A stretch of DNA of 62,499 nucleotides, from the IMG/VR virus record IMGVR_UViG_3300042504_001487, positions 1 to 62,499 of that record. One strand, written 5' to 3'. Of this stretch, positions 1 to 62,499 are shown one piece after another. The first letter of the stretch is position 1; every line of letters begins with the position of its first letter. This stretch comes from a virus. Its lineage: Duplodnaviria > Caudoviricetes. A program made the position numbers and the translations under genes. Below the pieces are notes generated by a model. The model did no database searches. It was not told where the DNA came from and worked only from the letters and a program-made list of their open reading frames with translations.

Positions 1-286
1 TGACCTGGTGACCTGGTGACCTGGTGACCTGGTGCTGCTGTTGACCTGGTGACCTGGTGACCTGGTGACCTGGTGACCTGGTGACCTGGTGCTGCTGTTG
101 ACCTGGTGACCTGGTGACCTGGTGACCTGGTGACCTGGTGACCTGGTGCTGCTGTTGACCTGGTGACCTGGTGACCTGGTGACCTGGTGACCTGGTGACC
201 TGGTGCTGCTGTTGACCTGGTGACCTGGTGACCTGGTGACCTGGTGCTGCTGTTGACCTGGTGACCTGGTGACCTGGTGACCTGGT
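1..286. repeat. Tandem array of TGACCTGG in runs separated by TGCTGCTGT (left end)
   Basis: Directly visible; same array as 62120-62499. Confidence 0.97.
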
Positions 287-557
287 GGCAATGCGCTGTG
301 CTGATGCGATAACCTGCTGCCGTGCTGCTGCTGTGCTGTGCTGCTGCTGCTGTGTACAGTGTACAGTGGGGGGGGGGACAGTGTCTCTCGTCCTGAGGGG
401 GGGGGGCCACCACGCGGGTGGCACCGCCACCTTGATCGCTACCCTTACTATATATATATATTACCCCTTACCAGCGTTATCATTTAAGTTCAACCTTACA
501 CCATCACCCCTTCAAAATTTTTCATCATCGCCGAGAACCCATCTTTACACTTTTTAT

Positions 558-586
558 TTGACGCCAACATTACCCAGCCTTACACA
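558..586 (+). promoter_or_regulatory. Putative sigma70-type promoter TTGACG-N17-TACACA
   Basis: Good -35 and weak -10, ending 8 nt before ATG 595. Confidence 0.45.
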
Positions 587-594
587 CCAACCCC

Positions 595-870
595 ATGAAC
601 GAACCACATCCCGAAACGCTGTTTCAACAGTCCATCTTGAACAGAATCGCCGTCATTGAAGACATCTCGCGCAAAGCATTTCACTTAAAAGGCAAAAGTG
701 GGCGTCGAACCCACAATGGCACACGACATCACGTCACCAAGCTCACCAACTTCTTGCAACACCGCAAGTCCTGCATCCAGGGCTACCGTGCCAAAGTTCA
801 GTTGGCAAACGCCGCCAAAGGCTGCAACACCACTTCCGGCATCCCAGAAATCTTCCTCGCCTTGGCATGA
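595..870 (+). CDS. Hypothetical protein
   Basis: ORF after promoter; ATGA overlap with the next gene. Confidence 0.65.
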   Translation: MNEPHPETLFQQSILNRIAVIEDISRKAFHLKGKSGRRTHNGTRHHVTKLTNFLQHRKSCIQGYRAKVQLANAAKGCNTTSGIPEIFLALA

Positions 871-1340
871 AAGTCCTCTGCATCCTCCAAAACCAGTGGG
901 CCGACAACCCCGATCAGATCAACGCCTTGCACGCCAAGCATCCTGGTATGCGCAACGAAATCATCTCACGCATGCTGTTTCGCGGATCTCTCACCGGCAG
1001 CCGCATTGAGGCCGTGTTTGGCGACATGATGAAGAACCACGCATTCATCTTCGACGAGGCGTCGGCGTCAGTCGTTTCAAACAACCAGTACAACGCGCCA
1101 TACAACGCCAGCCACGTTCGCAAAACCATCGCACGCTTTCGCCCGGACGCCGTCATCGCCTTTGGCTCGTCTCCTCGCAGAGCTATCAAAGACGTGCGCA
1201 AAGCCAAACGCGAAAAGATCGACCTGCCTCCGGTAATCGAGTGCGTCCACCCAGCCATCCAGAAACCCGGCTGGATGCAAGAAATGCTCGACGCGAAGTC
1301 GGCTCTCAAAACGATCTTCAAACAACTGCAACCTGTATGA
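867..1340 (+). CDS. Uracil-DNA glycosylase-like fold protein
   Basis: RPDAVIAFG...VIECVHPA resembles the UDG-superfamily C-terminal motifs (PxxIxxxG, HP[SA]). Confidence 0.55.
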   Translation: MKVLCILQNQWADNPDQINALHAKHPGMRNEIISRMLFRGSLTGSRIEAVFGDMMKNHAFIFDEASASVVSNNQYNAPYNASHVRKTIARFRPDAVIAFGSSPRRAIKDVRKAKREKIDLPPVIECVHPAIQKPGWMQEMLDAKSALKTIFKQLQPV

Positions 1341-1732
1341 ACCCTGACATTGACCCAGAAGAAATTCAGCCGGGTTGGCGAGAATTAGCGTTGCGGGGCA
1401 AACCGCTGCAAAGGCATGTTTGGCTCCAATATCGCGGCGTGGGGTTGATCACGTTAAAACGACTAGCCGCTCAAGGGTTGGTGGAAAAATCGACAGACGA
1501 GTTTGAAGGACTGAGCGTTCGCGCTGTAAACGGTCTTCACAACGCAGGCATCCATACACGCAAACAAGCCAAAGACCTTGTGGAATCCGGCAAACTCACG
1601 CCTATGACGTTGAGAAACTTTGGAACCAAATCGTACACCGAACTGTGCAAATTTTTGGGAATCCGTAACCACCCTGCTGACCCGCGCCCACGTTGTGAAA
1701 GCTGTGGGCGCGTGCTCAAAACGACATTATGA
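1337..1732 (+). CDS. RNA polymerase alpha C-terminal-domain-like protein with terminal CxxC
   Basis: EGLSVRAVNGLHNAGIHT...LRNFGTKSYTEL matches alpha-CTD (LSVRxxNCL...NLGxKSLxEI); ATG 1337 overlaps upstream stop. Confidence 0.8.
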   Translation: MNPDIDPEEIQPGWRELALRGKPLQRHVWLQYRGVGLITLKRLAAQGLVEKSTDEFEGLSVRAVNGLHNAGIHTRKQAKDLVESGKLTPMTLRNFGTKSYTELCKFLGIRNHPADPRPRCESCGRVLKTTL

Positions 1733-1983
1733 ACTTCTTCGCCTCTCTGATCGACGACGAACCTCCCACCCCCCAGTGGAAGCAGCACCTCTGCAAGCTC
1801 AACCCGTTCAAGCGCCGAAAGGTAGTGGCGATTGAAGATGTGGTGCCACTGCTTGACGCGCTTGAAAACATCGAAGCCCAGGGTCGCCCGCACAGCCGCG
1901 CTTGCGGGTGCGGGGAGTGCGAAAACTGGGATCAAGTCTATACCGCGTACACCAAGTTCATCCTCAAACACCCGCTGCCGTGA
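1729..1983 (+). CDS. Hypothetical protein with HxxxCxCxxC motif
   Basis: ATGA-coupled ORF. Confidence 0.6.
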   Translation: MNFFASLIDDEPPTPQWKQHLCKLNPFKRRKVVAIEDVVPLLDALENIEAQGRPHSRACGCGECENWDQVYTAYTKFILKHPLP

Positions 1984-2294
1984 AAATCGACCCCGTCTGG
2001 ACCATCATCGTCATTACCACCATCGTCATCACCTTCCTCGCCTTCTGGTTTGTCTTCGTAGTTCGACAGATCTACGCGGTGTTCATCACCACCAAAGAGA
2101 AACGTGTTGCTCTGGAAGCCCAGCGACACATGCTTCGCTTTTGCCAAAATCCGACTCAGCGCAACTGGCAAACCGCGTGGACCTTCATCACGAAAAACCA
2201 GATTTCGCTCAACGATCTGGAATGGCATCTGGTCGAGAGATTCACCAAAATGGGGTACATCACCAACTTTCCACCCGATGCCGAACCCTCGTAA
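1980..2294 (+). CDS. Small membrane protein
   Basis: GTG start overlapping the upstream TGA; one N-terminal hydrophobic helix. Confidence 0.6.
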   Translation: MKIDPVWTIIVITTIVITFLAFWFVFVVRQIYAVFITTKEKRVALEAQRHMLRFCQNPTQRNWQTAWTFITKNQISLNDLEWHLVERFTKMGYITNFPPDAEPS

Positions 2295-2511
2295 AAACCT
2301 CAAAGGCAAAACTTTCGGCAGTCTCACCGTGCTGCGTCTGGCGAAGTCGGACAACAGCGGCAACACCCAGTGGCTGTGCCTCTGCGACTGCGGCAACGAA
2401 ACCACCGTGCGCTACCAGCACCTTTCGACCGGACGCACCAAGTCGTGTGGCTGTTCTAAGAAAAGCGGTCGCAGCCTTGATCCGTTTAGTGAAGAGGCGT
2501 TTTGGGGCTAG
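2278..2511 (+). CDS. Zn-binding protein resembling the N-terminal module of AP2/HNH phage proteins; ends EEAFWG
   Basis: GKTFGSLTV...WLCLCDCGN...TKSCGC motif. Confidence 0.75.
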   Translation: MPNPRKNLKGKTFGSLTVLRLAKSDNSGNTQWLCLCDCGNETTVRYQHLSTGRTKSCGCSKKSGRSLDPFSEEAFWG

Positions 2512-2863
2512 CCAAAGGCTTCCCCACCTCGCCGATGAACCCTTTCACGGGTTTGACCAACAGGAGACGCACCACCTTGCGGTAGTTCCGCTGCACGGTC
2601 AGCCTGCTTACCCCCAGCAGTTTTGCGATCTCCTTGGCTCCGAGGTTCCAATCCACCTGCGCCCACGAAGACAGGGGGATGAACCGGCGCTTGGCCTTGA
2701 TGCGCTTGCGCTGATGGGCTGCTTTCATCTCGGCGTGCCTCTCGCACAGCTTACTCTTGGGACAGCGAATGGAGGGCGTGCCGCCGCAAATAGGGCACAG
2801 ATTGGCCCCTTTGCGCATAAGCTGCCATTGCTGTTGTTTTGAAAGTTCACTCAATTTTAGCAT
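2486..2863 (-). CDS. Zn-finger plus HTH DNA-binding protein
   Basis: CPICGG...CERH and VDWNLGAKEIAKLLGVSRLTV; ATG 2863 follows a TTGACC...TATATA promoter-like sequence. Confidence 0.65.
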   Translation of the reverse strand: MLKLSELSKQQQWQLMRKGANLCPICGGTPSIRCPKSKLCERHAEMKAAHQRKRIKAKRRFIPLSSWAQVDWNLGAKEIAKLLGVSRLTVQRNYRKVVRLLLVKPVKGFIGEVGKPLASPKTPLH

Positions 2864-2944
2864 TGACCATATATATACTTGGTGGCAGCATGCGGTCAAT
2901 CGACGGTTGCGGGGTCGTCCGACCTTTGTTACTTGCGCAGCATT

Positions 2945-5227
2945 ATGTCCCAACTAACTCTTCTCGCCAAATTACCCACCGAGGCATCCCCTCCGGTGCC
3001 AGACGTAACGGCTGCCGCCCGAGTCAAACGTGCGTCCGACGTAGTCTCGCAGTATCAGACCTTGTTCAACGAGGACTACATTGCCAGCCGCGACCGTGCC
3101 GTAGTGCAGTCCATGGCCGACCGCAACGCGCCCTACAGCGACAGCCGATTACGTCAACTGGGCATCTCCGGCATCACCAACGTCAACTGGGGCGACCTTG
3201 GCATTGCACAGATGGAGGCCGAGAAGCCATACAACTCCGTGCTGATGTCGATGTCGCACTTTGGCATCGTGCCTTTCAAGAACGGCGTCATGACAGACGT
3301 GGAGGCCGAGGAGAAAGAGATCGTCGTCGCGGAAGAACTGCACCGCATGATCACCGAATGGCGGGATTTCCGCTTCCGCTGGAAGATGAACGCTCACTTT
3401 TTCACCATGTGGGGCGTCAGCTTCACCTACCGCGAAGACAACCTCGACTGGCGGTGGAAGGTGTCTTCCCTGCAAGACGTTAAGGTGCCGCGTGGGACAC
3501 AGGCGACGGTCAACGAAGTGGACCGCATCTTCATGAAGGCCGACATGACCCCGTCGGATCTGTTCGCCAAGATCAGAGACCCGGAAGTTGGAAGACTAGC
3601 CGGGTGGAACGAAGCGCAGATACGCATGTCGTGCGCCAACGCCCAACCCAAGCCGCTCAACACGCAGTCCCCCGAGGACATGCAGGCGATGTGGAAAGAC
3701 AACTCGGTGTATAGCGGCAACACCAACATCGTCGTGCAGGTGGTACACGGGTTCGTCAAAGAAGTGGACGGATCGGTCAGCCACTACATCGTAGATTACA
3801 CATTGAACACGGCAGAAGCCCAGTTCATCTACGAGAAGAAGGGCAAGTTTGCCGACATGTCGGAGTTTATCAACGCCTACCTGTTTGGCGTCGGCACCAA
3901 CGGAGATTTCCACAGCATTCGAGGCAACGCCTTCAATCTGTTCCCGTCGGCAGCCGCCCTCAACAAACTGCGCTGCAAGCTCGTGGACAAAGCCAACGAC
4001 GAGGCCAACACTTTCCTCTCAACCGACAACGAAGACGCGACCATCGACAACATGATCGTTCCTCGTGGACCCTACTTCCAGCTTACCACTGGGGTCAACT
4101 TCGTGGAAAGGGCAACGCCTCCGGTCGCCGGGAACCTTGTCCCGGCCATCGAAGAGATGGAGCAGACTTTCCGTGTTCAATCCTCCGGCATGGCCCCGCG
4201 ATCCACCGCGCAAACCGAGCGAGGACAGAAGACCAAGTACGAACTCCAACGCGCCGACGAGATCGACTCGTCCCTCACCAGCGACTCCATGGACATGTTC
4301 TTGGACTCTTGGAAGTGGGACTACCGCGAGGTGGTGAAGCGCGTCATCAACCCCGATCTTCAGGAAGATCACCCAGGCGGCAAGCAAGCGTTCGACTTCC
4401 GCCGCCGTTGCGAGCAACGCGGCGTGCCGTATGTCCTGCTCCAGCAACTTGACTTCGACAACATCAACCTCAACCGAGGCATCGGTCGTGGTTCGTCTGC
4501 CGAACGTCGGTCAGTGCTGAGCAACCTCAACGACACCATCTTCGGACGGCTTGATCCCGAAGGGCAGCAAATCCTTACCCGTGACACCATCGCGGCACAG
4601 ACCGACTACCGGTATGCCTTGATGCTGGTGCCACGGCAAGCGGGTCAGCGTCCTCCAGTGGACAAGCAGATCGCCAACATCGAGAACATGGACCTCAAAA
4701 CAGGGTCCGACGCAGTGCTGGTGCCGAATCAAAACCACATCGTCCATGTCGGTGCACATCTGGAGTTGCTGCAAGCGTACGATGCCGCCATCGCCGAGGT
4801 GCAGGTGGAACTGAAAGACGCCATTCCGGTGATGCTGAAAGCCTCCGAGCACTGCAACGAGCACATGCAGTACATCGACCCAGAAAGCCAGCCGTATCGC
4901 ACATACAAGCAGGCGCTTCAGCAGCTTAACGAGGTCATCACCAACGGGGCAAAGCACCTGGAGGCCGACCAGCGCAAAGCGCAGAAGGCGATGGAAAAAG
5001 GACTGCCACCACCCGAAGAGGACGGCACGCCACCTGGGGTGCATGGTCAGGCGGTGGACGCCAAAGCGCGGCTTGAAATGATACGCCAAGAAGGTTTGAC
5101 CAAACTGGAGATTAAGAAGCAGGAGGCCGACCAGAAACTCCTCTTCAACGACGCCTTCGCCGCGCAAAAGCTCAAGCAGATGAGCGCCGAGCAGCAGATT
5201 AAAGCCCGTCAGAGACCCACAGCATGA
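2945..5227 (+). CDS. Probable portal protein
   Basis: ~760 aa with helical C-terminus; first gene of head module, before scaffold and capsid; assigned by position and size. Confidence 0.7.
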   Translation: MSQLTLLAKLPTEASPPVPDVTAAARVKRASDVVSQYQTLFNEDYIASRDRAVVQSMADRNAPYSDSRLRQLGISGITNVNWGDLGIAQMEAEKPYNSVLMSMSHFGIVPFKNGVMTDVEAEEKEIVVAEELHRMITEWRDFRFRWKMNAHFFTMWGVSFTYREDNLDWRWKVSSLQDVKVPRGTQATVNEVDRIFMKADMTPSDLFAKIRDPEVGRLAGWNEAQIRMSCANAQPKPLNTQSPEDMQAMWKDNSVYSGNTNIVVQVVHGFVKEVDGSVSHYIVDYTLNTAEAQFIYEKKGKFADMSEFINAYLFGVGTNGDFHSIRGNAFNLFPSAAALNKLRCKLVDKANDEANTFLSTDNEDATIDNMIVPRGPYFQLTTGVNFVERATPPVAGNLVPAIEEMEQTFRVQSSGMAPRSTAQTERGQKTKYELQRADEIDSSLTSDSMDMFLDSWKWDYREVVKRVINPDLQEDHPGGKQAFDFRRRCEQRGVPYVLLQQLDFDNINLNRGIGRGSSAERRSVLSNLNDTIFGRLDPEGQQILTRDTIAAQTDYRYALMLVPRQAGQRPPVDKQIANIENMDLKTGSDAVLVPNQNHIVHVGAHLELLQAYDAAIAEVQVELKDAIPVMLKASEHCNEHMQYIDPESQPYRTYKQALQQLNEVITNGAKHLEADQRKAQKAMEKGLPPPEEDGTPPGVHGQAVDAKARLEMIRQEGLTKLEIKKQEADQKLLFNDAFAAQKLKQMSAEQQIKARQRPTA

Positions 5228-5586
5228 ACACCCCGATATTAAGCAGTCCAGAAATTCGTAAGTTCAGGAGTTCCGTCCCGTTGCAGCAATCCCTGAAAGC
5301 GGCTTTAGAGCAGCCAGAAATCAAAGCTGCCCTTGAAGCCATTGCCAGCACGGTGCTGCCAAGAAGCATCCCCGACACCATCCCCGGCAATCACCCGGAC
5401 ACGGCTATCGCTCACCAGTATTACCGCATGTTTGGGGTTCAGCAGGTGCTCTCCACGTTGGAAGCCATGACAGTCCCATCCGGGAAGCACAAACTCGACA
5501 ACGGGGGCAAACTTTCAGCTTTTGAAGACAGCCTGCCCGACGAATACGCCGACCCGCTGCCACCTTCTGAGCGCCTCGAAAAATAG
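5224..5586 (+). CDS. Hypothetical head-module protein
   Basis: ATGA-coupled to portal. Confidence 0.7.
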   Translation: MNTPILSSPEIRKFRSSVPLQQSLKAALEQPEIKAALEAIASTVLPRSIPDTIPGNHPDTAIAHQYYRMFGVQQVLSTLEAMTVPSGKHKLDNGGKLSAFEDSLPDEYADPLPPSERLEK

Positions 5587-5599
5587 CGCCTGAAAATCT

Positions 5600-6784
5600 A
5601 TGCTAAACCCCACTACCCCGCCTCCCTCCGTCGAGATCGACGGAGCTTCGTTCAATGCCGCCCTTGCGGCCACCGTCCCTCAAGCTACCGGAATGCAGCC
5701 CGTCCAGGCTCCCGCCGTAGTTGAAGCGCCCCCAGTCACTCCTTCAGTCGAGGTCAAACCTGTGGAGGTCAAACCTGCCGACGAGAAACCCAAGAAAGGG
5801 TTGGACGCTCTCCCCGAGGAAAAAATCGAGGAAGAAAAGAAAGAGGAGAAAATCGAAGCCAAATCTCCCGAAGAACCGGAGGTGGACACTTCCAAGTGGG
5901 CCAAACCCCAGCAGCAAGCGTTTGCCGCCATGCGTGCGGAGAAGAAACGCGCTGAAGAAAAAGCTCGTGACGCCCAGATCCGTTACGACAAGCTCCAAAA
6001 AGAATACGAGCAGGCCAAAGCCAACCCCAAAGACAGCGAGGAAACGCTGAAAAAGCTCGAACGTCTGGAATCGTGGGAGAAAGCCCAGGATCTTCGCAAC
6101 ACCCCCGAGTGGATCGAAACCATTCAAGCGCCGATCCAGAAGTCTCTGGATATGCTTCACCGCATCGCTGACCACGCCAACATTGACGCCCAGGCTTTGA
6201 TTGAGGCCACCGACGAGGAGGTGCCGTTTGAGCGCATCCTTGCCATTCGCAAGGTGTTCGACGAGTCAGACACACCCGTCCCAGACACCCTCATCACTGC
6301 CGCCGTGCAGGAGGCCGAGAAGCTCCACCCTCTTTACCAAAAAGGGTCGGATATGGAGAGGAACGCCGCTGAAACTCTCACCAGTCTCCGCTATCAGACC
6401 GATCAACAAAAAGCCGAGATTTCCAAAGCCGAAGAAGCGGCTTATGTGAAGCACCACGACCACATCTACGGGCAGATGGCAAAGAAACTGCCGTCGCTGT
6501 TCAGCAAACCTGAGATCGCTGACGAAGTAAAAGCAGCACGCCCAGCCACCGACCCAGCCGAAAGGGCATTCCAGGCTCAAGCAGCCGCCCTGCTTCCTTC
6601 AATAGCCCAAGAACTGTTCGCTCTGCGGGAAGAAGTGAAGAAGGAGAAGGCTTCCAAGCTCGCTTTGCTAGGCGCTCGCCCCGGCGTCAACCCTTCCCCG
6701 GCACCCACCTCTAAACCGGCCAGCGACGACGACGTGGAGCTTGACGAAGAGGGTCTGACATCAGCCCTCCGCCAGCGCCGGTAA
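5600..6784 (+). CDS. Probable capsid scaffolding protein
   Basis: E/K/P-rich coiled-coil protein immediately before capsid. Confidence 0.65.
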   Translation: MLNPTTPPPSVEIDGASFNAALAATVPQATGMQPVQAPAVVEAPPVTPSVEVKPVEVKPADEKPKKGLDALPEEKIEEEKKEEKIEAKSPEEPEVDTSKWAKPQQQAFAAMRAEKKRAEEKARDAQIRYDKLQKEYEQAKANPKDSEETLKKLERLESWEKAQDLRNTPEWIETIQAPIQKSLDMLHRIADHANIDAQALIEATDEEVPFERILAIRKVFDESDTPVPDTLITAAVQEAEKLHPLYQKGSDMERNAAETLTSLRYQTDQQKAEISKAEEAAYVKHHDHIYGQMAKKLPSLFSKPEIADEVKAARPATDPAERAFQAQAAALLPSIAQELFALREEVKKEKASKLALLGARPGVNPSPAPTSKPASDDDVELDEEGLTSALRQRR

Positions 6785-6801
6785 CATCCCCCAAATTGCA
6801 G

Positions 6802-6840
6802 TGCCGGGTTGGCTTAATCGCCGACCCGGCATTTTTTTTT
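6802..6840 (+). terminator. Rho-independent terminator
   Basis: TGCCGGGTTGGC-loop-GCCGACCCGGCA followed by T9. Confidence 0.9.
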
Positions 6841-6841
6841 G

Positions 6842-6870
6842 TTGACGTTGTGGGATATTGTATATATTCT
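6842..6870 (+). promoter_or_regulatory. Sigma70-type promoter for capsid gene
   Basis: TTGACG-N17-TATTCT right after the terminator. Confidence 0.75.
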
Positions 6871-7047
6871 GCACCATTGAAGCGTAACATCACCCGTCCT
6901 TCACGGGTACTTTGGTCACTAACCGGAGCGTAAATCTAGCCAGGACACCTCCCCTGACATCAAGCAATTCGCCTTGCTTACGTCATCAGGGGCATTCCCA
7001 CGGTCGCGTTGAGCGGGCTTAACAAACCACTCATTTATTTCACGACT

Positions 7048-8226
7048 ATGCCTGCTACCGCACTCGACCAGTACTTCCTCTCCGACGCCTCTCGTATCGA
7101 AGGCAAGGTGGACAAAATTATGCGCGTCAAAGGACGCCTCTCCGCACTCCTCAAGAAGGACATCCTGCCTGACGGCATGGGCTTCAACTTCTCGACGGTG
7201 ATCGTCAAACGCTCCACCGGCGTCGGTGGCGGCTGGGTGCCGGTCTCCACACCCGATGGCTCCGGCAACAACTGCGTGCCGACGCCAACCGTCATCAGCC
7301 CAGCGATGACTCAGATCACCTACTCGGCGTTCCAGACGACCCAGTATTCCAACGACATCTGCTTCCGCGATCTGGCGGCTGCCTACGATGCAAAAGACCA
7401 GCTTTCCGCCATTCGCGACAACTTTGTCGCCAACGTGGTCGATACCTGGGACTTGCAAGACAAGGCGCTGTTCCTCCAGAACGCCGGTCACAAGATCGTC
7501 TTCAACTCGTCCCTGACCGAGACCACCAACGGCAGCACGATGCCAGCCGTTCCCGCCACCAGCACGATCAACCAGGGTCTCCTCGACGTGCTCTACAACC
7601 GTGGTACACAGGACGGCATGGGCGAAGAATCCGCCTACGCCAAACGTCAGGGCGCTCCGATCCTGCCGCTCATCCTGTCCCAAGAAGCTCACCGGACGAT
7701 CATCAAAGGAGATGACTCGATCCGCAACGACTTCCGCTGGGCCGACTCCGGCAAGAGCGATGGCGCTGTCTTGCTCCAGTCCTGGGGCATCGACCGCGAA
7801 TACGGTGGTTTCCACCACATCGTCGATCAGCGTATGCCACGCTGGGACTTCGTCAACGGTGCCTGGGTCAATCGTCCGTTCTACTCCAACACGGCCACCA
7901 CCATCGGTGACGAGGCCAACGTGAGCGCGGCCTACCAAGCTGCCGAGTTTGAAGACCTCTACATCTTCAGCCCCGACATGATGACCCGTCAGGTGCCAAA
8001 GCCCTCGACCTCCTTCGGTTCGGGTTCCAGCGCCAAGGCGATCAGCTTCAACGGAGAAGTCGTGTGGCTCAACATCCCCGACAAAGTCGAGAATCCGTTC
8101 AGCGACATCGGCTTCTTCGCCGCCCGCCTCTACGCCGCCTACAAGCCCCGCAAGGTGCAATACGGCTACGTCGTCCGCTTCAAACGCTGCCCTAACGTGG
8201 CTAGCACCTCCTGCCCCGCCTACTAA
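7048..8226 (+). CDS. Probable major capsid protein
   Basis: 392 aa, strongly biased codons, own promoter and terminator, follows scaffold. Confidence 0.8.
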   Translation: MPATALDQYFLSDASRIEGKVDKIMRVKGRLSALLKKDILPDGMGFNFSTVIVKRSTGVGGGWVPVSTPDGSGNNCVPTPTVISPAMTQITYSAFQTTQYSNDICFRDLAAAYDAKDQLSAIRDNFVANVVDTWDLQDKALFLQNAGHKIVFNSSLTETTNGSTMPAVPATSTINQGLLDVLYNRGTQDGMGEESAYAKRQGAPILPLILSQEAHRTIIKGDDSIRNDFRWADSGKSDGAVLLQSWGIDREYGGFHHIVDQRMPRWDFVNGAWVNRPFYSNTATTIGDEANVSAAYQAAEFEDLYIFSPDMMTRQVPKPSTSFGSGSSAKAISFNGEVVWLNIPDKVENPFSDIGFFAARLYAAYKPRKVQYGYVVRFKRCPNVASTSCPAY

Positions 8227-8243
8227 TTGACGGGAAGGTCAAC

Positions 8244-8283
8244 GGCGGGGGTTCTGCTCAACACAGACCCCCGCCTTCTTTTT
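8244..8283 (+). terminator. Rho-independent terminator
   Basis: GGCGGGGGTTCTG-loop-CAGACCCCCGCC-TTCTTTTT. Confidence 0.8.
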
Positions 8284-8315
8284 GAACTCAGCTACCATCA
8301 ATCCCATTTCCCACT

Positions 8316-8549
8316 ATGATCCTGATCCCAATCCCGCAAGGACTTGACGCCGCCAACTATCCCGAAGGCGAATCGTTTGAAATCACCGCCACCGTTGTCC
8401 GAGGCCCAAACGGGTTCGAGGTGGAGGCTATCGAAGGCATGCCCGTCGAATCTGAAGAAGCCATGGAAGACGAAGCCATGGAAGCTGAAACCGAGATGGA
8501 CGAAGCCGGTCTTGCGAAAGCCATGGGCCGAGGCATGATGGGGGCATAA
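8316..8549 (+). CDS. Small acidic protein
   Basis: ORF after terminator; E/M-rich tail. Confidence 0.65.
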   Translation: MILIPIPQGLDAANYPEGESFEITATVVRGPNGFEVEAIEGMPVESEEAMEDEAMEAETEMDEAGLAKAMGRGMMGA

Positions 8550-8554
8550 CCGCC

Positions 8555-8683
8555 ATGAATGTCACCACTCTCACCGGAACGACCGAGGACGCAGCCACTC
8601 TCACAGTGCTGGGAGCCTCGGCGTTCGCCGACACTGAAGTCGGACTTCTTCAGCAACTTCTGATCGCCGTCGCCAACGCATGA
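8555..8683 (+). CDS. 42-aa protein paralogous to the N-terminus of the next gene (not in ORF track)
   Basis: MNVTTLTG...LLQQLLIAVANA vs MNVTPLYG...LLRQVLVATAN; ATGA coupling. Confidence 0.65.
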   Translation: MNVTTLTGTTEDAATLTVLGASAFADTEVGLLQQLLIAVANA

Positions 8684-9126
8684 ATGTGACCCCCCTTTAT
8701 GGAGAATCTCAAGCCAACACGGCTCGAACCCTAATCGGGGGTCAGGCTATTGGCGAGAACCGCAACGACTTGCTTCGGCAGGTGCTTGTGGCAACCGCCA
8801 ATAAAGTGGGAGCAAGCACGCCAACGGCGACAACGCTTACTTATGCGGCTTCGGTCGTGCTGGACTTCTCTGGTGCCGACTTTCAGACGGTGACTCTTGC
8901 GGGCGACATCACGTTCACCACAAGCAATCTGGCCGCAGGACGAAGCAAGACCGTCCGCATTATCGGAGACGGCTCGTCTCGCAACTTCACTTTCCCCGGT
9001 GGTTGGATCTTTGTGGGCGCGGCGGCTCCAACTGCCCTGGCTGCCAACAAGACTGCAATTCTTACCATGACCAGCTTCGGCACCGCCGACGCCAATGTGG
9101 TTGCGGCCTACTCTGCACAGCCCTGA
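8680..9126 (+). CDS. Putative virion decoration or fibre protein
   Basis: Beta-rich TVTLAGDITFTTSN...RNFTFP domain seen in phage fibre tips. Confidence 0.6.
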   Translation: MNVTPLYGESQANTARTLIGGQAIGENRNDLLRQVLVATANKVGASTPTATTLTYAASVVLDFSGADFQTVTLAGDITFTTSNLAAGRSKTVRIIGDGSSRNFTFPGGWIFVGAAAPTALAANKTAILTMTSFGTADANVVAAYSAQP

Positions 9127-9133
9127 CAAGCCC

Positions 9134-10000
9134 ATGCCTTCCGCCAACTCGCTCTCGCTCAACAACGTCGCCTTCTTGAGCCTGAACGCGCCAGTTTTTG
9201 TGGGTCCGCTTGATGCTCTGGTGGCTCAGGGGGCAACATTTTTATATGCTGCATCAAGCCAGCGGCTGTTAACCAGTTACACGGGTAACGCTTGCCGACT
9301 TCAAGGCAACGGAACTGGTAGCCCCGAAGCGGAGATTGGCTATCTGCCAAATGGCGACATTGACCTAGCGGCAGTGGCAGCAATTGCGGCACAGGATGGA
9401 GGCACTGAGGCATTCGGCGTAACTTGGTATGACCAGCTTGGAGTCAGAAATGCTACCCAAGTGTCTGCTGCTAATCGGATGCCATTTAGCACAGCGCTCA
9501 ATGCAAAAGGTGGGTGGGGCAATGGCGTCGCCATGCAGAAATGGTTTAACCTAAATTTAGGCGAAGTTCCGTTTCCGTTTTACGTTTCTGCCGTGGTTAA
9601 AACCGTAACTTCCGTTAGCAGTCGCCATATTCTTGGGACAAGCAACGGATTAACTAATAGGTTGATGCGAACCAGCAATGGGGCAATGCAACAAAATTTT
9701 GGCCTCACACTTGCTGGAACACCATTGGAAGTATCAGACGGTTTACATGTTCTTGGGTTTTTAGCAAATGGAGCAAGCTCAAAACATTTCAGAGACGGAA
9801 CGCTACTAACAACAGGCGATGCTGGAAACAGTCAAAACAGCATGCTTAGTGGGCGCATTGGTGCGGCATCAAGTGCCTCCACTTCATATTTGAACACCGC
9901 TGGAAACGCCATCATGGAAATGGTCATATTCTCAATGGACCCAACAAGTCTTGCTGGATGGAACGATTTCCAAGCTAACCAATTGGCACGCTATTCATAA
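9134..10000 (+). CDS. Putative lectin-like (ConA/LamG-type) fibre protein
   Basis: RLLTSYTGNACRL...VTWYDQ motif; AT-richer 3' part. Confidence 0.55.
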   Translation: MPSANSLSLNNVAFLSLNAPVFVGPLDALVAQGATFLYAASSQRLLTSYTGNACRLQGNGTGSPEAEIGYLPNGDIDLAAVAAIAAQDGGTEAFGVTWYDQLGVRNATQVSAANRMPFSTALNAKGGWGNGVAMQKWFNLNLGEVPFPFYVSAVVKTVTSVSSRHILGTSNGLTNRLMRTSNGAMQQNFGLTLAGTPLEVSDGLHVLGFLANGASSKHFRDGTLLTTGDAGNSQNSMLSGRIGAASSASTSYLNTAGNAIMEMVIFSMDPTSLAGWNDFQANQLARYS

Positions 10001-10392
10001 TGATTATTTACGTTCCATCTTCTGCCGCCGAAGTGTTGAGCCGAGAGCTTTGGGCGCTGTCGCGTCCTACCACAGTTAGTCAGCCGGGAGACACCGAGTT
10101 CATGTTTGGCTGGACCGATGACATCGTTGGCCAACGGTGGATTGAGGTGCATGACGACTTCTCCATTGTCATCCATCCAGACGCGGAGCTTGGCGGCATT
10201 GCCGACATTATCCAACCGTGGATCGACGCAGGTCAATTGCCATCCGACACGAACGCGCAACTGGCTGCGCTTCTTGATTCTAAGCGTGGTCAACGTCTGG
10301 TCGTTTATGACGCTTTCCCGCAGCTTTTCAAGGACATGAGCAAGACCTACGAGCAAATGGTTGCCGCTGGGTTATTAACTGAATCCGAATAA
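10000..10392 (+). CDS. Hypothetical protein, possibly a fibre chaperone
   Basis: TAATG-coupled to the previous gene. Confidence 0.6.
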   Translation: MIIYVPSSAAEVLSRELWALSRPTTVSQPGDTEFMFGWTDDIVGQRWIEVHDDFSIVIHPDAELGGIADIIQPWIDAGQLPSDTNAQLAALLDSKRGQRLVVYDAFPQLFKDMSKTYEQMVAAGLLTESE

Positions 10393-10398
10393 CCCACT

Positions 10399-11502
10399 AT
10401 GCCCTCCGCCTCGTCACTCTCACTCAACAACGTCGCCTTCTTGGGGGCGGCAGGGAATGCTGGCGGTTATGTGAGAACTGCTTTTTTGCTGGAAGGTTAC
10501 GGCGGCAGTTCTGCGCTTAACGATCCTGACAGCCCATACGGGGTTTTTGATTTCGCAATCGGGGCTTTAGCTTCAGCTTACCCAAATGAAGATGTTACGA
10601 TCATTCTGCAAGCGAATTATGGCACGATCTATCCCTCACTAACACTGACGACAGTTCTAACTGATGGGGGTAGTTTAACTGTTAAATCTGATGATTCAGG
10701 CTCTCGGACCATCACAACATTTGATATTGGTAACGTCGAAAACGTCGATCTTCGTCTCGACGACGTTGCGATTACAACGCTAAGTTGGAACAACAATAAC
10801 ACCACAACTTCTCGAAACGCCGGGATTATTACTGGCACTTCTGCACTTATCGGCACCCTCAACATTAACGGCGAGGGCCCATCCGGCACGGGGGCATCTG
10901 GAAGCAACGGCGGATCTTTTACCGGTTCTTCAGGTTTTAATGGTTCCGATGGAAGTCCTCCTTCTGCGGGCGGGACAGGTGAAGAAGCCGTTGCTAATGG
11001 TGGAAACGGTAACTCGGCCCTGGGTAACTCGGCTTGGAGCATCACATTACTGGGCAGTGGAACCGTCACTCAGTTAAACGGCTACGGCATTGCTGCAACT
11101 GGCGGCGACGGTGGGACAGGTGGCATTGCTAATGGAGGCAACGGCGGGGGAGGCGGAAATTCAACATCTACTGAGTATCCAGAGAATGGCGCTGACGGTG
11201 GACGCGGAGGTGACGCCAGTGCTAATGGCGGAGATGGCGGAACCGGCACCGGAGGAAACGGAGCGCAAATCTTTAAAACAACAGGTTGGGTCATCGCAGC
11301 TTCAAACATTGCTGGTGGTGAAGGGACCGGAGGTAGCGGTGGGACAGGTGGCATTGCTAATGGAGGCTCGGGAGGCTCGGGAGGCTGGGGAGCAATGGGC
11401 GGTTCCTCAGGAAACTACGGAAGCAACGGTTCTCAAAGCACTTACTCGGGAGGTGCGGGCGCTTCAATTAGTGGAACAGCAGGAACAATCACTACAATCT
11501 GA
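10399..11502 (+). CDS. Gly-rich putative fibre or adhesin protein
   Basis: GGxG repeats; shares N-terminus MPSAxSLSLNNVAFL with the 9134 gene. Confidence 0.65.
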   Translation: MPSASSLSLNNVAFLGAAGNAGGYVRTAFLLEGYGGSSALNDPDSPYGVFDFAIGALASAYPNEDVTIILQANYGTIYPSLTLTTVLTDGGSLTVKSDDSGSRTITTFDIGNVENVDLRLDDVAITTLSWNNNNTTTSRNAGIITGTSALIGTLNINGEGPSGTGASGSNGGSFTGSSGFNGSDGSPPSAGGTGEEAVANGGNGNSALGNSAWSITLLGSGTVTQLNGYGIAATGGDGGTGGIANGGNGGGGGNSTSTEYPENGADGGRGGDASANGGDGGTGTGGNGAQIFKTTGWVIAASNIAGGEGTGGSGGTGGIANGGSGGSGGWGAMGGSSGNYGSNGSQSTYSGGAGASISGTAGTITTI

Positions 11503-11511
11503 TCAGTAACT

Positions 11512-11823
11512 ATGAGCCACGACGAATCCCTCGCCATTGACGAACTTCGCAAAACCATCCGCTGGCTGGTTGGCGGTGTCATCGGCCTTTTAGCTGGAGC
11601 CGCCACGGTAGGCGGATGGGTAGCAACTCAAGAAAGCCGGATCTCCAGTCTTGCTGATGCTGATCGAATCTCCAGCACAGATCGTTCTGAAATGCGCGGA
11701 GAACTGAGGGCGCATTCATCCATCATCAATGCGATCCAAAAGGACTCCGCCGTTCAGAGTCGCGATCTGCAATACATCCGTGAAGCAGTCACGGAAATTA
11801 AGGAGTCCATGAAAAAGCCCTGA
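11512..11823 (+). CDS. Membrane protein with coiled coil (holin/lysis-associated candidate)
   Basis: One TM segment; near endolysin. Confidence 0.5.
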   Translation: MSHDESLAIDELRKTIRWLVGGVIGLLAGAATVGGWVATQESRISSLADADRISSTDRSEMRGELRAHSSIINAIQKDSAVQSRDLQYIREAVTEIKESMKKP

Positions 11824-11826
11824 CTT

Positions 11827-12279
11827 ATGTGGCCTTTCACCTCCAAACCAAAGCCACCCCTTCGCCGTCTAAACGGAGCCACGATACACGCGATGGTGAC
11901 ACGCGCACTGGAAGGCAAGACGCTGTCGAATTTTCGCTTTCTCATGCAGAAAGGCGTAATGACTTGCCCGTCTAAACCGATGCTGCGCAAGGCCGCAGAT
12001 CAAGCCCACAGACCTTGGCAAAGCAACCTGTGGGAGTGCGAGGATCAAGCCCGTGCAATGGTTCATCAAGCACAGCTTGCTGCCGCCAAGGAAGGATGCT
12101 CTTGGGCTGTGGGCACACTGCGTGCCGCCGCTCCCGAAGGATCGAGCCACGACCTCCATGTGTTCGTCTGGGCCATCATTGACACGCATGAAGGGTTGCA
12201 ATTCACCTTGTTCGACCCCACTGTCGATGACTGGGCCGACGTGCCTGACCTCTCCGGCGTGGACTACGCACTGACATGA
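11827..12279 (+). CDS. Putative papain/transglutaminase-like Cys peptidase
   Basis: ECEDQA...H...FDP resembles the DCDDFA/H/FEP catalytic motifs. Confidence 0.5.
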   Translation: MWPFTSKPKPPLRRLNGATIHAMVTRALEGKTLSNFRFLMQKGVMTCPSKPMLRKAADQAHRPWQSNLWECEDQARAMVHQAQLAAAKEGCSWAVGTLRAAAPEGSSHDLHVFVWAIIDTHEGLQFTLFDPTVDDWADVPDLSGVDYALT

Positions 12280-12794
12280 AAAACTTGCCATACATGCCGT
12301 TGATCCGTCCAGTTCGAGATTCGAGCTTTGGATTTGGCTTCTTGCCGCGCATCGGGCCGCTGAAGACCTGGATTCAGGGACCGCTGTTTGAACTGTGTGA
12401 GCCGCACGACTTCACGGTTTGCAACACGGGCTTTGAGAAGCAATACCACATCCCAACGGGATACCAGTTTGACAAGGCCAGCGTGCCCCCTTTGGCGTGG
12501 TCGTTCGGTTTCACACCGGATGGCATTTGCACGGTGCCAGCCTTGGAGCACGATTTCCTATGCGATCTCCATCACGGCGGTTCCGCATGGCTCCGCGAGC
12601 ACTTGGGCGAGATCCCGCCTGCTCCGCCGCCTGCGGCTATCCACAAGCACTTCTACCTCGCCCTGCAAGCCTGGGGTATGCGCGAGAGCAAAGCCAAGGT
12701 CATGTTCAAAGGGGTCGATTGGTTCGGTCCTGGCGGCAAAGCGTGGCCCTCAAGCTGGTTCAAACGTGCCGCCAAAAACCCTCAACGCATCTAG
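12276..12794 (+). CDS. DUF1353-like protein
   Basis: IPTGYQFDKASVP...PALEHDFLC motif. Confidence 0.75.
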   Translation: MKNLPYMPLIRPVRDSSFGFGFLPRIGPLKTWIQGPLFELCEPHDFTVCNTGFEKQYHIPTGYQFDKASVPPLAWSFGFTPDGICTVPALEHDFLCDLHHGGSAWLREHLGEIPPAPPPAAIHKHFYLALQAWGMRESKAKVMFKGVDWFGPGGKAWPSSWFKRAAKNPQRI

Positions 12795-12888
12795 CCGTGG
12801 TCGCAGCCCTTTCCATTCCTGAATTTGCCGGGCTGTTCGTCACCGCAGTCTCCCTGCTCATCTTTTCAACCATCGCCCTTTTCCGACC

Positions 12889-13440
12889 ATGACATACCCA
12901 CCAAAATATTCGTGGCTCTCCAAAATCGGAGCTTTGCCAAAAACGATTGCAGAATCCCTCCCTCTGATCGGCGTTCAAGAGATCGTCGGCAAAGGCAGCA
13001 ACAAAACCATTCTCGCGTGGCGCGACGAGTTGAACCTCGCTGGCGTGAAGATCACGGGTTACGGCGACGACGACATCCCTTGGTGCGGACTTTTCGCCGC
13101 CATCATCGCTTACCGACGCATGAATGCCGCCGCCGAGGTGGTCAAAGACCCGCTCTGGGCACGAAACTGGGCCAAGTATGGCACCAAGTCAGCCGCAGCG
13201 GGTCTTGGGGATGTGCTTGTCTTCGTCCGCAATGGCGGCGGTCACGTCGGCTTCTACGTCGCCGAGGACAGCACCGCGTATCACGTCATCGGGGGCAACC
13301 AAGGCAACAAGGTCAGCGTCACCCGAATTGCCAAGGATCGCTGCATTGCAGTCCGCCGCCCCCTCTACAGCACCGTGCCCTCCAGCGTGAAGCCCTACCA
13401 CGTCAAAGCTGCTGGCGACCTGTCCGCCAACGAAGCCTAG
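12889..13440 (+). CDS. Endolysin, TIGR02594/NlpC-P60-CHAP-like
   Basis: IPWCGLF, GGGHVGFY and GGNQGN motifs. Confidence 0.85.
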   Translation: MTYPPKYSWLSKIGALPKTIAESLPLIGVQEIVGKGSNKTILAWRDELNLAGVKITGYGDDDIPWCGLFAAIIAYRRMNAAAEVVKDPLWARNWAKYGTKSAAAGLGDVLVFVRNGGGHVGFYVAEDSTAYHVIGGNQGNKVSVTRIAKDRCIAVRRPLYSTVPSSVKPYHVKAAGDLSANEA

Positions 13441-13453
13441 CATCACATTGGTC

Positions 13454-13482
13454 TTGTCCGCTCCCCGTATTTGATATACAAT
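13454..13482 (+). promoter_or_regulatory. Sigma70-type promoter
   Basis: TTGTCC-N17-TACAAT, 10 nt before ATG 13493. Confidence 0.6.
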
Positions 13483-13492
13483 CTGATCTATT

Positions 13493-13914
13493 ATGCCTGA
13501 CATCTATCTCATCCGCAAAAGTCTCCAGTGGGTCAAGTTCTCCAACGCCACCGCAGTAGCGTTGACGACTGCGGCAGACGAACTGAAAATCTGGTCCGGC
13601 GAGTTCAGGGACATTTTCAACGCGACTGGGATTAACTATCAAGACTCAGACTCTCCCAGCATAGCAACCATACTCGTTCCTACGATGACTGCGGCTTTGA
13701 TGGACAGCATTAGTGTATCCGCCACTGCCTATGGGCCGAGCGTGACCGGACCGCTCACGCCGACTGTCAGTGACGAGGTGAAACACGCCGCGTTGCGTCA
13801 AACGCTTTTGTCACGAACCCATTGGAAGATTAGCGTAAGCACCGGCCCCTCTCCTCTGTATGCAACGTGGGCGGACGGGGACATCTTTTCCAACAACCCG
13901 CCTGAGACGAACTA

Positions 13915-13915
<1 letters not shown>
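13493..13915 (+). CDS. Hypothetical structural protein
   Basis: ORF in virion module. Confidence 0.6.
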
Positions 13916-15845
<1,930 letters not shown>

Positions 15846-15887
15846 ACAAATGGATTGCAGTGTTCGGTTTTGGAGCGAGCAAAGCGC

Positions 15888-16343
15888 ATGAACACCGTCA
15901 TCAATTTTATCGACCCCAGTGCCACGATTGGGTCACATTCCAAGGTGTGGCACTTCGCGTGCATCATGGCACAGGTGCAAATCGGCGAACATTGCTCTAT
16001 CGGCTCACGCGCTGAGATCGGACTTGGCACTACCATAGGCGATCACAGCCGAATCAGTGCTGGAGTGTTTCTCCCCGCGCACACGAAAATAGGGCGTGGC
16101 GTGTTTATCGGACCCAACACTGTTTTCACCGATGACCGGTACCCACGAGCCGGAACGGAGTACGATGCGCAGCCGCCGACGATTGAAGACGGGGCAAGCG
16201 TCGGAGCCGGGTGTGTCATCCTTCCCGGAGTTCACATTGGCGCTGGCGCAATGGTCGGAGCCGGAAGCGTTGTCGCCAAAAATGTTTCTCCCGGCGCAAT
16301 CGTGCGAGGAGAAGCTGCACGCTGCACCAATCACACCACATGA
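15888..16343 (+). CDS. Hexapeptide-repeat (left-handed beta helix) sugar acetyltransferase
   Basis: VWHFA...IGEHCSIG...FIGPNTVFTDD...IGAGAMVGAGSVV; WbpD/FdtC-like. Confidence 0.85.
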   Translation: MNTVINFIDPSATIGSHSKVWHFACIMAQVQIGEHCSIGSRAEIGLGTTIGDHSRISAGVFLPAHTKIGRGVFIGPNTVFTDDRYPRAGTEYDAQPPTIEDGASVGAGCVILPGVHIGAGAMVGAGSVVAKNVSPGAIVRGEAARCTNHTT

Positions 16344-17218
16344 AAATTTCCGCATGTCTCATCGTCAAGAATGAATCCGCGTGCATTTCCCGCTGCATCG
16401 CCAGTGTGGCGGATGCCGACGAAATTGTCATCCTCGACACCGGGAGCGCCGACGACACTGAGGCAGTTGTTGCCGCACTCAATCTACCCAACGTACGTTT
16501 CATCAAAGATGCCTACCAGTGGCAAGACGATTTCGCTGACGCCCGAAATGCGGCGTTGGATTACTGCATGGGCGACTGGAGGCTGATCATTGACGCTGAT
16601 GAAACCCTCGCCGCTGGCAGTATGGGCCTGTTGCGTAAAGCAATCTCCACCGCCAAAGGCAGGACGTTGTATTTCAAGACCCGTAGCGAATCAACCGCAG
16701 GGGTTCACCGATCCATCCGCGCCTTTCGCCGTGGCGTCAAGTATGTTGGTGTCGCGCACGAGACGCCTGACACCAACGATGGTGAGGAGTGCGAGGCTGA
16801 GATCGTGTACGGATACTCGCCTGCTCACGGTCTTGACCCTGATCGCATGTTGCGCATTCTCACCAAAGAGCACGCTCAGAATCCCGACAACGCACGCACG
16901 CTCTACTATTTGGCGCGTGAGTTCTACTACCGAAAGATGTGGCCTCAGGCCATTGAGTTTTTCGAGGAATGTGTAAAGCGCAGTTCTCACCTTGCCGAAC
17001 GGGCAGACGCCTACCTTTACCTCGCCCGCATCTACTGGCAGACCCAGCGCGGTGACGAAGCTCGCACCGCATGTATGAACGCCATCACCATCAACGCCAA
17101 TTTCCGTGAAGCCTTGCTCTTCATGGCGACGTTGAGCTTTGAGCACAATGCGGTGAGGTGGCGCGAGTTTGCTGAGCATGCCACCAACGAGCGGGTGCTG
17201 TTTGTAAGAACTTGCTGA
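16340..17218 (+). CDS. Glycosyltransferase family 2 with TPR
   Basis: ISACLIVKNE...DTGS...DFADARN...IDADE; C-terminal TPR (LYYLARE). Confidence 0.9.
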   Translation: MKISACLIVKNESACISRCIASVADADEIVILDTGSADDTEAVVAALNLPNVRFIKDAYQWQDDFADARNAALDYCMGDWRLIIDADETLAAGSMGLLRKAISTAKGRTLYFKTRSESTAGVHRSIRAFRRGVKYVGVAHETPDTNDGEECEAEIVYGYSPAHGLDPDRMLRILTKEHAQNPDNARTLYYLAREFYYRKMWPQAIEFFEECVKRSSHLAERADAYLYLARIYWQTQRGDEARTACMNAITINANFREALLFMATLSFEHNAVRWREFAEHATNERVLFVRTC

Positions 17219-17293
17219 GACAGTCGTTGCTGTCCTCAACTCTCAAATTCAAGTGGACTCTGACACAGAAATCCACTATTCTGACGTACTCTT

Positions 17294-17371
17294 ATGGCTG
17301 CTAAACCTACATACGAAAAATTCCATTCGCAAGGTTATAGGGATTGGACCCCCAATCTCAACAATCTATGA
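17294..17371 (+). CDS. 25-aa truncated paralogue of the 18173 N-terminus
   Basis: MAAKPTYEKFHSQG vs MSDKKPTYGKLPSQG; its stop overlaps the oxygenase ATG. Confidence 0.5.
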   Translation: MAAKPTYEKFHSQGYRDWTPNLNNL

Positions 17372-17934
17372 AATTCTGGTGGCAATCATTCAATAAGGCG
17401 TTCACTCCCGAAGAGTGCCAGTGGCTCGTCAAGTATGGGCTGACCCACCAACCCGTCACCGCGACTGTGGGGCACGGAGGCAAGAGCGTCGTCGATGACC
17501 ATCTTCGTCGGTCGAAAGTGAGATGGCTCTCCCGCACTGACCCCAACTTGGCGACGTTCTACGACCGCATTGAGTGTATGGCCCTCAAGTCCAACGCCAA
17601 CGCTTTCGGTTTTGACATCGCCGGGTTCCACGAGGTCCAGTTCACCGAATACAACGCTGATGACAGCGGCACCTACGGATGGCACGAAGACAACAACTGG
17701 ACGAAAGCCACACCGTTTGATCGCAAGATGAGCATGGTGATCCAGCTTTCTGACAAAGAAGCGTACACCGGAGGCAAGCTCGAACTCGTCCACGATCCGC
17801 TGCCTGCTGGCACGTTTGAAAATCAAGGCGACGTGATCTTTTTCCCGGCGTTCAACCGTCACCGAGTAACTCCTGTGCAACTGGGAGTGCGACACTCCCT
17901 TGTCACTTGGTTCGTCGGTCCCAAATTCAGATAG
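17368..17934 (+). CDS. 2OG-Fe(II) oxygenase (prolyl-4-hydroxylase/PKHD-like)
   Basis: WHED...HRVTPV...RHSLVTW (HxD, H and R motifs). Confidence 0.9.
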   Translation: MKFWWQSFNKAFTPEECQWLVKYGLTHQPVTATVGHGGKSVVDDHLRRSKVRWLSRTDPNLATFYDRIECMALKSNANAFGFDIAGFHEVQFTEYNADDSGTYGWHEDNNWTKATPFDRKMSMVIQLSDKEAYTGGKLELVHDPLPAGTFENQGDVIFFPAFNRHRVTPVQLGVRHSLVTWFVGPKFR

Positions 17935-17971
17935 ACTCCAACACACAAATCCACTATTCTGACGCACTATT

Positions 17972-18163
17972 ATGAACACATACGGAAAATCTCCTTCGCA
18001 GTATTTCATGGGCAAAAGCCCCAAATACAAGGCGGCTAAGAATAAGATAGAAGGCAAGAGCGGTGGAAAGGGGAAAGGAAAACCAAACATCCAGCCAAGC
18101 AACCTGGGTACGTTTCGCACCCCAAATTCAAATAGACTTCAACACATAAATCCACTATTCTGA
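17972..18163 (+). CDS. Small basic paralogue of the 18173 N-terminus
   Basis: TYGKSPSQYFMGKSPKYKAAKNKIEG vs TYGKLPSQGFMNRNPRYRVAEHKLEG. Confidence 0.55.
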   Translation: MNTYGKSPSQYFMGKSPKYKAAKNKIEGKSGGKGKGKPNIQPSNLGTFRTPNSNRLQHINPLF

Positions 18164-18172
18164 CGCACTCTT

Positions 18173-19231
18173 ATGTCCGACAAAAAACCTACATACGGAA
18201 AACTCCCTTCGCAAGGGTTCATGAACCGGAACCCCAGATACAGGGTGGCCGAGCACAAGCTGGAGGGTCCGCGTGAGAAAAAGCCCGAGCCGGGCAGTTC
18301 TTTGGACGTGCATAAGCTCTTGAATGCGGGGTACTCTCGGGACGAAGCAGAATATGCGGCGTCCGACGCACGCGAACGAGGCATGCGCACTGCTTTCGGC
18401 AAAACAGACCTTGAACCCAACCGCAACCTTTCCCCTCGGGAACGTCGCCGAATGGGGTTGGACGGAAACTCTGGTGGAACCCGCACGCCCACCGGCCCGA
18501 CAGACGATCAGCGCAAATGGGCGAGAAATTTCCGAGAAAGCCAGAGGCCGATTACCACATCCACGAAACCTACATTGCCGCCCACGGGCATATCCGCCGT
18601 GGACATGCTAACACCTCAAGTCTCCACTGCCACTCGCGGTCCTGCACCTGCGATGAACTTCTCCCGTTCAGCCTTGGTTGAGGGTGCCAAAAGGTCTGGC
18701 GATTTTGACAGAGTGCGTGGGGATTACAACAGGCAGTCCGCAGCAGCCCAAACCGGCATGCGGATGAACGACCGTGGCAGCATAGCCCCTCTTGATAGAA
18801 CGACCGCCGGGGCTGACGGGATGACCCCCTACGCTCGCGAGAAGTTCGGACCTGCGGTTGAGGACAACCGCGCTCGCCGCGACTTCGCCACTGGCAAATC
18901 GACGACCACTTCGGGCACGACTGGACTGTCTTCGGGCATAAACAGCAACCCGAACGCCGACGAAATGACTCCTGGCACGGGTGGAGTGCGCCCCACTCAA
19001 GCAGCCGACTTCCGTCGCGAAATCACCAGCAACTATGGCAGGGGTTCAAACGTCACTCGCACCGACGGTCAAGCTGGAGGCAAGATGTCTGACCCACTCA
19101 CCGGGAGACAGGTGCCGATACGTCAATGGGGGAGGGATCAGACTGCTGTACAAGACACCAAACGGCCAAGCGGCACCGCGTCGTCGTCGGCAAGACCAGC
19201 GCAGCGCAGCGGAGGGGGAAGTCGTAAATGA
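18173..19231 (+). CDS. R/G/T-rich low-complexity protein, possibly internal virion protein
   Basis: 352-aa ORF with own promoter. Confidence 0.65.
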   Translation: MSDKKPTYGKLPSQGFMNRNPRYRVAEHKLEGPREKKPEPGSSLDVHKLLNAGYSRDEAEYAASDARERGMRTAFGKTDLEPNRNLSPRERRRMGLDGNSGGTRTPTGPTDDQRKWARNFRESQRPITTSTKPTLPPTGISAVDMLTPQVSTATRGPAPAMNFSRSALVEGAKRSGDFDRVRGDYNRQSAAAQTGMRMNDRGSIAPLDRTTAGADGMTPYAREKFGPAVEDNRARRDFATGKSTTTSGTTGLSSGINSNPNADEMTPGTGGVRPTQAADFRREITSNYGRGSNVTRTDGQAGGKMSDPLTGRQVPIRQWGRDQTAVQDTKRPSGTASSSARPAQRSGGGSRK

Positions 19232-20166
19232 ACACGCGCCTCACACTCGCTGACGTTCGCTCGATTTTGGCCCCGATGGTCAACTCGTCGAACCTGAACG
19301 ATCCTTTGTTTTTGCAAACGATCAACGAGGTACAAGAGCGATACATCAACAGCGGCAAATGGAAAGGCAGCATCGTCACTCTGAGGTACGAGTCTTCCAC
19401 GGGGTTTATCACGATGCCCTACAACTACGCTGCTGCGTTGGCGCTGACGTACGACCGCTATCCCTTCCCGATCTTTACGGAGTTCCATCAGTACGTTGAG
19501 GAAGGGCCGGGAAAAGTGAACGACACACTCCATTGGCCGGGCATTCTCATCGACCTCGGCGACGGCTTTTGCACGCAAGCAGACATCCCCGCCGCAGGAG
19601 TTGTCCGCATTTACTCCTCGGCGTCCGACAACGGCAAGGTGGTGCGAGTGTACGGGAATCTCAACGGCGTCACCGTCTATGACTCAAACGGCAACGAAGG
19701 AGAGGCAGTCACGCTTGCCGCGCCTTTCGTCGCCACCACCAACCAATTCACCGAGATCACCGGAATCACCAAGCCGCTTACCTCGGCACGGGTGTACGCC
19801 AAGAGTTGGGATGGTTCGACCGAAACTTTGGTGGGCACCTACCAACCAAACGAGACGAGGCCATGCTACCGCCGTTACCAGACCGGGGTAGCCGAGAAAG
19901 AGATCCGACTCATCTGCCATCGCCGGTTCATTCCGACTGTGGCCGAAACCGATTGGATCATCCCCGGCAACATCTCTGCGCTGCGTGCTGGCATCCAGGC
20001 ACGACTGTTTGAGGACGCCTCGGATATGGACGCCGCCGACGCTTCGTTTACGCGGGGACTCAATTTCCTCAACGATGAATCCAAGACCTTCCGAGGCGGT
20101 GGACGCGCCACCCTCAACAACAACCCTACCCCCTGGTCCGTTACCCAAGGGACGAACATGACCTGA
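19228..20166 (+). CDS. Putative tail tubular or adaptor protein
   Basis: Helical N- and C-termini around a beta core; position before ejection proteins. Confidence 0.5.
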   Translation: MNTRLTLADVRSILAPMVNSSNLNDPLFLQTINEVQERYINSGKWKGSIVTLRYESSTGFITMPYNYAAALALTYDRYPFPIFTEFHQYVEEGPGKVNDTLHWPGILIDLGDGFCTQADIPAAGVVRIYSSASDNGKVVRVYGNLNGVTVYDSNGNEGEAVTLAAPFVATTNQFTEITGITKPLTSARVYAKSWDGSTETLVGTYQPNETRPCYRRYQTGVAEKEIRLICHRRFIPTVAETDWIIPGNISALRAGIQARLFEDASDMDAADASFTRGLNFLNDESKTFRGGGRATLNNNPTPWSVTQGTNMT

Positions 20167-20167
20167 T

Positions 20168-21142
20168 ATGGCCGACCCCCTCTCACAACTTGGCATTTCC
20201 CGTCGCCCCGCCAGCGAGATGTTTGATGGGTCTTCGCGCCCTAAACGCTCGTTTGCCTTCGACATGCTCGGCACTCCGGACGTGTCCGCCCCAGGGTGGG
20301 GCATGGCTGCCCGCCGTGGCGTAGAAGAGCACCAAGCAGCCGTTGACGAAGACCTTGCCATTCAAGACGAGCGCATGGCTGCTGCTAGGCAGCGTAAAGC
20401 CGAAGCCGTGGCCGACGAGTATTCCAGCAAGCGGGGACGCACTGCTAGGCAGAGGTTCTTTGAAGAGCACGGCGACGACATGGCCGCTTCCAAACGGTAC
20501 GGGGACATCGCCGAATACCAGAAGTCGCAGCCAAGTTACGCCGACAGGACTCTCGCCAGGAACATCGCCAACCAGATCGACGACCCCGACGAGAGAAACG
20601 TGTTCCTCGGCGCGGTGTCCGAAGGATTCGGCACTCTGGCCGCTCGTGAAGAGGCGGATCGGTTCCGTCTCAAGCGAAGCGCCGACGCTGGACTCGCCAA
20701 ACTGGGGATTCACCCCACCGAACGGAAACGCATTCTTGAAGAGGAGGGCTACGACGACGCCGTGGTCAACTACTACGCCTCTCAAAAAGAGGGTGGAAAA
20801 GTGCCTCCCGAAGCCATCGCCTTGGACAAATACTACAAGCTGCTGGAAAGCCGGATCGCTTCCGCCCTTAGCGCCAACTACAATAGGATGGAAAAAGTCG
20901 ATCCAAAACTTGTTGCGGAAAGGGATCGAGTGGGGGAGATGCTTTCCGACATGTACAAGAAATCGTTTGAGCCGCCCGTCCCGCCAGCGTCGTCTCAGTT
21001 TGCCCCGCCAACGGCGGCAGGTGCAACTCCGGTTACAGGATCAAAAGCTCCGTTTGCCCCGCCAACTGCGGCAGGTGCAACCCCGGTTGCAGGACCAGAA
21101 ACGCCAGAACAGAAACTGAGAAAGAAATACAACATCGAATAA
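20168..21142 (+). CDS. Putative internal virion or ejection protein
   Basis: Charged helical ORF; duplicated FAPPTAAGATPV near the C-terminus. Confidence 0.6.
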   Translation: MADPLSQLGISRRPASEMFDGSSRPKRSFAFDMLGTPDVSAPGWGMAARRGVEEHQAAVDEDLAIQDERMAAARQRKAEAVADEYSSKRGRTARQRFFEEHGDDMAASKRYGDIAEYQKSQPSYADRTLARNIANQIDDPDERNVFLGAVSEGFGTLAAREEADRFRLKRSADAGLAKLGIHPTERKRILEEEGYDDAVVNYYASQKEGGKVPPEAIALDKYYKLLESRIASALSANYNRMEKVDPKLVAERDRVGEMLSDMYKKSFEPPVPPASSQFAPPTAAGATPVTGSKAPFAPPTAAGATPVAGPETPEQKLRKKYNIE

Positions 21143-21146
21143 TCCC

Positions 21147-24100
21147 ATGGCTACTAGCACCGTCACTGATTGGGATGAAATCGAAGCAGACCCTGACTTC
21201 TCTTCACTGCCGCAGGAAAGTCGCGTCAGAATGTTTGACGACTGGGAGAGGAATTTTAACAGAACCCTGCTGGAGGACGCAGATCTTGACAAGGTCAAGC
21301 CGGAAGGACTAAACCGTTTTGCCGCTACCAACGCCGTTCGCCGTCGCAAGTTGGCTGGGGAAGACGTGAGTGATCCCGACGCCGCAGCGAAAACGTGGGC
21401 CGAGCAAAAACAGGCGGAAGCCAAGCTCGCGCAGCAATCTCTGAAAGACTACGCCGATGTCGAGGACAAGAAGTTTCGTTTGAACGATGCGCGTAGCATG
21501 CCGGGTGTTGACGAATTTGGTCAAGCATCCCCGGAGTGGGAAGAAGGCGTGTCTAAAGCCTCGCAAAACCTTGAGGCCGCAGAAGCCAAGTTTACGCCCG
21601 AAGTTAGAGAGCAAGCAAAAGCTGCAAACGAAGCTCTCAAAGGCGAGCGCAAGATCGCGACGTTGCAAGGCAACATCTACACCGACCCCGCGTTGGTGCT
21701 CAACAAAGACGAGTTTCGTCAGCAAGTTCTCGACAGTGACGCCTCTCCCGAAGCCAAGGCGTTGAAGCTGGCGTCGTTTCAAAGCGAGAAGAAGCGGTAC
21801 CTGGACGAGGCCGCAAACACTCTCACCAAAGGCGATCCGCAGATCCCGCTTGCAGAGTCCTTCCCCAAGTTTCTTGAATCGAAAGGGTTCAACCTTGACC
21901 GAGAGATGGTGCAGCAGTCCGAAGGAAAACTGGACTACTCCCCTATTCAGAAGCAGCGCGAACTTACGCAGGAGTACCTGACCAAGATGCAGGATCGTGG
22001 GTGGTTCCGCAAGATCGGCAGCGCCATCGCCACAGGTGTTGCAACTGGCATGCTCGACATCGGCACGCAAGCAGTCGGCACGGCGGCTATGCTGACCGGC
22101 GACGAAGAGAAATCGAAGATTGCGGCAGAACTCTCACGCGCAAGCGGCGACATCGGCGCGGCACAAGGACTCGAAGGCGACATGCAGGCCACGGGTGGCA
22201 CGTTCGCCGGAGGTGTCTCACGCCTCGGCACCGGCATGGCTCCCATGTTGCTCCCCGGTGGCGCGGTTGGTGGTATCGCCCGACTGGCAGGCGCTGGCGC
22301 TGGAGCAGCCACCGCCGCAGCCGTAGGCGCGTCCGCGCTTACTGCCGGAGCGCAGACCGCAGGCTCGCAGTTTGGCGAGGTCTATGACCATCTCAGACGG
22401 CAGGGCAGCACGCATGAGCAAGCGTTTGGCGTGTCCCGCAACGCAGCGGTGCTTTCAGGCGCTGTCACCACGGCCCTTACCGCCTTGGGCGGTGCCACAG
22501 GTGTTGAATCCCTGTTGCGGCAAGGCGGCAAAGACTTGGTCAAGAACAGACTCTTGTCCGCGCTCAAAGCCGTGCCGGGTGGAGCGGCTGCCGAAATCGC
22601 TGAAGAACTTCCCGACGAATACATCAGCCAACTGGTTTCCGCTTTTGCGAAAGACCCGAATGTTTCACCAAGCCAAGTCACTGACGAGTTCGCTGCCAAC
22701 GCGCCGGACCTGATGCTGCAAATCGCCGCCCTCGGTGGTGCTGGTGCAGGCGTGGGAAGGTTTAGGGAGACGACCACCGATCCAGCCAAAGCACGGGAAG
22801 CAGAGTTCCCGACTGCGGGTGCGCCTCCTCCGCTGAAGCCGCAAGATTACGAAAACCGAGCAGCGGGTGGACAGCCCATATTCAACGAAGAAGGAGACGT
22901 GATCGGCGTAGCCCCTCCAGGCGCTACTCCCGAAGAAACTGCCGCCTATCGTGAGGAAATCCGTTCCGCCGCCAAAGCCGCCATTCCCGAAGTGGTGGAG
23001 CCTATCGACGGCGTTGACCCTGCGATTACCGAAGAGATGGACGCCCGGCTTGCAGCGGGCAAGGCTTCTGGTTTGGCGGATCAAACTTTGGCCGAATTGG
23101 AGAGGCAGAAAGCTGCGCAGGGAGCGCCTGCCCCCGTTGCCGAAGCACCCACTCCCAAGCGCCCTTTAGCTAATCTCACCGACGAAGAGCTTGAACAGCG
23201 GATTCAAGACTCAAGCCGCTTAGCTAATGAAACCGCTGTGGAGGGGAGTCCAGACGCTGCTTTCTTTACCAACGCCGCTGAGAAGTATCGTGCCGAGAAA
23301 GCCCGAAGGGTCGCGGCTACTACGCAGGCGGCAACACCCGCTCCCGCTGCCGAAACTCTTGGTGTCACATCTCCACCAGCCCCGACGCTGGAAACCCCCG
23401 AAGGCGCGGCACGCAACGCTCCCAAACCAAAAGCAACTCAAACGGCGAGCGGAAAAAAACTGGGAGACAAGATAGTCGATGGCGAGAATGTCGCCATTGT
23501 TAACGAATATGATCAGTCAACGCCTGGAATGCCGACAGAATTGACCGTGCTAGAAGTGGACGGCATTGTGGATGCCAAAAGCAACAAGGTGTTTGCGACT
23601 CGTCGTGACATGACGCCTAATGAGATCACTGTTGCGCAGGAGAAAATTCGTCAGCGCAACGCCCTAGCAAAAGAAATGGGGATGCCACAAGAAGAGATTC
23701 CTCAACCAATCACTCCGCAAGGAGCAGCGCCGACGACCGCTACCGAAGGCCAGCCCATGCCGGGAGGCAGCAGCGAGGCCGAGTGGACGCCAACCGTCAA
23801 CGCTCCTGCCGCTTTCACCGCCAGTAACGGACAGAAGCTCGTAGGCACCGTGCAGTCGATCAAGGACGGTAAAGCCGTCGTGAGCTTCTTGTGGAACGGC
23901 AACGAGAATACCCAGACGGTGCCTGTGTCGCAACTTGCACGTCCTGTTGCCTCGCTCACTGAGCCACCAAAATACCAATACACCCAGGAGCAGAACACGC
24001 GGAAGATGGGGAAACACTTCCCCACCGCTCCCGGCGTTTACACCAACTACAATTTCCGCAAGGCGTTCGCCTCCATGGCAAAAGACACCTCGCTGTCGCG

Positions 24101-27100
24101 CATCTACCGTATGCTCGCCAAGGTGATGTCGAAGATGCCAGTGTTTGCCAACATGGATCTGCACGTTGTCGCCGACGGGGACGTGCGTTACGCAGGGGAA
24201 TACTCGTTCTCCAATGGCAGGTCTGCCATCGCGGTCAACCTTCGACAGGTGGGACGCGGTAAGGTTGACGCCCTGGGCACCATCTTGCACGAGGCTCTCC
24301 ACCACCTCACCCTAGCGAAGGTAAGAGATCCACAGAATGCGTGGGAAAACGAGATCATCGACAAGCTCGACACCATCCGTGGGCGGGTGTTGGAATACGC
24401 CCAGCAAAACGGACTCGGTGAGCGGTTCGACTACGAGCTTGACACCGTTGAAGAGTTCATCTCTGCCGTCTTCACCCGTCCCGATTTCCAGAATTTCCTT
24501 GCTTCGATCCCTGACAGCTTTGCCCCCGGCGTAGCCGTCGGCAAGTTCCGCTCGGTGCTCTCTGAAATCTTCCGCCGCCTCGCCGAATTGGTAACTGGTG
24601 AGATGGTTGCCAAGGGCAGCACGATGGAGCAGGCCATGACGAGCGTGCTCGCACTGTTCGAGACCCCGCACCGCGCCGTTGAAACCGGCAAGCTAGAGGC
24701 ACTCAACGCGGCTCGGAGTGGCACAGGTACCGCGAAGAGCTTGGCCGACGACGCGATGGATGCCGAATACATGGCGGCTGTGGAGTCTGGCGACGTTGCC
24801 AAGCAACAGTCGATGGTGGACGCTGCTTACTCTGACTTTGTGCGAAACACCGTCATGTTAGGGGATAGATTCTACCCAGCCACATTCATCCGATTTGGTA
24901 ATCCGCCCACAAATACGGAAGGCTCACAAGTTGCATCCACTGGATTTGACGGCGGTATTCGTGAAAAAGGAGTGTCGGTCATCGGCGCGTGGCATGATAC
25001 AGTTCGTGACAAATACGTCATCCCCACTGGAAGCGAACAGGCCGTGGCTGGAGTTAGCGACTTGGTTGCTCAGAATCGTCCAGTATTTGTCGTTTCTGGC
25101 TCAGTAGTCAAAGATGTTGGTTCTGATACCGAGCCTCTTATGGAGGCGGGAACGGTAAAAACACAGAAGCAGCTTAACTACTCAGACCTTATCGAAGAGA
25201 ATAATCCCGATTTCACCCTCGATGGTGAGCAGTATGATTCTGGAGAAGAGGGAACCAAAAACGCTTACACTGGCGGTAAGGAAAGATGGTGGAAGTCAAA
25301 AGGAATGCCTTTCCCATCCTTAAAAAACATCACCTACAAAGATGGTAAACCCGTCCCGCTTAGCCAGCGGTTTAACCCGAAGAGCAACAGCACGCTCTAC
25401 AGCTTGGCTGAAGAACCCGAGCGTCAGCTTGAAGGTGCCAACATGGGCCGCGCCATGGAGATGCTGGGTGCCAGCCTCTATGCCAAGAACGTGTCTGGCA
25501 CCATCGGCAAAGAGGTGTTCCAGAATGCCGTCGATGCGGTGATGAAGAACGAGAACGGAAAGGCTCGAACGATTTGGTACGGTCAGCCCGACGCAAATCA
25601 TTTTGTCGTGGCTGACACCGGCACCGGGATGAATCCCGACATCATCGTGGACAAGTTCCTGCGGGCATTCGTTTCCGGTAAAGACGTTGGGGCGGGTGGC
25701 GGTTTTGGCCTTGCCAAACTTGCGTTCCTCGGCTCACCGAGAAAATTCAGGATCATCAGCGTAGGCACAAGCACCGATGGCCGGAAGGTGAAAACCACTT
25801 TGCAGGGCACTGGAAAATCGTTCCTGCACTTCAACGAGCATCCCCCACGCATTCGGTTTCAGCCAGACACCGACATCACCTTGGCACCGGGATTCACCAT
25901 GCGCTTTTCATACGAAGACGCACAAGCGTTGCCGACCGGCACCGCTATGGAGTTTGACATGGACGAACCGTATAACGCTTCTTCAGCTATTTCAGCGGGC
26001 ATGGAGTATGTCGAGGGGGTCCAAAGCAGCGGCATCAAGAAAGGCACCACCGATTTAGGATACGGCAACAAGGCCACAGGTGACGAGCTTCTTCGCGAGA
26101 TGGGTTACTCATCTGCACGAAGCGACGAGTCGATGGCAGCCACGCTGTCCAGCAGCAAACCCTACACCGTCCTCCATTCCTTCTCCACTCCTAGCGCCGA
26201 CGTTGACGTGATTGTGAGAGAGGGGGCAAAGATCAAGAAGACACGGTTCTCCTACGTTCCGGTGCTGAACCGATCCATCTTCCAATTCTCTACCAGCTTC
26301 AATCTAAACAACGAAGTCGCCCTTCCCGAAGGCTTGGTGGTGAACATCAAACCCAAAGTTCGGGCAGGCACTGCTGACTACCCATTCACCACCAACCGGG
26401 AATCCGTCACCGATTCGGTCAAAAGGGAGATCGAAAGGTTCTTCCAAGAAGCCGGAGCGCGGGAGAATGCTAAGCTCAACGCCAAGTATGCGAATGCAAT
26501 AGATTCCGCAGCGCCTATCCCGGGCACTGGAAAAGTGCTGCTCGATACCGCCTCTACACTTCCCCCCGCTCTGCTGGACGATCTGACCAACAGTGCAAGC
26601 GTTCAAAGGGCGCTGGGAGATGTGACGAAAATTCAAGACGCTATCTTGTCGATGTTGGGTCGTAAGTTTGGCCCCAAGTTTCAGCGGGCCAAGTTTGCCG
26701 GTTTGATTACTGGGGCGCGTGCGTACGGCGTCCACTTCGGTAAACCAGGAAGCCTTGAACCGACAGCCATCTACCACGACATCTGGAAAGAGATGGCTAT
26801 GGCTGAGGAAGAGTTCAGCGTCTTGCATGAGAACGACCCGGCAGTTAAAGACCTTGGTGTGGATGACCAGATGCGGTTGATGTACGACACCTTCCTGACC
26901 AAAGTGACGGGAGTGGCTTTCCACGAGGCGTTGCATCAAGACGTCGACAGCGAGGGGGAACCCCTTGCCCGAGAACTCACATTCAAGGCTGGCGACATCG
27001 TCGATGCCGTGGTATCTTTGCTCAACAACACGCACACTCAGGATGAAATCAACACCACCATCAATGACCTTATCGCTCAAAAACGCCGAATCGACACTTA

Positions 27101-30100
27101 CGAAGATTCGCAAGCGGCTAGTGAGTTCGTCACTGCTCAAGGCGGATATGATGGATACGCTATGGCCGAACGCGGACAAGCGCAGGGAAGCAGAGAAGGA
27201 TCTGGCAAAGCTGGCGCACGGGTAGGAACTGCTCCCTTCAGCCCAGCCGACGACGCGATGGACGCTGAATACATGGCGGCGGTCGAAGCTGGCGACGTTG
27301 CCAAGCAGCAGGCGATGGTGGACGCGGCGGCGAAGGCGGCTGGATATGACATCGGACCGGTTTACCATGGGACAGAGCAAAAAGGTTTGACCGAGTTCTA
27401 TGGAGGCTGGTGGTCGGACACAAAGAAGGTCGCGCGGGAGTTCGGATCACAACGATATACGGCTTTCTTGAAAGGCCCGTTGGCTGATGGCGACACTTTG
27501 CGCGACCTCTACAAAAAATTTAGAGGAGACGATATTGATCCTGACTCCGGCGAGCCACTCTATGATTCAGAGATTGCTGACATAGCGATGTCTGGCAGCC
27601 GGTTTGGTGACTATGTGCGGGCCGCAGGCTATCAGGGCATCGAAGTGTGGGATGAGAGCAATGCCGAGACAGGGATGGCTTATGCCGTATTTGACCCCAA
27701 CCAAATCAAATCCGCCGACCCCATCACCCGCGACGAGCAGGGCAACGTCATCCCGTTGAGCCAGCGGTTTAACCCGAAGAGCAACAGCACGCTCTACAGC
27801 CCAGCCGACGACAGCGAACCGTTCTACTCCAAGCTGGCGCAAGTAGTTGAGCAGAAGATGCCGAACCGGGCCGATGCCCAGACGATCAAAGGCATCATCA
27901 ACAACACTCAAACCGGCATCAAAGCTGAGGAGATCAAGTGGAGTGGCATCGTGCCGTGGCTAGAAAGCCAGACCGGACCTATCACCAAGCAGGCCGTGCT
28001 TGACTATCTGGCAGCGGATGGGGCAGTGAGGTTGGAGGAAGTGCGGATGGATGACTCCAACGCGGTTTCCGCAGATGAAGCTCGCCAGTACTTTGGGATT
28101 GCCAAGCGGGAGTGGGACGCCATGACGCCCGAGAGCCGTGCCGACATGATCAAAGACGCCTCCGAGCGCAAAAAGCGTGTTCACACCCGCTATCAGCAGT
28201 ACCAACTCCCAGGCGGCGAGAACTACCGCGAGGTGGTGCTGGCGATGCCGTTGCAGTTCCAAAAAACGACACCTTCAAAACTTACGGATCAATACAACCG
28301 TGGCGTCATCACGCAGGCGGAGTATTTCCAACGTCTCGAATCCCTCGTCGAGCCGAGCGGCGGAAACTACACCTCCAGCCACTTTCGCGACGTGCCGAAC
28401 TACGTCGCGCACATGAGGATGAACGACCGCACGGACGCCGAGGGCAAGCCGGGGGCGTTCATTGAGGAGATCCAGAGCGACCGCCATCAGGCGGGGCGTG
28501 AGAAGGGGTATAAAATCAACACTCGGTCCCCAAACACAATCATCAAAGATACCGATAAAGTCCTTGGTGAACTTCGCTCACGAACTGGTGAGTATATTCC
28601 GACTGACGAGCACTGGGCAACCCATCCTGATTTGTCTGCCAAATGGGATGCTTTAACCTCAGAGCTTGAGCAGGCCAGACAAGATGTAGGTCGAGTTCCA
28701 GACGCCCCGTTCCGCACGACATGGCCGCTCCAGATGTTCAAGCGTGCCCTCGCGGACGCGGTGGCCGCTGGCAAGCAGTGGATTGGCTGGACGACCGGCG
28801 AGACGCAGGCAGAGCGGTATGACCTGAGCAAGCAGATCAAAGAAGTGGCTTATTACTGGGACGGTCCCGGAGATCCCGATGGGCAGTTAGTGGCTGTCAA
28901 TCACCAAGGTCAGGAGGTGATGAACCAGCACAGTCTCAAGCCGGATGCATTGGCAGACTACATCGGCAAAGAGACTGCTGAAAAACTCGTCAATGCCCCA
29001 GACCAGAATGGCATGCGCAAACTTTCCGGCCTAGACCTCAAAGTCGGCGGCGAGGGCATGAAGGGCTTCTACGACAACATCCTGCCCAAGGAGATCGGCA
29101 AGTATGTGAAGCAGTGGAGTGGAAGGGTTGAGCAGACGGAGCTTGTCACTGGCGAGACGAAGGTGGACGATTCTGAATGGAAGCGGCGCAACTACCCCGG
29201 AGTCCCGTGGGACGCGGAGATGCGTGCTGAGTATGAACGGCATCAAAAGCCAATCGTAGAAAAAGCCCCAATCTGGCGAGTGGACATCACGCCCCAGATG
29301 AAAGCAGGCGTACGATCCGGTCAAACTCTGTTCAGCCCAGCCGACGAATCCGATCAACGCGAATCTGATGCAGTGCTTGGCGTGATGATGGAGGATGACA
29401 GGTTTGAGGAAGGCGTGAAGATGTACGACAAGGCCAAGCGCAGACAGCTTGGATCACCACCGCAGCCTTCCGCCAACACCAGCACACCGCCAAGGTTCAC
29501 CAACTCTGCTCAGTTCGCAGCAGCCTTTGAAGCGGCGTATCTGCGCGGCGACTTCGACTACTTCTTGGAGGCTCTCAAGCAGGCCGACCGCCACATCTAT
29601 GTGCCGGAGATGAAGAGGTACATCAACGCTTCCAAGCTCGGCGACAAGGACGCCGCAGAACGTCTTGAGTGGTTCCGTCACGCCATCGCTGGCACCATCC
29701 CGGCCAACGTCAAACCGCAGACCAAGACTCCGCCACCACCCCAGCCTTCTTCTGCTGGTGCTCCTCCGGTCGGGATGCCTCCTCCCCCTCCAGCCGCGAC
29801 ACCTCCGCCAAAAGCAGGCGTGTCCAATCGCCCGATGCTGACGTTGAACACGGCGGCAATGGGGATGATCGCCAAGATGCTTGGCGCAAACGTCCGCATC
29901 AACACGCTGCTACGCCGAGCACGGGGCAGAATCAAAATCAGCATGGCTGATGGCTCGAAGATCGAACTGAGCAAGCAACTTTTCAAAGACCCGGTGCAAG
30001 CGGCAAAAACCCTGGCGCATGAGATCGGGCACCTGTTCGACTTCCTGCCCGCCTCGGGATTTGGTAAAAAACTGGCGGGCAGGATAGCCCCTCTCGGGAA

Positions 30101-33100
30101 CTTCCGGAAAGTCTTTGGCGACGACCTTGCCGACTGGTCCATGGACGGCGGTAAGAAGATGAAGCTGAGCAAAATAAATCAGCTAATCATCGACGAGTTA
30201 GTGGGGCTGTCCAAGAAGTGGCGCGGTGACTTCACATACCAACCTGGAACCTACCGCAGCCTTGGCTCGGAGTTGTACGCCGACTTCATCTCTGCCATTC
30301 TCAACGACCCGATGTGGACTGCCAAGAACGCCCCGTATGCCACGCTGGGGTTCTTGAACGCACTGGAGCAGAAGCCCGAGGTCGATCAGGCGTATCAACT
30401 GGTGATAAGTCTTGTCCAAGGCGGATCGCTGTACAAAGCGTTGGCAGAAGCCAACCGGGGCAAATCGACGACGGCTTTGGAAAGACTGATTGCCAAATCT
30501 TCCGCGCTCATGCGAACAAAGAAAGTTCTCAAGGATGCTGCTCGCGGTCTGTATCGCTCGATGTTCGGCAGTTGGCTGCCTACTGCTATCCGTGATGGCG
30601 GTATCTGGAAGTCTTACTGGAAAAGGCTCAAGAATATGGGCACGTCAGGCGATTACAACTGGGCACAAGAAGAGGCTTCGCAGTTTGCTGTGCGCCATAT
30701 CACCCAGTTCGACAACGACATGGCAAAAGCCGTGGGCATTCCTTTGAAGCTGGCAGGTATCGACCCCGAATACCTCCAACGCCTGCAAACCAATAACCGA
30801 ATCATTCACGAACGCCGTCGAGTCGGTAAGCTGATTGAGGAAGATCCAGCGAAAGCGCGACAGCTTTTGAAGTGGATGGTGGACGCAGGATTGCTCGGCA
30901 AAGACGTGCAAGATGAAGTGGACGCCACCCCCGATGACGGACTCTACAAGAAGACAGCCGAGGTAATCTACAAGTTGCACGCCAGCGGCGATGGTTTTGA
31001 GCGGGCTTTGAAAGCCGCAAGGCGCAAAGGCGCTCCCGCCGATGCCGAAAAGGCGCTATACGCCTTCGACGTGTCAGGGTTCATGCTCAACCCCAACGTC
31101 TTCACCATGGAGAGCGCCGAGGCCGACAACGCTGACATCGAGAAAACCCTTGGCCCGGATCAATTTGGCGAGTTGGAGCGTATCAACGAAGGCTACCACG
31201 ACCTCATCAAACGCACCATGGTCCAAGCGTATAAGATGGGGCTGTTCCGCCAGAGCACCTGGGACGACGTGATCGTGCCGAACTTCGGAGTGTATGTGCC
31301 GTTCATGCCGATCAAATACTTCACCGGTTATGTGAAGGGTGGCGTAGGCCCGGCCCGTGTCGGAACTGCCAATGACTTGATGGCACCGCATGTGGTCGGC
31401 ATCAGAAAAATGCACGCGCTCATCAACCGCATGCAGCGACAGAAGCAGGCACTTCTTCTGATTGATGTTTTCAACAACATGGGACTCCACAACGAGTTGG
31501 AACCGGTAGAGGATGAAAACTTCGACCGTCAGAAAGCTGAGGAACTCGTCAAGCAGTCGAAAAACACCATTTCGTATGTGTCCTATTGGGATCGGGGCGA
31601 GTATAAATGGGTTAAAGTCAATGGTACGGATGCAGTGCCGCTGGTGATGAACTCAGACCCAGATGACCTCGCCGCCGTTTACCAGTTGCTGAAAGCCAAT
31701 ACGAGATTGTGGCGGATGAATTTCACCATCTTCTCCATCGCATTCAACGTCGCCAACACTTTGCGCAACATCGCGACCCCTTCCGTGGATGTCGGACCCA
31801 AGGCTGGGTACAAAGCGGCCAAAGAACTCCTCTCCATCTTCCCGCAGATGGGCAAGTGGGTGTGGGCTAAAATGGCTGGCAGAGATATGACATCTATCGT
31901 TGCCGCGTCCATTTCGATAGAACACGCAATGCACAAACCGGGCATGCCCGTGTCGAAAGAACTCCAAGAGTTCTATGACCGTGGCATTCTACAACCCTCA
32001 CCTGACGTGGCGTCTTTGCGTATGACGCAAGAGGAACTCGCACGAAGCGTGATGGGAGCCTTGTCCTCGCCAGAGCTTTTGCTCCATGGGGGGCACAAAG
32101 CGGCCAAGGACTTGAACTGGTTTGACAAAACTTTGAAGCAGTATTTTTACTCGGCGGTGGACGCGCTGAGCTTCCTCGGGTCGGTGTCTGAGGCAGCACC
32201 TAAAATCGCCGCGTATCGGGCGTTGAAAGAAAAAATGGTTCCTGAAAAGATCACAGCAACCAGAGCAAACGGGAAGACTACCGTTACTGGACTCAACCCC
32301 GACGGGACGAGAAAAATGGTGCCCGCGTTCACCGATGCGCAGGCGACATACCTCGCCACGCTCGAAGGCATTCCTCGGCCTGGGGTTGGCGGTTCCGACA
32401 ATGCGTTGTGGGAAATGGTGCTGCTGTTCTTCCGCATTATGGGGCAGTCGTGGCGCAAACACCTCATCATGGCAACGGCTCCCCAGACTCGCGCTGGGTT
32501 CCTCATGAGGCACATGTTGTTCCAGGGTGCGAAGTTCGGCCTGCAAGCCATGGCGGCTAACGGGGTGATTGATTACCTCATCGCTCTTGGAGCAGCGGCA
32601 GCAGCAGGCGGAGATGACGACGACATCGAGAAATACAAACAGGTGGACTGGGCAGAGGCTGTGAGCAGACAATCTGACCACAAACTTAGTCGCGGCGGCG
32701 TTGGCCCCTTGATCTGTTGGGTGCTCCCTGACGGCAGCATTGAGCCGCCCTACGGCCACAAGTCCATCCCAGCAGACTGGGTGCCGATCATGCCCCGCTT
32801 GCCTGGAACCGAGTTTAGCCGTGAACTCGACCCCATGTCCTACTACGCCACGTCGAAGACCATAGCTCCGACGATTGCGCCAGTGAACGACGACGTGTTC
32901 TGGAATGACTACATGCGCGGTCTGGTCAGTCTCAACCCTGCGTTTGATGTCGTCTCCGACGCAATGAGCATTGTGGGACCAACACCGCCACGGGACAGCT
33001 ACCGTGGACGTGAGAAGGTTGAGCAGCGCGTCTGGGACGAAGGCTACATCGCCCGTATGCTGGGCCTTGGGGAACACCACCTCAGATCGTTTGGGATCGG

Positions 33101-33575
33101 GTCGAACCCGTATGACACCCCGTTGCCGGGCGCGTGGAACGTGCTCAAGAAACCGGGCTTCAAAACCCTCCTGTCCAGCGACAACATGGTGGGTGTTCGC
33201 GAGGAACGACGCGCCCGCCGCGAAGACGATCTTACCAGTTCGTTCGCTCAGAACATGGTGGGTGAGAAGTTTGGCACCCTCAAGAACACCTTCAACCGCT
33301 TGAAGGGCAAGGCAACCCCCAGGACCAAGCAAGAGGAAGAGATATACAACATCCTCAAACCCGTCATGTCGAAACAGTTCTATGGCACCCAGAAAAACGA
33401 CGGAATGTACGACGTGTTGCAATCCTACGCCCGCATGAAAGCCCAAGGACTGCAAGACACCCCAGGAGGCAAGTTGCTGAAAGCTGAGGCTGATCAGGTG
33501 GTAAAGGACTTGGAGCAAACTGCCGATGAGCTTCAGAAGCCCCTGGAGTATCTCCGCACCCACACTCTCCCATGA
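21147..33575 (+). CDS. Giant 4142-aa polyvalent ejection-type protein
   Basis: A/G-rich hydrophobic segment; HExxH at ~24288, ~26922 and ~30018; GHKL ATPase motifs (EVFQNAVDA, DTGTGM, GGGFG); ART-like YHGT...YAVFDPNQIKS. Confidence 0.85.
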   Translation: MATSTVTDWDEIEADPDFSSLPQESRVRMFDDWERNFNRTLLEDADLDKVKPEGLNRFAATNAVRRRKLAGEDVSDPDAAAKTWAEQKQAEAKLAQQSLKDYADVEDKKFRLNDARSMPGVDEFGQASPEWEEGVSKASQNLEAAEAKFTPEVREQAKAANEALKGERKIATLQGNIYTDPALVLNKDEFRQQVLDSDASPEAKALKLASFQSEKKRYLDEAANTLTKGDPQIPLAESFPKFLESKGFNLDREMVQQSEGKLDYSPIQKQRELTQEYLTKMQDRGWFRKIGSAIATGVATGMLDIGTQAVGTAAMLTGDEEKSKIAAELSRASGDIGAAQGLEGDMQATGGTFAGGVSRLGTGMAPMLLPGGAVGGIARLAGAGAGAATAAAVGASALTAGAQTAGSQFGEVYDHLRRQGSTHEQAFGVSRNAAVLSGAVTTALTALGGATGVESLLRQGGKDLVKNRLLSALKAVPGGAAAEIAEELPDEYISQLVSAFAKDPNVSPSQVTDEFAANAPDLMLQIAALGGAGAGVGRFRETTTDPAKAREAEFPTAGAPPPLKPQDYENRAAGGQPIFNEEGDVIGVAPPGATPEETAAYREEIRSAAKAAIPEVVEPIDGVDPAITEEMDARLAAGKASGLADQTLAELERQKAAQGAPAPVAEAPTPKRPLANLTDEELEQRIQDSSRLANETAVEGSPDAAFFTNAAEKYRAEKARRVAATTQAATPAPAAETLGVTSPPAPTLETPEGAARNAPKPKATQTASGKKLGDKIVDGENVAIVNEYDQSTPGMPTELTVLEVDGIVDAKSNKVFATRRDMTPNEITVAQEKIRQRNALAKEMGMPQEEIPQPITPQGAAPTTATEGQPMPGGSSEAEWTPTVNAPAAFTASNGQKLVGTVQSIKDGKAVVSFLWNGNENTQTVPVSQLARPVASLTEPPKYQYTQEQNTRKMGKHFPTAPGVYTNYNFRKAFASMAKDTSLSRIYRMLAKVMSKMPVFANMDLHVVADGDVRYAGEYSFSNGRSAIAVNLRQVGRGKVDALGTILHEALHHLTLAKVRDPQNAWENEIIDKLDTIRGRVLEYAQQNGLGERFDYELDTVEEFISAVFTRPDFQNFLASIPDSFAPGVAVGKFRSVLSEIFRRLAELVTGEMVAKGSTMEQAMTSVLALFETPHRAVETGKLEALNAARSGTGTAKSLADDAMDAEYMAAVESGDVAKQQSMVDAAYSDFVRNTVMLGDRFYPATFIRFGNPPTNTEGSQVASTGFDGGIREKGVSVIGAWHDTVRDKYVIPTGSEQAVAGVSDLVAQNRPVFVVSGSVVKDVGSDTEPLMEAGTVKTQKQLNYSDLIEENNPDFTLDGEQYDSGEEGTKNAYTGGKERWWKSKGMPFPSLKNITYKDGKPVPLSQRFNPKSNSTLYSLAEEPERQLEGANMGRAMEMLGASLYAKNVSGTIGKEVFQNAVDAVMKNENGKARTIWYGQPDANHFVVADTGTGMNPDIIVDKFLRAFVSGKDVGAGGGFGLAKLAFLGSPRKFRIISVGTSTDGRKVKTTLQGTGKSFLHFNEHPPRIRFQPDTDITLAPGFTMRFSYEDAQALPTGTAMEFDMDEPYNASSAISAGMEYVEGVQSSGIKKGTTDLGYGNKATGDELLREMGYSSARSDESMAATLSSSKPYTVLHSFSTPSADVDVIVREGAKIKKTRFSYVPVLNRSIFQFSTSFNLNNEVALPEGLVVNIKPKVRAGTADYPFTTNRESVTDSVKREIERFFQEAGARENAKLNAKYANAIDSAAPIPGTGKVLLDTASTLPPALLDDLTNSASVQRALGDVTKIQDAILSMLGRKFGPKFQRAKFAGLITGARAYGVHFGKPGSLEPTAIYHDIWKEMAMAEEEFSVLHENDPAVKDLGVDDQMRLMYDTFLTKVTGVAFHEALHQDVDSEGEPLARELTFKAGDIVDAVVSLLNNTHTQDEINTTINDLIAQKRRIDTYEDSQAASEFVTAQGGYDGYAMAERGQAQGSREGSGKAGARVGTAPFSPADDAMDAEYMAAVEAGDVAKQQAMVDAAAKAAGYDIGPVYHGTEQKGLTEFYGGWWSDTKKVAREFGSQRYTAFLKGPLADGDTLRDLYKKFRGDDIDPDSGEPLYDSEIADIAMSGSRFGDYVRAAGYQGIEVWDESNAETGMAYAVFDPNQIKSADPITRDEQGNVIPLSQRFNPKSNSTLYSPADDSEPFYSKLAQVVEQKMPNRADAQTIKGIINNTQTGIKAEEIKWSGIVPWLESQTGPITKQAVLDYLAADGAVRLEEVRMDDSNAVSADEARQYFGIAKREWDAMTPESRADMIKDASERKKRVHTRYQQYQLPGGENYREVVLAMPLQFQKTTPSKLTDQYNRGVITQAEYFQRLESLVEPSGGNYTSSHFRDVPNYVAHMRMNDRTDAEGKPGAFIEEIQSDRHQAGREKGYKINTRSPNTIIKDTDKVLGELRSRTGEYIPTDEHWATHPDLSAKWDALTSELEQARQDVGRVPDAPFRTTWPLQMFKRALADAVAAGKQWIGWTTGETQAERYDLSKQIKEVAYYWDGPGDPDGQLVAVNHQGQEVMNQHSLKPDALADYIGKETAEKLVNAPDQNGMRKLSGLDLKVGGEGMKGFYDNILPKEIGKYVKQWSGRVEQTELVTGETKVDDSEWKRRNYPGVPWDAEMRAEYERHQKPIVEKAPIWRVDITPQMKAGVRSGQTLFSPADESDQRESDAVLGVMMEDDRFEEGVKMYDKAKRRQLGSPPQPSANTSTPPRFTNSAQFAAAFEAAYLRGDFDYFLEALKQADRHIYVPEMKRYINASKLGDKDAAERLEWFRHAIAGTIPANVKPQTKTPPPPQPSSAGAPPVGMPPPPPAATPPPKAGVSNRPMLTLNTAAMGMIAKMLGANVRINTLLRRARGRIKISMADGSKIELSKQLFKDPVQAAKTLAHEIGHLFDFLPASGFGKKLAGRIAPLGNFRKVFGDDLADWSMDGGKKMKLSKINQLIIDELVGLSKKWRGDFTYQPGTYRSLGSELYADFISAILNDPMWTAKNAPYATLGFLNALEQKPEVDQAYQLVISLVQGGSLYKALAEANRGKSTTALERLIAKSSALMRTKKVLKDAARGLYRSMFGSWLPTAIRDGGIWKSYWKRLKNMGTSGDYNWAQEEASQFAVRHITQFDNDMAKAVGIPLKLAGIDPEYLQRLQTNNRIIHERRRVGKLIEEDPAKARQLLKWMVDAGLLGKDVQDEVDATPDDGLYKKTAEVIYKLHASGDGFERALKAARRKGAPADAEKALYAFDVSGFMLNPNVFTMESAEADNADIEKTLGPDQFGELERINEGYHDLIKRTMVQAYKMGLFRQSTWDDVIVPNFGVYVPFMPIKYFTGYVKGGVGPARVGTANDLMAPHVVGIRKMHALINRMQRQKQALLLIDVFNNMGLHNELEPVEDENFDRQKAEELVKQSKNTISYVSYWDRGEYKWVKVNGTDAVPLVMNSDPDDLAAVYQLLKANTRLWRMNFTIFSIAFNVANTLRNIATPSVDVGPKAGYKAAKELLSIFPQMGKWVWAKMAGRDMTSIVAASISIEHAMHKPGMPVSKELQEFYDRGILQPSPDVASLRMTQEELARSVMGALSSPELLLHGGHKAAKDLNWFDKTLKQYFYSAVDALSFLGSVSEAAPKIAAYRALKEKMVPEKITATRANGKTTVTGLNPDGTRKMVPAFTDAQATYLATLEGIPRPGVGGSDNALWEMVLLFFRIMGQSWRKHLIMATAPQTRAGFLMRHMLFQGAKFGLQAMAANGVIDYLIALGAAAAAGGDDDDIEKYKQVDWAEAVSRQSDHKLSRGGVGPLICWVLPDGSIEPPYGHKSIPADWVPIMPRLPGTEFSRELDPMSYYATSKTIAPTIAPVNDDVFWNDYMRGLVSLNPAFDVVSDAMSIVGPTPPRDSYRGREKVEQRVWDEGYIARMLGLGEHHLRSFGIGSNPYDTPLPGAWNVLKKPGFKTLLSSDNMVGVREERRARREDDLTSSFAQNMVGEKFGTLKNTFNRLKGKATPRTKQEEEIYNILKPVMSKQFYGTQKNDGMYDVLQSYARMKAQGLQDTPGGKLLKAEADQVVKDLEQTADELQKPLEYLRTHTLP

Positions 33576-34159
33576 AACGTCCCCTCAACGAAAACACCGT
33601 CCCTATCGGGGGGCGCTGGAACTACCGCGACCCGTTGACCGACGTGCCGTTCTCCACCAACGACCTTGTCGTGTTGTTGCAGCAGGTGCGGGCGCAACGC
33701 AAAGCCAATGGCATACCTGTGGAGAGCGGATGGGAGCGAGTGGTGTTGGACGAACTGTGTCAGCAGAACCCAAAAGTGCTGTGCGGCGAGGCCGGTGTTG
33801 GAGAGATCCACATGACCGGCGACGACGTTCGTCGGTTTCTTACCACGCTGAAAGAGCAGTATGGTCGAGAGCTTGTCAGCGATGAGGAACACCAGCGCAG
33901 AGCCGACATCTGCCTGACCTGCCCCAAGATCGCCGATGTTGCCTGCACCTTCCCGTGCGGCTGGGTCAGTAAGATGCTCACCGAGATGCTCGGCGGTCGG
34001 CAAATCCATCGGCCTGCGGAGATATATAAAAGGGGGTGTGCCGCGTGTGGCTGCGACATATCCAGCAAAACGTACTATCCCCTGAATGTCCTGAAAACAG
34101 TGGATCAAAAATTGGGGAAAAGCCCCGACTATTGGTCTAGCTGTTGGATGAGGGAGTGA
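33572..34159 (+). CDS. Cys-rich hypothetical protein
   Basis: ICLTCP, CAACGC and terminal CW. Confidence 0.7.
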   Translation: MKRPLNENTVPIGGRWNYRDPLTDVPFSTNDLVVLLQQVRAQRKANGIPVESGWERVVLDELCQQNPKVLCGEAGVGEIHMTGDDVRRFLTTLKEQYGRELVSDEEHQRRADICLTCPKIADVACTFPCGWVSKMLTEMLGGRQIHRPAEIYKRGCAACGCDISSKTYYPLNVLKTVDQKLGKSPDYWSSCWMRE

Positions 34160-34553
34160 CCCTCTTCTGGATCAAGAACTGGCGCTTCTCCGAGTCGTCG
34201 CAAAACTGAGCCAACAGGTTCTTGGTGCCCTCGCTGGCTTTTGCCATCGCTGCCACGCAAACGCTGCACAGGTTTTTCTCCCCCGACATCACGTCGGAAA
34301 ACAGCTTTTCCGGGGAGTGCTCGTTCGGGTGGAACGCGGCATTCTTGGCAGCGTCTTGCGCCAGTTTGGCGAGGTCCAGCTTGACGCCGAGTCCCAGTGT
34401 CCGCTCAACCGCCGAATCGTACGCCTCGCCGTAGGCTTCGTAGAGTTTTCCGAACATCTTGTGGTCTTCAAAAAACGTCGGCCCTTGCGTGTCGTGATGG
34501 GCGCGTTGGGCAAACAGGCGGAGGGTCAGCAGTTGGAGGGCGACGAGGTTCAT
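34137..34553 (-). CDS. Dps/ferritin-like protein
   Basis: AHHDTQGPTFFEDHKMFGKLYE...AVER resembles the Dps HW-G-F-H signature. Confidence 0.75.
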   Translation of the reverse strand: MNLVALQLLTLRLFAQRAHHDTQGPTFFEDHKMFGKLYEAYGEAYDSAVERTLGLGVKLDLAKLAQDAAKNAAFHPNEHSPEKLFSDVMSGEKNLCSVCVAAMAKASEGTKNLLAQFCDDSEKRQFLIQKRVTPSSNS

Positions 34554-34561
34554 GGTTCGGT

Positions 34562-34590
34562 ATTGTAGCGGGTGGGGTGGTGGTGGTCAA
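34562..34590 (-). promoter_or_regulatory. Sigma70 promoter, near-leaderless
   Basis: TTGACC-N17-TACAAT, 8 nt before ATG 34553. Confidence 0.8.
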
Positions 34591-35747
34591 CTTTCTGTCA
34601 TCGGAATGGTGTTCTGCACCCAGCCTGCTTTGGCGACGGCATAGCCGTTGGTCGGGAACGTGCCAATCAGGTCCGGTGCCTCGACGCCCAGCTTCTCAGC
34701 CAGATCGGTGACGCGCATCTTCTTGCCGTTGAGAGCGGCTTCAATGTCGGCACGAGTGATCCGCTTGGTCGGCTTTGGCTCGGACGCTTTAACCTTCACT
34801 GCTTCGGGCAGATCCGACGATTTGACGACAGTGTGAACCGGAGATTTGGGTGCGATCATGGGGATGATCTCGGTGGGCTTTTCATCGTCGCCCCAGAAGT
34901 CTTCACCTTCTGGTTCTGGCTCTCCCTCGTCAGCGTCACAGACACTAACAGGACTGGCAACGTCAAGGTTCCCGTTCTTGGGGCCACGCCCCAAGATGAT
35001 GTCGGCTAGCGATCCGTCCTTGCAGCCATGCACCAGCACGGCCTTGGTGCTGACGAGACCGCCGCGCTCGCGTACCACGCGGTCGTGCTTGACCGAGTCG
35101 CAGACAAGGTTGGTTCCCTCCATGCGGTAGTTGCGTGTGGCCCACATGTCGCTGATCAGTTCGGTGTGCGACACGCCCATGTGGTAGATGGGCCAGCGCA
35201 AATACACGTCGAACGGAGTATTGGGGTTCATGTAGCTCGGCTTGGCGAGATCGACGATCAAGGGTTTGATACGCTCGTCGCGTTCCATGTTTGCCGGGTA
35301 GATGCCGGTGCCCATCAGCATGCGGTCGTTGTCGCGGTAAACGATCTTGCCGTTCTCGGCGTATGGGGTGTCAACGACGACTCCACGGAACGGTGTGCCG
35401 CCCATGCGGTAGTCTTCCTGCAAAAGCGTGGCCCAGCGTGGCACCCGTGGCAGCATGTCGGCTTCCATCCACAAGAACGGTTCCGTGTTGCCCATCGAGC
35501 CGAGAGCAAACACGACGGCGGAGAAATGGTTGTTGCAAGCGATAGGGGCACCGCCGTCAAAGTCTTGACCGAGAACGTGCGTCTGTGCGCCAAGGAGTTC
35601 AGCGGCCTCGTAGGCGGCGTCCTTGGCGGCAGGTGTTGGGAAGAGGATCACGGGGAACTCTTCCAAGCCTCCGAATTTGAGCAGACATTGTGTCAGAGCG
35701 GGCAGCAGGTGCTTGTCGTGGGCGGATACGGGGATGGCGATTTTCAT
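34587..35747 (-). CDS. Glycosyltransferase-like (GT-A) protein with acidic linker and C-terminal HTH-like domain
   Basis: FLWMEADM, GTGIYP, FD and HGCKD motifs; internal EDFWG. Confidence 0.55.
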   Translation of the reverse strand: MKIAIPVSAHDKHLLPALTQCLLKFGGLEEFPVILFPTPAAKDAAYEAAELLGAQTHVLGQDFDGGAPIACNNHFSAVVFALGSMGNTEPFLWMEADMLPRVPRWATLLQEDYRMGGTPFRGVVVDTPYAENGKIVYRDNDRMLMGTGIYPANMERDERIKPLIVDLAKPSYMNPNTPFDVYLRWPIYHMGVSHTELISDMWATRNYRMEGTNLVCDSVKHDRVVRERGGLVSTKAVLVHGCKDGSLADIILGRGPKNGNLDVASPVSVCDADEGEPEPEGEDFWGDDEKPTEIIPMIAPKSPVHTVVKSSDLPEAVKVKASEPKPTKRITRADIEAALNGKKMRVTDLAEKLGVEAPDLIGTFPTNGYAVAKAGWVQNTIPMTES

Positions 35748-35812
35748 GGGGGTAGCTACTTGGTTAATATGAGACTCCGGCTAGGAGCTTGAAAGAGAGA
35801 GAGAGCGGAGGT

Positions 35813-36136
35813 TCATGAGTTGTGGGCGTATATTTTAGTGAGGAAGTACCCAGTCTCACCAAAAGGGTTGTGCTCCACGTCGGGCACGTTGACCCACACT
35901 ATTTGGGCGGCTTCCACTTTTACACCCTCGACACTTTCAGCACGCAGATTGAACAGGAAATCGGTGACGGTGGCAACGTCTTGAATAGGCTGATTGGATG
36001 AGTTCAGACCGACAAAGCAAACGCGAACAGGAGTGAGTTCTCGCACCAGTTCGTACTTCGCGTCTTCGCCAAAGCTGAGCACCTCGGCTAAGGCACACAT
36101 GAACCTGTCCCACTTTTCTCGCTCCGGTGATGTCAT
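35813..36136 (-). CDS. Hypothetical protein
   Basis: Coupled to the upstream gene. Confidence 0.6.
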   Translation of the reverse strand: MTSPEREKWDRFMCALAEVLSFGEDAKYELVRELTPVRVCFVGLNSSNQPIQDVATVTDFLFNLRAESVEGVKVEAAQIVWVNVPDVEHNPFGETGYFLTKIYAHNS

Positions 36137-37725
36137 GATTTAGAATTTTCGAGTGCTTGTTGAAATTTGAGGAGTCTTGCCCGTTCGCTGTGGTCGGCAA
36201 AAAAGTCGGGGCAGCGGTTCGCGTTGAACTCGTACACCCGTTCGCTGGCTTCATCGGTGGGGAGATTCTCCCTCTTGGCAACCTCGTTAACCAAAAGCTC
36301 ATAGACGGGGCACGCTGGGTATCCCGCGTACTGCCATCCTTTCGGTGGGGTGATGCGAGTTTTCTTCTCCGTCCGAAGACGTTTGCCTTCCAGCACGGTG
36401 CCGTCCGGCAAGTTGACCACGCCGTCGGCGACGTATTGCGCCCAGGTATTGCTGGGGTAGATGCAGTCTGGGTGGGTCAGGCACACCTCTTGGATGCGCG
36501 GATGCTTCAATCCTTCGGCGATGGTCATGCAGGCGCTTTGATTGCCGATGAATAGGTCGGACCCAGCGATCATGCGAGCCGCCTGCAAGAAGTCTTTGGT
36601 GGACTGGTATTCGACCTGTCCGAAAGCCTCGCAGAAACGCGCATGTTCCTCGACAAGTCCGATGAATACCAGCTTACTTCCAAAGTGTTTCACCACTTCG
36701 CCCCACGGGAATTGGGGGTTGTTGTAACGTGGACTGCGGTTGATGACGACGCGACCCGCGTATGAGGTGTCTGGGTCAACCGAGAGCCACGGTTCGGATA
36801 CGTCCGGCATCGAAGATATGAAACCGTCGCGGATTGCGGCTTGCGCGTGGTTCTGCGCCAAGTTGAGACCGTTGTTGATGTACCCGTACCGCCTGAATTT
36901 CTCAGACTCCCAGTGGAGCGTTTCACGCTTCCAGATGCGAACGGAGTTGATGTAAGGTTGCGCTTCGATCAAAGGTTTGACCAAGTGTGTGCGGTGGACG
37001 ATGCCCGCTGTGTCTGAGTGGTCCCGCAGATACACATCGCACTGCTTGCCGGTGTGCTTGAGTGTGGCGAGCATGACGAAGATGTCCCCGGCGTCTCCTG
37101 TGGTGGAGGCATTCAATGCGTTGTTCTCATACCCGCGTCCAGGAAGGATCACGTCAAGCAGCCCTTGCTTTTGGTCTTTGTGAAAGAGGACCGCCTCGTC
37201 GCCAACGACTTCCATGTCGCGGGGGAACTCGTGGAGTGTGACATCCCCGTTGACGTCGTAGGTGCCGTAGCTGTGGCGGATAAGTTCAGTGCGTCCGATC
37301 TTGTCTGGGTGGGCGCAAACGATAAACTCGTCAAAACCGCCGCTCTTAAAGCCGATTGGTGCGTGGTCGAAAGCATTTGGACCCTGCACTCCAACTCCTG
37401 AGAAGTTGTCGAACGGAGGGTTCATGTGCCCGGCGTACAGGTATTCTTTACCGACACGCTTGTATTCCTTCGACAGTGCCGCCGCCCACCCTGCTTTCAA
37501 CGGAGAGACGTCAGCCTCAATCCAGATGAACGCTTGTCCTTTCATGTGTTCCGCCACATACCGGAACGACCAGTTCGCCACCTCGGGGTATCGCATGCCC
37601 TCCGGTTCCGGCGCGGTGAAGACTTGAACTTCGGTGCCGTCCAGTTCTTTGCAGAAACGGACGAGACGTTCGACAGCCTTCTTCTCGTGAGGAGCTTGGT
37701 AGAGGACGACTGGGAGGGTGCTCAC
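36133..37725 (-). CDS. Two-domain glycosyltransferase (GT-A-like plus GT9/heptosyltransferase-like)
   Basis: FIWIEADV...FHKD in the N-half; GDAGD and ARMIAGSDLFIGNQS in the C-half; GTG start overlaps the upstream stop. Confidence 0.7.
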   Translation of the reverse strand: MSTLPVVLYQAPHEKKAVERLVRFCKELDGTEVQVFTAPEPEGMRYPEVANWSFRYVAEHMKGQAFIWIEADVSPLKAGWAAALSKEYKRVGKEYLYAGHMNPPFDNFSGVGVQGPNAFDHAPIGFKSGGFDEFIVCAHPDKIGRTELIRHSYGTYDVNGDVTLHEFPRDMEVVGDEAVLFHKDQKQGLLDVILPGRGYENNALNASTTGDAGDIFVMLATLKHTGKQCDVYLRDHSDTAGIVHRTHLVKPLIEAQPYINSVRIWKRETLHWESEKFRRYGYINNGLNLAQNHAQAAIRDGFISSMPDVSEPWLSVDPDTSYAGRVVINRSPRYNNPQFPWGEVVKHFGSKLVFIGLVEEHARFCEAFGQVEYQSTKDFLQAARMIAGSDLFIGNQSACMTIAEGLKHPRIQEVCLTHPDCIYPSNTWAQYVADGVVNLPDGTVLEGKRLRTEKKTRITPPKGWQYAGYPACPVYELLVNEVAKRENLPTDEASERVYEFNANRCPDFFADHSERARLLKFQQALENSKS

Positions 37726-38321
37726 AGCTTTTGATAGATGATGCAGAGTTGGGCCAAGGCTCCGTGCTGTGTGGGGTCGAAATCTCGATCTTCCCACCGA
37801 GACCACGGGAAACGATCAACCTCGGTTCGGAGGTCCACCAACGTCATGTCTGCCTGTTTGCCAAGGCGGACGATTTCCTTGTATCCGAAGTGGCGGTGAT
37901 TCTGCGGCGGGCGTTCCAGGTTAATCAAATCCCACGAGGTTTTGTGATCGCCGTTGAATCTCGCCGAATTGTCCGTGCCGAACTGGAAGTCATTGAACTT
38001 CTCGTAGCACGAATACAGGGGCACCAAAATGTAGATGTGTCCCCCTGGTCTGACGACTCTTGACCAGTTGCGCAACGCCATTTCTGGGTCGTGCAAGTGC
38101 TCAAGGCAGTGGGCCGACACGATGTTGTCGAAGGACTCGTCGTCCAAGGTTGCAAGGAGGGTGGCGTCACCTTGCGCCAGATCCCATTCGGTCACTGTGC
38201 TCGGCGGCGGCACCCTCAAAGGGTCTGGGCCACAGCCGATGTCAAGGATTTGGCCTTTCAGCCATTCGTAGTCTCCAGCACGCGAACGGGCTGAGTGAGA
38301 TTTGGTCATTTCGTCGGACAT
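37722..38321 (-). CDS. SAM-dependent methyltransferase (type 11-like)
   Basis: ILDIGCG...SAHCLEHL...RPGGHI. Confidence 0.85.
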   Translation of the reverse strand: MSDEMTKSHSARSRAGDYEWLKGQILDIGCGPDPLRVPPPSTVTEWDLAQGDATLLATLDDESFDNIVSAHCLEHLHDPEMALRNWSRVVRPGGHIYILVPLYSCYEKFNDFQFGTDNSARFNGDHKTSWDLINLERPPQNHRHFGYKEIVRLGKQADMTLVDLRTEVDRFPWSRWEDRDFDPTQHGALAQLCIIYQKL

Positions 38322-38356
38322 GGGTGCGGCTTTCTTTGCGTTTTATAGGGTGAATG

Positions 38357-40303
38357 TCAACCGAAACTTTGATCAGCCCAGCCGTAATTGCTGCTGGTTG
38401 TTTCGAGGCTCAGATCGGAGTAGCGGCCTTTGCCTGCGCGGCTGGTCACGGCTGCCTCTAAAGCGGCGTGGCGACGGTCTATCGGGGCAGACGGCAACGC
38501 CGTTCGACGAGCAGCACGGGCGAGGGATGTCAACCCGTGGCGGCGACGAGCGATTTCGACGCAGCCAAAGAAAGCGTCGGCGCGGTCAGGGCTTCGACCG
38601 TTGGTGCGCTGCTTCATCACTTTCTTGGACTCCGCTTCCACTTTCTCTCGGTCCACGAGTTTGTACATGCGGGCGCACATTTGAATGCACGTTTCCGGGT
38701 CAAGCCCGCGAACCTGCCCCGCCTTGACAAAATCCTTGCCGACGTACCACAGTTCGGACACGCGGTTGGCGAACCTGTCTTTGCCTGTGCGTGCGTTGGT
38801 GGTGCCGACAATTTTGTCCGATGGCGCTCCCGCGAAGCTCACCATCTGGAAGCCTCGACCCATGGTGATCGCCATCAGGGACGCAAACGGATCGCCCGCG
38901 CCCGTGGAGTCGGACCCACGGTCTTCCACTTTGACGCCCCGCTTGACGCATTCCTCATTGAAGAGGTTCACTAGCTGCTGGTTGCGATCCACGGTCTTGT
39001 CGCTGGCGTCAACCAAGGCCATGAGGTTGATCGTTTCGACAAGCTCGATGCCCTTCACGTTGCGTTGATGGATGGCAGAGTAGTATTCACCCACCCGGCA
39101 GAAGCAGGCGACTGCCTCATCCCCGCCGTGGCTGAAGGCCGGATCGAGGAAAGCGATGGGGGTCGGCGAACTGAGCCATGTGGTAACTTTTTGCTGGCTG
39201 CCGCTACTGGTGATCTCAACTTCGGTGTAGATGGCGTTGGCGTCACCGTCGGGAGAGAGGAAGCCACGCACCATTCGGTAATACTCCGGCGACTTGGGGC
39301 CGAGGCTTTCGCGCAAATCCGTGACGGTGCGCAAGCTGAGGATGCCTTTCCATACTTCGCGACCGGCGAGCACGTTGGGGGATTTCTCGCCGTCAAAGCG
39401 GATGCAGTACCCACGTTTGGTTTTCCATCCGTCGAAGGTCTCGTTGACCGAGTTCCACCCTTCCTCGGGTTCCATGAAGACGCCGAGAGGGTCGAAGGGG
39501 GACGTGGGGTTGCCGATGCCGATGAACTGCAAGTACTCGTTGGACTGCAAGTTGGTGATGGCGGTGTTGTAGAGGCTGTGCGTGAGCAGGGGCAACTCAT
39601 CTGCGATGAAGATCACGCAGCGGTTCTTGAAACCGATCTTGGTGGAAGCGTCTTTGTCCTGGCCTTTGCCGCCTGCCACAAGTGCGATACCAGAAAGCTG
39701 GTTCTGCTTACCGTCCTGATTGAGCCTGACGATCTTCCCCATGGACGACACCAGTTTGGCCTGCATGTATTGCTCGCCACCGAAGAACCGGCAGAACTCT
39801 GACCAGTAGGCTTCAACAACGCCCCAGATACGGCCACGGGATTCCTCCAACGTGGTCGAGGTGATGAACACCTTCACATATTCGGGGGACGCTACCGGTT
39901 TGTCGGGGAAACGCGCTCCGACGAGGAACCGGCCAATCGCATAGACGGCGAAAAATTCAGACTTCGAGCAACTGGCGTGGCCTGCAACAGCGAGAAAGTT
40001 GTTGGCATAGGCTTCCTCCAGCATTCGCACCGCGTAAGGGTTCCACTCGAAGCGGCGGTTGCACTCAGGCCGGTCAAGGATCAGCGAGATGAACCTGCGG
40101 AAGTGCCACGTCCACGGGTTGAGGTGGCTGCCCGGCTGGCTGACCAGTGCGTCGTAGTTGCCGCAGATGTATTTCTCCAGCGCCACTTCTTGCAGCAGAT
40201 CATACCCTGCCGAGGTCTTGGGCACTCCTGGGAGACGTTTCCACCAGCGCCCATAGCGAGCGATGTGGGTGCGTTCCATCTGCTGGGGGGAGGTTTGAGC
40301 CAT
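38357..40303 (-). CDS. terL: Terminase large subunit
   Basis: Walker A-like GHASCSKS, Walker B IFIADE, GNP motif, nuclease LDPAF and SPDRADA. Confidence 0.85.
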   Translation of the reverse strand: MAQTSPQQMERTHIARYGRWWKRLPGVPKTSAGYDLLQEVALEKYICGNYDALVSQPGSHLNPWTWHFRRFISLILDRPECNRRFEWNPYAVRMLEEAYANNFLAVAGHASCSKSEFFAVYAIGRFLVGARFPDKPVASPEYVKVFITSTTLEESRGRIWGVVEAYWSEFCRFFGGEQYMQAKLVSSMGKIVRLNQDGKQNQLSGIALVAGGKGQDKDASTKIGFKNRCVIFIADELPLLTHSLYNTAITNLQSNEYLQFIGIGNPTSPFDPLGVFMEPEEGWNSVNETFDGWKTKRGYCIRFDGEKSPNVLAGREVWKGILSLRTVTDLRESLGPKSPEYYRMVRGFLSPDGDANAIYTEVEITSSGSQQKVTTWLSSPTPIAFLDPAFSHGGDEAVACFCRVGEYYSAIHQRNVKGIELVETINLMALVDASDKTVDRNQQLVNLFNEECVKRGVKVEDRGSDSTGAGDPFASLMAITMGRGFQMVSFAGAPSDKIVGTTNARTGKDRFANRVSELWYVGKDFVKAGQVRGLDPETCIQMCARMYKLVDREKVEAESKKVMKQRTNGRSPDRADAFFGCVEIARRRHGLTSLARAARRTALPSAPIDRRHAALEAAVTSRAGKGRYSDLSLETTSSNYGWADQSFG

Positions 40304-40852
40304 TCAGGTATTCTGTGCCTTGGACGGGCGGTTGTCCACGAGTGTTCCGTGCTTCCGGGCGTCGAGCACGATGCCGCAGCCAGCCGCGACACAGCCGAGG
40401 TGGTGTGCCCCAGTGTCAGGGTCGATGTCTTCGCCTTCAATCAGGCAGTCGATGTGCCGTTTCATCGCACCGAGATAGGTCATCAACTCGACCTTGTTAT
40501 CCCTCCAATTCCAGGGTCCGTATTTCACCGCGCCCCGAGACAGGGCTTTCGCCACTTCGTCGTTGAGAGATGGCGGGATGAGTTGAAGCTGGGGTTTCTG
40601 GATGGCCTGCGAGGCTTTGGGGTCAGTGTTGGGTGTCATAATGGGGACGGCGTACCACGCATACGATGCCGCAACCTTCCCCTCGTCGCTTGAGATTTTC
40701 CACTCTGGTTTTGGTTGCAAGTCGTCCCACACCATCGCCCCTCGGGGGACGACGTGGGGAATGTCGTTCCCCCAGATTAGAGTGTAGCCTTCCGGCGCTG
40801 TTGGTTTGTCGTCGTTTTTCATGGTGTCTGTGTGGTTAAATTTCATCCCCAA
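40304..40852 (-). CDS. dATP/dGTP diphosphohydrolase-like (DUF5664) protein
   Basis: GAVKYGPWNWR...AMKRH...DPDTGAHHL; start uncertain. Confidence 0.8.
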   Translation of the reverse strand: MGMKFNHTDTMKNDDKPTAPEGYTLIWGNDIPHVVPRGAMVWDDLQPKPEWKISSDEGKVAASYAWYAVPIMTPNTDPKASQAIQKPQLQLIPPSLNDEVAKALSRGAVKYGPWNWRDNKVELMTYLGAMKRHIDCLIEGEDIDPDTGAHHLGCVAAGCGIVLDARKHGTLVDNRPSKAQNT

Positions 40853-42279
40853 AAATCCTCCTCGTTAAACTCTGGTTCCTCCACTGGCACAAACTTCAAG
40901 GGTTTGCCTTTGCGGTCGCCTTCAAGCAACATCAGGGCGGTGAGTAGCCGCTGCTCCGTGTTGCGCTTTTCTTCTAGCACCTCGGCCACAACATCGTCCA
41001 CGGTATCTGGCACCATCAAACGATAAACTGTGACTACGTCTTTCTGTCCCCGCCGATGGAGACGTGCGATGGTCTGCTCATAGCACTCACGCGAGTAAGT
41101 AAGGGACATCCACACCATGGTCTGTGAACCGGTTTGGAGATTTAGACCGTGGCCCATCGACATCGGGTGCCCGACCAACATCGGAATCTCTTTACGGTTC
41201 CATTGCGAGATCATTTGCATCTGCAATGCCGGTGTTTTCGCATCGGCAAAAAAGCGGGCCTGCGGAAACTTGCGACGGATACGGTCTTGCTCGTGTTTGA
41301 AATCACAGATCACCAGCAGCGGCCCTTTGGTTTGCTTTGCTATCTTGGCTAGAGCGGCGGTCTTGCAGTCGTGGACCTCGTGGACCTTCTTCTCGCCGTC
41401 GTAGATGGCACCGGAGGTGAACTGCAACAGCTTGCGCACGAGCACGGCGGCGTTGGCTGCGGTGATCTGCACTTCCGACCGAAGTTCGAGGATCAGTTCT
41501 TTCTTGAACTCCTCGTACTGCTCCAAGACGTGTTCCGGCAACTTAACCTCCACGTCCTCAATGTGGCAGTCCGGCAAATCTTTGAGCCAGTCGGACGTAC
41601 GCAGGGTGAGAGTGATGTCGGCAATGCGCTGGTCGATGCGTTCGGCTGCCCCGGGTATCGGCTCCCAGTTGTATTGCTGGTAATCGGTGGCGGCGAAGTA
41701 GGTTTTCTTGAAGAGGTCGAAGCTGCGTCCAAGGCGTTGCCCGTCATCAAGCAGCCGCACTTGGGCAAACAGATCGAGGAGACTGTTGGGCGCTGGAGTT
41801 CCAGTCATCGCGACTCGGTGCTTCACTTGCGGTAGCTCGCGACGAAGCAGGTTGATTCGTTTGCTGGCAGGATTTTTCGTACGGGTTGACTCGTCGTACA
41901 CGATCATCTGGTAAGGCACTGTGCCGCCGCGCTTCTCTACCAGCTTCACCAACATCGGGATGGCCTCGTAGTTCACAACATACACATCAGCCTGACCGGC
42001 GATGAAGGCGCGACGACCCAACGGCGTACGCAGGTTGGCGACTTTGAGGTGCTGGAATTGTTCCCATTGCTGCACCTCCATCGGCCACGTCAAATTACAC
42101 ACTCGCACCGGGGCGACGACCAGCATGGCCTCAACCTCCAGGTTTTGCTGCAACTGGCAGAAAGCGGAAAGGATACTAGAAGACTTACCTATTCCCATGC
42201 CTACGAGGGCAAACACGACATCTTGGTTGACGATCTTGTCGATCATCAGTTTTTGAGGCGGTTCGGGTGTAAAATTCAC
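40843..42279 (-). CDS. SNF2-family helicase; ends EEDFWG
   Basis: MGIGKS, DES, TGTP, GHGLNLQ and QTIARLHR motifs. Confidence 0.9.
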   Translation of the reverse strand: MNFTPEPPQKLMIDKIVNQDVVFALVGMGIGKSSSILSAFCQLQQNLEVEAMLVVAPVRVCNLTWPMEVQQWEQFQHLKVANLRTPLGRRAFIAGQADVYVVNYEAIPMLVKLVEKRGGTVPYQMIVYDESTRTKNPASKRINLLRRELPQVKHRVAMTGTPAPNSLLDLFAQVRLLDDGQRLGRSFDLFKKTYFAATDYQQYNWEPIPGAAERIDQRIADITLTLRTSDWLKDLPDCHIEDVEVKLPEHVLEQYEEFKKELILELRSEVQITAANAAVLVRKLLQFTSGAIYDGEKKVHEVHDCKTAALAKIAKQTKGPLLVICDFKHEQDRIRRKFPQARFFADAKTPALQMQMISQWNRKEIPMLVGHPMSMGHGLNLQTGSQTMVWMSLTYSRECYEQTIARLHRRGQKDVVTVYRLMVPDTVDDVVAEVLEEKRNTEQRLLTALMLLEGDRKGKPLKFVPVEEPEFNEEDFWG

Positions 42280-42593
42280 GCCGCCCACCCCTCCACCGTG
42301 CGATACTCAATGGGACGCCCAGCAACCTGTGCCACACGGATGCCGTGCTCCATGCCTCGGCTTATGCCGCAGTCAGTGTACACGACGGTCTTGCTTGCTT
42401 GCCACGCCAGCCCTGCGGCAATGCCCATGGCACGGTCGGTCGGGTCTTCGTCGTCAAGCACCTGGGTATAGAGCAGGTGGCTAACCATGGGGGCTTCGCC
42501 ACGCAGCAGTGAGTCGCGCATAGCGGCACGGGCGTAACGGATGTGGAGTTGCGGATTGCCCGCGAAAGGAGATTCAAGAATTACGGTGGTCAT
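42276..42593 (-). CDS. Nucleoside deoxyribosyltransferase-like small phage protein
   Basis: VILESPFAG...EAPMVSHLLY...GISRGM. Confidence 0.6.
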   Translation of the reverse strand: MTTVILESPFAGNPQLHIRYARAAMRDSLLRGEAPMVSHLLYTQVLDDEDPTDRAMGIAAGLAWQASKTVVYTDCGISRGMEHGIRVAQVAGRPIEYRTVEGWAA

Positions 42594-42594
42594 G

Positions 42595-43092
42595 TCAGAA
42601 AGGGTCTCCGTCTTGTTCTGCGGCGTGCTGCCGTGCTCCGATCTTCTCATCGACAAACCGCTGCCGACGCTCGGCGTGTTCTTTCTGGACGTTCTCCGTG
42701 CATGTGATCACCTGAATGTTGCCTTCCTCGTATCCGAAGTCGCTGTTCTTGCGGTCAAGGTGCAGGCAGAACCTCTCCTTCCCCTTCTCGTCCATGTATC
42801 GGGTGGGCAACACGACTGCTTTGAACTGGTCAAAGGTCAGAGTGAAAACGATCTTCCGCTTACGGGCGGAAGCACGCAAGTTGTCGAACACGCAGTGGAT
42901 GGGGTTGTTCAACCTCCATTGCTGCTTGGCGTGCGACCCGCAAAGCTGAGTGCTGGTAGGGTGATCGGACAAATTCCTCGGTGCATTGCGGCACCGGCTG
43001 ACGGGACAACGGCCCGGTATCTTTTTCTTGCGCAGCTTCATGCAGGTTCTGGTTCTCCGATTCGGCGTTCGGATGTGTTTCAATACGCCCAC
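42595..43092 (-). CDS. HNH-type endonuclease
   Basis: HLDRKNSDFGYEEGNIQVITCTEN; start may be internal (MKLRKK). Confidence 0.7.
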   Translation of the reverse strand: MGVLKHIRTPNRRTRTCMKLRKKKIPGRCPVSRCRNAPRNLSDHPTSTQLCGSHAKQQWRLNNPIHCVFDNLRASARKRKIVFTLTFDQFKAVVLPTRYMDEKGKERFCLHLDRKNSDFGYEEGNIQVITCTENVQKEHAERRQRFVDEKIGARQHAAEQDGDPF

Positions 43093-43712
43093 TTGGCATC
43101 TCCAAGGATTTCGTCAGAATCAGACCACCACTCGTCCCACTGGCTATTTGTTGCCACGCTCCAATCAGGAATGGTTGCGGCTGCGTCTTTGCCGGTCAGT
43201 GAAACTGGCATCCACTTGATTCGGTTATTCGGATAAATTGCGATCTGCCCGTTGGATAATTTGATGACATTGCCCTCCTTATGCTCTTCAAGCAACTCTG
43301 AGTCACCTACGTCCAGGAGGCCAGATGATTGCCCTTCTGGCAGGTGGTCGATGGTGAACCAGTAGTGACCTCCTATCGGTGGATTGCCTTTGCCAAGGTT
43401 AACCAAAACTGGCACGTCGCTTAACTGATCCTTGCGCCAAAGCTCAATGGAACCAGACAGGCATTCCCACATCTGGATTTTGTGCAGAGGCAGCGGTTTG
43501 TGATCGTCTTCTGGTTCATACCAATAGACGCACTGAGGTGGAATCTTATCGAAACAGGCGGCGTATTTCTCCACCCATGCTTGGAAGCAAAATGGACGGT
43601 TACGCATCGCTCGAACTGAGACGAGCCATGCTGGTTCAAATTCGTCTTCTGGGCCACCGAAGGCGTCACAGCGGATATATACTTTTGTTTTGGGCAAGTT
43701 GATGTTTCGCAT
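43080..43712 (-). CDS. Hypothetical W-rich protein
   Basis: 210-aa ORF with lower GC. Confidence 0.65.
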   Translation of the reverse strand: MRNINLPKTKVYIRCDAFGGPEDEFEPAWLVSVRAMRNRPFCFQAWVEKYAACFDKIPPQCVYWYEPEDDHKPLPLHKIQMWECLSGSIELWRKDQLSDVPVLVNLGKGNPPIGGHYWFTIDHLPEGQSSGLLDVGDSELLEEHKEGNVIKLSNGQIAIYPNNRIKWMPVSLTGKDAAATIPDWSVATNSQWDEWWSDSDEILGDAKWAY

Positions 43713-43843
43713 ATTTTATTGGATGTTTAGGGTTGGGCTGAGAGCTTCTGCGCGGACTAGGCAACGGACGGTGGAGAGAGTGTCGGAGAGAATGAGTGGC
43801 ATATCGTTGAGCTTCGTTAGTCATTGATGTTTTAGTTGTTGCT

Positions 43844-44155
43844 TCATTTCCAGAACCCTCCTTCACGGACTAAGTTGTCAATGAACTGCTTGCCGTCGTG
43901 GACGTTGTCGCACCAGCCGACGTTGGCCCCAGCTTTCGTCAGCAGTTCCATCTCGTGCTCTTGCGCTTTGGTGGGCTTGCACCCGCCGCGCTTGACTTCC
44001 AGAAAGCCGACCGCACCACCTGGGGCGATGATCAGCCGATCAGGCACCGAACGATTGTTGGGTGAGACGAACTTGCGAACGTAGCAACCTTTGGACTTGG
44101 CGTAGTCGCAGATTTTTTTCTCGATCTCCTTTTCAAGCTGTGGTGGTGTATTCAT
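43844..44155 (-). CDS. VRR-NUC nuclease; ends EGGFWK
   Basis: EKEIEK...VPDRLI...FLEVK...PTKAQ. Confidence 0.85.
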   Translation of the reverse strand: MNTPPQLEKEIEKKICDYAKSKGCYVRKFVSPNNRSVPDRLIIAPGGAVGFLEVKRGGCKPTKAQEHEMELLTKAGANVGWCDNVHDGKQFIDNLVREGGFWK

Positions 44156-44295
44156 CTCCTTCTCCTCTTTTTGGTTTTGCTGTTGTGGCGTTGCGTCCGA
44201 CATTCGGGGCACAGTAAAAAGTCGGCTGACTGTTTCTGCAACTCGAATGTTCCGCCGCACCGACAAATACGTTTTCTGGTGTTTGCTATGATCAT
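44152..44295 (-). CDS. 47-aa Zn-ribbon protein (not in ORF track)
   Basis: CRCGG...CPEC with basic tail; ATGA coupling to VRR-NUC. Confidence 0.55.
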   Translation of the reverse strand: MIIANTRKRICRCGGTFELQKQSADFLLCPECRTQRHNSKTKKRRRR

Positions 44296-44299
44296 GACA

Positions 44300-46471
44300 T
44301 CACTTGGTGTAATAGGGTTGAACTTGACCGTCGGCTGCCACGGGCAAGCCTTTCGTCCATTCAGGCACGTCTGTCATGAGTCCGACGAGTTCTTCGATGG
44401 ACTGGTTTTTGCGGGTGTAAGCGAGAATCTGGTCATGGATCAGCGAGCACACCTCGTAGCCTGCTTCTTCCGCTTTGATGATGCCGTTGTTGAGCAGGTC
44501 AGCGCCGACACCTTCTGTAAAGTTCTGCATCAGCAAGCCGCCGAAAAGTCCACATCTCCCCCAGATAGCTTTGCCGCGAATTTGACCCCAGTAGGTGAGC
44601 GATTGGCGTGTCTTCACTCGACCGTCAGGCCATTGCTCGATCTTGCCTGTCTTCTTGTCACGCACCACGGTCTCCTCAATTTTTGGGCCGCGATAAGCCA
44701 GACGGCGTCCAGAAGGAAGTTTGGCGAACAAATACTTGGAACCAGCAGTGACGGCACAGAAAAACTCGATACGGTAAGCAGTATGGCGGCTGCCGAAATT
44801 CGTCACGGCATTTTTGGCAGCACGGTCGTAGGCGTACCACGCTTTGACGATGTTCGGGTTGGCCTCGCGCCACTGATCCACGATCTCCTGCAATTTGTTT
44901 TCTCTGGCCTTCTCCACCCACATCGCTTTGTCTTTGGAAGACAAGTCCTCTACAAGTCCAACAGGCTTGCCGTTCGTCGTGCATCTGTCGAGGAAAGCCT
45001 GCAACTCATCTTCCGTGACATCGAAATCCATGCCATTCGCCTGCGCCATGGACAGCAGCGCGTCAGGTCCGCCCATGAATCCCAAAGCCAACTCTGAAAT
45101 TTTACCCTTCTGTCTGTCGGGGTGATGTTTGCCGTGCTCTTTGGCATAGTCGAGCATCTCCTGCAACGGCATCCCAGTCATGCGGCAAATAGTCGCCTCG
45201 TAAATCTTTCCGTGGGTGCGAAACACTTCCAACTTCCACTCCTCGTTTGCCAACCATGCCGCGATACGGGCTTCAATGCTGCTGAAGTCCACGTCGAAAA
45301 TCGGACCAGTTTCGTCGTGAATGAAGTGACGGATGCACGAGCCGATGACCTCCAGCAGAGGTCCGTAGAACAGTTCGATGTGTGCCTCGCTCTCACCTGT
45401 CATGATGTCGGCGTACGCGGCGTCGGTGTTCTTGATGGTCGGGCGTTTGAAGTTCTGCGGCTGAACCAGTCTGCCGGACGCACGCCCTGGACCTGCCCCG
45501 TAGAACTGGATGGTGCCGCGCACGCGACCGTCGGCGCAAGCGCACTCGATCATCGCCTTCACCTTCTTGATGCTGGCGAAGCTCAATGACTTCTTGATTT
45601 GCAGCACACGTCCCACCTCTGAGGTAGGGTCGAACTCCACAGACTCAAGCTGCTCGTCCAGCGTGTCGGCGCGGAGGTTGTCCCCCTCAAACCCGTGATC
45701 CTTGAGCCACTTTAGGAGAACGTCGCGCTGCGTCGGGTTGAATCCGGTGAGTTGCCGAAACTCCTCCGTCATGCGGGCCTCGTTGGCTTCGATCAGCGAT
45801 TGCGCGTGACGCAGGGCAGGCAAGTTGACCGGCAAGCCTCGGCTGTTGATTGCCATGTCGGCCTGAAACGCAGCCAACGTGTCGCCGGTCAACTCGAAGT
45901 GCTTCAGAGCTTTGTGGATGCCCTGTTCTACGCGAACGTCTTGAACGCAGTATTCGCAAAAAGCGATGAAGTCGTCTTGCCGGTAGATGGGGTGGATAAA
46001 CTCGCCGGTGGCTTTCTGCGGGATGGAGAATTTGCGGATCAGTGCTTTGCCTTTGCTGTCTTTCTGCTGAAGCAGTCCGAGTGTTTCGGCGGCTTTCTCC
46101 AACGACGGCGGGATTGCAGCACGCCGGGACATCGCAGCGGTGCAGCGCCAACGGCTTATGTCGATCTGGAACCAACGATTGTTTGGGCAGTGGTTGGTGA
46201 TCGCCTGTTCAAAGTATGCGTTGTGCGCGTACACCGGAGCATCGCTGTTGTTCATCTCGTTGATCAAATCCATCGCTCCAGGAGAAGATTCGCACACGCT
46301 CATGTCGTCGAACGTGAAAAATGGATTGACCCACAGCAGAGGTTCGCCGTCGTCCTTTGCCACAGCGGCACACAGGATCTCGGTGGACGGGTCTTCCGCG
46401 TAACGGAAAGCGCCTGTGCGCTTGATGTCCGCCATCGAACGTGTCTCAAAGTCTAAATGCCATGCTGTCAT
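44300..46471 (-). CDS. Family A DNA polymerase with 3'-5' exonuclease
   Basis: LDFETRS, AHNA, QPQNF, DFSSIEAR, RQKGKISELALGF, IHDQI. Confidence 0.92.
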   Translation of the reverse strand: MTAWHLDFETRSMADIKRTGAFRYAEDPSTEILCAAVAKDDGEPLLWVNPFFTFDDMSVCESSPGAMDLINEMNNSDAPVYAHNAYFEQAITNHCPNNRWFQIDISRWRCTAAMSRRAAIPPSLEKAAETLGLLQQKDSKGKALIRKFSIPQKATGEFIHPIYRQDDFIAFCEYCVQDVRVEQGIHKALKHFELTGDTLAAFQADMAINSRGLPVNLPALRHAQSLIEANEARMTEEFRQLTGFNPTQRDVLLKWLKDHGFEGDNLRADTLDEQLESVEFDPTSEVGRVLQIKKSLSFASIKKVKAMIECACADGRVRGTIQFYGAGPGRASGRLVQPQNFKRPTIKNTDAAYADIMTGESEAHIELFYGPLLEVIGSCIRHFIHDETGPIFDVDFSSIEARIAAWLANEEWKLEVFRTHGKIYEATICRMTGMPLQEMLDYAKEHGKHHPDRQKGKISELALGFMGGPDALLSMAQANGMDFDVTEDELQAFLDRCTTNGKPVGLVEDLSSKDKAMWVEKARENKLQEIVDQWREANPNIVKAWYAYDRAAKNAVTNFGSRHTAYRIEFFCAVTAGSKYLFAKLPSGRRLAYRGPKIEETVVRDKKTGKIEQWPDGRVKTRQSLTYWGQIRGKAIWGRCGLFGGLLMQNFTEGVGADLLNNGIIKAEEAGYEVCSLIHDQILAYTRKNQSIEELVGLMTDVPEWTKGLPVAADGQVQPYYTK

Positions 46472-46592
46472 ACGGGTTCGTCGTGTTAAAATTGGTGTCA
46501 GCGCCAAGGATACCAAGCAGGCTGACGGCTACTCCGATAGAAAGGGGGAATACAGAACCCTTGGTCGTGACTCTCTTGGCTTATCAAATTGA

Positions 46593-46835
46593 TCAGCAGC
46601 CCCACCGTTTCCGCGCTGCTTTGCCGCGTTCACCGTTCCACCCGCTAGAGCGAGCGCAGAAGCTGGCCTTCCGGCCCTTGTCCGCATCGGTCTTGGGGTT
46701 CGGTGCTGGCGGCTTGAGGTTGGAGCCGGTAGCCGCGTTGTATTTTGCACGGCCCTTGGCGGTTAATCCTGCACCTTTGGACACAGGCAACTTCTCGCCT
46801 CGTCCGACACTGAGATTTGGTTTCTTGTCCGGCAT
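46593..46835 (-). CDS. Small basic conserved phage protein
   Basis: GLTAKGRAKYN...RKASFCAR...RWGC. Confidence 0.7.
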   Translation of the reverse strand: MPDKKPNLSVGRGEKLPVSKGAGLTAKGRAKYNAATGSNLKPPAPNPKTDADKGRKASFCARSSGWNGERGKAARKRWGC

Positions 46836-46929
46836 GATGTTTGAAGATTGATGGTGGTGAGACGCTTTGCACGTCTCCGAGGGTCACGATTGATTAGTGA
46901 GAATCTGCACCCTTACATTTCTCAATCCT

Positions 46930-47553
46930 TTACATGTCGTCGATGTCCAGATCGGCGGCAGGTTTCTTGGCAGCCGGTTTGGCGGCGGGAGCGGCTTCGG
47001 ACTCGTCGTCCAGGTTCACACCAGCAAACTCAGATTCGGCGTCCACCGGAGCAGCGCCAAACGCTTCGCCGTCGGCGTGGAAGATCACCACGCGCAACTC
47101 AGCGTTGATACGCTTGCCGTACTTGTTGTCCATGGCCCAAAGGCGCACGGAGGCGTGTACGTAGCAGCCAGCGTAGGGCTTGTTGTCCTCTGCGGTCAGA
47201 GGCTCGAACGCCTTGTTAACCACGCGGGGTTTGCGGTCCTGCTTGGAACTGGCGGACAAGAACATGACGCCGTCGCCATATCCATCGCTGCCGTCTCGCT
47301 CGGAGCCGTCGCGGAGGCACAGCTTGATGCCGCCCGGAGTTTTGCCCTTCCACTTGTCCTTCTTGAGGGAGTCGATGCGGGCCTCGACGGCTTTGATGGC
47401 TTCAGCGTTGGCCTTCTTGTCGAGGATGAAGTTGGCGCTGTAGAAAGGATCTCCGCCTTCGTCACCAAAGGGTGCGGGCTTGAAGATTTTCGGGTAAGAC
47501 AACCTGACGTTTTTCAGCAGGATGACGTTTGGATCAGTTACGGCTTGGCTCAT
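46930..47553 (-). CDS. ssDNA-binding protein (DUF2815-like)
   Basis: NVRLSYP...LRDG...YAGCYV...DGEAFG with acidic tail. Confidence 0.85.
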   Translation of the reverse strand: MSQAVTDPNVILLKNVRLSYPKIFKPAPFGDEGGDPFYSANFILDKKANAEAIKAVEARIDSLKKDKWKGKTPGGIKLCLRDGSERDGSDGYGDGVMFLSASSKQDRKPRVVNKAFEPLTAEDNKPYAGCYVHASVRLWAMDNKYGKRINAELRVVIFHADGEAFGAAPVDAESEFAGVNLDDESEAAPAAKPAAKKPAADLDIDDM

Positions 47554-47648
47554 GTTAGTATGTTTTCGGTTTGGTGTTTCTCGGGTCGCCGCGTTGTGCG
47601 GTAGAGGCTGAATATCCACAGAGGATTCTGCGGGTCAACCCCAAAGTG

Positions 47649-48848
47649 TTATGCTTCGTTCAAATCTACTCCAGCGAAGTCGCCGGTCAGGTCGCTCTGA
47701 TACGTCTTGCGTGGGTCGCTTTCAGGCACGGCCACCGGGGAGCCGGGCGGCTTGATGATCAGGCGTTGAAGCTCGACCATCTTCGCGCCTTTCATCTTGT
47801 CGGTGAGTTTCTCGGCCACGGCTGGCGTGATCACGTCAGACGGCGGATAGACTTCGTCGTGTGGAAGGTTCAGGCTGAGAAGCAGTTTCCCGGCAGCGAC
47901 GGGGTCGGTCCAGCGGCGGTGTCCGCCACGAGATAGCACCAGCTTGACGCCGGGCAGGGCTTTGCCGGAGATCAGACGGGCACTGACGAACTTCTCAATC
48001 TCTTTGAGCCAGTCCAGCAGCTTGTCGCGATTGATGAAGACCTGCGCTAGCCGTTCGTCGGTAATGGTGGGCGCTGCTGGAAGCGTGTTGCCCTCCAGTA
48101 CCTCCAGCACTTCGCTCTTGAAGTCCTCCAGCATGGCGTTGTTGTAGGTCTCGCAGATGGCGGCACCACGGCACCACTTGCAGATACTCGGACCGGACTT
48201 GAACACGCCGGGGTCTCCGCGCAAGATGGCTGCGGCTTTGGGCGTGATCCGTTCGTCGGTGAACTTCTTGAGTTCGCCCCAGTTGGTTGTCCAAGTGACG
48301 TGATCTTGCTCCAGCCGTGGCTGGAAGATGGTCATCGTGACGGGGTAAGAGTCGGCAGGCAGGTCCATCCAGAACCCGTCGAACATGGATTCGATCAAGC
48401 TGCGGGCGTAGATTGCCATTTGCAGGTTGTTCTCGCTCTCGACCGGGTCGTAGCCGTATTTGTAGTCAACAAGGTGGACGCCACCCTTGGTGATGGCGTG
48501 GAAGTCCACCGTGCCGCGTTCGCTGGGGAGGTAGTAGAGTGGCGCTCGGAACTCGGCACCCCAGCGAATCACGTCACGCTTCGGCCCCATGACTTCGTGG
48601 CAGAACTCGGCATACGCTTGGCCGTGACGCAGCATTTCTTTGCTGGCCCACTTGGGGGAGGGTTTGCCTAGCAGCAGGTATTCGGCAACCGTGTGGGCCT
48701 TCGTGCCTTCGATGGCGGACGGTCCTGACTCGTCAGGAGGAAGTCGATGCTCGTTAGCCTTGACGAAAGCAAGGGCAGCCGTGCATTCGGTCCAGGTGTG
48801 GGCTTTGGACGGTGAGAGGCGGGAGTGTTCGGGAGTGGTGTCGGCCAT
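47649..48848 (-). CDS. Cas4-like exonuclease (DUF2800)
   Basis: HSRLSPS...EGTKAH...GTVD...DYKYG...QMAIYA...CKWC. Confidence 0.85.
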   Translation of the reverse strand: MADTTPEHSRLSPSKAHTWTECTAALAFVKANEHRLPPDESGPSAIEGTKAHTVAEYLLLGKPSPKWASKEMLRHGQAYAEFCHEVMGPKRDVIRWGAEFRAPLYYLPSERGTVDFHAITKGGVHLVDYKYGYDPVESENNLQMAIYARSLIESMFDGFWMDLPADSYPVTMTIFQPRLEQDHVTWTTNWGELKKFTDERITPKAAAILRGDPGVFKSGPSICKWCRGAAICETYNNAMLEDFKSEVLEVLEGNTLPAAPTITDERLAQVFINRDKLLDWLKEIEKFVSARLISGKALPGVKLVLSRGGHRRWTDPVAAGKLLLSLNLPHDEVYPPSDVITPAVAEKLTDKMKGAKMVELQRLIIKPPGSPVAVPESDPRKTYQSDLTGDFAGVDLNEA

Positions 48849-48853
48849 GGGGA

Positions 48854-49099
48854 CTATTTGTTGAGTTCCGCGATAAGGCAAACCGCGTGGATGGTGGCTT
48901 TTTCAGCGATGTCTTCGTAAAAATCATATCCTTCTCCCGTCATGTCCGCATGGTCATGTTTTATCACCAACTGGTGGTTGGCGAGGAGTCCTTGCATTGC
49001 CATCGCAGCGAAGTATTCGCGTTTGGTGAGTCCCGCCAGAGACGGGTAATCTTTGTCTGTTTCTGTGGAGAAAGTGGGGGCTTCGGTATGAGTTTCCAT
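48854..49099 (-). CDS. Small conserved phage protein
   Basis: GLTKREYFAAMAMQGLLA motif. Confidence 0.75.
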   Translation of the reverse strand: METHTEAPTFSTETDKDYPSLAGLTKREYFAAMAMQGLLANHQLVIKHDHADMTGEGYDFYEDIAEKATIHAVCLIAELNK

Positions 49100-49161
49100 A
49101 GTTCTGTACCCAAAAAGCCGTCACCCCTTGCGGAGTGACGGCGGATTGCGGTGTGTCGGTC

Positions 49162-49821
49162 TTAGCCGAGGTCCACTTCTTTAGCTTGTGCGTCAGGGTC
49201 GGTGTCAACGGCACCGATCTTGATGGCGGCGGCGTGGATGTCGGCGTAATGCTCGGCGGCGATCTCAGACATGGTGTTGTAGTTGAACTTCTTCTGGAAG
49301 TAAGCCTTGAGCTTGAGCTTGCCTTCGTTCGGAAGAGTCTTCACGGTTTCGCGCAAGCGGGATTCGCTGATGGATGGAGCCTCAGGTTCCGGTGCGGGGG
49401 CTGGGGCAGTTTTGGCAGCCTTGGCTTTGACGGGTTTCTCGACGACGGGAGCCGGAGCTTCGGTGACGGCGGCTTTCGAGGGGACGCAGGCAGCGTGGTT
49501 GTTGATGGCTTCGATCAGCGGCCTGATGCAGATGTCGAAGAAGAGGGTGAAGATTTCTTTCATATTGTTGTTTTGTGTTTGGGTGTGTTGTTTTTCATCC
49601 TTCACCGAATTGCCGGTGATTGATTGAAAGTCGAAAGGGAGGGAACGGATAAAGCGGTTGTTGGCGTGATTGTAAAGGCGGAACAACTCGGGCTGTTGCT
49701 GGCAGATGTAGAGGAGTTTGCGTTGAAAAGCGAGGCCACGGGTGTAGCGGTCGCCGTCTGACAACTCGAATCCCCAGTCGTGGGTTTTGAGGAGAGCGAT
49801 GAAGTCGGCGGTCGGTATCAT
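49162..49821 (-). CDS. Hypothetical protein, possibly with internal start at 49563
   Basis: A/C-rich leader before ATG 49563; A/P/K-rich linker. Confidence 0.55.
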   Translation of the reverse strand: MIPTADFIALLKTHDWGFELSDGDRYTRGLAFQRKLLYICQQQPELFRLYNHANNRFIRSLPFDFQSITGNSVKDEKQHTQTQNNNMKEIFTLFFDICIRPLIEAINNHAACVPSKAAVTEAPAPVVEKPVKAKAAKTAPAPAPEPEAPSISESRLRETVKTLPNEGKLKLKAYFQKKFNYNTMSEIAAEHYADIHAAAIKIGAVDTDPDAQAKEVDLG

Positions 49822-52418
49822 GCGTCAGAAACATTGGATGAATTTTCAGACTTATGCAACAACATTTCAACGGGATTTTGACCTTCAAGGCGGTCGGTGC
49901 GTGCCCAAACGTATTGCCGCTCGCCTGCGAGCATGTGCCGTCCGGCTGGCGAGAAGCCCGCGTTGCGGAGAACGTGGGTGAGATACTTCGGAGTGACGTT
50001 CTGAATGCCCTCGGTGACGAGAGCAGCACGCAGCGCACCAAGGGCTACAGCGTTGGGTTGGATCAGGTTGCACTCGTCGTTGTCCCAGATCCTGTTCAGC
50101 ACGGCAGTCACGTCGTCGCTGGTGTCGGCGATCATTTCCTGCAAATAGGTCGTGATCGGTGCCGGACCTGACGGGCGGAACGTCGAACTGATTGTGCGGT
50201 TCTCGAACAGGTGACGGTAGCCGCCTGCGTGAGTGGTAAGCGAGTCGGCGAACCGGCTGAAATACTCCGGGTCTTTGTCCACGATGGCGCGAATCTGCTC
50301 CTTGTGCTGTAGCTTCGATTTCACTACCCACCAGCGGCGACTGTCTTCACCCACCACGATGGCGTCGTGATGGTTGGTGAAGGCCATGTAGTTCGTGCGG
50401 TTCTGGATGTTGCGCGTGTTCTTGTTGCGTTCGTTGACGGGCAAGTAGTCGTTGGTGATCGGCTCTTTCAGGGTGTTCATCAACTCGTGACGGTTCTGCC
50501 CGGCCACGCGGAGTTCTTCAATGCAAACGACTTGACTGCCGAAGGCCCAGTCGTTCCAGCCTTTCTTGATGGTGTCCGAGTTGATCAATCGCGTGTTGTC
50601 GAGTCCCAGAATGGCGCGGATGACGCCGAACAGGAGAGTCTTGCCGCAACCTTCCACCCCCTGCACAAGCAAGGCGTGGCGCACCTTTGAGCCGGGGAAT
50701 TGCGCGTGATAGGCGATCCAGTCGAGCAGGTGGGTGCGATAGGCTGGCTCGGTGATGATGTTGCAGAGTTGTTCGCAAAGCACGTCCTCGGCGTAATTCG
50801 CCAACGATTTGTCGGCTTCGCGGAAGCTGCGGCGGTACAGGTTCACGAACAGTTTGCCTTCTTCTCGCGTGATGATGTCTTCCGGGGCCGACGGGTTGTA
50901 GGTTACGTCGTCCACCGTCTGACACTTGAGGTGGTTGAGCAGGTAGAGCGATGGAAGCACCTTGGGCGTGTTGAGCGTTTGCTCATTGACGTCACGTCCG
51001 ATTGCTTGCAACTCGGCAGCCGTGGGTAGCAGCTTGCGAGCGAAGACGCTGTCGAAGGCCACCTTCTTGTATTCCTGCCGTGTGCGATGCCGCAAAAAGG
51101 TGTCGGTGGCGGCGATATAGACGAACCCCAGAGACCATGGTGGGTGGATCACCTCGGCGGACTCGCTGCGTTTGGCGATGAGCGATTCGCGGAGGCTCTT
51201 CAACTCACGCTTCACGTCCATGAGTGGCAATGGTTGCTGGTAGTCCTGCCGAGACTTCGTCACCAGCGTTTGCAGCAAAGCGCCCTCTTCGATGTGCGAG
51301 AGCAGCGGGGCGGCGGCGATACGGCGCACCCCTTCGTTCATGAGTTGGACTGCGGACTTGCACTCGAACATGATCCAGTTCGACACGGTTTTGAAACTGG
51401 ACTCTTTGACCTTATCGCTGTTCCAACCGCCCTCGACCGCACGCTTGAGCAGTGAACGAATGGTGACGGGCTTGCGGCCTTTGGCCTGTTCTTGGAAGGA
51501 CTTCCACACTGTCCCGGTGTCCTTCTCATCTTCGTACTTGGTGCCGGTGGCGCTCCAGGTGTCGAACAGGGTAAACGCTTCGTCGTCTTGCAGTGCGCCA
51601 AACTGATGCTTCAACGCTGCCGCGATCTCCAGCCAGAGAGGTCGTGAGCAGTCGGCGTCAATGAATGTCAGCGCCTCCTCGATTTGCGCCAAGTCCACGC
51701 CAGCGACGGGGAACTGGAAGAAGGTCAGGAAATCGTCGATGCTGCCGGACGATGGGCCACGGGTCGGTTTGCTGCCCGATACGATTCCCGGCAGCGAGTC
51801 CACGTCGGTAGAGATGTCGTCAGGCTTGCAGCTTCTGCCGCCGAAGTGCATCACCAACACGGGATGCTCCAACTCGGGGTCTTGATCCGCGAACACGGTC
51901 GGTCGGAACATCGGCTGGCATACAATCGCCGACTCGCGCGTGACCTTCGGCAGCCCCAGGAGTTGACCCACCGTCAGCGCGGCGTCGGGGTAACGCTCGA
52001 CCGGAATGTTGTCCGCTTCCACGATGACGCGGATGCGCGGGAACAAAGGCGTTGAAGAGATCGTCTGGTAGGCGGCAAAGTTGAACTTTCCCAACGCTTC
52101 GACCAGCAGGCCCGGATTCTCCACAAAACGCCTTGCGTCGTCGGCGTCGTCGATGTCGAGGATGATGAGGTTGCAAGGACGGGCGTTCTCGATCTTCCGG
52201 CCTTCCCAAGGGGAACGGTCGAACGTGCAAGGCACCACATACCCGACGAGCTTGGCGTTGGCTCGCTCCTTCTTGCTCATCGCATGGTACTCAGCATAGG
52301 TGACGCTGAGAGGCACCGGCAGATTGATGAACTGCTGAATGAAGTCCCGGAAAGTGTTGGCTGGCGATTTGACCAGCGTGTGACTGGTGACGCTCTTACC
52401 TGTGAAGTACTGGGGCAT
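49818..52418 (-). CDS. Primase-helicase (PriCT-2 plus SF3/D5-like ATPase)
   Basis: LDID, WLEIAAALK...FDTWS, GVEGCGKT, IEEL and FTNH motifs. Confidence 0.88.
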   Translation of the reverse strand: MPQYFTGKSVTSHTLVKSPANTFRDFIQQFINLPVPLSVTYAEYHAMSKKERANAKLVGYVVPCTFDRSPWEGRKIENARPCNLIILDIDDADDARRFVENPGLLVEALGKFNFAAYQTISSTPLFPRIRVIVEADNIPVERYPDAALTVGQLLGLPKVTRESAIVCQPMFRPTVFADQDPELEHPVLVMHFGGRSCKPDDISTDVDSLPGIVSGSKPTRGPSSGSIDDFLTFFQFPVAGVDLAQIEEALTFIDADCSRPLWLEIAAALKHQFGALQDDEAFTLFDTWSATGTKYEDEKDTGTVWKSFQEQAKGRKPVTIRSLLKRAVEGGWNSDKVKESSFKTVSNWIMFECKSAVQLMNEGVRRIAAAPLLSHIEEGALLQTLVTKSRQDYQQPLPLMDVKRELKSLRESLIAKRSESAEVIHPPWSLGFVYIAATDTFLRHRTRQEYKKVAFDSVFARKLLPTAAELQAIGRDVNEQTLNTPKVLPSLYLLNHLKCQTVDDVTYNPSAPEDIITREEGKLFVNLYRRSFREADKSLANYAEDVLCEQLCNIITEPAYRTHLLDWIAYHAQFPGSKVRHALLVQGVEGCGKTLLFGVIRAILGLDNTRLINSDTIKKGWNDWAFGSQVVCIEELRVAGQNRHELMNTLKEPITNDYLPVNERNKNTRNIQNRTNYMAFTNHHDAIVVGEDSRRWWVVKSKLQHKEQIRAIVDKDPEYFSRFADSLTTHAGGYRHLFENRTISSTFRPSGPAPITTYLQEMIADTSDDVTAVLNRIWDNDECNLIQPNAVALGALRAALVTEGIQNVTPKYLTHVLRNAGFSPAGRHMLAGERQYVWARTDRLEGQNPVEMLLHKSENSSNVSDA

Positions 52419-52424
52419 GGTCGT

Positions 52425-52829
52425 CTATTCTTCGGCCCAAAGTTCTAAAGTTTTGAGGAATGCTTCTGCGCGTTGCGCTGCTGTGGCATGGAGTATGGGG
52501 AAGCAGGCGTCGTTACTTAATGGCTTCCAGCCGTTCCCGTTATCGTTGCCTGTGATGCGTCCTAGTTCTGAAGCATAGAAGAATCTCTGCGAGTAAGCGG
52601 CATCGTCAGGAAGCAGCATCTCCTCTACTTTCCGCATCTCGTTGAGGTCGTTGAGGTAGTCTGGCAATGGGTCTAGCGGGAAGCACTCCAATTCGTCCAC
52701 GGGGCAAGCGTTCACGCGGTCTGAGTAAGGCTCAGTTCTCCACGGTGCATACCCAACAAGGAACTGTTCAGAGATTCCCTTCCACCCGCAAGCCTCGGCA
52801 ATCGCAATTCTCTGTTTCTCGGGTGTCAT
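52425..52829 (-). CDS. Conserved hypothetical phage protein
   Basis: IAEACGW...LPDYLNDLN...HATAAQRAEAFL. Confidence 0.7.
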   Translation of the reverse strand: MTPEKQRIAIAEACGWKGISEQFLVGYAPWRTEPYSDRVNACPVDELECFPLDPLPDYLNDLNEMRKVEEMLLPDDAAYSQRFFYASELGRITGNDNGNGWKPLSNDACFPILHATAAQRAEAFLKTLELWAEE

Positions 52830-53029
52830 AAATTCAAGTCGCTGATGTTGATCTTCAAAGCCTTGCAGAGTTTCTGCAACGTGGACAACTGAATGCCCCC
52901 ACGCCCGTTCTCGGCATTCCAGATGGTGCCCACAGCCACGCCGGACTTATCTGACAGGTCGGTGATGGTGAGTCCTGTGGACCGGCGCACACGTTGAAGA
53001 TGTTCGCCGGGGGTTTTGGGTTTGCTCAT
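52826..53029 (-). CDS. XRE-family HTH regulator
   Basis: LQRVRRSTGLTITDLSDKSGVAVGTIWNAENG. Confidence 0.88.
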   Translation of the reverse strand: MSKPKTPGEHLQRVRRSTGLTITDLSDKSGVAVGTIWNAENGRGGIQLSTLQKLCKALKINISDLNL

Positions 53030-53066
53030 TTGAATTTCACTATACTGAAACGATGCGGCACGAAGG

Positions 53067-54281
53067 TCAACCCCAAAAGTCGTCAGAGGGTTTTTTGCTC
53101 TCCGGTGCCTTCACACGCTTCGGAAAATAGGCGTACATCGTGTGCCGGGCGGCGTTGACGCGAGTGGCGAGCACCACGTCCACGAAGGCGACCGAGTGGG
53201 TTGCCGTCACCTCTTCCACGAACTTCATCGCGTGTTCCAACGGGATAAACAGCTTCGGCACGCTGTCCTCCAGCACGTCCTCGGCGTAGTCGGTCAACGT
53301 GCCAAGCTGTGACGCTTTGCGAGCGGTTGCGGCCTCGTCGAGGAACAGGGAGAAGCCGTTGCTCTCGTGCAGCATGCGCAGGGTAGCGCGGGGGGCGGCG
53401 GCTCGCATGGCGGCGAGCTTGTCGGTGAATATGGATTTGAAAAAGGTCATGGCTTGGCGGCATGAGTTTGATTCCTTCGTTGATGTTTTCTCTCCCCCGC
53501 TCTGTGCCAGAGCAGGGACGTTCGCTGAATGAATCCGCATCGCAGCGTCTTCGTGGTGTCGCGGTGAGATTTCCGCACCGATGAAGGCACGGCCTGTTCG
53601 TTTTGCTGCCACTCCTACTGTCCCGCTTCCGGCGAATGGGTCGCAGACAGTTTCCCCTGGCGCGGAGTAGAGCCGGACGGCCTTTTCCGCCAGCGAGGAC
53701 GGGAATGGGCATGGGTGATTCACTCGCTCCGGTTGGATGCACCACAGTCCGATTGTCTCTTTTGCCCACCGCTCCACAGTCCAGTCAGGCTTTGCCTTTG
53801 GTTGTCCGGGTTTCAGGAATACCAGCACCGGCTCATACGGGTTTCGGATGCTTGGCGTGTGCGGGTGGTTCATCGCGTAGCCGCCAGCGTGCGCGTTCTC
53901 CGCTGTCGTCCCCTTGGCCCACATGATTTCATCCCTGAACTCCCATCCAGCCGCCGTGATTGCTTCGCGGTATTTGTCGGGGCGGTATTTCTTTGGACGC
54001 TTCCCCCACCACAGCGGGACGTTCCATAGCGCATACGCTCCAGCGCGGCATTCGTCCCACGTCAGCGCGGCCACGTCACGAATCATGCTCCAGTATTCAT
54101 CCTCCGGCACATCGTCCAGATACCCGTCATAGGGCTTCTTTGCGTTGTAGGGAGGCGAGGTTAGCACCATGTCCCAAGGGCCAGTTCCACGCAGCACTTC
54201 ACGACAATCGCCAAGAATCAGCGAACAATCGGATGCAGAGAACCGCGCCATCGCGTCTGTTTCGATTTCGAGAGTTTTCAT
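53067..54281 (-). CDS. Beta-class N4/N6 DNA methyltransferase, in frame with a downstream ORF (ATG 53450) ending SDDFWG
   Basis: TSPPYN, HPCPFP and DPFAGSGT motifs. Confidence 0.88.
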   Translation of the reverse strand: MKTLEIETDAMARFSASDCSLILGDCREVLRGTGPWDMVLTSPPYNAKKPYDGYLDDVPEDEYWSMIRDVAALTWDECRAGAYALWNVPLWWGKRPKKYRPDKYREAITAAGWEFRDEIMWAKGTTAENAHAGGYAMNHPHTPSIRNPYEPVLVFLKPGQPKAKPDWTVERWAKETIGLWCIQPERVNHPCPFPSSLAEKAVRLYSAPGETVCDPFAGSGTVGVAAKRTGRAFIGAEISPRHHEDAAMRIHSANVPALAQSGGEKTSTKESNSCRQAMTFFKSIFTDKLAAMRAAAPRATLRMLHESNGFSLFLDEAATARKASQLGTLTDYAEDVLEDSVPKLFIPLEHAMKFVEEVTATHSVAFVDVVLATRVNAARHTMYAYFPKRVKAPESKKPSDDFWG

Positions 54282-54311
54282 AGGCGCGGTCTCTGATCCG
54301 AAGCGTTATGC
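54220..54311 (+). mobile_element. attC-like integron recombination site
   Basis: R'' AGCGAAC, arm TCGGATGCAGAGAACCGCGCC, loop, arm GGCGCGGTCTCTGATCCGA, R' GTTATGC; two extrahelical bases. Confidence 0.8.
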
Positions 54312-54646
54312 GGAGAAACCATCTCGCGGAGCTTGTTGGCCGTTTGACGGGCATCCTCGATCACACGGCGCATGGCCTCAGCGTTATCACTGCTTCCGAC
54401 GATGTCCGCGATTCCGCCCGTCACGCATTTGGCGCAGAACCCAGAACCCCGCCCACATCCGTCGCACTCCGGACTGAGGCAAGGCCCGAACGTGCTCGGC
54501 CATTCCGGATAATTCCGCCAGAGGTCGTACAAGGCCATCTCCAGCATTCGCTCGCGGTTGCCACCGCACTTCCAAGAATAGGAGCGCATAACAGCCGACA
54601 TTTCGCTTTCCAGTTTTTCATTCATGGTCGTTTGATCTTGGGTCAA
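54278..54646 (-). CDS. Cys-rich hypothetical protein (putative second cassette)
   Basis: CLSPEC...CAKC; ends inside the attC-like site. Confidence 0.6.
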   Translation of the reverse strand: MTQDQTTMNEKLESEMSAVMRSYSWKCGGNRERMLEMALYDLWRNYPEWPSTFGPCLSPECDGCGRGSGFCAKCVTGGIADIVGSSDNAEAMRRVIEDARQTANKLREMVSPHNASDQRPRL

Positions 54647-54963
54647 CCCCAGAACTCTTTATCGTCTGAGGTGGCATCGGCTTGCTTGAGCTTCTCACGC
54701 AGCAGGCGCATACGGTAGGCGATCCATTGCGGATGAGCGTTCTGCTTTTGCGCGTTCCATGCGGCGGTTTTGCTGAGGTCGATTTTGCTGTCGAGGATTC
54801 GCGGCAAGCTGCCGCTGCCGGGTTTGCGCGGAGCCTTGGGCTTGCCTTTCTCGGCGCGGTGACGCAGCACGGTGTTTGGGTGGCAACCGACGATCTTGGC
54901 AATCTCTTCGTTGCGCATAGTTTTCCATGAAATGGTTTTCGGGTACTTGATGGGTTCTGACAT
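54643..54963 (-). CDS. HTH DNA-binding protein; ends DKEFWG
   Basis: NEEIAKIVGCHPNTVLRHR. Confidence 0.7.
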   Translation of the reverse strand: MSEPIKYPKTISWKTMRNEEIAKIVGCHPNTVLRHRAEKGKPKAPRKPGSGSLPRILDSKIDLSKTAAWNAQKQNAHPQWIAYRMRLLREKLKQADATSDDKEFWG

Positions 54964-55368
54964 ACGACTTTAGCATGGTTAAACTTTAGCCGTTTGCAAG
55001 TCGTTCCTGACGAACTGGACATCGGTGTCCGGCTCAGTGATGTGGTTGCGTTTGAGAGTGGCGAACTTTAGCCGCCAGTGTTGGCGGTTATCGGTTACAC
55101 GGTCAACGGGTCGGATCAGGCGGGTTTGTGGTCTGGTTTTCATGGTTTAGATTGGCAAGCCGTTGGAATCACATTCGCACACGCTCAGCAGGGTTGAGCC
55201 TGGACGGTCCCAGGCTTGCCGAACGTGCGCGGCGGAGATGCCGGGCAGGGTGATTGTGTATGTTTTGCCGCTGATGCGGTAGGAGATGAGGAAACGGGCT
55301 TTCATGGGTTTGGCTGGCTTGTGCCATCCGTGCCGACCACCGCTTTGCAGCGATGGCCGGGCCGGGTG

Positions 55369-55788
55369 TCACTGAATTTCCTGCAACTGCTTCAGTTCTT
55401 CCGCCGTGAAGAAGGCGCGGAGTCGTTTAGCGAAGGCGGAGCAGCGGCGGAACGTCTGCAACGCTTTGATGCTGTCCGAGTCGTACCCGTATTCTGCGCA
55501 GAAGTCTTCAAAGGTCTCAGGCGTGTACGCATCGCCATTCACGCAAGCGAGCACGTCATACGGGCAAACGGTTTTGATGCCTTTCTGCGCGTCTGCGATG
55601 CTTGACCAGAAGTCGAAGGTCAAGCGTTTGGCGGGCTTGCTGAGCGTCACGCGGTAGTGGTGGCCGTGTTTGCCATCGCTACCCCATGCAGGTGATTTGG
55701 TGTCGCTGAGTGTGGCGCGGAACTTGATCCCGTTGGAGGTCAAGAACTGCTCGGCTTGGATGCCGTATTCGTTGGATGTCGTTTTCAT
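55369..55788 (-). CDS. Conserved early phage protein
   Basis: TFEDFCAEYGYDSDS motif; upstream TTGACA-N17-TAATAT. Confidence 0.7.
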   Translation of the reverse strand: MKTTSNEYGIQAEQFLTSNGIKFRATLSDTKSPAWGSDGKHGHHYRVTLSKPAKRLTFDFWSSIADAQKGIKTVCPYDVLACVNGDAYTPETFEDFCAEYGYDSDSIKALQTFRRCSAFAKRLRAFFTAEELKQLQEIQ

Positions 55789-55927
55789 GTTTTTGCTTTT
55801 GACGTTTTGCGGGTGTCTCCCCCGTTGGTTTGTCAGCGTTTGCCGCTGGAAATTGATATTAGGGTTGAATGTTCACAGTGTCAATGGGTCTATTCAAGCC
55901 ATTAACCCGTCGCAGGCGGGCGGGGCA

Positions 55928-56650
55928 TCACTCATCATCCCAAGGTTTGATTTCCCAATCCCCGATGCGCAAAGCGGTTTTTTTGAGGCTTTGCGCGTGG
56001 TCTTCAAACGCCTCTTGCACCTCTTTGGGTATCTTGAGCACCGGGTCTGGGTTCTGCCCTTGGTCTGGCTTAGATGTAAGCCAGCCGTTGCCCTCCTCTT
56101 CGTGCATGGGGTCGGACTGCCAGCCCCAGAAGTGGTACTCGTCTCCTGGTGGGGTTTTTGCGCCCCACTGTGAGACGTTCACAAGGTAGATGTCGAGGCA
56201 CTGCGCCTGCTTCCGCGCATAGCGTTTCCGCGTTTCACGGGGGTACACGTTGGGGCTGCGAAGGTAGTCAGGGATTTCTGTGCTGTAATGCAGCACAGAG
56301 TAACCGGCGTACTCGCGGTTCTCTTTCTGGTTTTCTTCCGCTTCTGACCATGCGCGGGAGATTGCCTCACGCACTTGCTCAAGGTCAACGGGAAATTCCC
56401 CAAAGACCTGAGAGCTTCCGCCACCTTCCGTGTCGAAGTCGTCACTCACCGACACTTCCACGAACACTTGCTTACCATCCTCCGAACTGATGCGGGCGGA
56501 GGCAATCTCCTTTTTGCTCCCGTACCACCCGGTGTCGAATGGTTTGCCCGATTTAAGCGCGGTGCGGAGGGCTTTTTCCTTGTCGGGGTACCAATCGGAT
56601 AGACCACAGTGCGCCCCGTCTCCTGAACTGAATGCTTTGAGTGTTTTCAT
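55928..56650 (-). CDS. Hypothetical early protein
   Basis: ORF after AAAACCG repeats; alternative start 56671. Confidence 0.65.
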   Translation of the reverse strand: MKTLKAFSSGDGAHCGLSDWYPDKEKALRTALKSGKPFDTGWYGSKKEIASARISSEDGKQVFVEVSVSDDFDTEGGGSSQVFGEFPVDLEQVREAISRAWSEAEENQKENREYAGYSVLHYSTEIPDYLRSPNVYPRETRKRYARKQAQCLDIYLVNVSQWGAKTPPGDEYHFWGWQSDPMHEEEGNGWLTSKPDQGQNPDPVLKIPKEVQEAFEDHAQSLKKTALRIGDWEIKPWDDE

Positions 56651-56672
56651 ATCTGTTTTCTGTCTTTTCATA

Positions 56673-56717
<45 letters not shown>

Positions 56718-56773
56718 TCCCGCCGTGTGGCGTTCAATGCTGCCGCCCGGATGAGGGGCGGCAGGGTTGAGCG

Positions 56774-57016
56774 TCAAATCAGGTTCACTTTGCGATTATC
56801 TTTCACCTCGTGCTCAGTCAGAAGGAATCCGTAGTTTTCTTTCCACGATCTCGCTTTTTCGTCCATACCTCGCCAGCCTTTGCACCAGTACTGCTTCGCG
56901 CCGTCACTACGTGGCGGCAAGTTCTTGGCAAGGGTGACGGTGGTTCCTGCTGGAATGACGGCGATTCTGCCGGGATAAGGGGCGGCAAAGTATGTGATGG
57001 GGGCGGCTGTTTTCAT
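56774..57016 (-). CDS. Hypothetical early protein
   Basis: Short ORF with A-rich leader. Confidence 0.6.
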   Translation of the reverse strand: MKTAAPITYFAAPYPGRIAVIPAGTTVTLAKNLPPRSDGAKQYWCKGWRGMDEKARSWKENYGFLLTEHEVKDNRKVNLI

Positions 57017-57031
57017 GTCGATGGTTTCGGT

Positions 57032-57322
57032 TTATTGTTCGTCGTCTGGTCCAAGGATTAGAATCACTGTGGACTCAGTGGCACATGCCAGCCCAAAGGC
57101 GGGGTTGCGGTTGAACTCGTCTGTGACGTCGTTCCCGTCGTCGTCCTTTTCCGTTGAATAGACGACGTGCCCGCCAAGCTCCGCCGCTTTGTCCTGCCAC
57201 TGTTTGCACCAGCGGTTCACCTGTTCTATTTCTTCATCCTCAAGGCCGGAGTCGTCTCCATAGTAAATGGAGCACAAGGCCCATGTCGGGACGTCGTCCT
57301 GATATTCTGCAAGTGTCTTCAT
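57032..57322 (-). CDS. Acidic hypothetical early protein
   Basis: PTWALCSIYYGDDSGLEDEE motif. Confidence 0.65.
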   Translation of the reverse strand: MKTLAEYQDDVPTWALCSIYYGDDSGLEDEEIEQVNRWCKQWQDKAAELGGHVVYSTEKDDDGNDVTDEFNRNPAFGLACATESTVILILGPDDEQ

Positions 57323-57349
57323 GTCGATTTTGATTCGGTGGTTTTGGGT

Positions 57350-57700
57350 TCAGTAGCGAGGGGTCCAGTTCCCCAGGGCTTCTACGGCCTCCTGCGCTCG
57401 CTTTGCAATCTGCCGCCCGTAGTTCCTGGCGCTCTCGATTGTCTCGCTTGCCTGCTTAGCTAGCTTGTCGGCATCCCTTTGGGCGCTTGCTCTCGTTTCT
57501 GCCGCGTCCTGCTTTGCCGAGGCTAGAATCTGCATCGCCTGCTTTCTCGCCTCGCTAGGGGTTGCCGTAGGGTAGATGTCATTACGAATGTCCTGCGTGA
57601 TGTCGGGGAGCGCGTATTCAAGCCAGGGGCGCAAATAGGAGTCCTGTGGCAGGGATTGAATGAATGCGTTCAGCGTTTCGATTTCTTGATTTTTTGTCAT
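57350..57700 (-). CDS. Coiled-coil hypothetical protein
   Basis: A/Q-rich heptads; AAAACCGAT leader. Confidence 0.6.
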   Translation of the reverse strand: MTKNQEIETLNAFIQSLPQDSYLRPWLEYALPDITQDIRNDIYPTATPSEARKQAMQILASAKQDAAETRASAQRDADKLAKQASETIESARNYGRQIAKRAQEAVEALGNWTPRY

Positions 57701-57750
57701 ATCGGTTTTGTTTTCGCGTGATGGATGCGCGACCCCCTTTTCTGGTGAGG

Positions 57751-57963
57751 TTATGCGACAAGGGTAAAAAGCCCTTTTATCTGCCGGGTTATCCAAGGGC
57801 CACCAGTGTGTTTTTGGATGGCTTGGAATACCACCGTCTCACCGTAGGATGCTTTGACTGTTTCGCTATCTTCGAGGATAGCCAGTTCAGGGAAAGCGCG
57901 GAGCGCGCGAACTTTGGCGCGAACGTGCTGGCTGGTTTCGAGTGCTGACGTGTATTTACTCAT
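57751..57963 (-). CDS. Hypothetical protein
   Basis: ORF after repeat leader. Confidence 0.55.
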   Translation of the reverse strand: MSKYTSALETSQHVRAKVRALRAFPELAILEDSETVKASYGETVVFQAIQKHTGGPWITRQIKGLFTLVA

Positions 57964-58000
57964 ACGGTTTTGGTTTTCGGTTTTCGGTTTTGGTTTTGGA

Positions 58001-58323
<323 letters not shown>

Positions 58324-58466
58324 GGTTAATGCCACAGCATAATCGCGACGGCAAAAAGGGTTACGGTTCCAAGTATCCATGCGCCAAACATGGCGACCAT
58401 TGCGGCGGGTGTTTCGTGCGGGTCCATACGTTTATATAGGTTAAATCTAAACAGTGTCAACCGGGT

Positions 58467-58619
58467 TTATCGGTTCTCATTTTGCCACCATGGGCGAGCG
58501 GCTTGCAGCTTCTTATCTTCCCTTGTTTTGCGCTCTTGGGTCTCTCGGCTCTCGTGTTCGGCGCGGAGCTTGTCGAGGGTTGCCAAGAGGCGTTCCAGCT
58601 TATCGGGGGGCGTGTTCAT
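58467..58619 (-). CDS. 50-aa helical protein (not in ORF track)
   Basis: MNTPPDKLERLL...PWWQNENR. Confidence 0.45.
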   Translation of the reverse strand: MNTPPDKLERLLATLDKLRAEHESRETQERKTREDKKLQAARPWWQNENR

Positions 58620-58694
58620 GGGCGGCGGGGCTTTTATTGGTCTCTTCAGCTAGCGCGTCACGCTAGAACGCCTTTCGGCGTTTCGACCTTGGGT

Positions 58695-59591
58695 TTATGC
58701 CGGGTATTTCTTGTACCATGGGTCATGTGGCCATGTGTCTATCTCCTCCATGATCTCGCGCTCCACGGGCCGGAACTCGGGGAACGAGTCGCGACTGCTG
58801 CGACTGCTGCGACTGCTGCGACTGCTGCGGCTCCATACGTGTTTTGCAGGCCGGAACTTGTAAACGCTGGTACACGTGGCGCAGATGTCCAGCATGAGAG
58901 CGCAGACCCGTTCCAAGTCGGCCAACACGATGTACTCACACGCCTGATGCGGGTTGTAGTACCCCGCTGACATGTTCGCGACTGACACGCCGACGCCATT
59001 GTCACGCAACGCTAGGACATCCGTCATCGCTCCGCCGCATGGCTTGTACTCATAGCGAGCGAGCAAAGGAGCGACGGCAGCAGCAAAGCGGGAACTTGCC
59101 AAGGGGCCGCAGATGTCGTTCACAAAGTCGGCGTTGCCTCGCCTATCAGCTTGCAAGACGAAGCGGCAGTCCTCGAAAAAGGACATGTCAGCAGCTTCAC
59201 TGCCGATACAGCCGACTTCCTCGTCCACGAAGAAGGCCGCTTTGCATGCTGGCAGATTAGCAAGGCAGTGGAGCGCGGCATAAATGCCGCATTTATCGTC
59301 ACCGCCTATTCCAGTCTGTTCCATCGTGACGGGGTTCAGCCCGGTCAATTTGCCGTCCAGCTCGATGAGGGCGATGCCGTCCCCGCTAATATCGTGGACG
59401 GTGTCCATGTGCGAAGCGATGCAAGGGAACGTCTGCGCATCGCCTTTGGTGACGTACAGATTGCCGGGAGCGTCACTGGTAACCAAGTAGCCGGACTGCT
59501 CACAATGTGATCGGATAAGCTCCGCCATGTCGCGCTGGTTGCCGGACTCGGATTCTGTCTGAAGGATGCTGTAGAGAAGATTTAAGTTCAT
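58695..59591 (-). CDS. M20/M28-clan Zn peptidase
   Basis: SHMDTVH, GGDDKCG, DEEVG, QADRRG and GYYNPH motifs. Confidence 0.85.
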   Translation of the reverse strand: MNLNLLYSILQTESESGNQRDMAELIRSHCEQSGYLVTSDAPGNLYVTKGDAQTFPCIASHMDTVHDISGDGIALIELDGKLTGLNPVTMEQTGIGGDDKCGIYAALHCLANLPACKAAFFVDEEVGCIGSEAADMSFFEDCRFVLQADRRGNADFVNDICGPLASSRFAAAVAPLLARYEYKPCGGAMTDVLALRDNGVGVSVANMSAGYYNPHQACEYIVLADLERVCALMLDICATCTSVYKFRPAKHVWSRSSRSSRSSRSSRDSFPEFRPVEREIMEEIDTWPHDPWYKKYPA

Positions 59592-59670
59592 GGGTTGTCG
59601 GGGTTGTCGGGGTTGTCGGGGTTGTCGGGTTGTCGGGTTGTCGGGTTGTCGGGTTGTCGGGTTGTCGGGG
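59592..59670. repeat. GGGTTGTC(G) tandem array filling the intergenic space
   Basis: About 9 copies of 8/9-mer units. Confidence 0.95.
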
Positions 59671-59679
59671 TCGTCGGAG

Positions 59680-60783
59680 TCATGCGCGATTGACATAGTC
59701 CTCGTGGACGTACACGGTTCCGATTCGTCCGCCCATGTCCACCTCGAACGCATCGGAGCGCAGGATGTACTCGTTTGAACGGTTACAATAGACGACATCG
59801 TCGTCGTCGTCCGCGTAGTACTCGCCACCGACGCAGACAACGCTGTCCTCGTCTCTCCATTCACCGTCAGCGCATTGCACTTGACCAGCATGCTGGTCAA
59901 CCTCGGTACGGTCTCCATCCGTGCAGTCGAGCAAGTGAGACGCGCCTTCCTCATCGTTTGAATTATAGACCCTGCCGTCATCAGTCATCGAGCGGAAGGT
60001 GTCCAGATAAGGCCAGAACTCCACGCTGCCGAGGCTGGACGTACGATCAACGTACAAGGCATCCTTTGAGAACCGGCGTTCTGTACCGTCGGCGAGAACG
60101 TATTCAGTGAAACAGCCGTTGTTTTGTTGCGCTTTGCGGGTCCATCCCTGTTCCGCCGCATAGCGGAAAAATGCTTCCGAGACTTCAGGGGAATCAGCGT
60201 AAACCCTGTCCATGAGGGGCGTGTCCAGATTCGCGACCTTATCCCATACGATAGCGCGTCCCCGGTATTGCTTGGAATCGCGCACGACAAGAACGCGGCA
60301 GGGATAGCAGGCGTAAAATTCGGCAACAGGCTCATCCCACATGCACGAAGTGATTTTACCGTCTTGGAAGTTAGCTTCCTTGTACGCTTGCTCAAAATCG
60401 ACAAACTCAAAACTGAGTTTTCCGCTTTCCTCGCTCGCTCTAAACTTAGTCGCGAAGTCGGCGAAAACGTGGTCCGGGATTCGTTTAGCGAGTCGGGGGG
60501 CGAGGATGGAGCGCAGCCATTTAGCAGGCTTAATTCCTTGCCGTCCTTCGCGCTTCCACGAGCCATCCGTGTTGATCTGCTGGACACGGCCTGCTGGCAT
60601 GTACGTGATAAGACCTTCAGCCTCGCGAAGCGTAAAATAATCGCCCATGGGTGAAGGGTTCAAGAGGCGCGACTTCTTACCGGCAGCGATGCGCGAAAGG
60701 GCGCGATTGACGAGACGGCAGCATGGCGAAGATTCGCCGAGTTCAGAGAGGAGATTCCTGAGGGATGTGGATAGCGTTATCAT
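59680..60783 (-). CDS. Conserved early phage protein with SCM motif and acidic Cys-containing tail
   Basis: SCMW...GRAIVW...MDRVY...WPYLDTF. Confidence 0.7.
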   Translation of the reverse strand: MITLSTSLRNLLSELGESSPCCRLVNRALSRIAAGKKSRLLNPSPMGDYFTLREAEGLITYMPAGRVQQINTDGSWKREGRQGIKPAKWLRSILAPRLAKRIPDHVFADFATKFRASEESGKLSFEFVDFEQAYKEANFQDGKITSCMWDEPVAEFYACYPCRVLVVRDSKQYRGRAIVWDKVANLDTPLMDRVYADSPEVSEAFFRYAAEQGWTRKAQQNNGCFTEYVLADGTERRFSKDALYVDRTSSLGSVEFWPYLDTFRSMTDDGRVYNSNDEEGASHLLDCTDGDRTEVDQHAGQVQCADGEWRDEDSVVCVGGEYYADDDDDVVYCNRSNEYILRSDAFEVDMGGRIGTVYVHEDYVNRA

Positions 60784-61015
60784 ATCGTTTTAGTTTTGGG
60801 TTGAGGGCTAGCGGGTTAAAGCTAGCGGCTGAATATTTACAGTACGCCGGGGAGGGTGTCAACGGCCAAAACTATATATTTTGCATATAGCCGGCTTGAA
60901 GGGCGAATCTTTCCTGTCTGGCTAGTTAATCTGTACTCCCTTTTATAGTACGAGAATATTTATGATTATATTATATAAAATAATCAAAGAAAAAGAAAAA
61001 GAGGGGAGACCATTA

Positions 61016-61081
61016 AAGCCACAAGCCACAAGCCACAAGCCACAAGTCGGGCTTGACCCGTGAAGGGGTTGCATATAGACT
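61016..61081 (+). promoter_or_regulatory. (AAGCCAC)x4 followed by promoter TTGACC-N17-TAGACT
   Basis: -10 box ends 9 nt before ATG 61091. Confidence 0.65.
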
Positions 61082-61090
61082 GTATGCCCT

Positions 61091-61411
61091 ATGACACCAG
61101 AACGCATATTACTGAACCTGCATTTAGTAACCCGTATCAGAATGGACAAAGTGAAGCTGCCCATGGGCAGCAGTCGCACTAAATGGATAAACGACGCCAT
61201 CCGTGAAAAGTTGGACAGGGACAACCCCGAGAGCGTGCATCCCATGGAGGGCGTTCAGCCCGTGCAGCGCATGGAGATCGTGAAGCCCGTGCAGCCCGTG
61301 GAGATCGTGAAGCCCGTGAAGCCCGTGGAGATCGTGAAGCACATGGAGGGCGATGACTTCTGGGGGGATGCCGAAAGGATGCGGGAACTGGTCAAACGTC
61401 ACGCGCGATAG
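61091..61411 (+). CDS. Ribbon-helix-helix-like protein with PV(E/K/Q) repeats and DDFWG
   Basis: LLNLHL...SRTKWINDAIREKL. Confidence 0.6.
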   Translation: MTPERILLNLHLVTRIRMDKVKLPMGSSRTKWINDAIREKLDRDNPESVHPMEGVQPVQRMEIVKPVQPVEIVKPVKPVEIVKHMEGDDFWGDAERMRELVKRHAR

Positions 61412-61505
61412 TGCTGGCGTTAGCACATGGAGGGGCGGCACGTTTCGCGCGTGCTGCCCCTTTTCGTGTCCTTGACGGGCTGCGGCGTGGTGGCATGGTG
61501 ACGGC

Positions 61506-62063
61506 ATGGCGAACACGTTAGCAACACCTTATTGGCCCGAAATACGCAGATTAGCAGAGCAGGGGGTTCCTCTCCCCAAGCTGGCGGAGGACTTTGGTCT
61601 CGCGGTTAATACGATATATAACAAGTCAGCCGCAGAGGACTGGCTCACGCCGTCACGGGTTAGAGCGAAGGTCGAAAAGTTAACCGTTCTAAAGCAAAAG
61701 CATATAGCGGGAAGCGGGGGAGACCCGCTTTTGGGGGGAAAAAGCATCGCCGAAAAATCAGAATCCCTGATTCTTGAGACGTGGGAGACCCGCGCCGCAG
61801 ACCTGCGTAATCTCAGCTACAACGTGGCGGTCGAAGCCATCCAAGCCGCAAAAGGGCAGATCGTAATCGAGAGCGCATCAGACCTTAAACATGCAGTTCA
61901 CGTTGCCCGGCAAGCTACTGGCATCCTAGATGCTGATGCGCCCCAGATTCAACTGAGTCTGTTTGCGAATCAGGACATATCCGGACCCGCAATTATGGAG
62001 GCTCAAACGTATGAGGCCGAGACATTGCAGCCAGTGTCAGAAGATGCTGATTTCTGGGGATAA
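61506..62063 (+). CDS. Probable terminase small subunit (N-terminal HTH); ends DADFWG
   Basis: WPEIRRLAEQGVPLPKLAEDFGLAVNTIYNKSAAEDW; adjacent to the terminal array. Confidence 0.6.
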   Translation: MANTLATPYWPEIRRLAEQGVPLPKLAEDFGLAVNTIYNKSAAEDWLTPSRVRAKVEKLTVLKQKHIAGSGGDPLLGGKSIAEKSESLILETWETRAADLRNLSYNVAVEAIQAAKGQIVIESASDLKHAVHVARQATGILDADAPQIQLSLFANQDISGPAIMEAQTYEAETLQPVSEDADFWG

Positions 62064-62119
62064 GTATGGGGATTCAACAAATCTCGGTACGCATTACCGT
62101 CGTTGTTTGTAGTTATTGC

Positions 62120-62499
62120 GGTGCAGCCGATAACCTGGTGCAGCCGGTGACCTGGTGCAGCCGGTGACCTGGTGCAGCCGGTGACCTGGTGCAGCCGATA
62201 ACCTGGTGCAGCCGATAACCTGGTGCAGCCGATAACCTGGTGCTGACCTGGTGCTGACCTGGTGCTGACCTGGTGCTGACCTGGTGCTGACCTGGTGCTG
62301 ACCTGGTGCTGCTGTTGACCTGGTGACCTGGTGACCTGGTGACCTGGTGCTGCTGTTGACCTGGTGACCTGGTGACCTGGTGACCTGGTGACCTGGTGAC
62401 CTGGTGCTGCTGTTGACCTGGTGACCTGGTGACCTGGTGACCTGGTGACCTGGTGACCTGGTGCTGCTGTTGACCTGGTGACCTGGTGACCTGGTGACC
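62120..62499. repeat. Right-end array: 17-mer TGCAGCCG(AT/GT)(A/G)ACCTGG, then 11-mer TGCTGACCTGG, then 8-mer TGACCTGG runs
   Basis: Directly visible; continues into position 1. Confidence 0.97.

Follow-up and report, generated by a model that had tools for sequence, protein, structure and literature searches.

An acidic Phe-Trp tail on DNA-acting phage proteins, probably an address tag for a common, putative partner

Why do several unrelated proteins of one uncultured phage end in the same few residues? An earlier note on the 62,499-nucleotide stretch of phage DNA analyzed here (the window) had drawn attention to proteins that end in an acidic run followed by FWG, and had read this tail either as a docking motif or as a mark for timed proteolysis or conjugation, to be judged by its enrichment over a shuffled background and its conservation in close relatives. 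We find that the tail is real, enriched, selected as a peptide, conserved, and changing in concert between lineages. As it differs between sister lineages on the same protein families, it probably serves to address its carriers to one common, putative partner.

Results

A six-frame scan found nine FWG tripeptides in the window. Five are the C-terminal ends of long open reading frames and two are internal, within acidic linkers, which confirms all five exact acidic-FWG termini and both internal copies that had been claimed; HFWGW in 55928-56737(-) is internal and nonacidic, and the remaining copy lies in a 20-residue out-of-frame reading frame. The FWK ending claimed for the VRR-NUC nuclease was also present, as ..GGFWK. 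Six of the 74 called proteins end in F-W-x (the five acidic-FWG proteins and VRR-NUC), against 0.048 expected from composition (binomial P 1.3e-11), and at most two did so in 20,000 residue shuffles; the tail is enriched over a shuffled background. Genes were called with our own codon-usage script and start codons are uncertain, but the C-termini are reliable because stop codons fix them. The other genomes of the FWx lineage have such ends on 5 of 89 (G001), 7 of 97 (G005), and 6 of 67 (G006) proteins. Among 39 distinct tail-bearing gene ends of the lineage, the final residue is G in 29, D in 3, E in 3, and A, R, S, or K in one each. The conserved unit is acidic-F-W-x-COOH, with a free final residue, rather than FWG: the Phe-Trp pair and its C-terminal position stand as first described, and the fixed glycine does not.

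The carriers are DNA-acting, nonvirion proteins (Table 1), as the earlier note had held, and the FWx end is absent from all genes of the virion block (2879-34159). The HNH/Zn protein (tail codons 2500-2508, stop 2509-2511) matches phrog_374 (HNH endonuclease, E 6.5e-25), and its homologues in sister lineages end in ..ETEDWI and ..YPEDFC. The SNF2 tail is an appendage of about 24 residues beyond the last conserved helix; tail-less homologues end at the helix preceding it, and residues 458-481 have pLDDT <50 in an AlphaFold2 model, in which the tail appears as a flexible, disordered add-on. The invariance of F479 and W480 in alignment A4 is circular, because A4 was chosen for FWx ends. The VRR-NUC tail is of the FW-x type and weakly acidic. 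The domain fused to the methyltransferase is encoded separately in G001 and G006, as proteins of 119 and 149 aa that also end in FWG, and its orthogroup is tailed in 5/5 genomes.

Table 1. Tailed, untailed, and internally marked features of the window
Feature	Coordinates	Strand	Remarks
HNH/Zn-ribbon endonuclease-like protein, ..PFSEEAFWG	2104..2511	+	start uncertain: 2104 GTG or 2278
Internal EGEDFWGDD, acidic linker of glycosyltransferase-like protein (386 aa, 34587-35747)	34890..34898	-	six-frame scan
SNF2-family helicase, ..EPEFNEEDFWG	40843..42288	-	PF00176; phrog_62 E 1.5e-124
VRR-NUC nuclease, ..REGGFWK	43844..44266	-	phrog_93 E 1.4e-28
Family-A DNA polymerase (PolA), untailed	44300..46471	-	start = ATG at 46471
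Enc34/gp2.5-type SSB, ..ADLDIDDM	46930..47553	-	phrog_112, PF10991
Decayed exonuclease FWG tail remnant, just past present stop	47635..47651	-	decay series in relatives
DUF2800 PD-(D/E)XK exonuclease	47649..48881	-	untailed in window, tailed in relatives
219-aa two-domain protein, PAPE-rich linker, ..KEVDLG	49162..49821	-	family ends ..GDM or ..DLG
PriCT-2/D5-like primase-helicase	49818..52418	-	tail in 0/4 FWx-lineage genomes, 6/6 FC + W[IV]
N6/N4 DNA methyltransferase + C-terminal domain fusion, ..KKPSDDFWG	53067..54281	-	PF01555 residues 37-246
Small HTH-like DNA-binding protein, ..TSDDKEFWG	54643..54963	-	phrog_664, weak, E 2e-4
Internal EGDDFWGD, small RHH-like protein (61091-61411)	61358..61366	+	six-frame scan
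TerS-like/HTH_7 protein, ..VSEDADFWG	61506..62063	+	HTH_7 E 0.003, below Pfam cut-off

The tail is kept in close relatives. FWx ends terminate 82 of 91 TerS-like homologues in the database, VRR-NUC in 8/8 FWx-lineage loci, and the methyltransferase C-terminal domain in 4/4 FWx loci; VRR-NUC ends in ..[DE]FC in 12/12 FC-lineage loci. Because loci were assigned to lineages by their SNF2 tail, the 12/12 obtained for SNF2 itself is circular. Among 114 SNF2 homologues, 34 end in FWx, 22 in Wx, and 10 in FC, and 47 are untailed. Tail type changes 12 times on a tail-free SNF2 tree versus 56 times with shuffled labels (0/200 as low), and a second SNF2 clade, with a core only 57-58% identical, has a near-identical ..PAEEPDFNEEDFWG tail. 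At loci with an untailed SNF2, 1573 of the other 1600 proteins also lack such an end.

Sister lineages carry other tails on the same orthogroups, which end in ..DFC in genomes G009-G011 and G013 and in ..DW[IV] in G007 and G008. TerS-like homologues of the FC lineage end in ..NGLDFC and ..NTPDFC, and the forms ..EEDFC and ..EEDW[IV] are also found on the primase-helicase and the exonuclease. Across 10 genomes, tails are carried by SNF2 in 9, VRR-NUC in 8, the exonuclease in 7, and the primase-helicase in 6; in smaller orthogroups the lineage-type tail is present on HTH in 6/7 (missing from the G001 copy) and on HNH/Zn in 5/8. The highest count per genome is in G011, where 10 proteins end in DF[CV]. 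A family-wide, lineage-specific swap of this kind is the pattern expected of a motif read by a common receptor, and concerted switching across families therefore argues for one shared receptor.

Joint switching also bears on the idea that each tail is an acidic, DNA-mimicking auto-inhibitor of its own protein, with no common partner. All of the clients bind or cut DNA, and one report describes the acidic tails of T7 gp2.5 and Enc34 SSB as filling their own or a neighbor's DNA-binding groove (PMC5686142), which we count for auto-inhibition. However, at least eight unrelated folds in one genome share their last two to three residues and switch them together, which is unexpected if each tail has to fit a different surface, and the internal copies are found in linkers of proteins that are not nucleases. 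We regard auto-inhibition as quite improbable.

Docking on a host hub of replication, repair, or transcription, with ends that mirror different hosts, would suit the breadth of the client set (nuclease, helicase, methyltransferase, HTH, TerS-like), and the clamp families PF00712, PF02916, and PF00705 had no matches in the genome. An endonuclease-VII-like protein with an SSB-tip-like ..GDPF end implies that host-directed tails exist in this genome. Against such a hub, FWG, DFC, and DW[IV] occur in phages with the same gene set and SNF2 proteins about 55% identical, and conserved cellular hubs seldom shift specificity as far as this. None of these ends resembles the β-clamp motif (QL[SD]LF) or the bacterial SSB tip (..DDDIPF). 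No relative was found among 185,579 species genomes. A host hub seems unlikely.

A C-terminal degron, by which a host or phage protease would remove early or middle proteins on schedule, fits an exposed, disordered C-terminus with hydrophobic residues at its extreme end, the lack of tails on virion proteins, and the ease with which the tail is lost while the gene stays. Yet sister lineages and cultured relatives have the same kind of tail on three essential proteins (primase-helicase, exonuclease, and SSB), and its form is continuous with that of the T7-type tails, which are known to act in docking. The known C-degrons of bacteria, ssrA (..LAA) among them, are nonpolar and not strongly acidic, and a peptidase gene (58695-59981, phrog_4191) is missing from G001, where the tails are still kept. 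We consider a degron improbable, and nothing in this analysis supports either timed proteolysis or conjugation.

Loss of a tail can be followed at the exonuclease, which carries the lineage tail in 7/10 genomes. An intergenic TTTGGGGTTGAC at 47635-47646 (minus), which might have been a free DNA motif, is instead the relic of the lost exonuclease tail: the window reads ..VDLNEA-TAA-CAC-TTT-GGG-GTT-GA, with a stop and one base lost. The tail is intact in locus L082 (..EETDFWG*), and reads ..EEE-TGA-FWG-TGA in L079 and ..NEE-TGA-F-R-G-TGA in L076. Because of this series and the near-identical tail of the second SNF2 clade, we conclude that the tail is gained and lost as a module.

Selection acts on the peptide, as had been claimed, and not on a DNA word, because the codons vary synonymously, all three stops occur, the 12-nt ends are diverse, and the DNA word is unenriched. 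In the 39 gene ends, Phe is encoded by TTT in 19 and TTC in 20, the last residue by GGT in 12, GGA in 15, GGC in 1, GGG in 1, and non-Gly codons in 10, and the stop is TGA in 30, TAA in 7, and TAG in 2; the final 12 nt take 17 distinct forms. TTYTGGGG occurs 9 times, versus 5.3 ± 2.3 in shuffles (≥9 in 6/100). A DNA- or RNA-level signal at gene ends (translational coupling, a terminator, or a recombination site), with the peptide as a by-product, could draw on the many ends that overlap the next start codon, the common ..GGATGA and ..GGTTGA, and TTYTGGNNNTRR, found 11 times against 3.7 expected. This explanation is largely refuted by the codon evidence, by internal in-frame copies that each lie in an acidic context, and by sister lineages that keep other peptides and not a DNA word; we give it almost no credence.

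The internal motif of the glycosyltransferase-like protein is kept in G005 (DDGFWGDED) and G006 (DDAFWGDDE), always with D or E next, and there is none in G001 or other lineages. That of the RHH-like protein has counterparts at the same position in G001 (DDDFWDDE) and G006 (TDFWGEDE).

Discussion

We think it somewhat more probable than the contrary that the tail serves as a short linear motif for docking, by which DNA-acting proteins are tethered to a single common receptor that the phage probably encodes; both receptor binding and the phage origin of the receptor we infer. On this docking reading, the acidic-F-W-x-COOH motif, on a flexible C-terminal extension, would tether its clients to the receptor within the machinery of replication, recombination, and DNA maturation. 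The window's clients would be the SNF2 helicase, VRR-NUC, HNH-like nuclease, methyltransferase fusion, HTH, and TerS-like proteins, with the exonuclease and primase-helicase added in relatives. The mode may be akin to the docking of T7 gp4 and gp2.5 tails on basic patches of T7 DNA polymerase, differing in its many clients and lineage-specific aromatic end.

T7 docking is, by analogy, the closest known mechanism, and the FWx tail may be read as a multi-client variant of it. T7 gp2.5 ends in ..EADEDGDF and gp4 in ..SNDTDF. Two reports describe both tails as binding basic patches of gp5 and assign them a role in replisome recruitment and hand-off (PMC12339929; bioRxiv 10.64898/2026.05.20.726333), and the window's SSB is of the T7 gp2.5/Enc34 structural type (PMC5686142). 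Like the window phage, T7 has a PolA and such an SSB, and places on more than one protein per genome, at the extreme C-terminus, a flexible acidic stretch that closes with an aromatic residue. Unlike T7, with its two clients, terminal Phe, and DnaG-DnaB primase-helicase, the window's kind has 6-10 clients per genome (nucleases, methyltransferase, HTH, and TerS-like included), an aromatic pair at -3/-2 followed by a free residue, and a PriCT-2/D5 primase-helicase; neither the SSB nor the primase-helicase of the window's lineage has this tail, and the receptor is putative.

PolA, never tailed, is the leading candidate for the putative receptor, although a tentative one; the SSB and some other phage protein are each doubtful. 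PolA had no tail in any lineage locus or genome compared, ending in the ..[FY]Y.K type or otherwise untailed. Against docking, the core replisome of the window's lineage lacks FWx (primase-helicase 0/4, SSB 0/4). The TerS-like, HTH, and methyltransferase clients have no obvious need of polymerase contact. In G013, which has FC/IC-type tails, PolA is 59% identical to that of the W[IV] genome G007 versus 54-58% to those of FC genomes, and the exonuclease, VRR-NUC, and SSB are FC-like; this pattern speaks mildly against PolA as the partner that sets specificity. Over 31 loci, tail type changes 5 times on the PolA tree, 7 on the SSB tree, and 4 each on the exonuclease and SNF2 trees, counts that do not single out a hub.

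The bacterial SSB tip recruits many genome-maintenance proteins. It shares with the window's tail an acidic stretch, a hydrophobic or aromatic end, a free carboxylate, and a place in DNA metabolism, where the tip serves in a hub interaction. The earlier analogy to it pointed in the right direction, although T7 gp4/gp2.5 is the closer precedent. Its topology is reversed: here there would be many tailed clients and one pocketed partner, and the window's SSB ends in ..DIDDM, not FWx. The sole SSB-tip-like end is the ..GDPF of the neighboring endonuclease-VII-like protein. The T4 gp45 partners gp43, gp33, and gp55, and PIP-box and β-clamp motifs, are clamp-binding C-terminal tails that likewise give diverse DNA-acting proteins (polymerase accessory, transcription, modification) a common short motif, which binds one hub. 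They differ in that no clamp family was detected in the genome here, and FWx is without their Q/L positions. Proteasome activators carry the HbYX motif, in which a hydrophobic and an aromatic residue precede any residue with a free carboxylate. FWx resembles it in form only, with Trp in place of Tyr and no proteasomal context.

Two cultured Casjensviridae phages offer what looks like a simpler version of the tail. They share with the window the DUF2800 exonuclease, Enc34-type SSB, PolA, PriCT-2 primase-helicase, VRR-NUC, and SNF2, and likewise put one acidic end on many proteins (7-8 per genome), never on PolA. Pseudomonas phage vB_Pae-SS2019XI has a [DE][DE]DL end on 7 proteins and Klebsiella phage KPN N98 a D[DE]V end on 8, in both cases including the primase-helicase, exonuclease, and SSB; VSe103 and RcBigEagle, two of the four cultured Enc34-module phages compared, have no clear common tail. 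We found no paper describing the shared ..DDL/..DDEV ends. These ends lack an aromatic residue and include the SSB among their carriers, whereas the window's clade has two tail classes within one genome, aliphatic acidic on the SSB and the 219-aa protein and aromatic on the others. The SSB's acidic tail is a second class, distinct from FWx, and the ends of the 219-aa protein family resemble it.

Occurrence of the tail in the window

The earlier note had reported five proteins ending exactly in FWG. A six-frame scan recovered nine FWG tripeptides, and five of these form the C-termini of long ORFs, as claimed. The other four comprise two internal copies in acidic linkers, one internal copy that is not acidic, and one copy out of frame. 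The VRR-NUC protein ends in FWK. We found F-W-x ends on 6 of the 74 proteins in our own gene calls, where composition predicts 0.048 (P = 1.3e-11); in 20,000 shuffles there were never more than two. The proteome contains 16 FW dipeptides, six of them at positions -3/-2. The motif itself needs amendment: in a set of 39 different gene ends that bear the tail in this lineage, the FW pair stood but the final glycine was not fixed (G in 29, D in 3, E in 3, others in 4), and so we refer to the tail as FWx.

A by-product of a DNA-level signal would also give a recurrent gene end. However, the underlying DNA word, TTYTGGGG, is not enriched in the window (9 copies versus 5.3 +/- 2.3 in shuffles), and the 39 gene ends use the Phe codons equally, all four Gly codons, all three stops, and 17 different 12-nt ends. 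We therefore rejected this explanation, which we consider hardly tenable, and the proposal that selection acts on the peptide is borne out.

In an AlphaFold2 model of the SNF2 helicase, the appended tail (residues 458-481) has a pLDDT below 50, and SNF2 homologues without a tail end at the preceding helix. That an appended acidic segment of this kind serves as an intramolecular DNA mimic seems to us very unlikely. The internal copies in acidic linkers are conserved across the lineage; D or E always comes after them and could stand in for the terminal carboxylate.

Conservation of the tail and lineage-specific ends

The tail is retained in close relatives. Among TerS-like homologues in a large protein database, 82 of 91 have an FWx end (FWG 42, FWE 35, FWD 5). 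The closest genome fetched, G001, whose family-A DNA polymerase (PolA) is 60% identical to that of the window, has six proteins with an FW-x end and a varied last residue: TerS-like (..DDGFWE), a 119-aa protein (..SGDFWG), exonuclease (..ETEFWD), VRR-NUC (..KDFWA), SNF2 (..EDSFWD), and HNH/Zn (..PPDFWS). Two further related genomes, G005 and G006, have seven and six such proteins, respectively.

The key result came from whole genomes of sister lineages, in which the same orthogroups bear each lineage's own end. The ends of 114 SNF2 homologues were FWx (34), W plus an aliphatic residue (..EEDWI; 22), ..EEDFC (10), another aromatic end (1), or no tail (47), and an SNF2 tree built without the tail required 12 changes of tail type, versus 56 for shuffled labels. 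In the FC lineage (G009-G011 and G013), ..[DE]FC or ..DIC is found on the primase-helicase, exonuclease, SNF2, and VRR-NUC, and also on a methyltransferase-like protein, the TerS-like homologue, and HNH/Zn homologues; G011 has ten such proteins. The end used in G007 and G008 is ..DW[IV]. Across the ten genomes compared, the lineage tail was present on SNF2 in 9/10, VRR-NUC in 8/10, exonuclease in 7/10, and the primase-helicase in 6/10 (FWx lineage, 0/4; FC and W[IV] lineages, 6/6). The corresponding counts were 6/7 for HTH, 5/8 for HNH/Zn, 5/5 for the methyltransferase C-domain, and 4/4 for TerS-like proteins, with 4/5 in a sister orthogroup of the last. At FWx-lineage loci, the tail was on 0/8 SSBs and 0/7 primase-helicases, and at loci with an untailed SNF2, 1573 of 1600 other proteins had no such end. 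As locus type was set by the SNF2 tail, the SNF2 count per locus type is circular, and so is the count from alignment A4, whose members were picked by their FWx ends. Other kinds of tail occur at further related loci (L120, L122, and L123; L112, L114, L117, and L140), including ..LE[DG]CGV on methyltransferase, HNH/Zn, and TerS-like proteins and ..NLD[DE][YF] on SSB, VRR-NUC, and exonuclease.

Unrelated folds that switch their last residues together are as predicted if a single shared receptor reads the motif. The shared tail seen in the earlier note is confirmed and extended, and of the tagging or docking roles proposed for it, docking is the one best supported, a reading that we hold with moderate confidence. 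The tail could instead be a degron. The ssrA-like degrons have a non-polar C-terminal end and shorten half-life through ClpXP, Lon, or FtsH; in sequence, the FWx tail is acidic and aromatic. We regard this alternative as quite unlikely.

Gain, loss, and possible exchange of the tail

An intergenic copy of TTTGGGGTTGAC had been put forward as a possible refutation of a peptide motif. The exonuclease genes of relatives show that it is a dead tail. The tail is intact (..DFWG* or ..FWD*) at the related loci L082 and L080 and in G001; L079 has an intact FWG-TGA immediately after a TGA in the reading frame (..EEE-TGA-FWG-TGA); at L076 the relic is decaying (..NEE-TGA-F-R-G-TGA); and in the window it reads ..NEA-TAA-CAC-TTT-GGG-GTT-GA, with one base lost.

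A second clade of SNF2 homologues has a core just 57-58% identical to that of the window, yet its tail, ..PAEEPDFNEEDFWG, is almost identical. Over the homologues P0043, P0045, P0048, P0055, P0057, and P0076, core identity to the window is 57-59%, and P0045, P0048, and P0057 bear nearly the window's tail, ..EEPDFNEEDFWG. The pairing of a diverged core with a near-identical tail suggests that tail modules may be exchanged by recombination. At loci L074-L078, where SNF2 is 99% identical, a 268-aa gene downstream of SNF2 ends ..SFNEEDFWG; in the window its place is taken by a MazG-like gene without a tail. Three other SNF2 homologues (P0001, P0038, and P0083) are about 840 aa long and contain the intein domain PF14890, with PF13403 in two of them.

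Genome organization and the replication module

The window, a complete viral record of 62,499 bp, has 56.5% G+C and is bounded by direct terminal repeats. The virion genes form a block on the plus strand, and the DNA-metabolism genes lie in a minus-strand block. The replication module matches the Enc34/Casjensviridae type, which is described in PMC5686142; all six components are present.

Positions of features in the window
Feature	Position	Strand or block
Virion block	~2.9-34.2 kb	+
Portal-like, 394-aa, and capsid-like proteins	2879-8226	+
Virion-block protein ending ..PSEVFS	13915-14769	+
4,142-aa ORF	21147-33575	+
Glycosyltransferase-like 386-aa, 530-aa, and small methyltransferase-like proteins	34587-38321	-
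648-aa protein	38357-40303	-
MazG-like protein	40304-40852	
SNF2 helicase	40843-42288	minus-strand block
Endonuclease VII/HNH-like protein	42595-43092	-
VRR-NUC	43844-44266	minus-strand block
Family-A polymerase (PolA)	44300-46471	minus-strand block
Enc34/gp2.5-type SSB (PF10991)	46930-47553	-
Relic of exonuclease tail	47635-47651	-
DUF2800 PD-(D/E)XK exonuclease	47649-48881	minus-strand block
219-aa protein	49162-49821	-
Primase-helicase, PriCT-2/D5-like	49818-52418	minus-strand block

No close cultured relative was found; in a set of 50,697 phage records, the best SNF2 match has 39% identity, and a host and prophage search of 185,579 species genomes found no relatives. Two cultured Casjensviridae with the same module have shared ends of their own: seven proteins of Pseudomonas phage vB_Pae-SS2019XI (MN536026.1) end in [DE][DE]DL, and eight of Klebsiella phage KPN N98 (MG835858.1) end in D[DE]V. 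Both sets contain the primase-helicase, exonuclease, and SSB, and never PolA. In the cultured phages VSe103 and RcBigEagle, we saw no clear shared end.

Other tail classes

The SSB of the window ends ..DLDIDDM rather than in FWx, and the 87 members of the 219-aa protein family, which has no Pfam or PHROG match, end in ..GDM (28), ..DLG (30), or, in most other cases, ..xM. Judged by their sequences, the SSB and the 219-aa protein share another class of tail, one of acidic-aliphatic character (..IDDM, ..GDM, ..DLG). We read the aromatic tails as derived from an ancestral acidic-aliphatic docking tail, the derived form having split, in the window's clade, from the form that SSB still keeps.

The endonuclease VII/HNH-like protein (phrog_3322, E 4e-10) ends ..EQDGDPF, and an end of the form ..[DE]xDPF or ..EEPF recurs on its homologues in every lineage. 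This end resembles the bacterial SSB tip, which lies on SSB itself and ends ..[DE]-I/L-P-F, and it hints at a host-directed tail. The FWx tail differs from that tip in that its carriers are not SSBs. It also lacks the Q and L positions of the sliding-clamp binding motifs Qxx[LIM]xx[FY][FY] and QL[SD]LF. We consider it unlikely that FWx tails dock on a host receptor.

Candidate receptors for the tail

The nearest precedent for docking is phage T7, in which gp2.5 ends ..EADEDGDF and gp4 ends ..SNDTDF. According to PMC12339929 and bioRxiv 10.64898/2026.05.20.726333, these acidic tails bind the gp5 polymerase at its front and thioredoxin-binding-domain basic patches, and the Phe at the end of gp2.5 is indispensable. 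The window tails are similarly acidic, flexible, and at the extreme C-terminus of replication and recombination proteins. They differ in having aromatics at -3/-2 and a variable last residue, whereas in T7 the last residue is Phe, and the T7 carriers, SSB and helicase-primase, both lack FWx in the FWx lineage, although the primase-helicase is a carrier in all six FC and W[IV] genomes.

PolA is the sole core replisome protein that never bears any tail. This absence and the analogy with T7 make it a candidate receptor; the case is otherwise thin. PolA has conserved basic stretches (for example, residues 293-306 and 444-457), with no tie to the tail in the sequences compared. A co-fold of PolA (723 aa) and SSB (207 aa) with the 50 C-terminal residues of SNF2, in which an alignment was supplied for every chain, scored 0.00 in both of two runs made without controls and speaks neither for nor against binding. 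Over the same 31 loci, tail type changed 5 times on the PolA tree, 7 on that of SSB, 4 on that of the exonuclease, and 4 on that of SNF2, which does not single out a hub. In G013, which has FC-type tails, PolA leans slightly towards the W[IV] lineage, and SSB, exonuclease, VRR-NUC, the protein MT199, portal, and capsid are FC-like. As G013 is roughly equidistant overall, its mosaicism is only suggestive as a clue to the hub.

Every genome with aromatic tails encodes three other proteins (the 219-aa, 67-aa, and DUF6321 proteins), none of which was detected in G002-G004. The first of these was considered as a clamp and rejected, as it proved to be tailed, linker-rich, and two-domain, with a PAPAPEPE linker between its N- and C-terminal domains; cultured relatives have a tailed gene of about 130 aa at its position. 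A phage-encoded clamp as hub was likewise rejected, because the clamp families PF00712, PF02916, and PF00705 had no matches in the complete genome.

Implications of a shared tail

We take the system to be a lineage-coded form, with many clients, of an interaction whose kind is known. In open-access papers and preprints, we found no description of it: no account of one C-terminal tail common to many proteins of a phage, nor of the shared ..DDL and ..D[DE]V ends of Casjensviridae.

The docking reading can be taken further, tentatively. The tails (FWx, DFC, DW[IV], LEDCGV, NLDDY, DDEV, and DDL) might be private, fast-evolving codes, their last two or three residues and free carboxylate being read by a phage-encoded receptor. 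Such a code would define the members of the phage's replication, repair, and packaging factory and insulate it from co-infecting relatives and satellites; lineages would re-code all clients together, gain of a tail would enrol new genes, and a single stop codon would expel old ones. Taken whole, this extended scheme is somewhat unlikely.

If the docking code is shared, sequence alone would yield a list of co-working proteins in an uncultured phage, including those of unknown function, and the T7 paradigm of two tails would become a many-client system with recombination, modification, regulatory, and packaging proteins. Concerted re-coding between lineages would be a natural experiment through which the receptor might be found, and it would show how mobile, mosaic genomes keep their interaction networks coherent. 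With the ..DDL and ..DDEV ends of cultured Casjensviridae, the idea becomes open to bench tests, and tail peptides are possible specific inhibitors or affinity handles.

Other features of the genome

The structural genes of the window's clade are very divergent: at E 0.01, PHROG gives no match for the portal-like, 394-aa, or capsid-like protein. Homologues of the 4,142-aa protein, encoded by a single ORF, are 39% (G001) and 52% (G002) identical over the matched parts. The end of another protein of the virion block is conserved (..PSEVFS; ..PPDVYT in G001 and G005); its penultimate residue is aromatic, yet it is distinct from the FWx motif.

The 648-aa protein has no match in Pfam, PHROG, or PDB in single-sequence searches, and a PDB profile search gave one weak match, to a large terminase (8dkr_B, E 0.4). 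It contains Walker A-like (GHASSGKS) and Walker B-like (LILIADE) motifs and a conserved end, ..GW[AG][DE]xxF[GHRS], and in G003 the gene order is TerS-like, 648-aa homologue, portal-like. It is probably the large terminase.

In the adjacent glycosyltransferase-like cluster, the small methyltransferase-like protein belongs to phrog_6636, and language-model features place the 530-aa protein close to viral clusters of the DUF5672/GT9-like type (0.89-0.94), which we treat as a lead only. The cluster might act in DNA or virion modification.

Follow-up and report, generated by a model that had tools for sequence, protein, structure and literature searches.

A mobile methylase gene cassette with a probable attC-class folded site, encoded on the opposite strand, in a phage genome lacking a tyrosine recombinase

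Integrons are known bacterial gene-capture devices, and their attC recombination sites are ~57-141 nt long. Reverse-oriented cassettes, mostly toxin-antitoxin, occur in sedentary chromosomal integrons. In T4-type phages, PeSL are reportedly mobile regulatory cassettes built of near-identical promoter-stem-loop repeats that recombine by homology (Arbiol et al. 2010). In attC-aadA7, the bases designated G16 and T23 are extrahelical (Nivina 2016). Phage-borne attC sites have been reported only recently and in small numbers. According to Qi et al. 2023 (Front Microbiol, PMC9892861), methylase cassettes are present in phage CALINs, which are attC clusters without an integrase, and IntI1 recombined 5/6 of the phage-borne attC sites. 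In this study, we describe a methylase gene cassette in the window, by which is meant the whole stretch of 62,499 nucleotides analysed, a complete genome of 62.5 kb from a lake phage. The segment 53521-54305 is a discrete mobile cassette which has moved between phage lineages, and it belongs to a pool of cassettes exchanged among phages. Judged from its sequence, it is probably an integron-type cassette carrying an orphan N6_N4 methyltransferase and a folded site of the attC class. The coordinates of all features are listed in Table 1.

Table 1. Features of the methylase locus in the window
Feature	Position	Strand	Remarks
attC-type folded recombination site	54220..54311	-	read on the gene (bottom-like) strand; based on folds, scanner, model R1 and covariation
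Cleaved-side box GCATAAC	54311-54305	gene strand	
Spacer, then 5' arm of the site	54304-54302, then 54301-54283	gene strand	
33-nt loop of the site	54282-54250	gene strand	
3' arm of the site	54249-54229		bulged T (54242/41) and bulged C (54235)
Spacer, then box GTTCGCT	54228-54227, then 54226-54220	gene strand	
Orphan N6_N4 DNA methyltransferase domain, 254 aa, SPPY motif	53520..54281	-	start codon in the site loop
404-aa read-through ORF	53067..54281	-	methylase, 23-codon linker and the phage's own 127-aa gene (ATG 53450)
Mobile gene cassette, 785 bp	53521..54305	-	G/TT on the plus strand (AA/C on the gene strand) at the ends
Cassette terminal box	53520..53528	+	GTTCGCTGA; on the gene strand TCAGCGAAC
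Truncated half-site	53461..53522	-	5' arm and loop start of the site of the next cassette, without 3' arm and GTT box
Possible decayed cassette	54306..54630	-	122-aa Cys-rich ORF, ATG 54625, stop 54278 within the next site
Segment swapped in close relatives	53452..54628	.	a 210-bp stretch (~63-aa ORF) in its place there

A first-pass annotation of the sequence had proposed a complete attC-like site with two unpaired bases at 54220-54311, and the structure found there is indeed an imperfect hairpin between AAC/GTT boxes. The plus-strand strings AGCGAAC (54220-54226) and GTTATGC (54305-54311) were verified at their coordinates, with the AAC/GTT triplets at 54305-54307 and 54224-54226. The stem comprises 19 bp in blocks of 6+6+7, interrupted by two single-base bulges and closed by the 33-nt loop; 2-3 nt are unpaired on each side of it, and the total length is 92 nt. 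Folding of the minus strand as RNA gave -44.3 kcal/mol (z -3.2; 0/200 shuffles equal it), and DNA folding gave z -2.5 for the plus strand and -2.7 for the minus strand. In a geometric scanner the site reads [6,b3,6,b3,7]. A covariance model, R1, built from 17 sites of the phage family only, scored it at 70.7 bits (E 1.8e-12), the sole match across the 62.5 kb. A scan of the region with Rfam, which is without an attC family, returned merely four sub-threshold snoRNA-like chance matches. The loop holds both the methylase ATG (54281-54279) and the TGA of the upstream ORF (54280-54278); the annotation had placed both inside the site.

The methylase was identified by a Pfam PF01555 domain (E 3.5e-27, residues 37-246), and its relatives in cassette arrays share 62-91% identity. 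Residues 278-404 of the read-through ORF are a separate gene in relatives L008-L011; the methylase is fused to this 127-aa phage gene because no stop follows the cassette. The suggestion that flanking sites decay and fuse ORFs is confirmed, the half-site at 53461-53522 being the decayed site and the read-through ORF the fusion. Among methylase relatives of ~89% nucleotide identity the gene is kept and three unrelated hairpins stand in front of it, so exchange also occurs between hairpin and gene. Such exchange is unpredicted by single-site bottom-strand recombination and counts against an integron-type reading. Comparison of the methylase with bacterial genome contigs yielded no relative, and so pointed neither to an integron home in bacteria nor to a host.

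The 785-bp cassette carries the folded site and the methylase domain and has no stop codon of its own. Its terminal box is the exact reverse complement (9/9) of the string beside the hairpin (54226-54218), as previously noticed, and a circular cassette would therefore rebuild a complete site. By itself, the 9-nt inverted repeat (53520-53528 / 54218-54226) is no better than chance; the same 1.5 kb contains one other perfect 9-nt pair and eight perfect 8-nt pairs. It is significant because independent contigs diverge exactly at both GTT sites. In loci L002-L006, which come from an unrelated lineage of lower-GC phages, the stretch 53520-54310 is common at 99.6% with two differences inside the cassette, the flanks are unrelated, and homology breaks exactly at the two GTT sites. 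The GC content is 0.59 in the cassette versus 0.45-0.50 in the L004 flanks. Moreover, L106, a relative of this second lineage, presents a precise empty site for the cassette. The insertion of a ~785-bp cassette at G/TT was thereby confirmed, and so was the presence-or-absence pattern sought in relatives, since contigs with and without the methylase break at 53520/21 and 54305-54307. The insertion unit is hairpin plus ORF, and at the insertion place in the second lineage at least nine different upstream sequences join one conserved sequence, seven of them ending in AAC, one in ACC and one in AAT. The crossover was located at G/TT (AA/C) of one box, where filled and empty alleles and many partners join exactly, its position being ambiguous inside the shared triplet. 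A blastn search of 52400-55800 against 50,697 phage records gave no match.

The half-site matches, at 94-98% identity, the 5' half (in gene sense) of full, model-positive 131-nt sites in five viral contigs (L107-L111). This homology stops exactly after GGGACGTT, and in the family of the window's half-site five different sequences come next at GGGAC-GTT. Folded alone, the half-site was not significant (z -1.1), and it was recognised solely by comparison with other loci. The annotation had seen a right-arm-like remnant at 53488-53522; the remnant is real, but it is better placed at 53461-53522, as a 5' half in gene sense. A second cassette had also been proposed, bounded by the complementary pair GTTATGCG/CGCATAAC, which is present, with CGCATAAC at 54585-54592. 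In favour of it, the ends of 54306-54630 are compatible at 5/6 variable positions (background P ~0.05), and in L008-type relatives the break falls at AAACG 54630/29. It lacks hairpin arms, however: 54584-54640 showed no fold (DNA -1.8 kcal/mol, z +1.1) and no R1 match, and the proposed second attC at 54586-54636 was rejected. The 122-aa Cys-rich ORF had no relative in viral contigs or in any fetched locus.

Both alleles of the segment 53452-54628 coexist in lake metagenomes. The joint 53451->54629 was seen in 4/4 runs, and loose ends at 53485/53525 occurred in two of the four. The right edge of the insert, 53451, lies at the ATG of the next gene, away from any GTT; at least one joint was therefore made by other means. 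The window holds a single intact site and no array, and its segment looks like an array fragment captured from elsewhere. The captured piece would comprise the intact methylase cassette between a decayed cassette on one side and half of a further site on the other; the methylase therefore has no stop and runs into the next phage gene.

The site is a member of a family. In other phage contigs, R1 detected arrays of 5-9 sites, whose genes include N6_N4 and MT-A70 methylases; an Acb2/Tad1-like gene is also among the cargo. A box pattern, TCAGCGAAC-N20-50-GTTCGCTGA, gave 23 matches in viral contigs, about the number estimated to arise by chance; when R1 was run on these 23 loci, it found a true array in L033 and otherwise one match at E 0.96 only. 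Family sites are 54-137 nt long with the box consensus RGCGAAC / GTTCGCY. AAC and GTT are invariant in 17/17 sites and paired in 52-54 of 54. The hairpin is conserved in structure, its arms being unrelated in sequence, and the mean column identity of 42% is carried by the boxes. Double changes were observed at 13/14 stem pairs in the 17 sites, where the covariation score was 0.43 versus 0.16 in shuffles (0/500 reach it) and at most 0.14 with slid partners. Across 54 distinct sites, in an alignment fitted to the model, all 14 pairs were doubly changed and the score was 0.51 versus 0.12. Further conserved features are a G after AAC, a T in column 16, the dinucleotide CA that follows the first bulge, and a CTT in front of GTT.

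Cassettes of the family follow a common rule, in that the box after the hairpin complements the far end of its own cassette at four or more of six variable positions in 31/34 cases. In the controls, the two boxes beside a single site matched this well in 10/52 cases, and unrelated pairs in 15% of 2212. The longer open frame lies on the bottom-like strand in 28/37 cassettes, the same strand as all Pfam-named genes. The genes had been described as antisense to the usual cassette orientation; this is correct, and it is the rule for the whole family. The site accordingly sits 5' of the methylase, unlike the usual (non-defining) arrangement of a top-strand ORF with the site 3' of it. The stop of the upstream gene commonly falls within the 5' arm of the next site. 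Every array contig with Pfam-named neighbour genes was phage-like.

No tyrosine, Y1-HUH or serine recombinase domain (PF00589, PF01797, PF00239) was found in the complete 62.5-kb genome, in agreement with the earlier statement that no IntI is encoded. In the second lineage, PF00589 was absent from five complete genomes, and PF01797 and PF00239 from four.

Similarity to integron sites was examined with the scanner and with R1. Counted from the uncut box, the family bulges are at positions 16 and 23, the same as in attC-aadA7, and the scanner recovered this geometry from TJE1 and from the IntI-linked array carried by Shewanella phage M16-3 (MZ568829); it was too noisy in the low-GC DNA of P12002L. 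R1 with default filters found nothing in TJE1 or P12002L. With filters off, which was done for TJE1 and M16-3 only, the three best matches in TJE1 fell where orf1-3 end, on the other strand from these ORFs, and M16-3 gave seven matches at E<=1, all seven inside its two cassette arrays and again opposite the ORFs. R1 scores bona fide attC sites low (12-22 bits, E 0.005-0.7, on a rough calibration), and the case rests on the place and strand of the matches. Through R1 the site is linked to attC sites of integrons, and on this count, as on the GTT breakpoints, the reading of the annotation is supported. The G after AAC and the CTT before GTT are also found in the bottom strands of M16-3 attC sites.

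For the integron-type reading, the following mechanism is proposed. The site consists of AAC/GTT boxes, an unpaired spacer of 2-3 nt, a 6-bp block, a bulge, another 6-bp block, another bulge and a variable stem and loop. The cassette moves as a unit cut at AA/C (G/TT on the other strand), presumably through a circular intermediate in which its last nine bases would pair with the nine beside the hairpin and complete the site. We infer that a host integron integrase (IntI) is the acting enzyme of this recombination. As the gene lies on the strand with bottom-strand geometry, the site stands 5' of it and the loop carries its start codon; and since the upstream ORF stops inside the site, in an overlapping ATGA, the same hairpin in the mRNA probably couples translation of the upstream ORF and the methylase. 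The methylase most likely protects against host restriction. More tentatively, and with somewhat less confidence than doubt, we suggest that phages may maintain their own pool of cassettes, encoded on the bottom strand of attC-type sites. Each site would serve the gene behind it as translation-start and coupling element and would also be recombined by an integron integrase borrowed from the host, and the whole may act as an integrase-less 'phage integron' through which unrelated phages swap methylases and other counter-defence genes at dedicated hot spots.

Other explanations were weighed. Inverted repeats of 8 and 9 nt are frequent within the same 1.5 kb, and a functionless hairpin in a coding region accompanied by such repeats might be put down to chance; this is scarcely credible against the E-value of the family model, ~55 related covarying sites, exact common boundaries and an empty-site allele, and chance was ruled out by the common breakpoints, cassette-end rule, empty site and covariation. 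It is also quite improbable that the hairpins are simply RNA elements at gene starts, acting in translational coupling or processing, and that the cassettes stem from ordinary phage mosaicism, namely selection acting on the products of illegitimate or short-homology recombination at conserved gene-boundary sequences, a scheme reportedly put forward for the PeSL of T4-type phages. The start codon in the loop, the upstream stop inside the site, commonly in the 5' arm of the next site across the family, and the RNA fold would suit such elements, as would the swapping of hairpins before the same gene and the one insert edge found at a gene start instead of GTT. An RNA role, however, leaves unexplained why the ends of each cassette are complementary and the boxes flanking one hairpin are not, why most independent joints fall at AAC with one-nucleotide precision, and why the bulges are fixed at attC positions on one arm. 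Homologous exchange between the hairpin arms is impossible, as they share no sequence. PeSL-type repeats were rejected on the unrelated arms and low column identity, and IS200/IS605-type elements on the absence of PF01797 from 5/5 genomes and the presence of one hairpin per unit.

An unrecognised enzyme acting on folded single strands, whether of the phage, a host Xer-type enzyme or another, would imply that the attC geometry arose by convergence and that the cassettes are a phage-specific system unrelated to integrons. We regard this as unlikely, although every named gene is on the other strand from that used in integrons, the family has its extra conserved bases and a C rather than a G as position-16 bulge, the Pfam-named array contigs are all phage-like, and the methylase was not found in bacterial genomes. 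The geometry is nevertheless identical to that of validated attC sites, down to the bulge positions; what R1 detects are true attC sites only, each on the correct strand; the bases next to AAC and GTT recur in M16-3; and the complete genomes of the window and the second lineage (n=5 for PF00589, n=4 for the others) offer no recombinase of the three classes searched for.

The locus is a natural experiment preserved in sequence, with one methylase cassette in two phage lineages and the empty site retained, and the insertion hot spots are occupied by many different sequences. Should these cassettes be shuffled by host integrases, phages could rapidly re-equip themselves against restriction and other defences, and the bacterial and phage cassette pools would be linked. 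The inverted layout raises the testable idea that a DNA recombination site doubles as a control element in the mRNA. A further implication is that inverted arrays may be misread by attC searches designed for a gene lying upstream of its site.

Compared with known systems, PeSL resemble the present cassettes in that each small accessory ORF of a plastic phage region follows a stem-loop and is reportedly shuffled as a mini-circle, but the hairpin sequences here are unrelated, geometry and a few bases alone being kept. The reverse-oriented cassettes of sedentary integrons likewise have the gene antisense to the usual direction of the array; those, however, are exceptions with their own promoter in sense arrays, whereas here inversion is the rule and the site supplies the translation start. 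Classical integrons, as represented by attC-aadA7 and M16-3, share the AAC/GTT boxes, the unpaired spacer, the bulges 16 and 23 on the uncut-box arm, the variable loop, the G/TT crossover, the complementary cassette ends and arrays of short co-oriented cassettes. Differences are that the position-16 bulge, G in attC-aadA7, is C here on the bottom-like strand, that the family boxes depart beyond the triplet from the classical RYYYAAC / GTTRRRY, that ORFs of the family often have no stop of their own and terminate within the following site, and that the genes occupy the opposite strand. Nearby there is no intI, attI or Pc; a complete integron has intI, attI and promoter beside the array, and no PF00589 match was present in the window or in the five complete genomes of the second lineage. 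A search of the open-access literature found nothing on cassettes coded on the bottom strand or on start codons within attC sites. That phages carry attC sites has been published (Qi 2023, PMC9892861); the inverted, array-forming site family is new. As described there, the phage CALINs are similar in having attC cassettes in virulent phages without an integron integrase, and N6_N4 and other methylases as cargo. They have 2-3 sites, and in TJE1 and PH101 the orientation is the usual one, with the site 3' of the ORF. Here, in contrast, the ORF is on the bottom-like strand with its start codon in the loop, arrays of the family run to 7-9 strong sites, and natural alleles with and without the cassette reveal its movement between phage lineages.

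The window, a complete virus genome of 62.5 kb with direct terminal repeats and a GC content of about 57%, was found to carry an integron-type gene cassette, a mobile unit with an attC-class site in a phage that has no recombinase gene. The first-pass annotation had proposed this; the observation was confirmed and its interpretation is supported, the action of a host integrase being the step that we infer. All genes surrounding the cassette run on the minus strand. Elsewhere, one uninterrupted ORF of 4142 aa presumably encodes a giant protein of the virion or one that is injected. On the gene strand, TGGGGTTGAC occurs in three exact copies, two of which make up ORF ends (...FWG-stop); at 53035-53075, TTGACC is followed about 17 nt on by TATAGT. 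These copies resemble early promoters that are repeated and overlap the ends of ORFs; when one mismatch was allowed, nine copies were counted against five expected, which is not significant.

Coordinates of features in the window and in comparison loci
Feature	Positions	Strand	Remark
4142-aa ORF	21147-33575	+	
Primase-helicase	49818-52418	-	
HTH protein	52826-53029	-	
TTGACC/TATAGT pair	53035-53075		
404-aa ORF	53067-54281	-	Predicted fusion; residues 37-246 = N6_N4 DNA methylase (PF01555, E 3.5e-27)
Half-site	53461-53522		
Methylase cassette	53521-54305	-	785 bp
Folded attC-type site	54220-54311		
Hairpin	54229-54301		
122-aa Cys-rich ORF	54278-54625	-	To 54646 in longest reading; no Pfam family
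106-aa ORF	54643-54963	-	
TGGGGTTGAC copies	47634-47643, 53066-53075, 54642-54651	-	
L004, hot-spot site	3656-3720		
L035, 217-aa protein	2697-3350	+	
L036, R1 matches	10060-10176, 10699-10823	-	
L050 (phage P12002L), attC-like site	29995-30060		
Phage TJE1, attC	1016-1075		3' end of orf2

Five IMG/VR contigs of a second phage lineage (L002-L006) share 53520-54310 with the window at 99.6% and nothing else nearby, and within the cassette differ from it only twice, one difference being a 1-nt indel in the 5' arm. The homology begins at ...AAC/GCTTCGG and stops at ...AGCGAAC/ (slashes mark the breaks), exactly the two GTT sites, here on the plus strand, that had been proposed to bound the cassette. 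Because the GC content of this lineage is 48% and that of the cassette 59%, the cassette is foreign to it. Of the 49 loci that carry the neighbouring 602-aa gene, L106 was identified as a precise empty site (...CACAGAAC/AAAAAGATC...), from which exactly the 786 bp are absent; the precise presence or absence in relatives that had been anticipated is thus seen in filled L002-L006 and empty L106. Where the cassette is inserted, one conserved sequence is abutted by nine or more different upstream sequences, of which seven end in AAC, one in ACC and one in AAT, and other cassettes of the same kind occupy this place in L073 and L086/L087. A conserved short site at the 3' end of the convergent 602-aa gene, present in L004 and at the same place in L061-L106, is made up of AAC, then 35 nt that include a small hairpin and a run of A, and then GTTCGCTG. 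It is a cassette insertion hot spot within a family of 62-66-kb phages, and may be an entry site resembling attI or a minimal attC.

All sequence strings quoted in the first-pass annotation were found where it had placed them, and the attC-like hairpin with imperfect arms and two unpaired bases is real. Its 19 bp form blocks of 6, 6 and 7, with two single-base bulges in the same arm and a loop of 33 nt, and the fold gave z scores of -3.2 (RNA, gene strand) and -2.5 and -2.7 (DNA). The methylase ATG and the TGA stop of the upstream ORF do lie within the site, overlapping as ATGA where the loop starts on its 5' side. The 9-nt inverted repeat 53520-53528/54218-54226 is an exact complement as described, but taken alone does not stand out from other repeats in this 1.5 kb. 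A covariance model, R1, built from 17 sites of the phage family on the gene strand, gave a single match in the window (70.7 bits, E 1.8e-12), and with filters off the runner-up in 52500-55500 reached just 5 bits.

Metagenomic relatives of the methylase (65-91% identity) have one common layout in differing sequence: an upstream ORF end ...AAC, G and an imperfect hairpin containing the ATG, CTT and GTTCGCT..., the gene, then ...AGCGAAC and the next unit. A geometric scanner detected one site in the entire window and several in the viral contigs L007, L038 and L046, with a recurring geometry of two 6-bp blocks each followed by a bulge; in L008, a relative that lacks the methylase, it detected none. 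In the 17-site alignment, compensatory changes were seen at 13 of the 14 stem pairs, and the covariation score was 0.43, whereas shuffles gave 0.16 and slid partners no more than 0.14; 54 distinct sites gave covariation at 14/14 pairs in an alignment fitted to R1 and hence leaning towards structure. Using R1, 55 sites were found at E<=0.001 in 16 sources (180 kb), and counts for single loci were nine in L007 (E<=0.001), seven in L046 (E<=0.0015), nine in L107 (E<=0.03) and five in L109 (E<=0.002). The 23 viral loci fetched by a chance-level pattern gave matches only in L033, itself an array, and one at E 0.96.

The arrays sit in phage contexts and their cargo is mainly methylases. That of L007 adjoins a GpA-type terminase and a lambda-type portal; that of L035, with an MT-A70 methylase inside, adjoins a family-A DNA polymerase and DUF2800; that of L044, with two N6_N4 methylases and one MT-A70, adjoins an amidase; and L038 holds three N6_N4 methylases. 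Directly after the methylase cassettes of L035 lies a 217-aa protein with a hairpin domain of the Acb2/Tad1 type (PF24729, E 1.8e-6). This fold is known from phage proteins that act as sponges for defence signals, and its place here hints that arrays carry counter-defence genes besides methylases. Two R1 matches in L036 opposite in strand to the locus's own array (E 2.6e-6 and 0.044) may be a second, inverted array.

Complementary cassette ends are a hallmark of integron cassettes. For consecutive sites, the box after each hairpin was compared with the final bases of the same cassette at six variable positions. At least four positions matched in 31/34 non-redundant cassettes (mean 4.9, eight perfect), compared with 10/52 (mean 2.4) for boxes flanking one hairpin in place and 15% of 2212 unrelated box pairs; the window's methylase cassette matches at 9/9. 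A role in RNA does not explain this match. Since both orientations predict the same pairs, the match alone leaves the gene orientation unfixed, which follows instead from two independently agreeing features: hairpin and gene are inserted together as one unit, and the bulges lie in the gene strand's 3' arm. The gene is therefore reversed relative to the usual cassette, as had been claimed, with the site 5' of the methylase. The longer open frame was on this bulged-3'-arm strand in 28 of 37 cassettes and on the other in seven, and all Pfam-named cassette genes were on it.

In the close relatives L008-L011 (77-88% nucleotide identity), a 210-bp stretch with a 63-aa ORF takes the place of 53452-54628; the insert breaks on the left after AAACG and on the right at the next gene's ATG, where there is no GTT. 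A contig joining 53451 to 54629 was present in 4/4 lake-water metagenome runs (contigs only). Both alleles, cassettes and 210-bp alternative, occur on identical flanks in all four runs and are a standing polymorphism of the phage population.

The right-arm-like remnant directly after the methylase cassette proved to be a true half-site. At 94-98% identity it matches part of a complete R1-positive site of 131 nt in five other viral contigs that have nothing else in common with the window. The homology ends exactly after GGGACGTT, where five different sequences follow, and only the 5' arm and the loop start are retained in the window. Stop codons in arrays usually lie within the 5' arm of the next site; because no complete site comes after it, the methylase lacks a stop and therefore continues in frame across 23 codons into a 127-aa gene that is the phage's own (ATG at 53450), yielding the 404-aa ORF and bearing out the suggestion that site decay fuses ORFs. 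Of the proposed second cassette (122-aa ORF), the compatible ends were upheld: a proper terminal box, GCATAAC, and a putative start box, GTTATGCGC, matching the end at 5/6 positions, for which the background probability is ~0.05 per candidate with a few candidates. The folded site was not upheld: the 37-nt stretch that separates AAC from GTT gave neither a fold nor an R1 match. The unit is plausibly a decayed cassette.

Pfam profile searches of the window found no tyrosine recombinase (PF00589), Y1 transposase or serine recombinase, in agreement with the earlier reading that no IntI is encoded. In complete genomes of the second lineage, PF00589 was absent in five, and the Y1 transposase and serine recombinase families in four; as positive controls, the tyrosine, Y1 and serine profiles matched 14, 6 and 12 of 14 reference genomes. 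Integrase activity is reported to be SOS-induced, and IntI1 to recombine 5/6 attC sites from virulent phages (Qi et al. 2023, PMC9892861). Given this recombination of phage attC sites and the lack of a detected phage recombinase, a host integron integrase would be the most economical enzyme to act on the window's site family. Simple bottom-strand recombination does not predict one further exchange: in L035-L037, L007/L038 and the window, three unrelated hairpins precede ~89%-identical methylase genes, with homology beginning at the GTT box, and exchange therefore also takes place between hairpin and gene. These swapped hairpins and the non-GTT right insert edge show that other recombination also shapes cassette regions.

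The kind of element is already known, since attC sites carried by phages, CALINs and methylase cassettes have been published (Qi et al. 2023, PMC9892861). In the open-access literature searched, we did not find coding on the bottom-like strand as a rule, attC sites holding a start codon and the stop of the upstream ORF, uncultivated phages whose arrays reach nine strong sites, hot spots at which many different sequences are inserted, or a natural filled/empty pair showing cassette transfer between phage lineages. Counted as in attC-aadA7, whose extrahelical bases are G16 and T23 (Nivina et al. 2016), the bulges on the gene strand of the window's site are C16 and T23. The same geometry was seen in phage TJE1 and in an array of Shewanella phage M16-3 linked to an annotated integron integrase, both with the bulged arm opposite the ORF strand, and the M16-3 bottom strands (...ATAAC-GCC...CCTT-GTTA...) are like the gene strand of the window's site family. 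With filters off, R1 gave seven matches at E<=1 in M16-3, all within its two cassette arrays and opposite the ORF strand, and its best three matches in TJE1 lay at the ends of orf1, orf2 and orf3, likewise opposite; scores were low (12-22 bits) with rough E-values, the argument being match placement and strand. These comparisons support the view that the window's site and its family are of the same class as attC, but inverted. In Polaribacter phage P12002L, among the published attC-bearing phages (Qi et al. 2023, PMC9892861), an attC-like site lies between two methylase genes, by eye with its bulged arm on the plus and the genes on the minus strand, and this published CALIN may have the same inverted layout.
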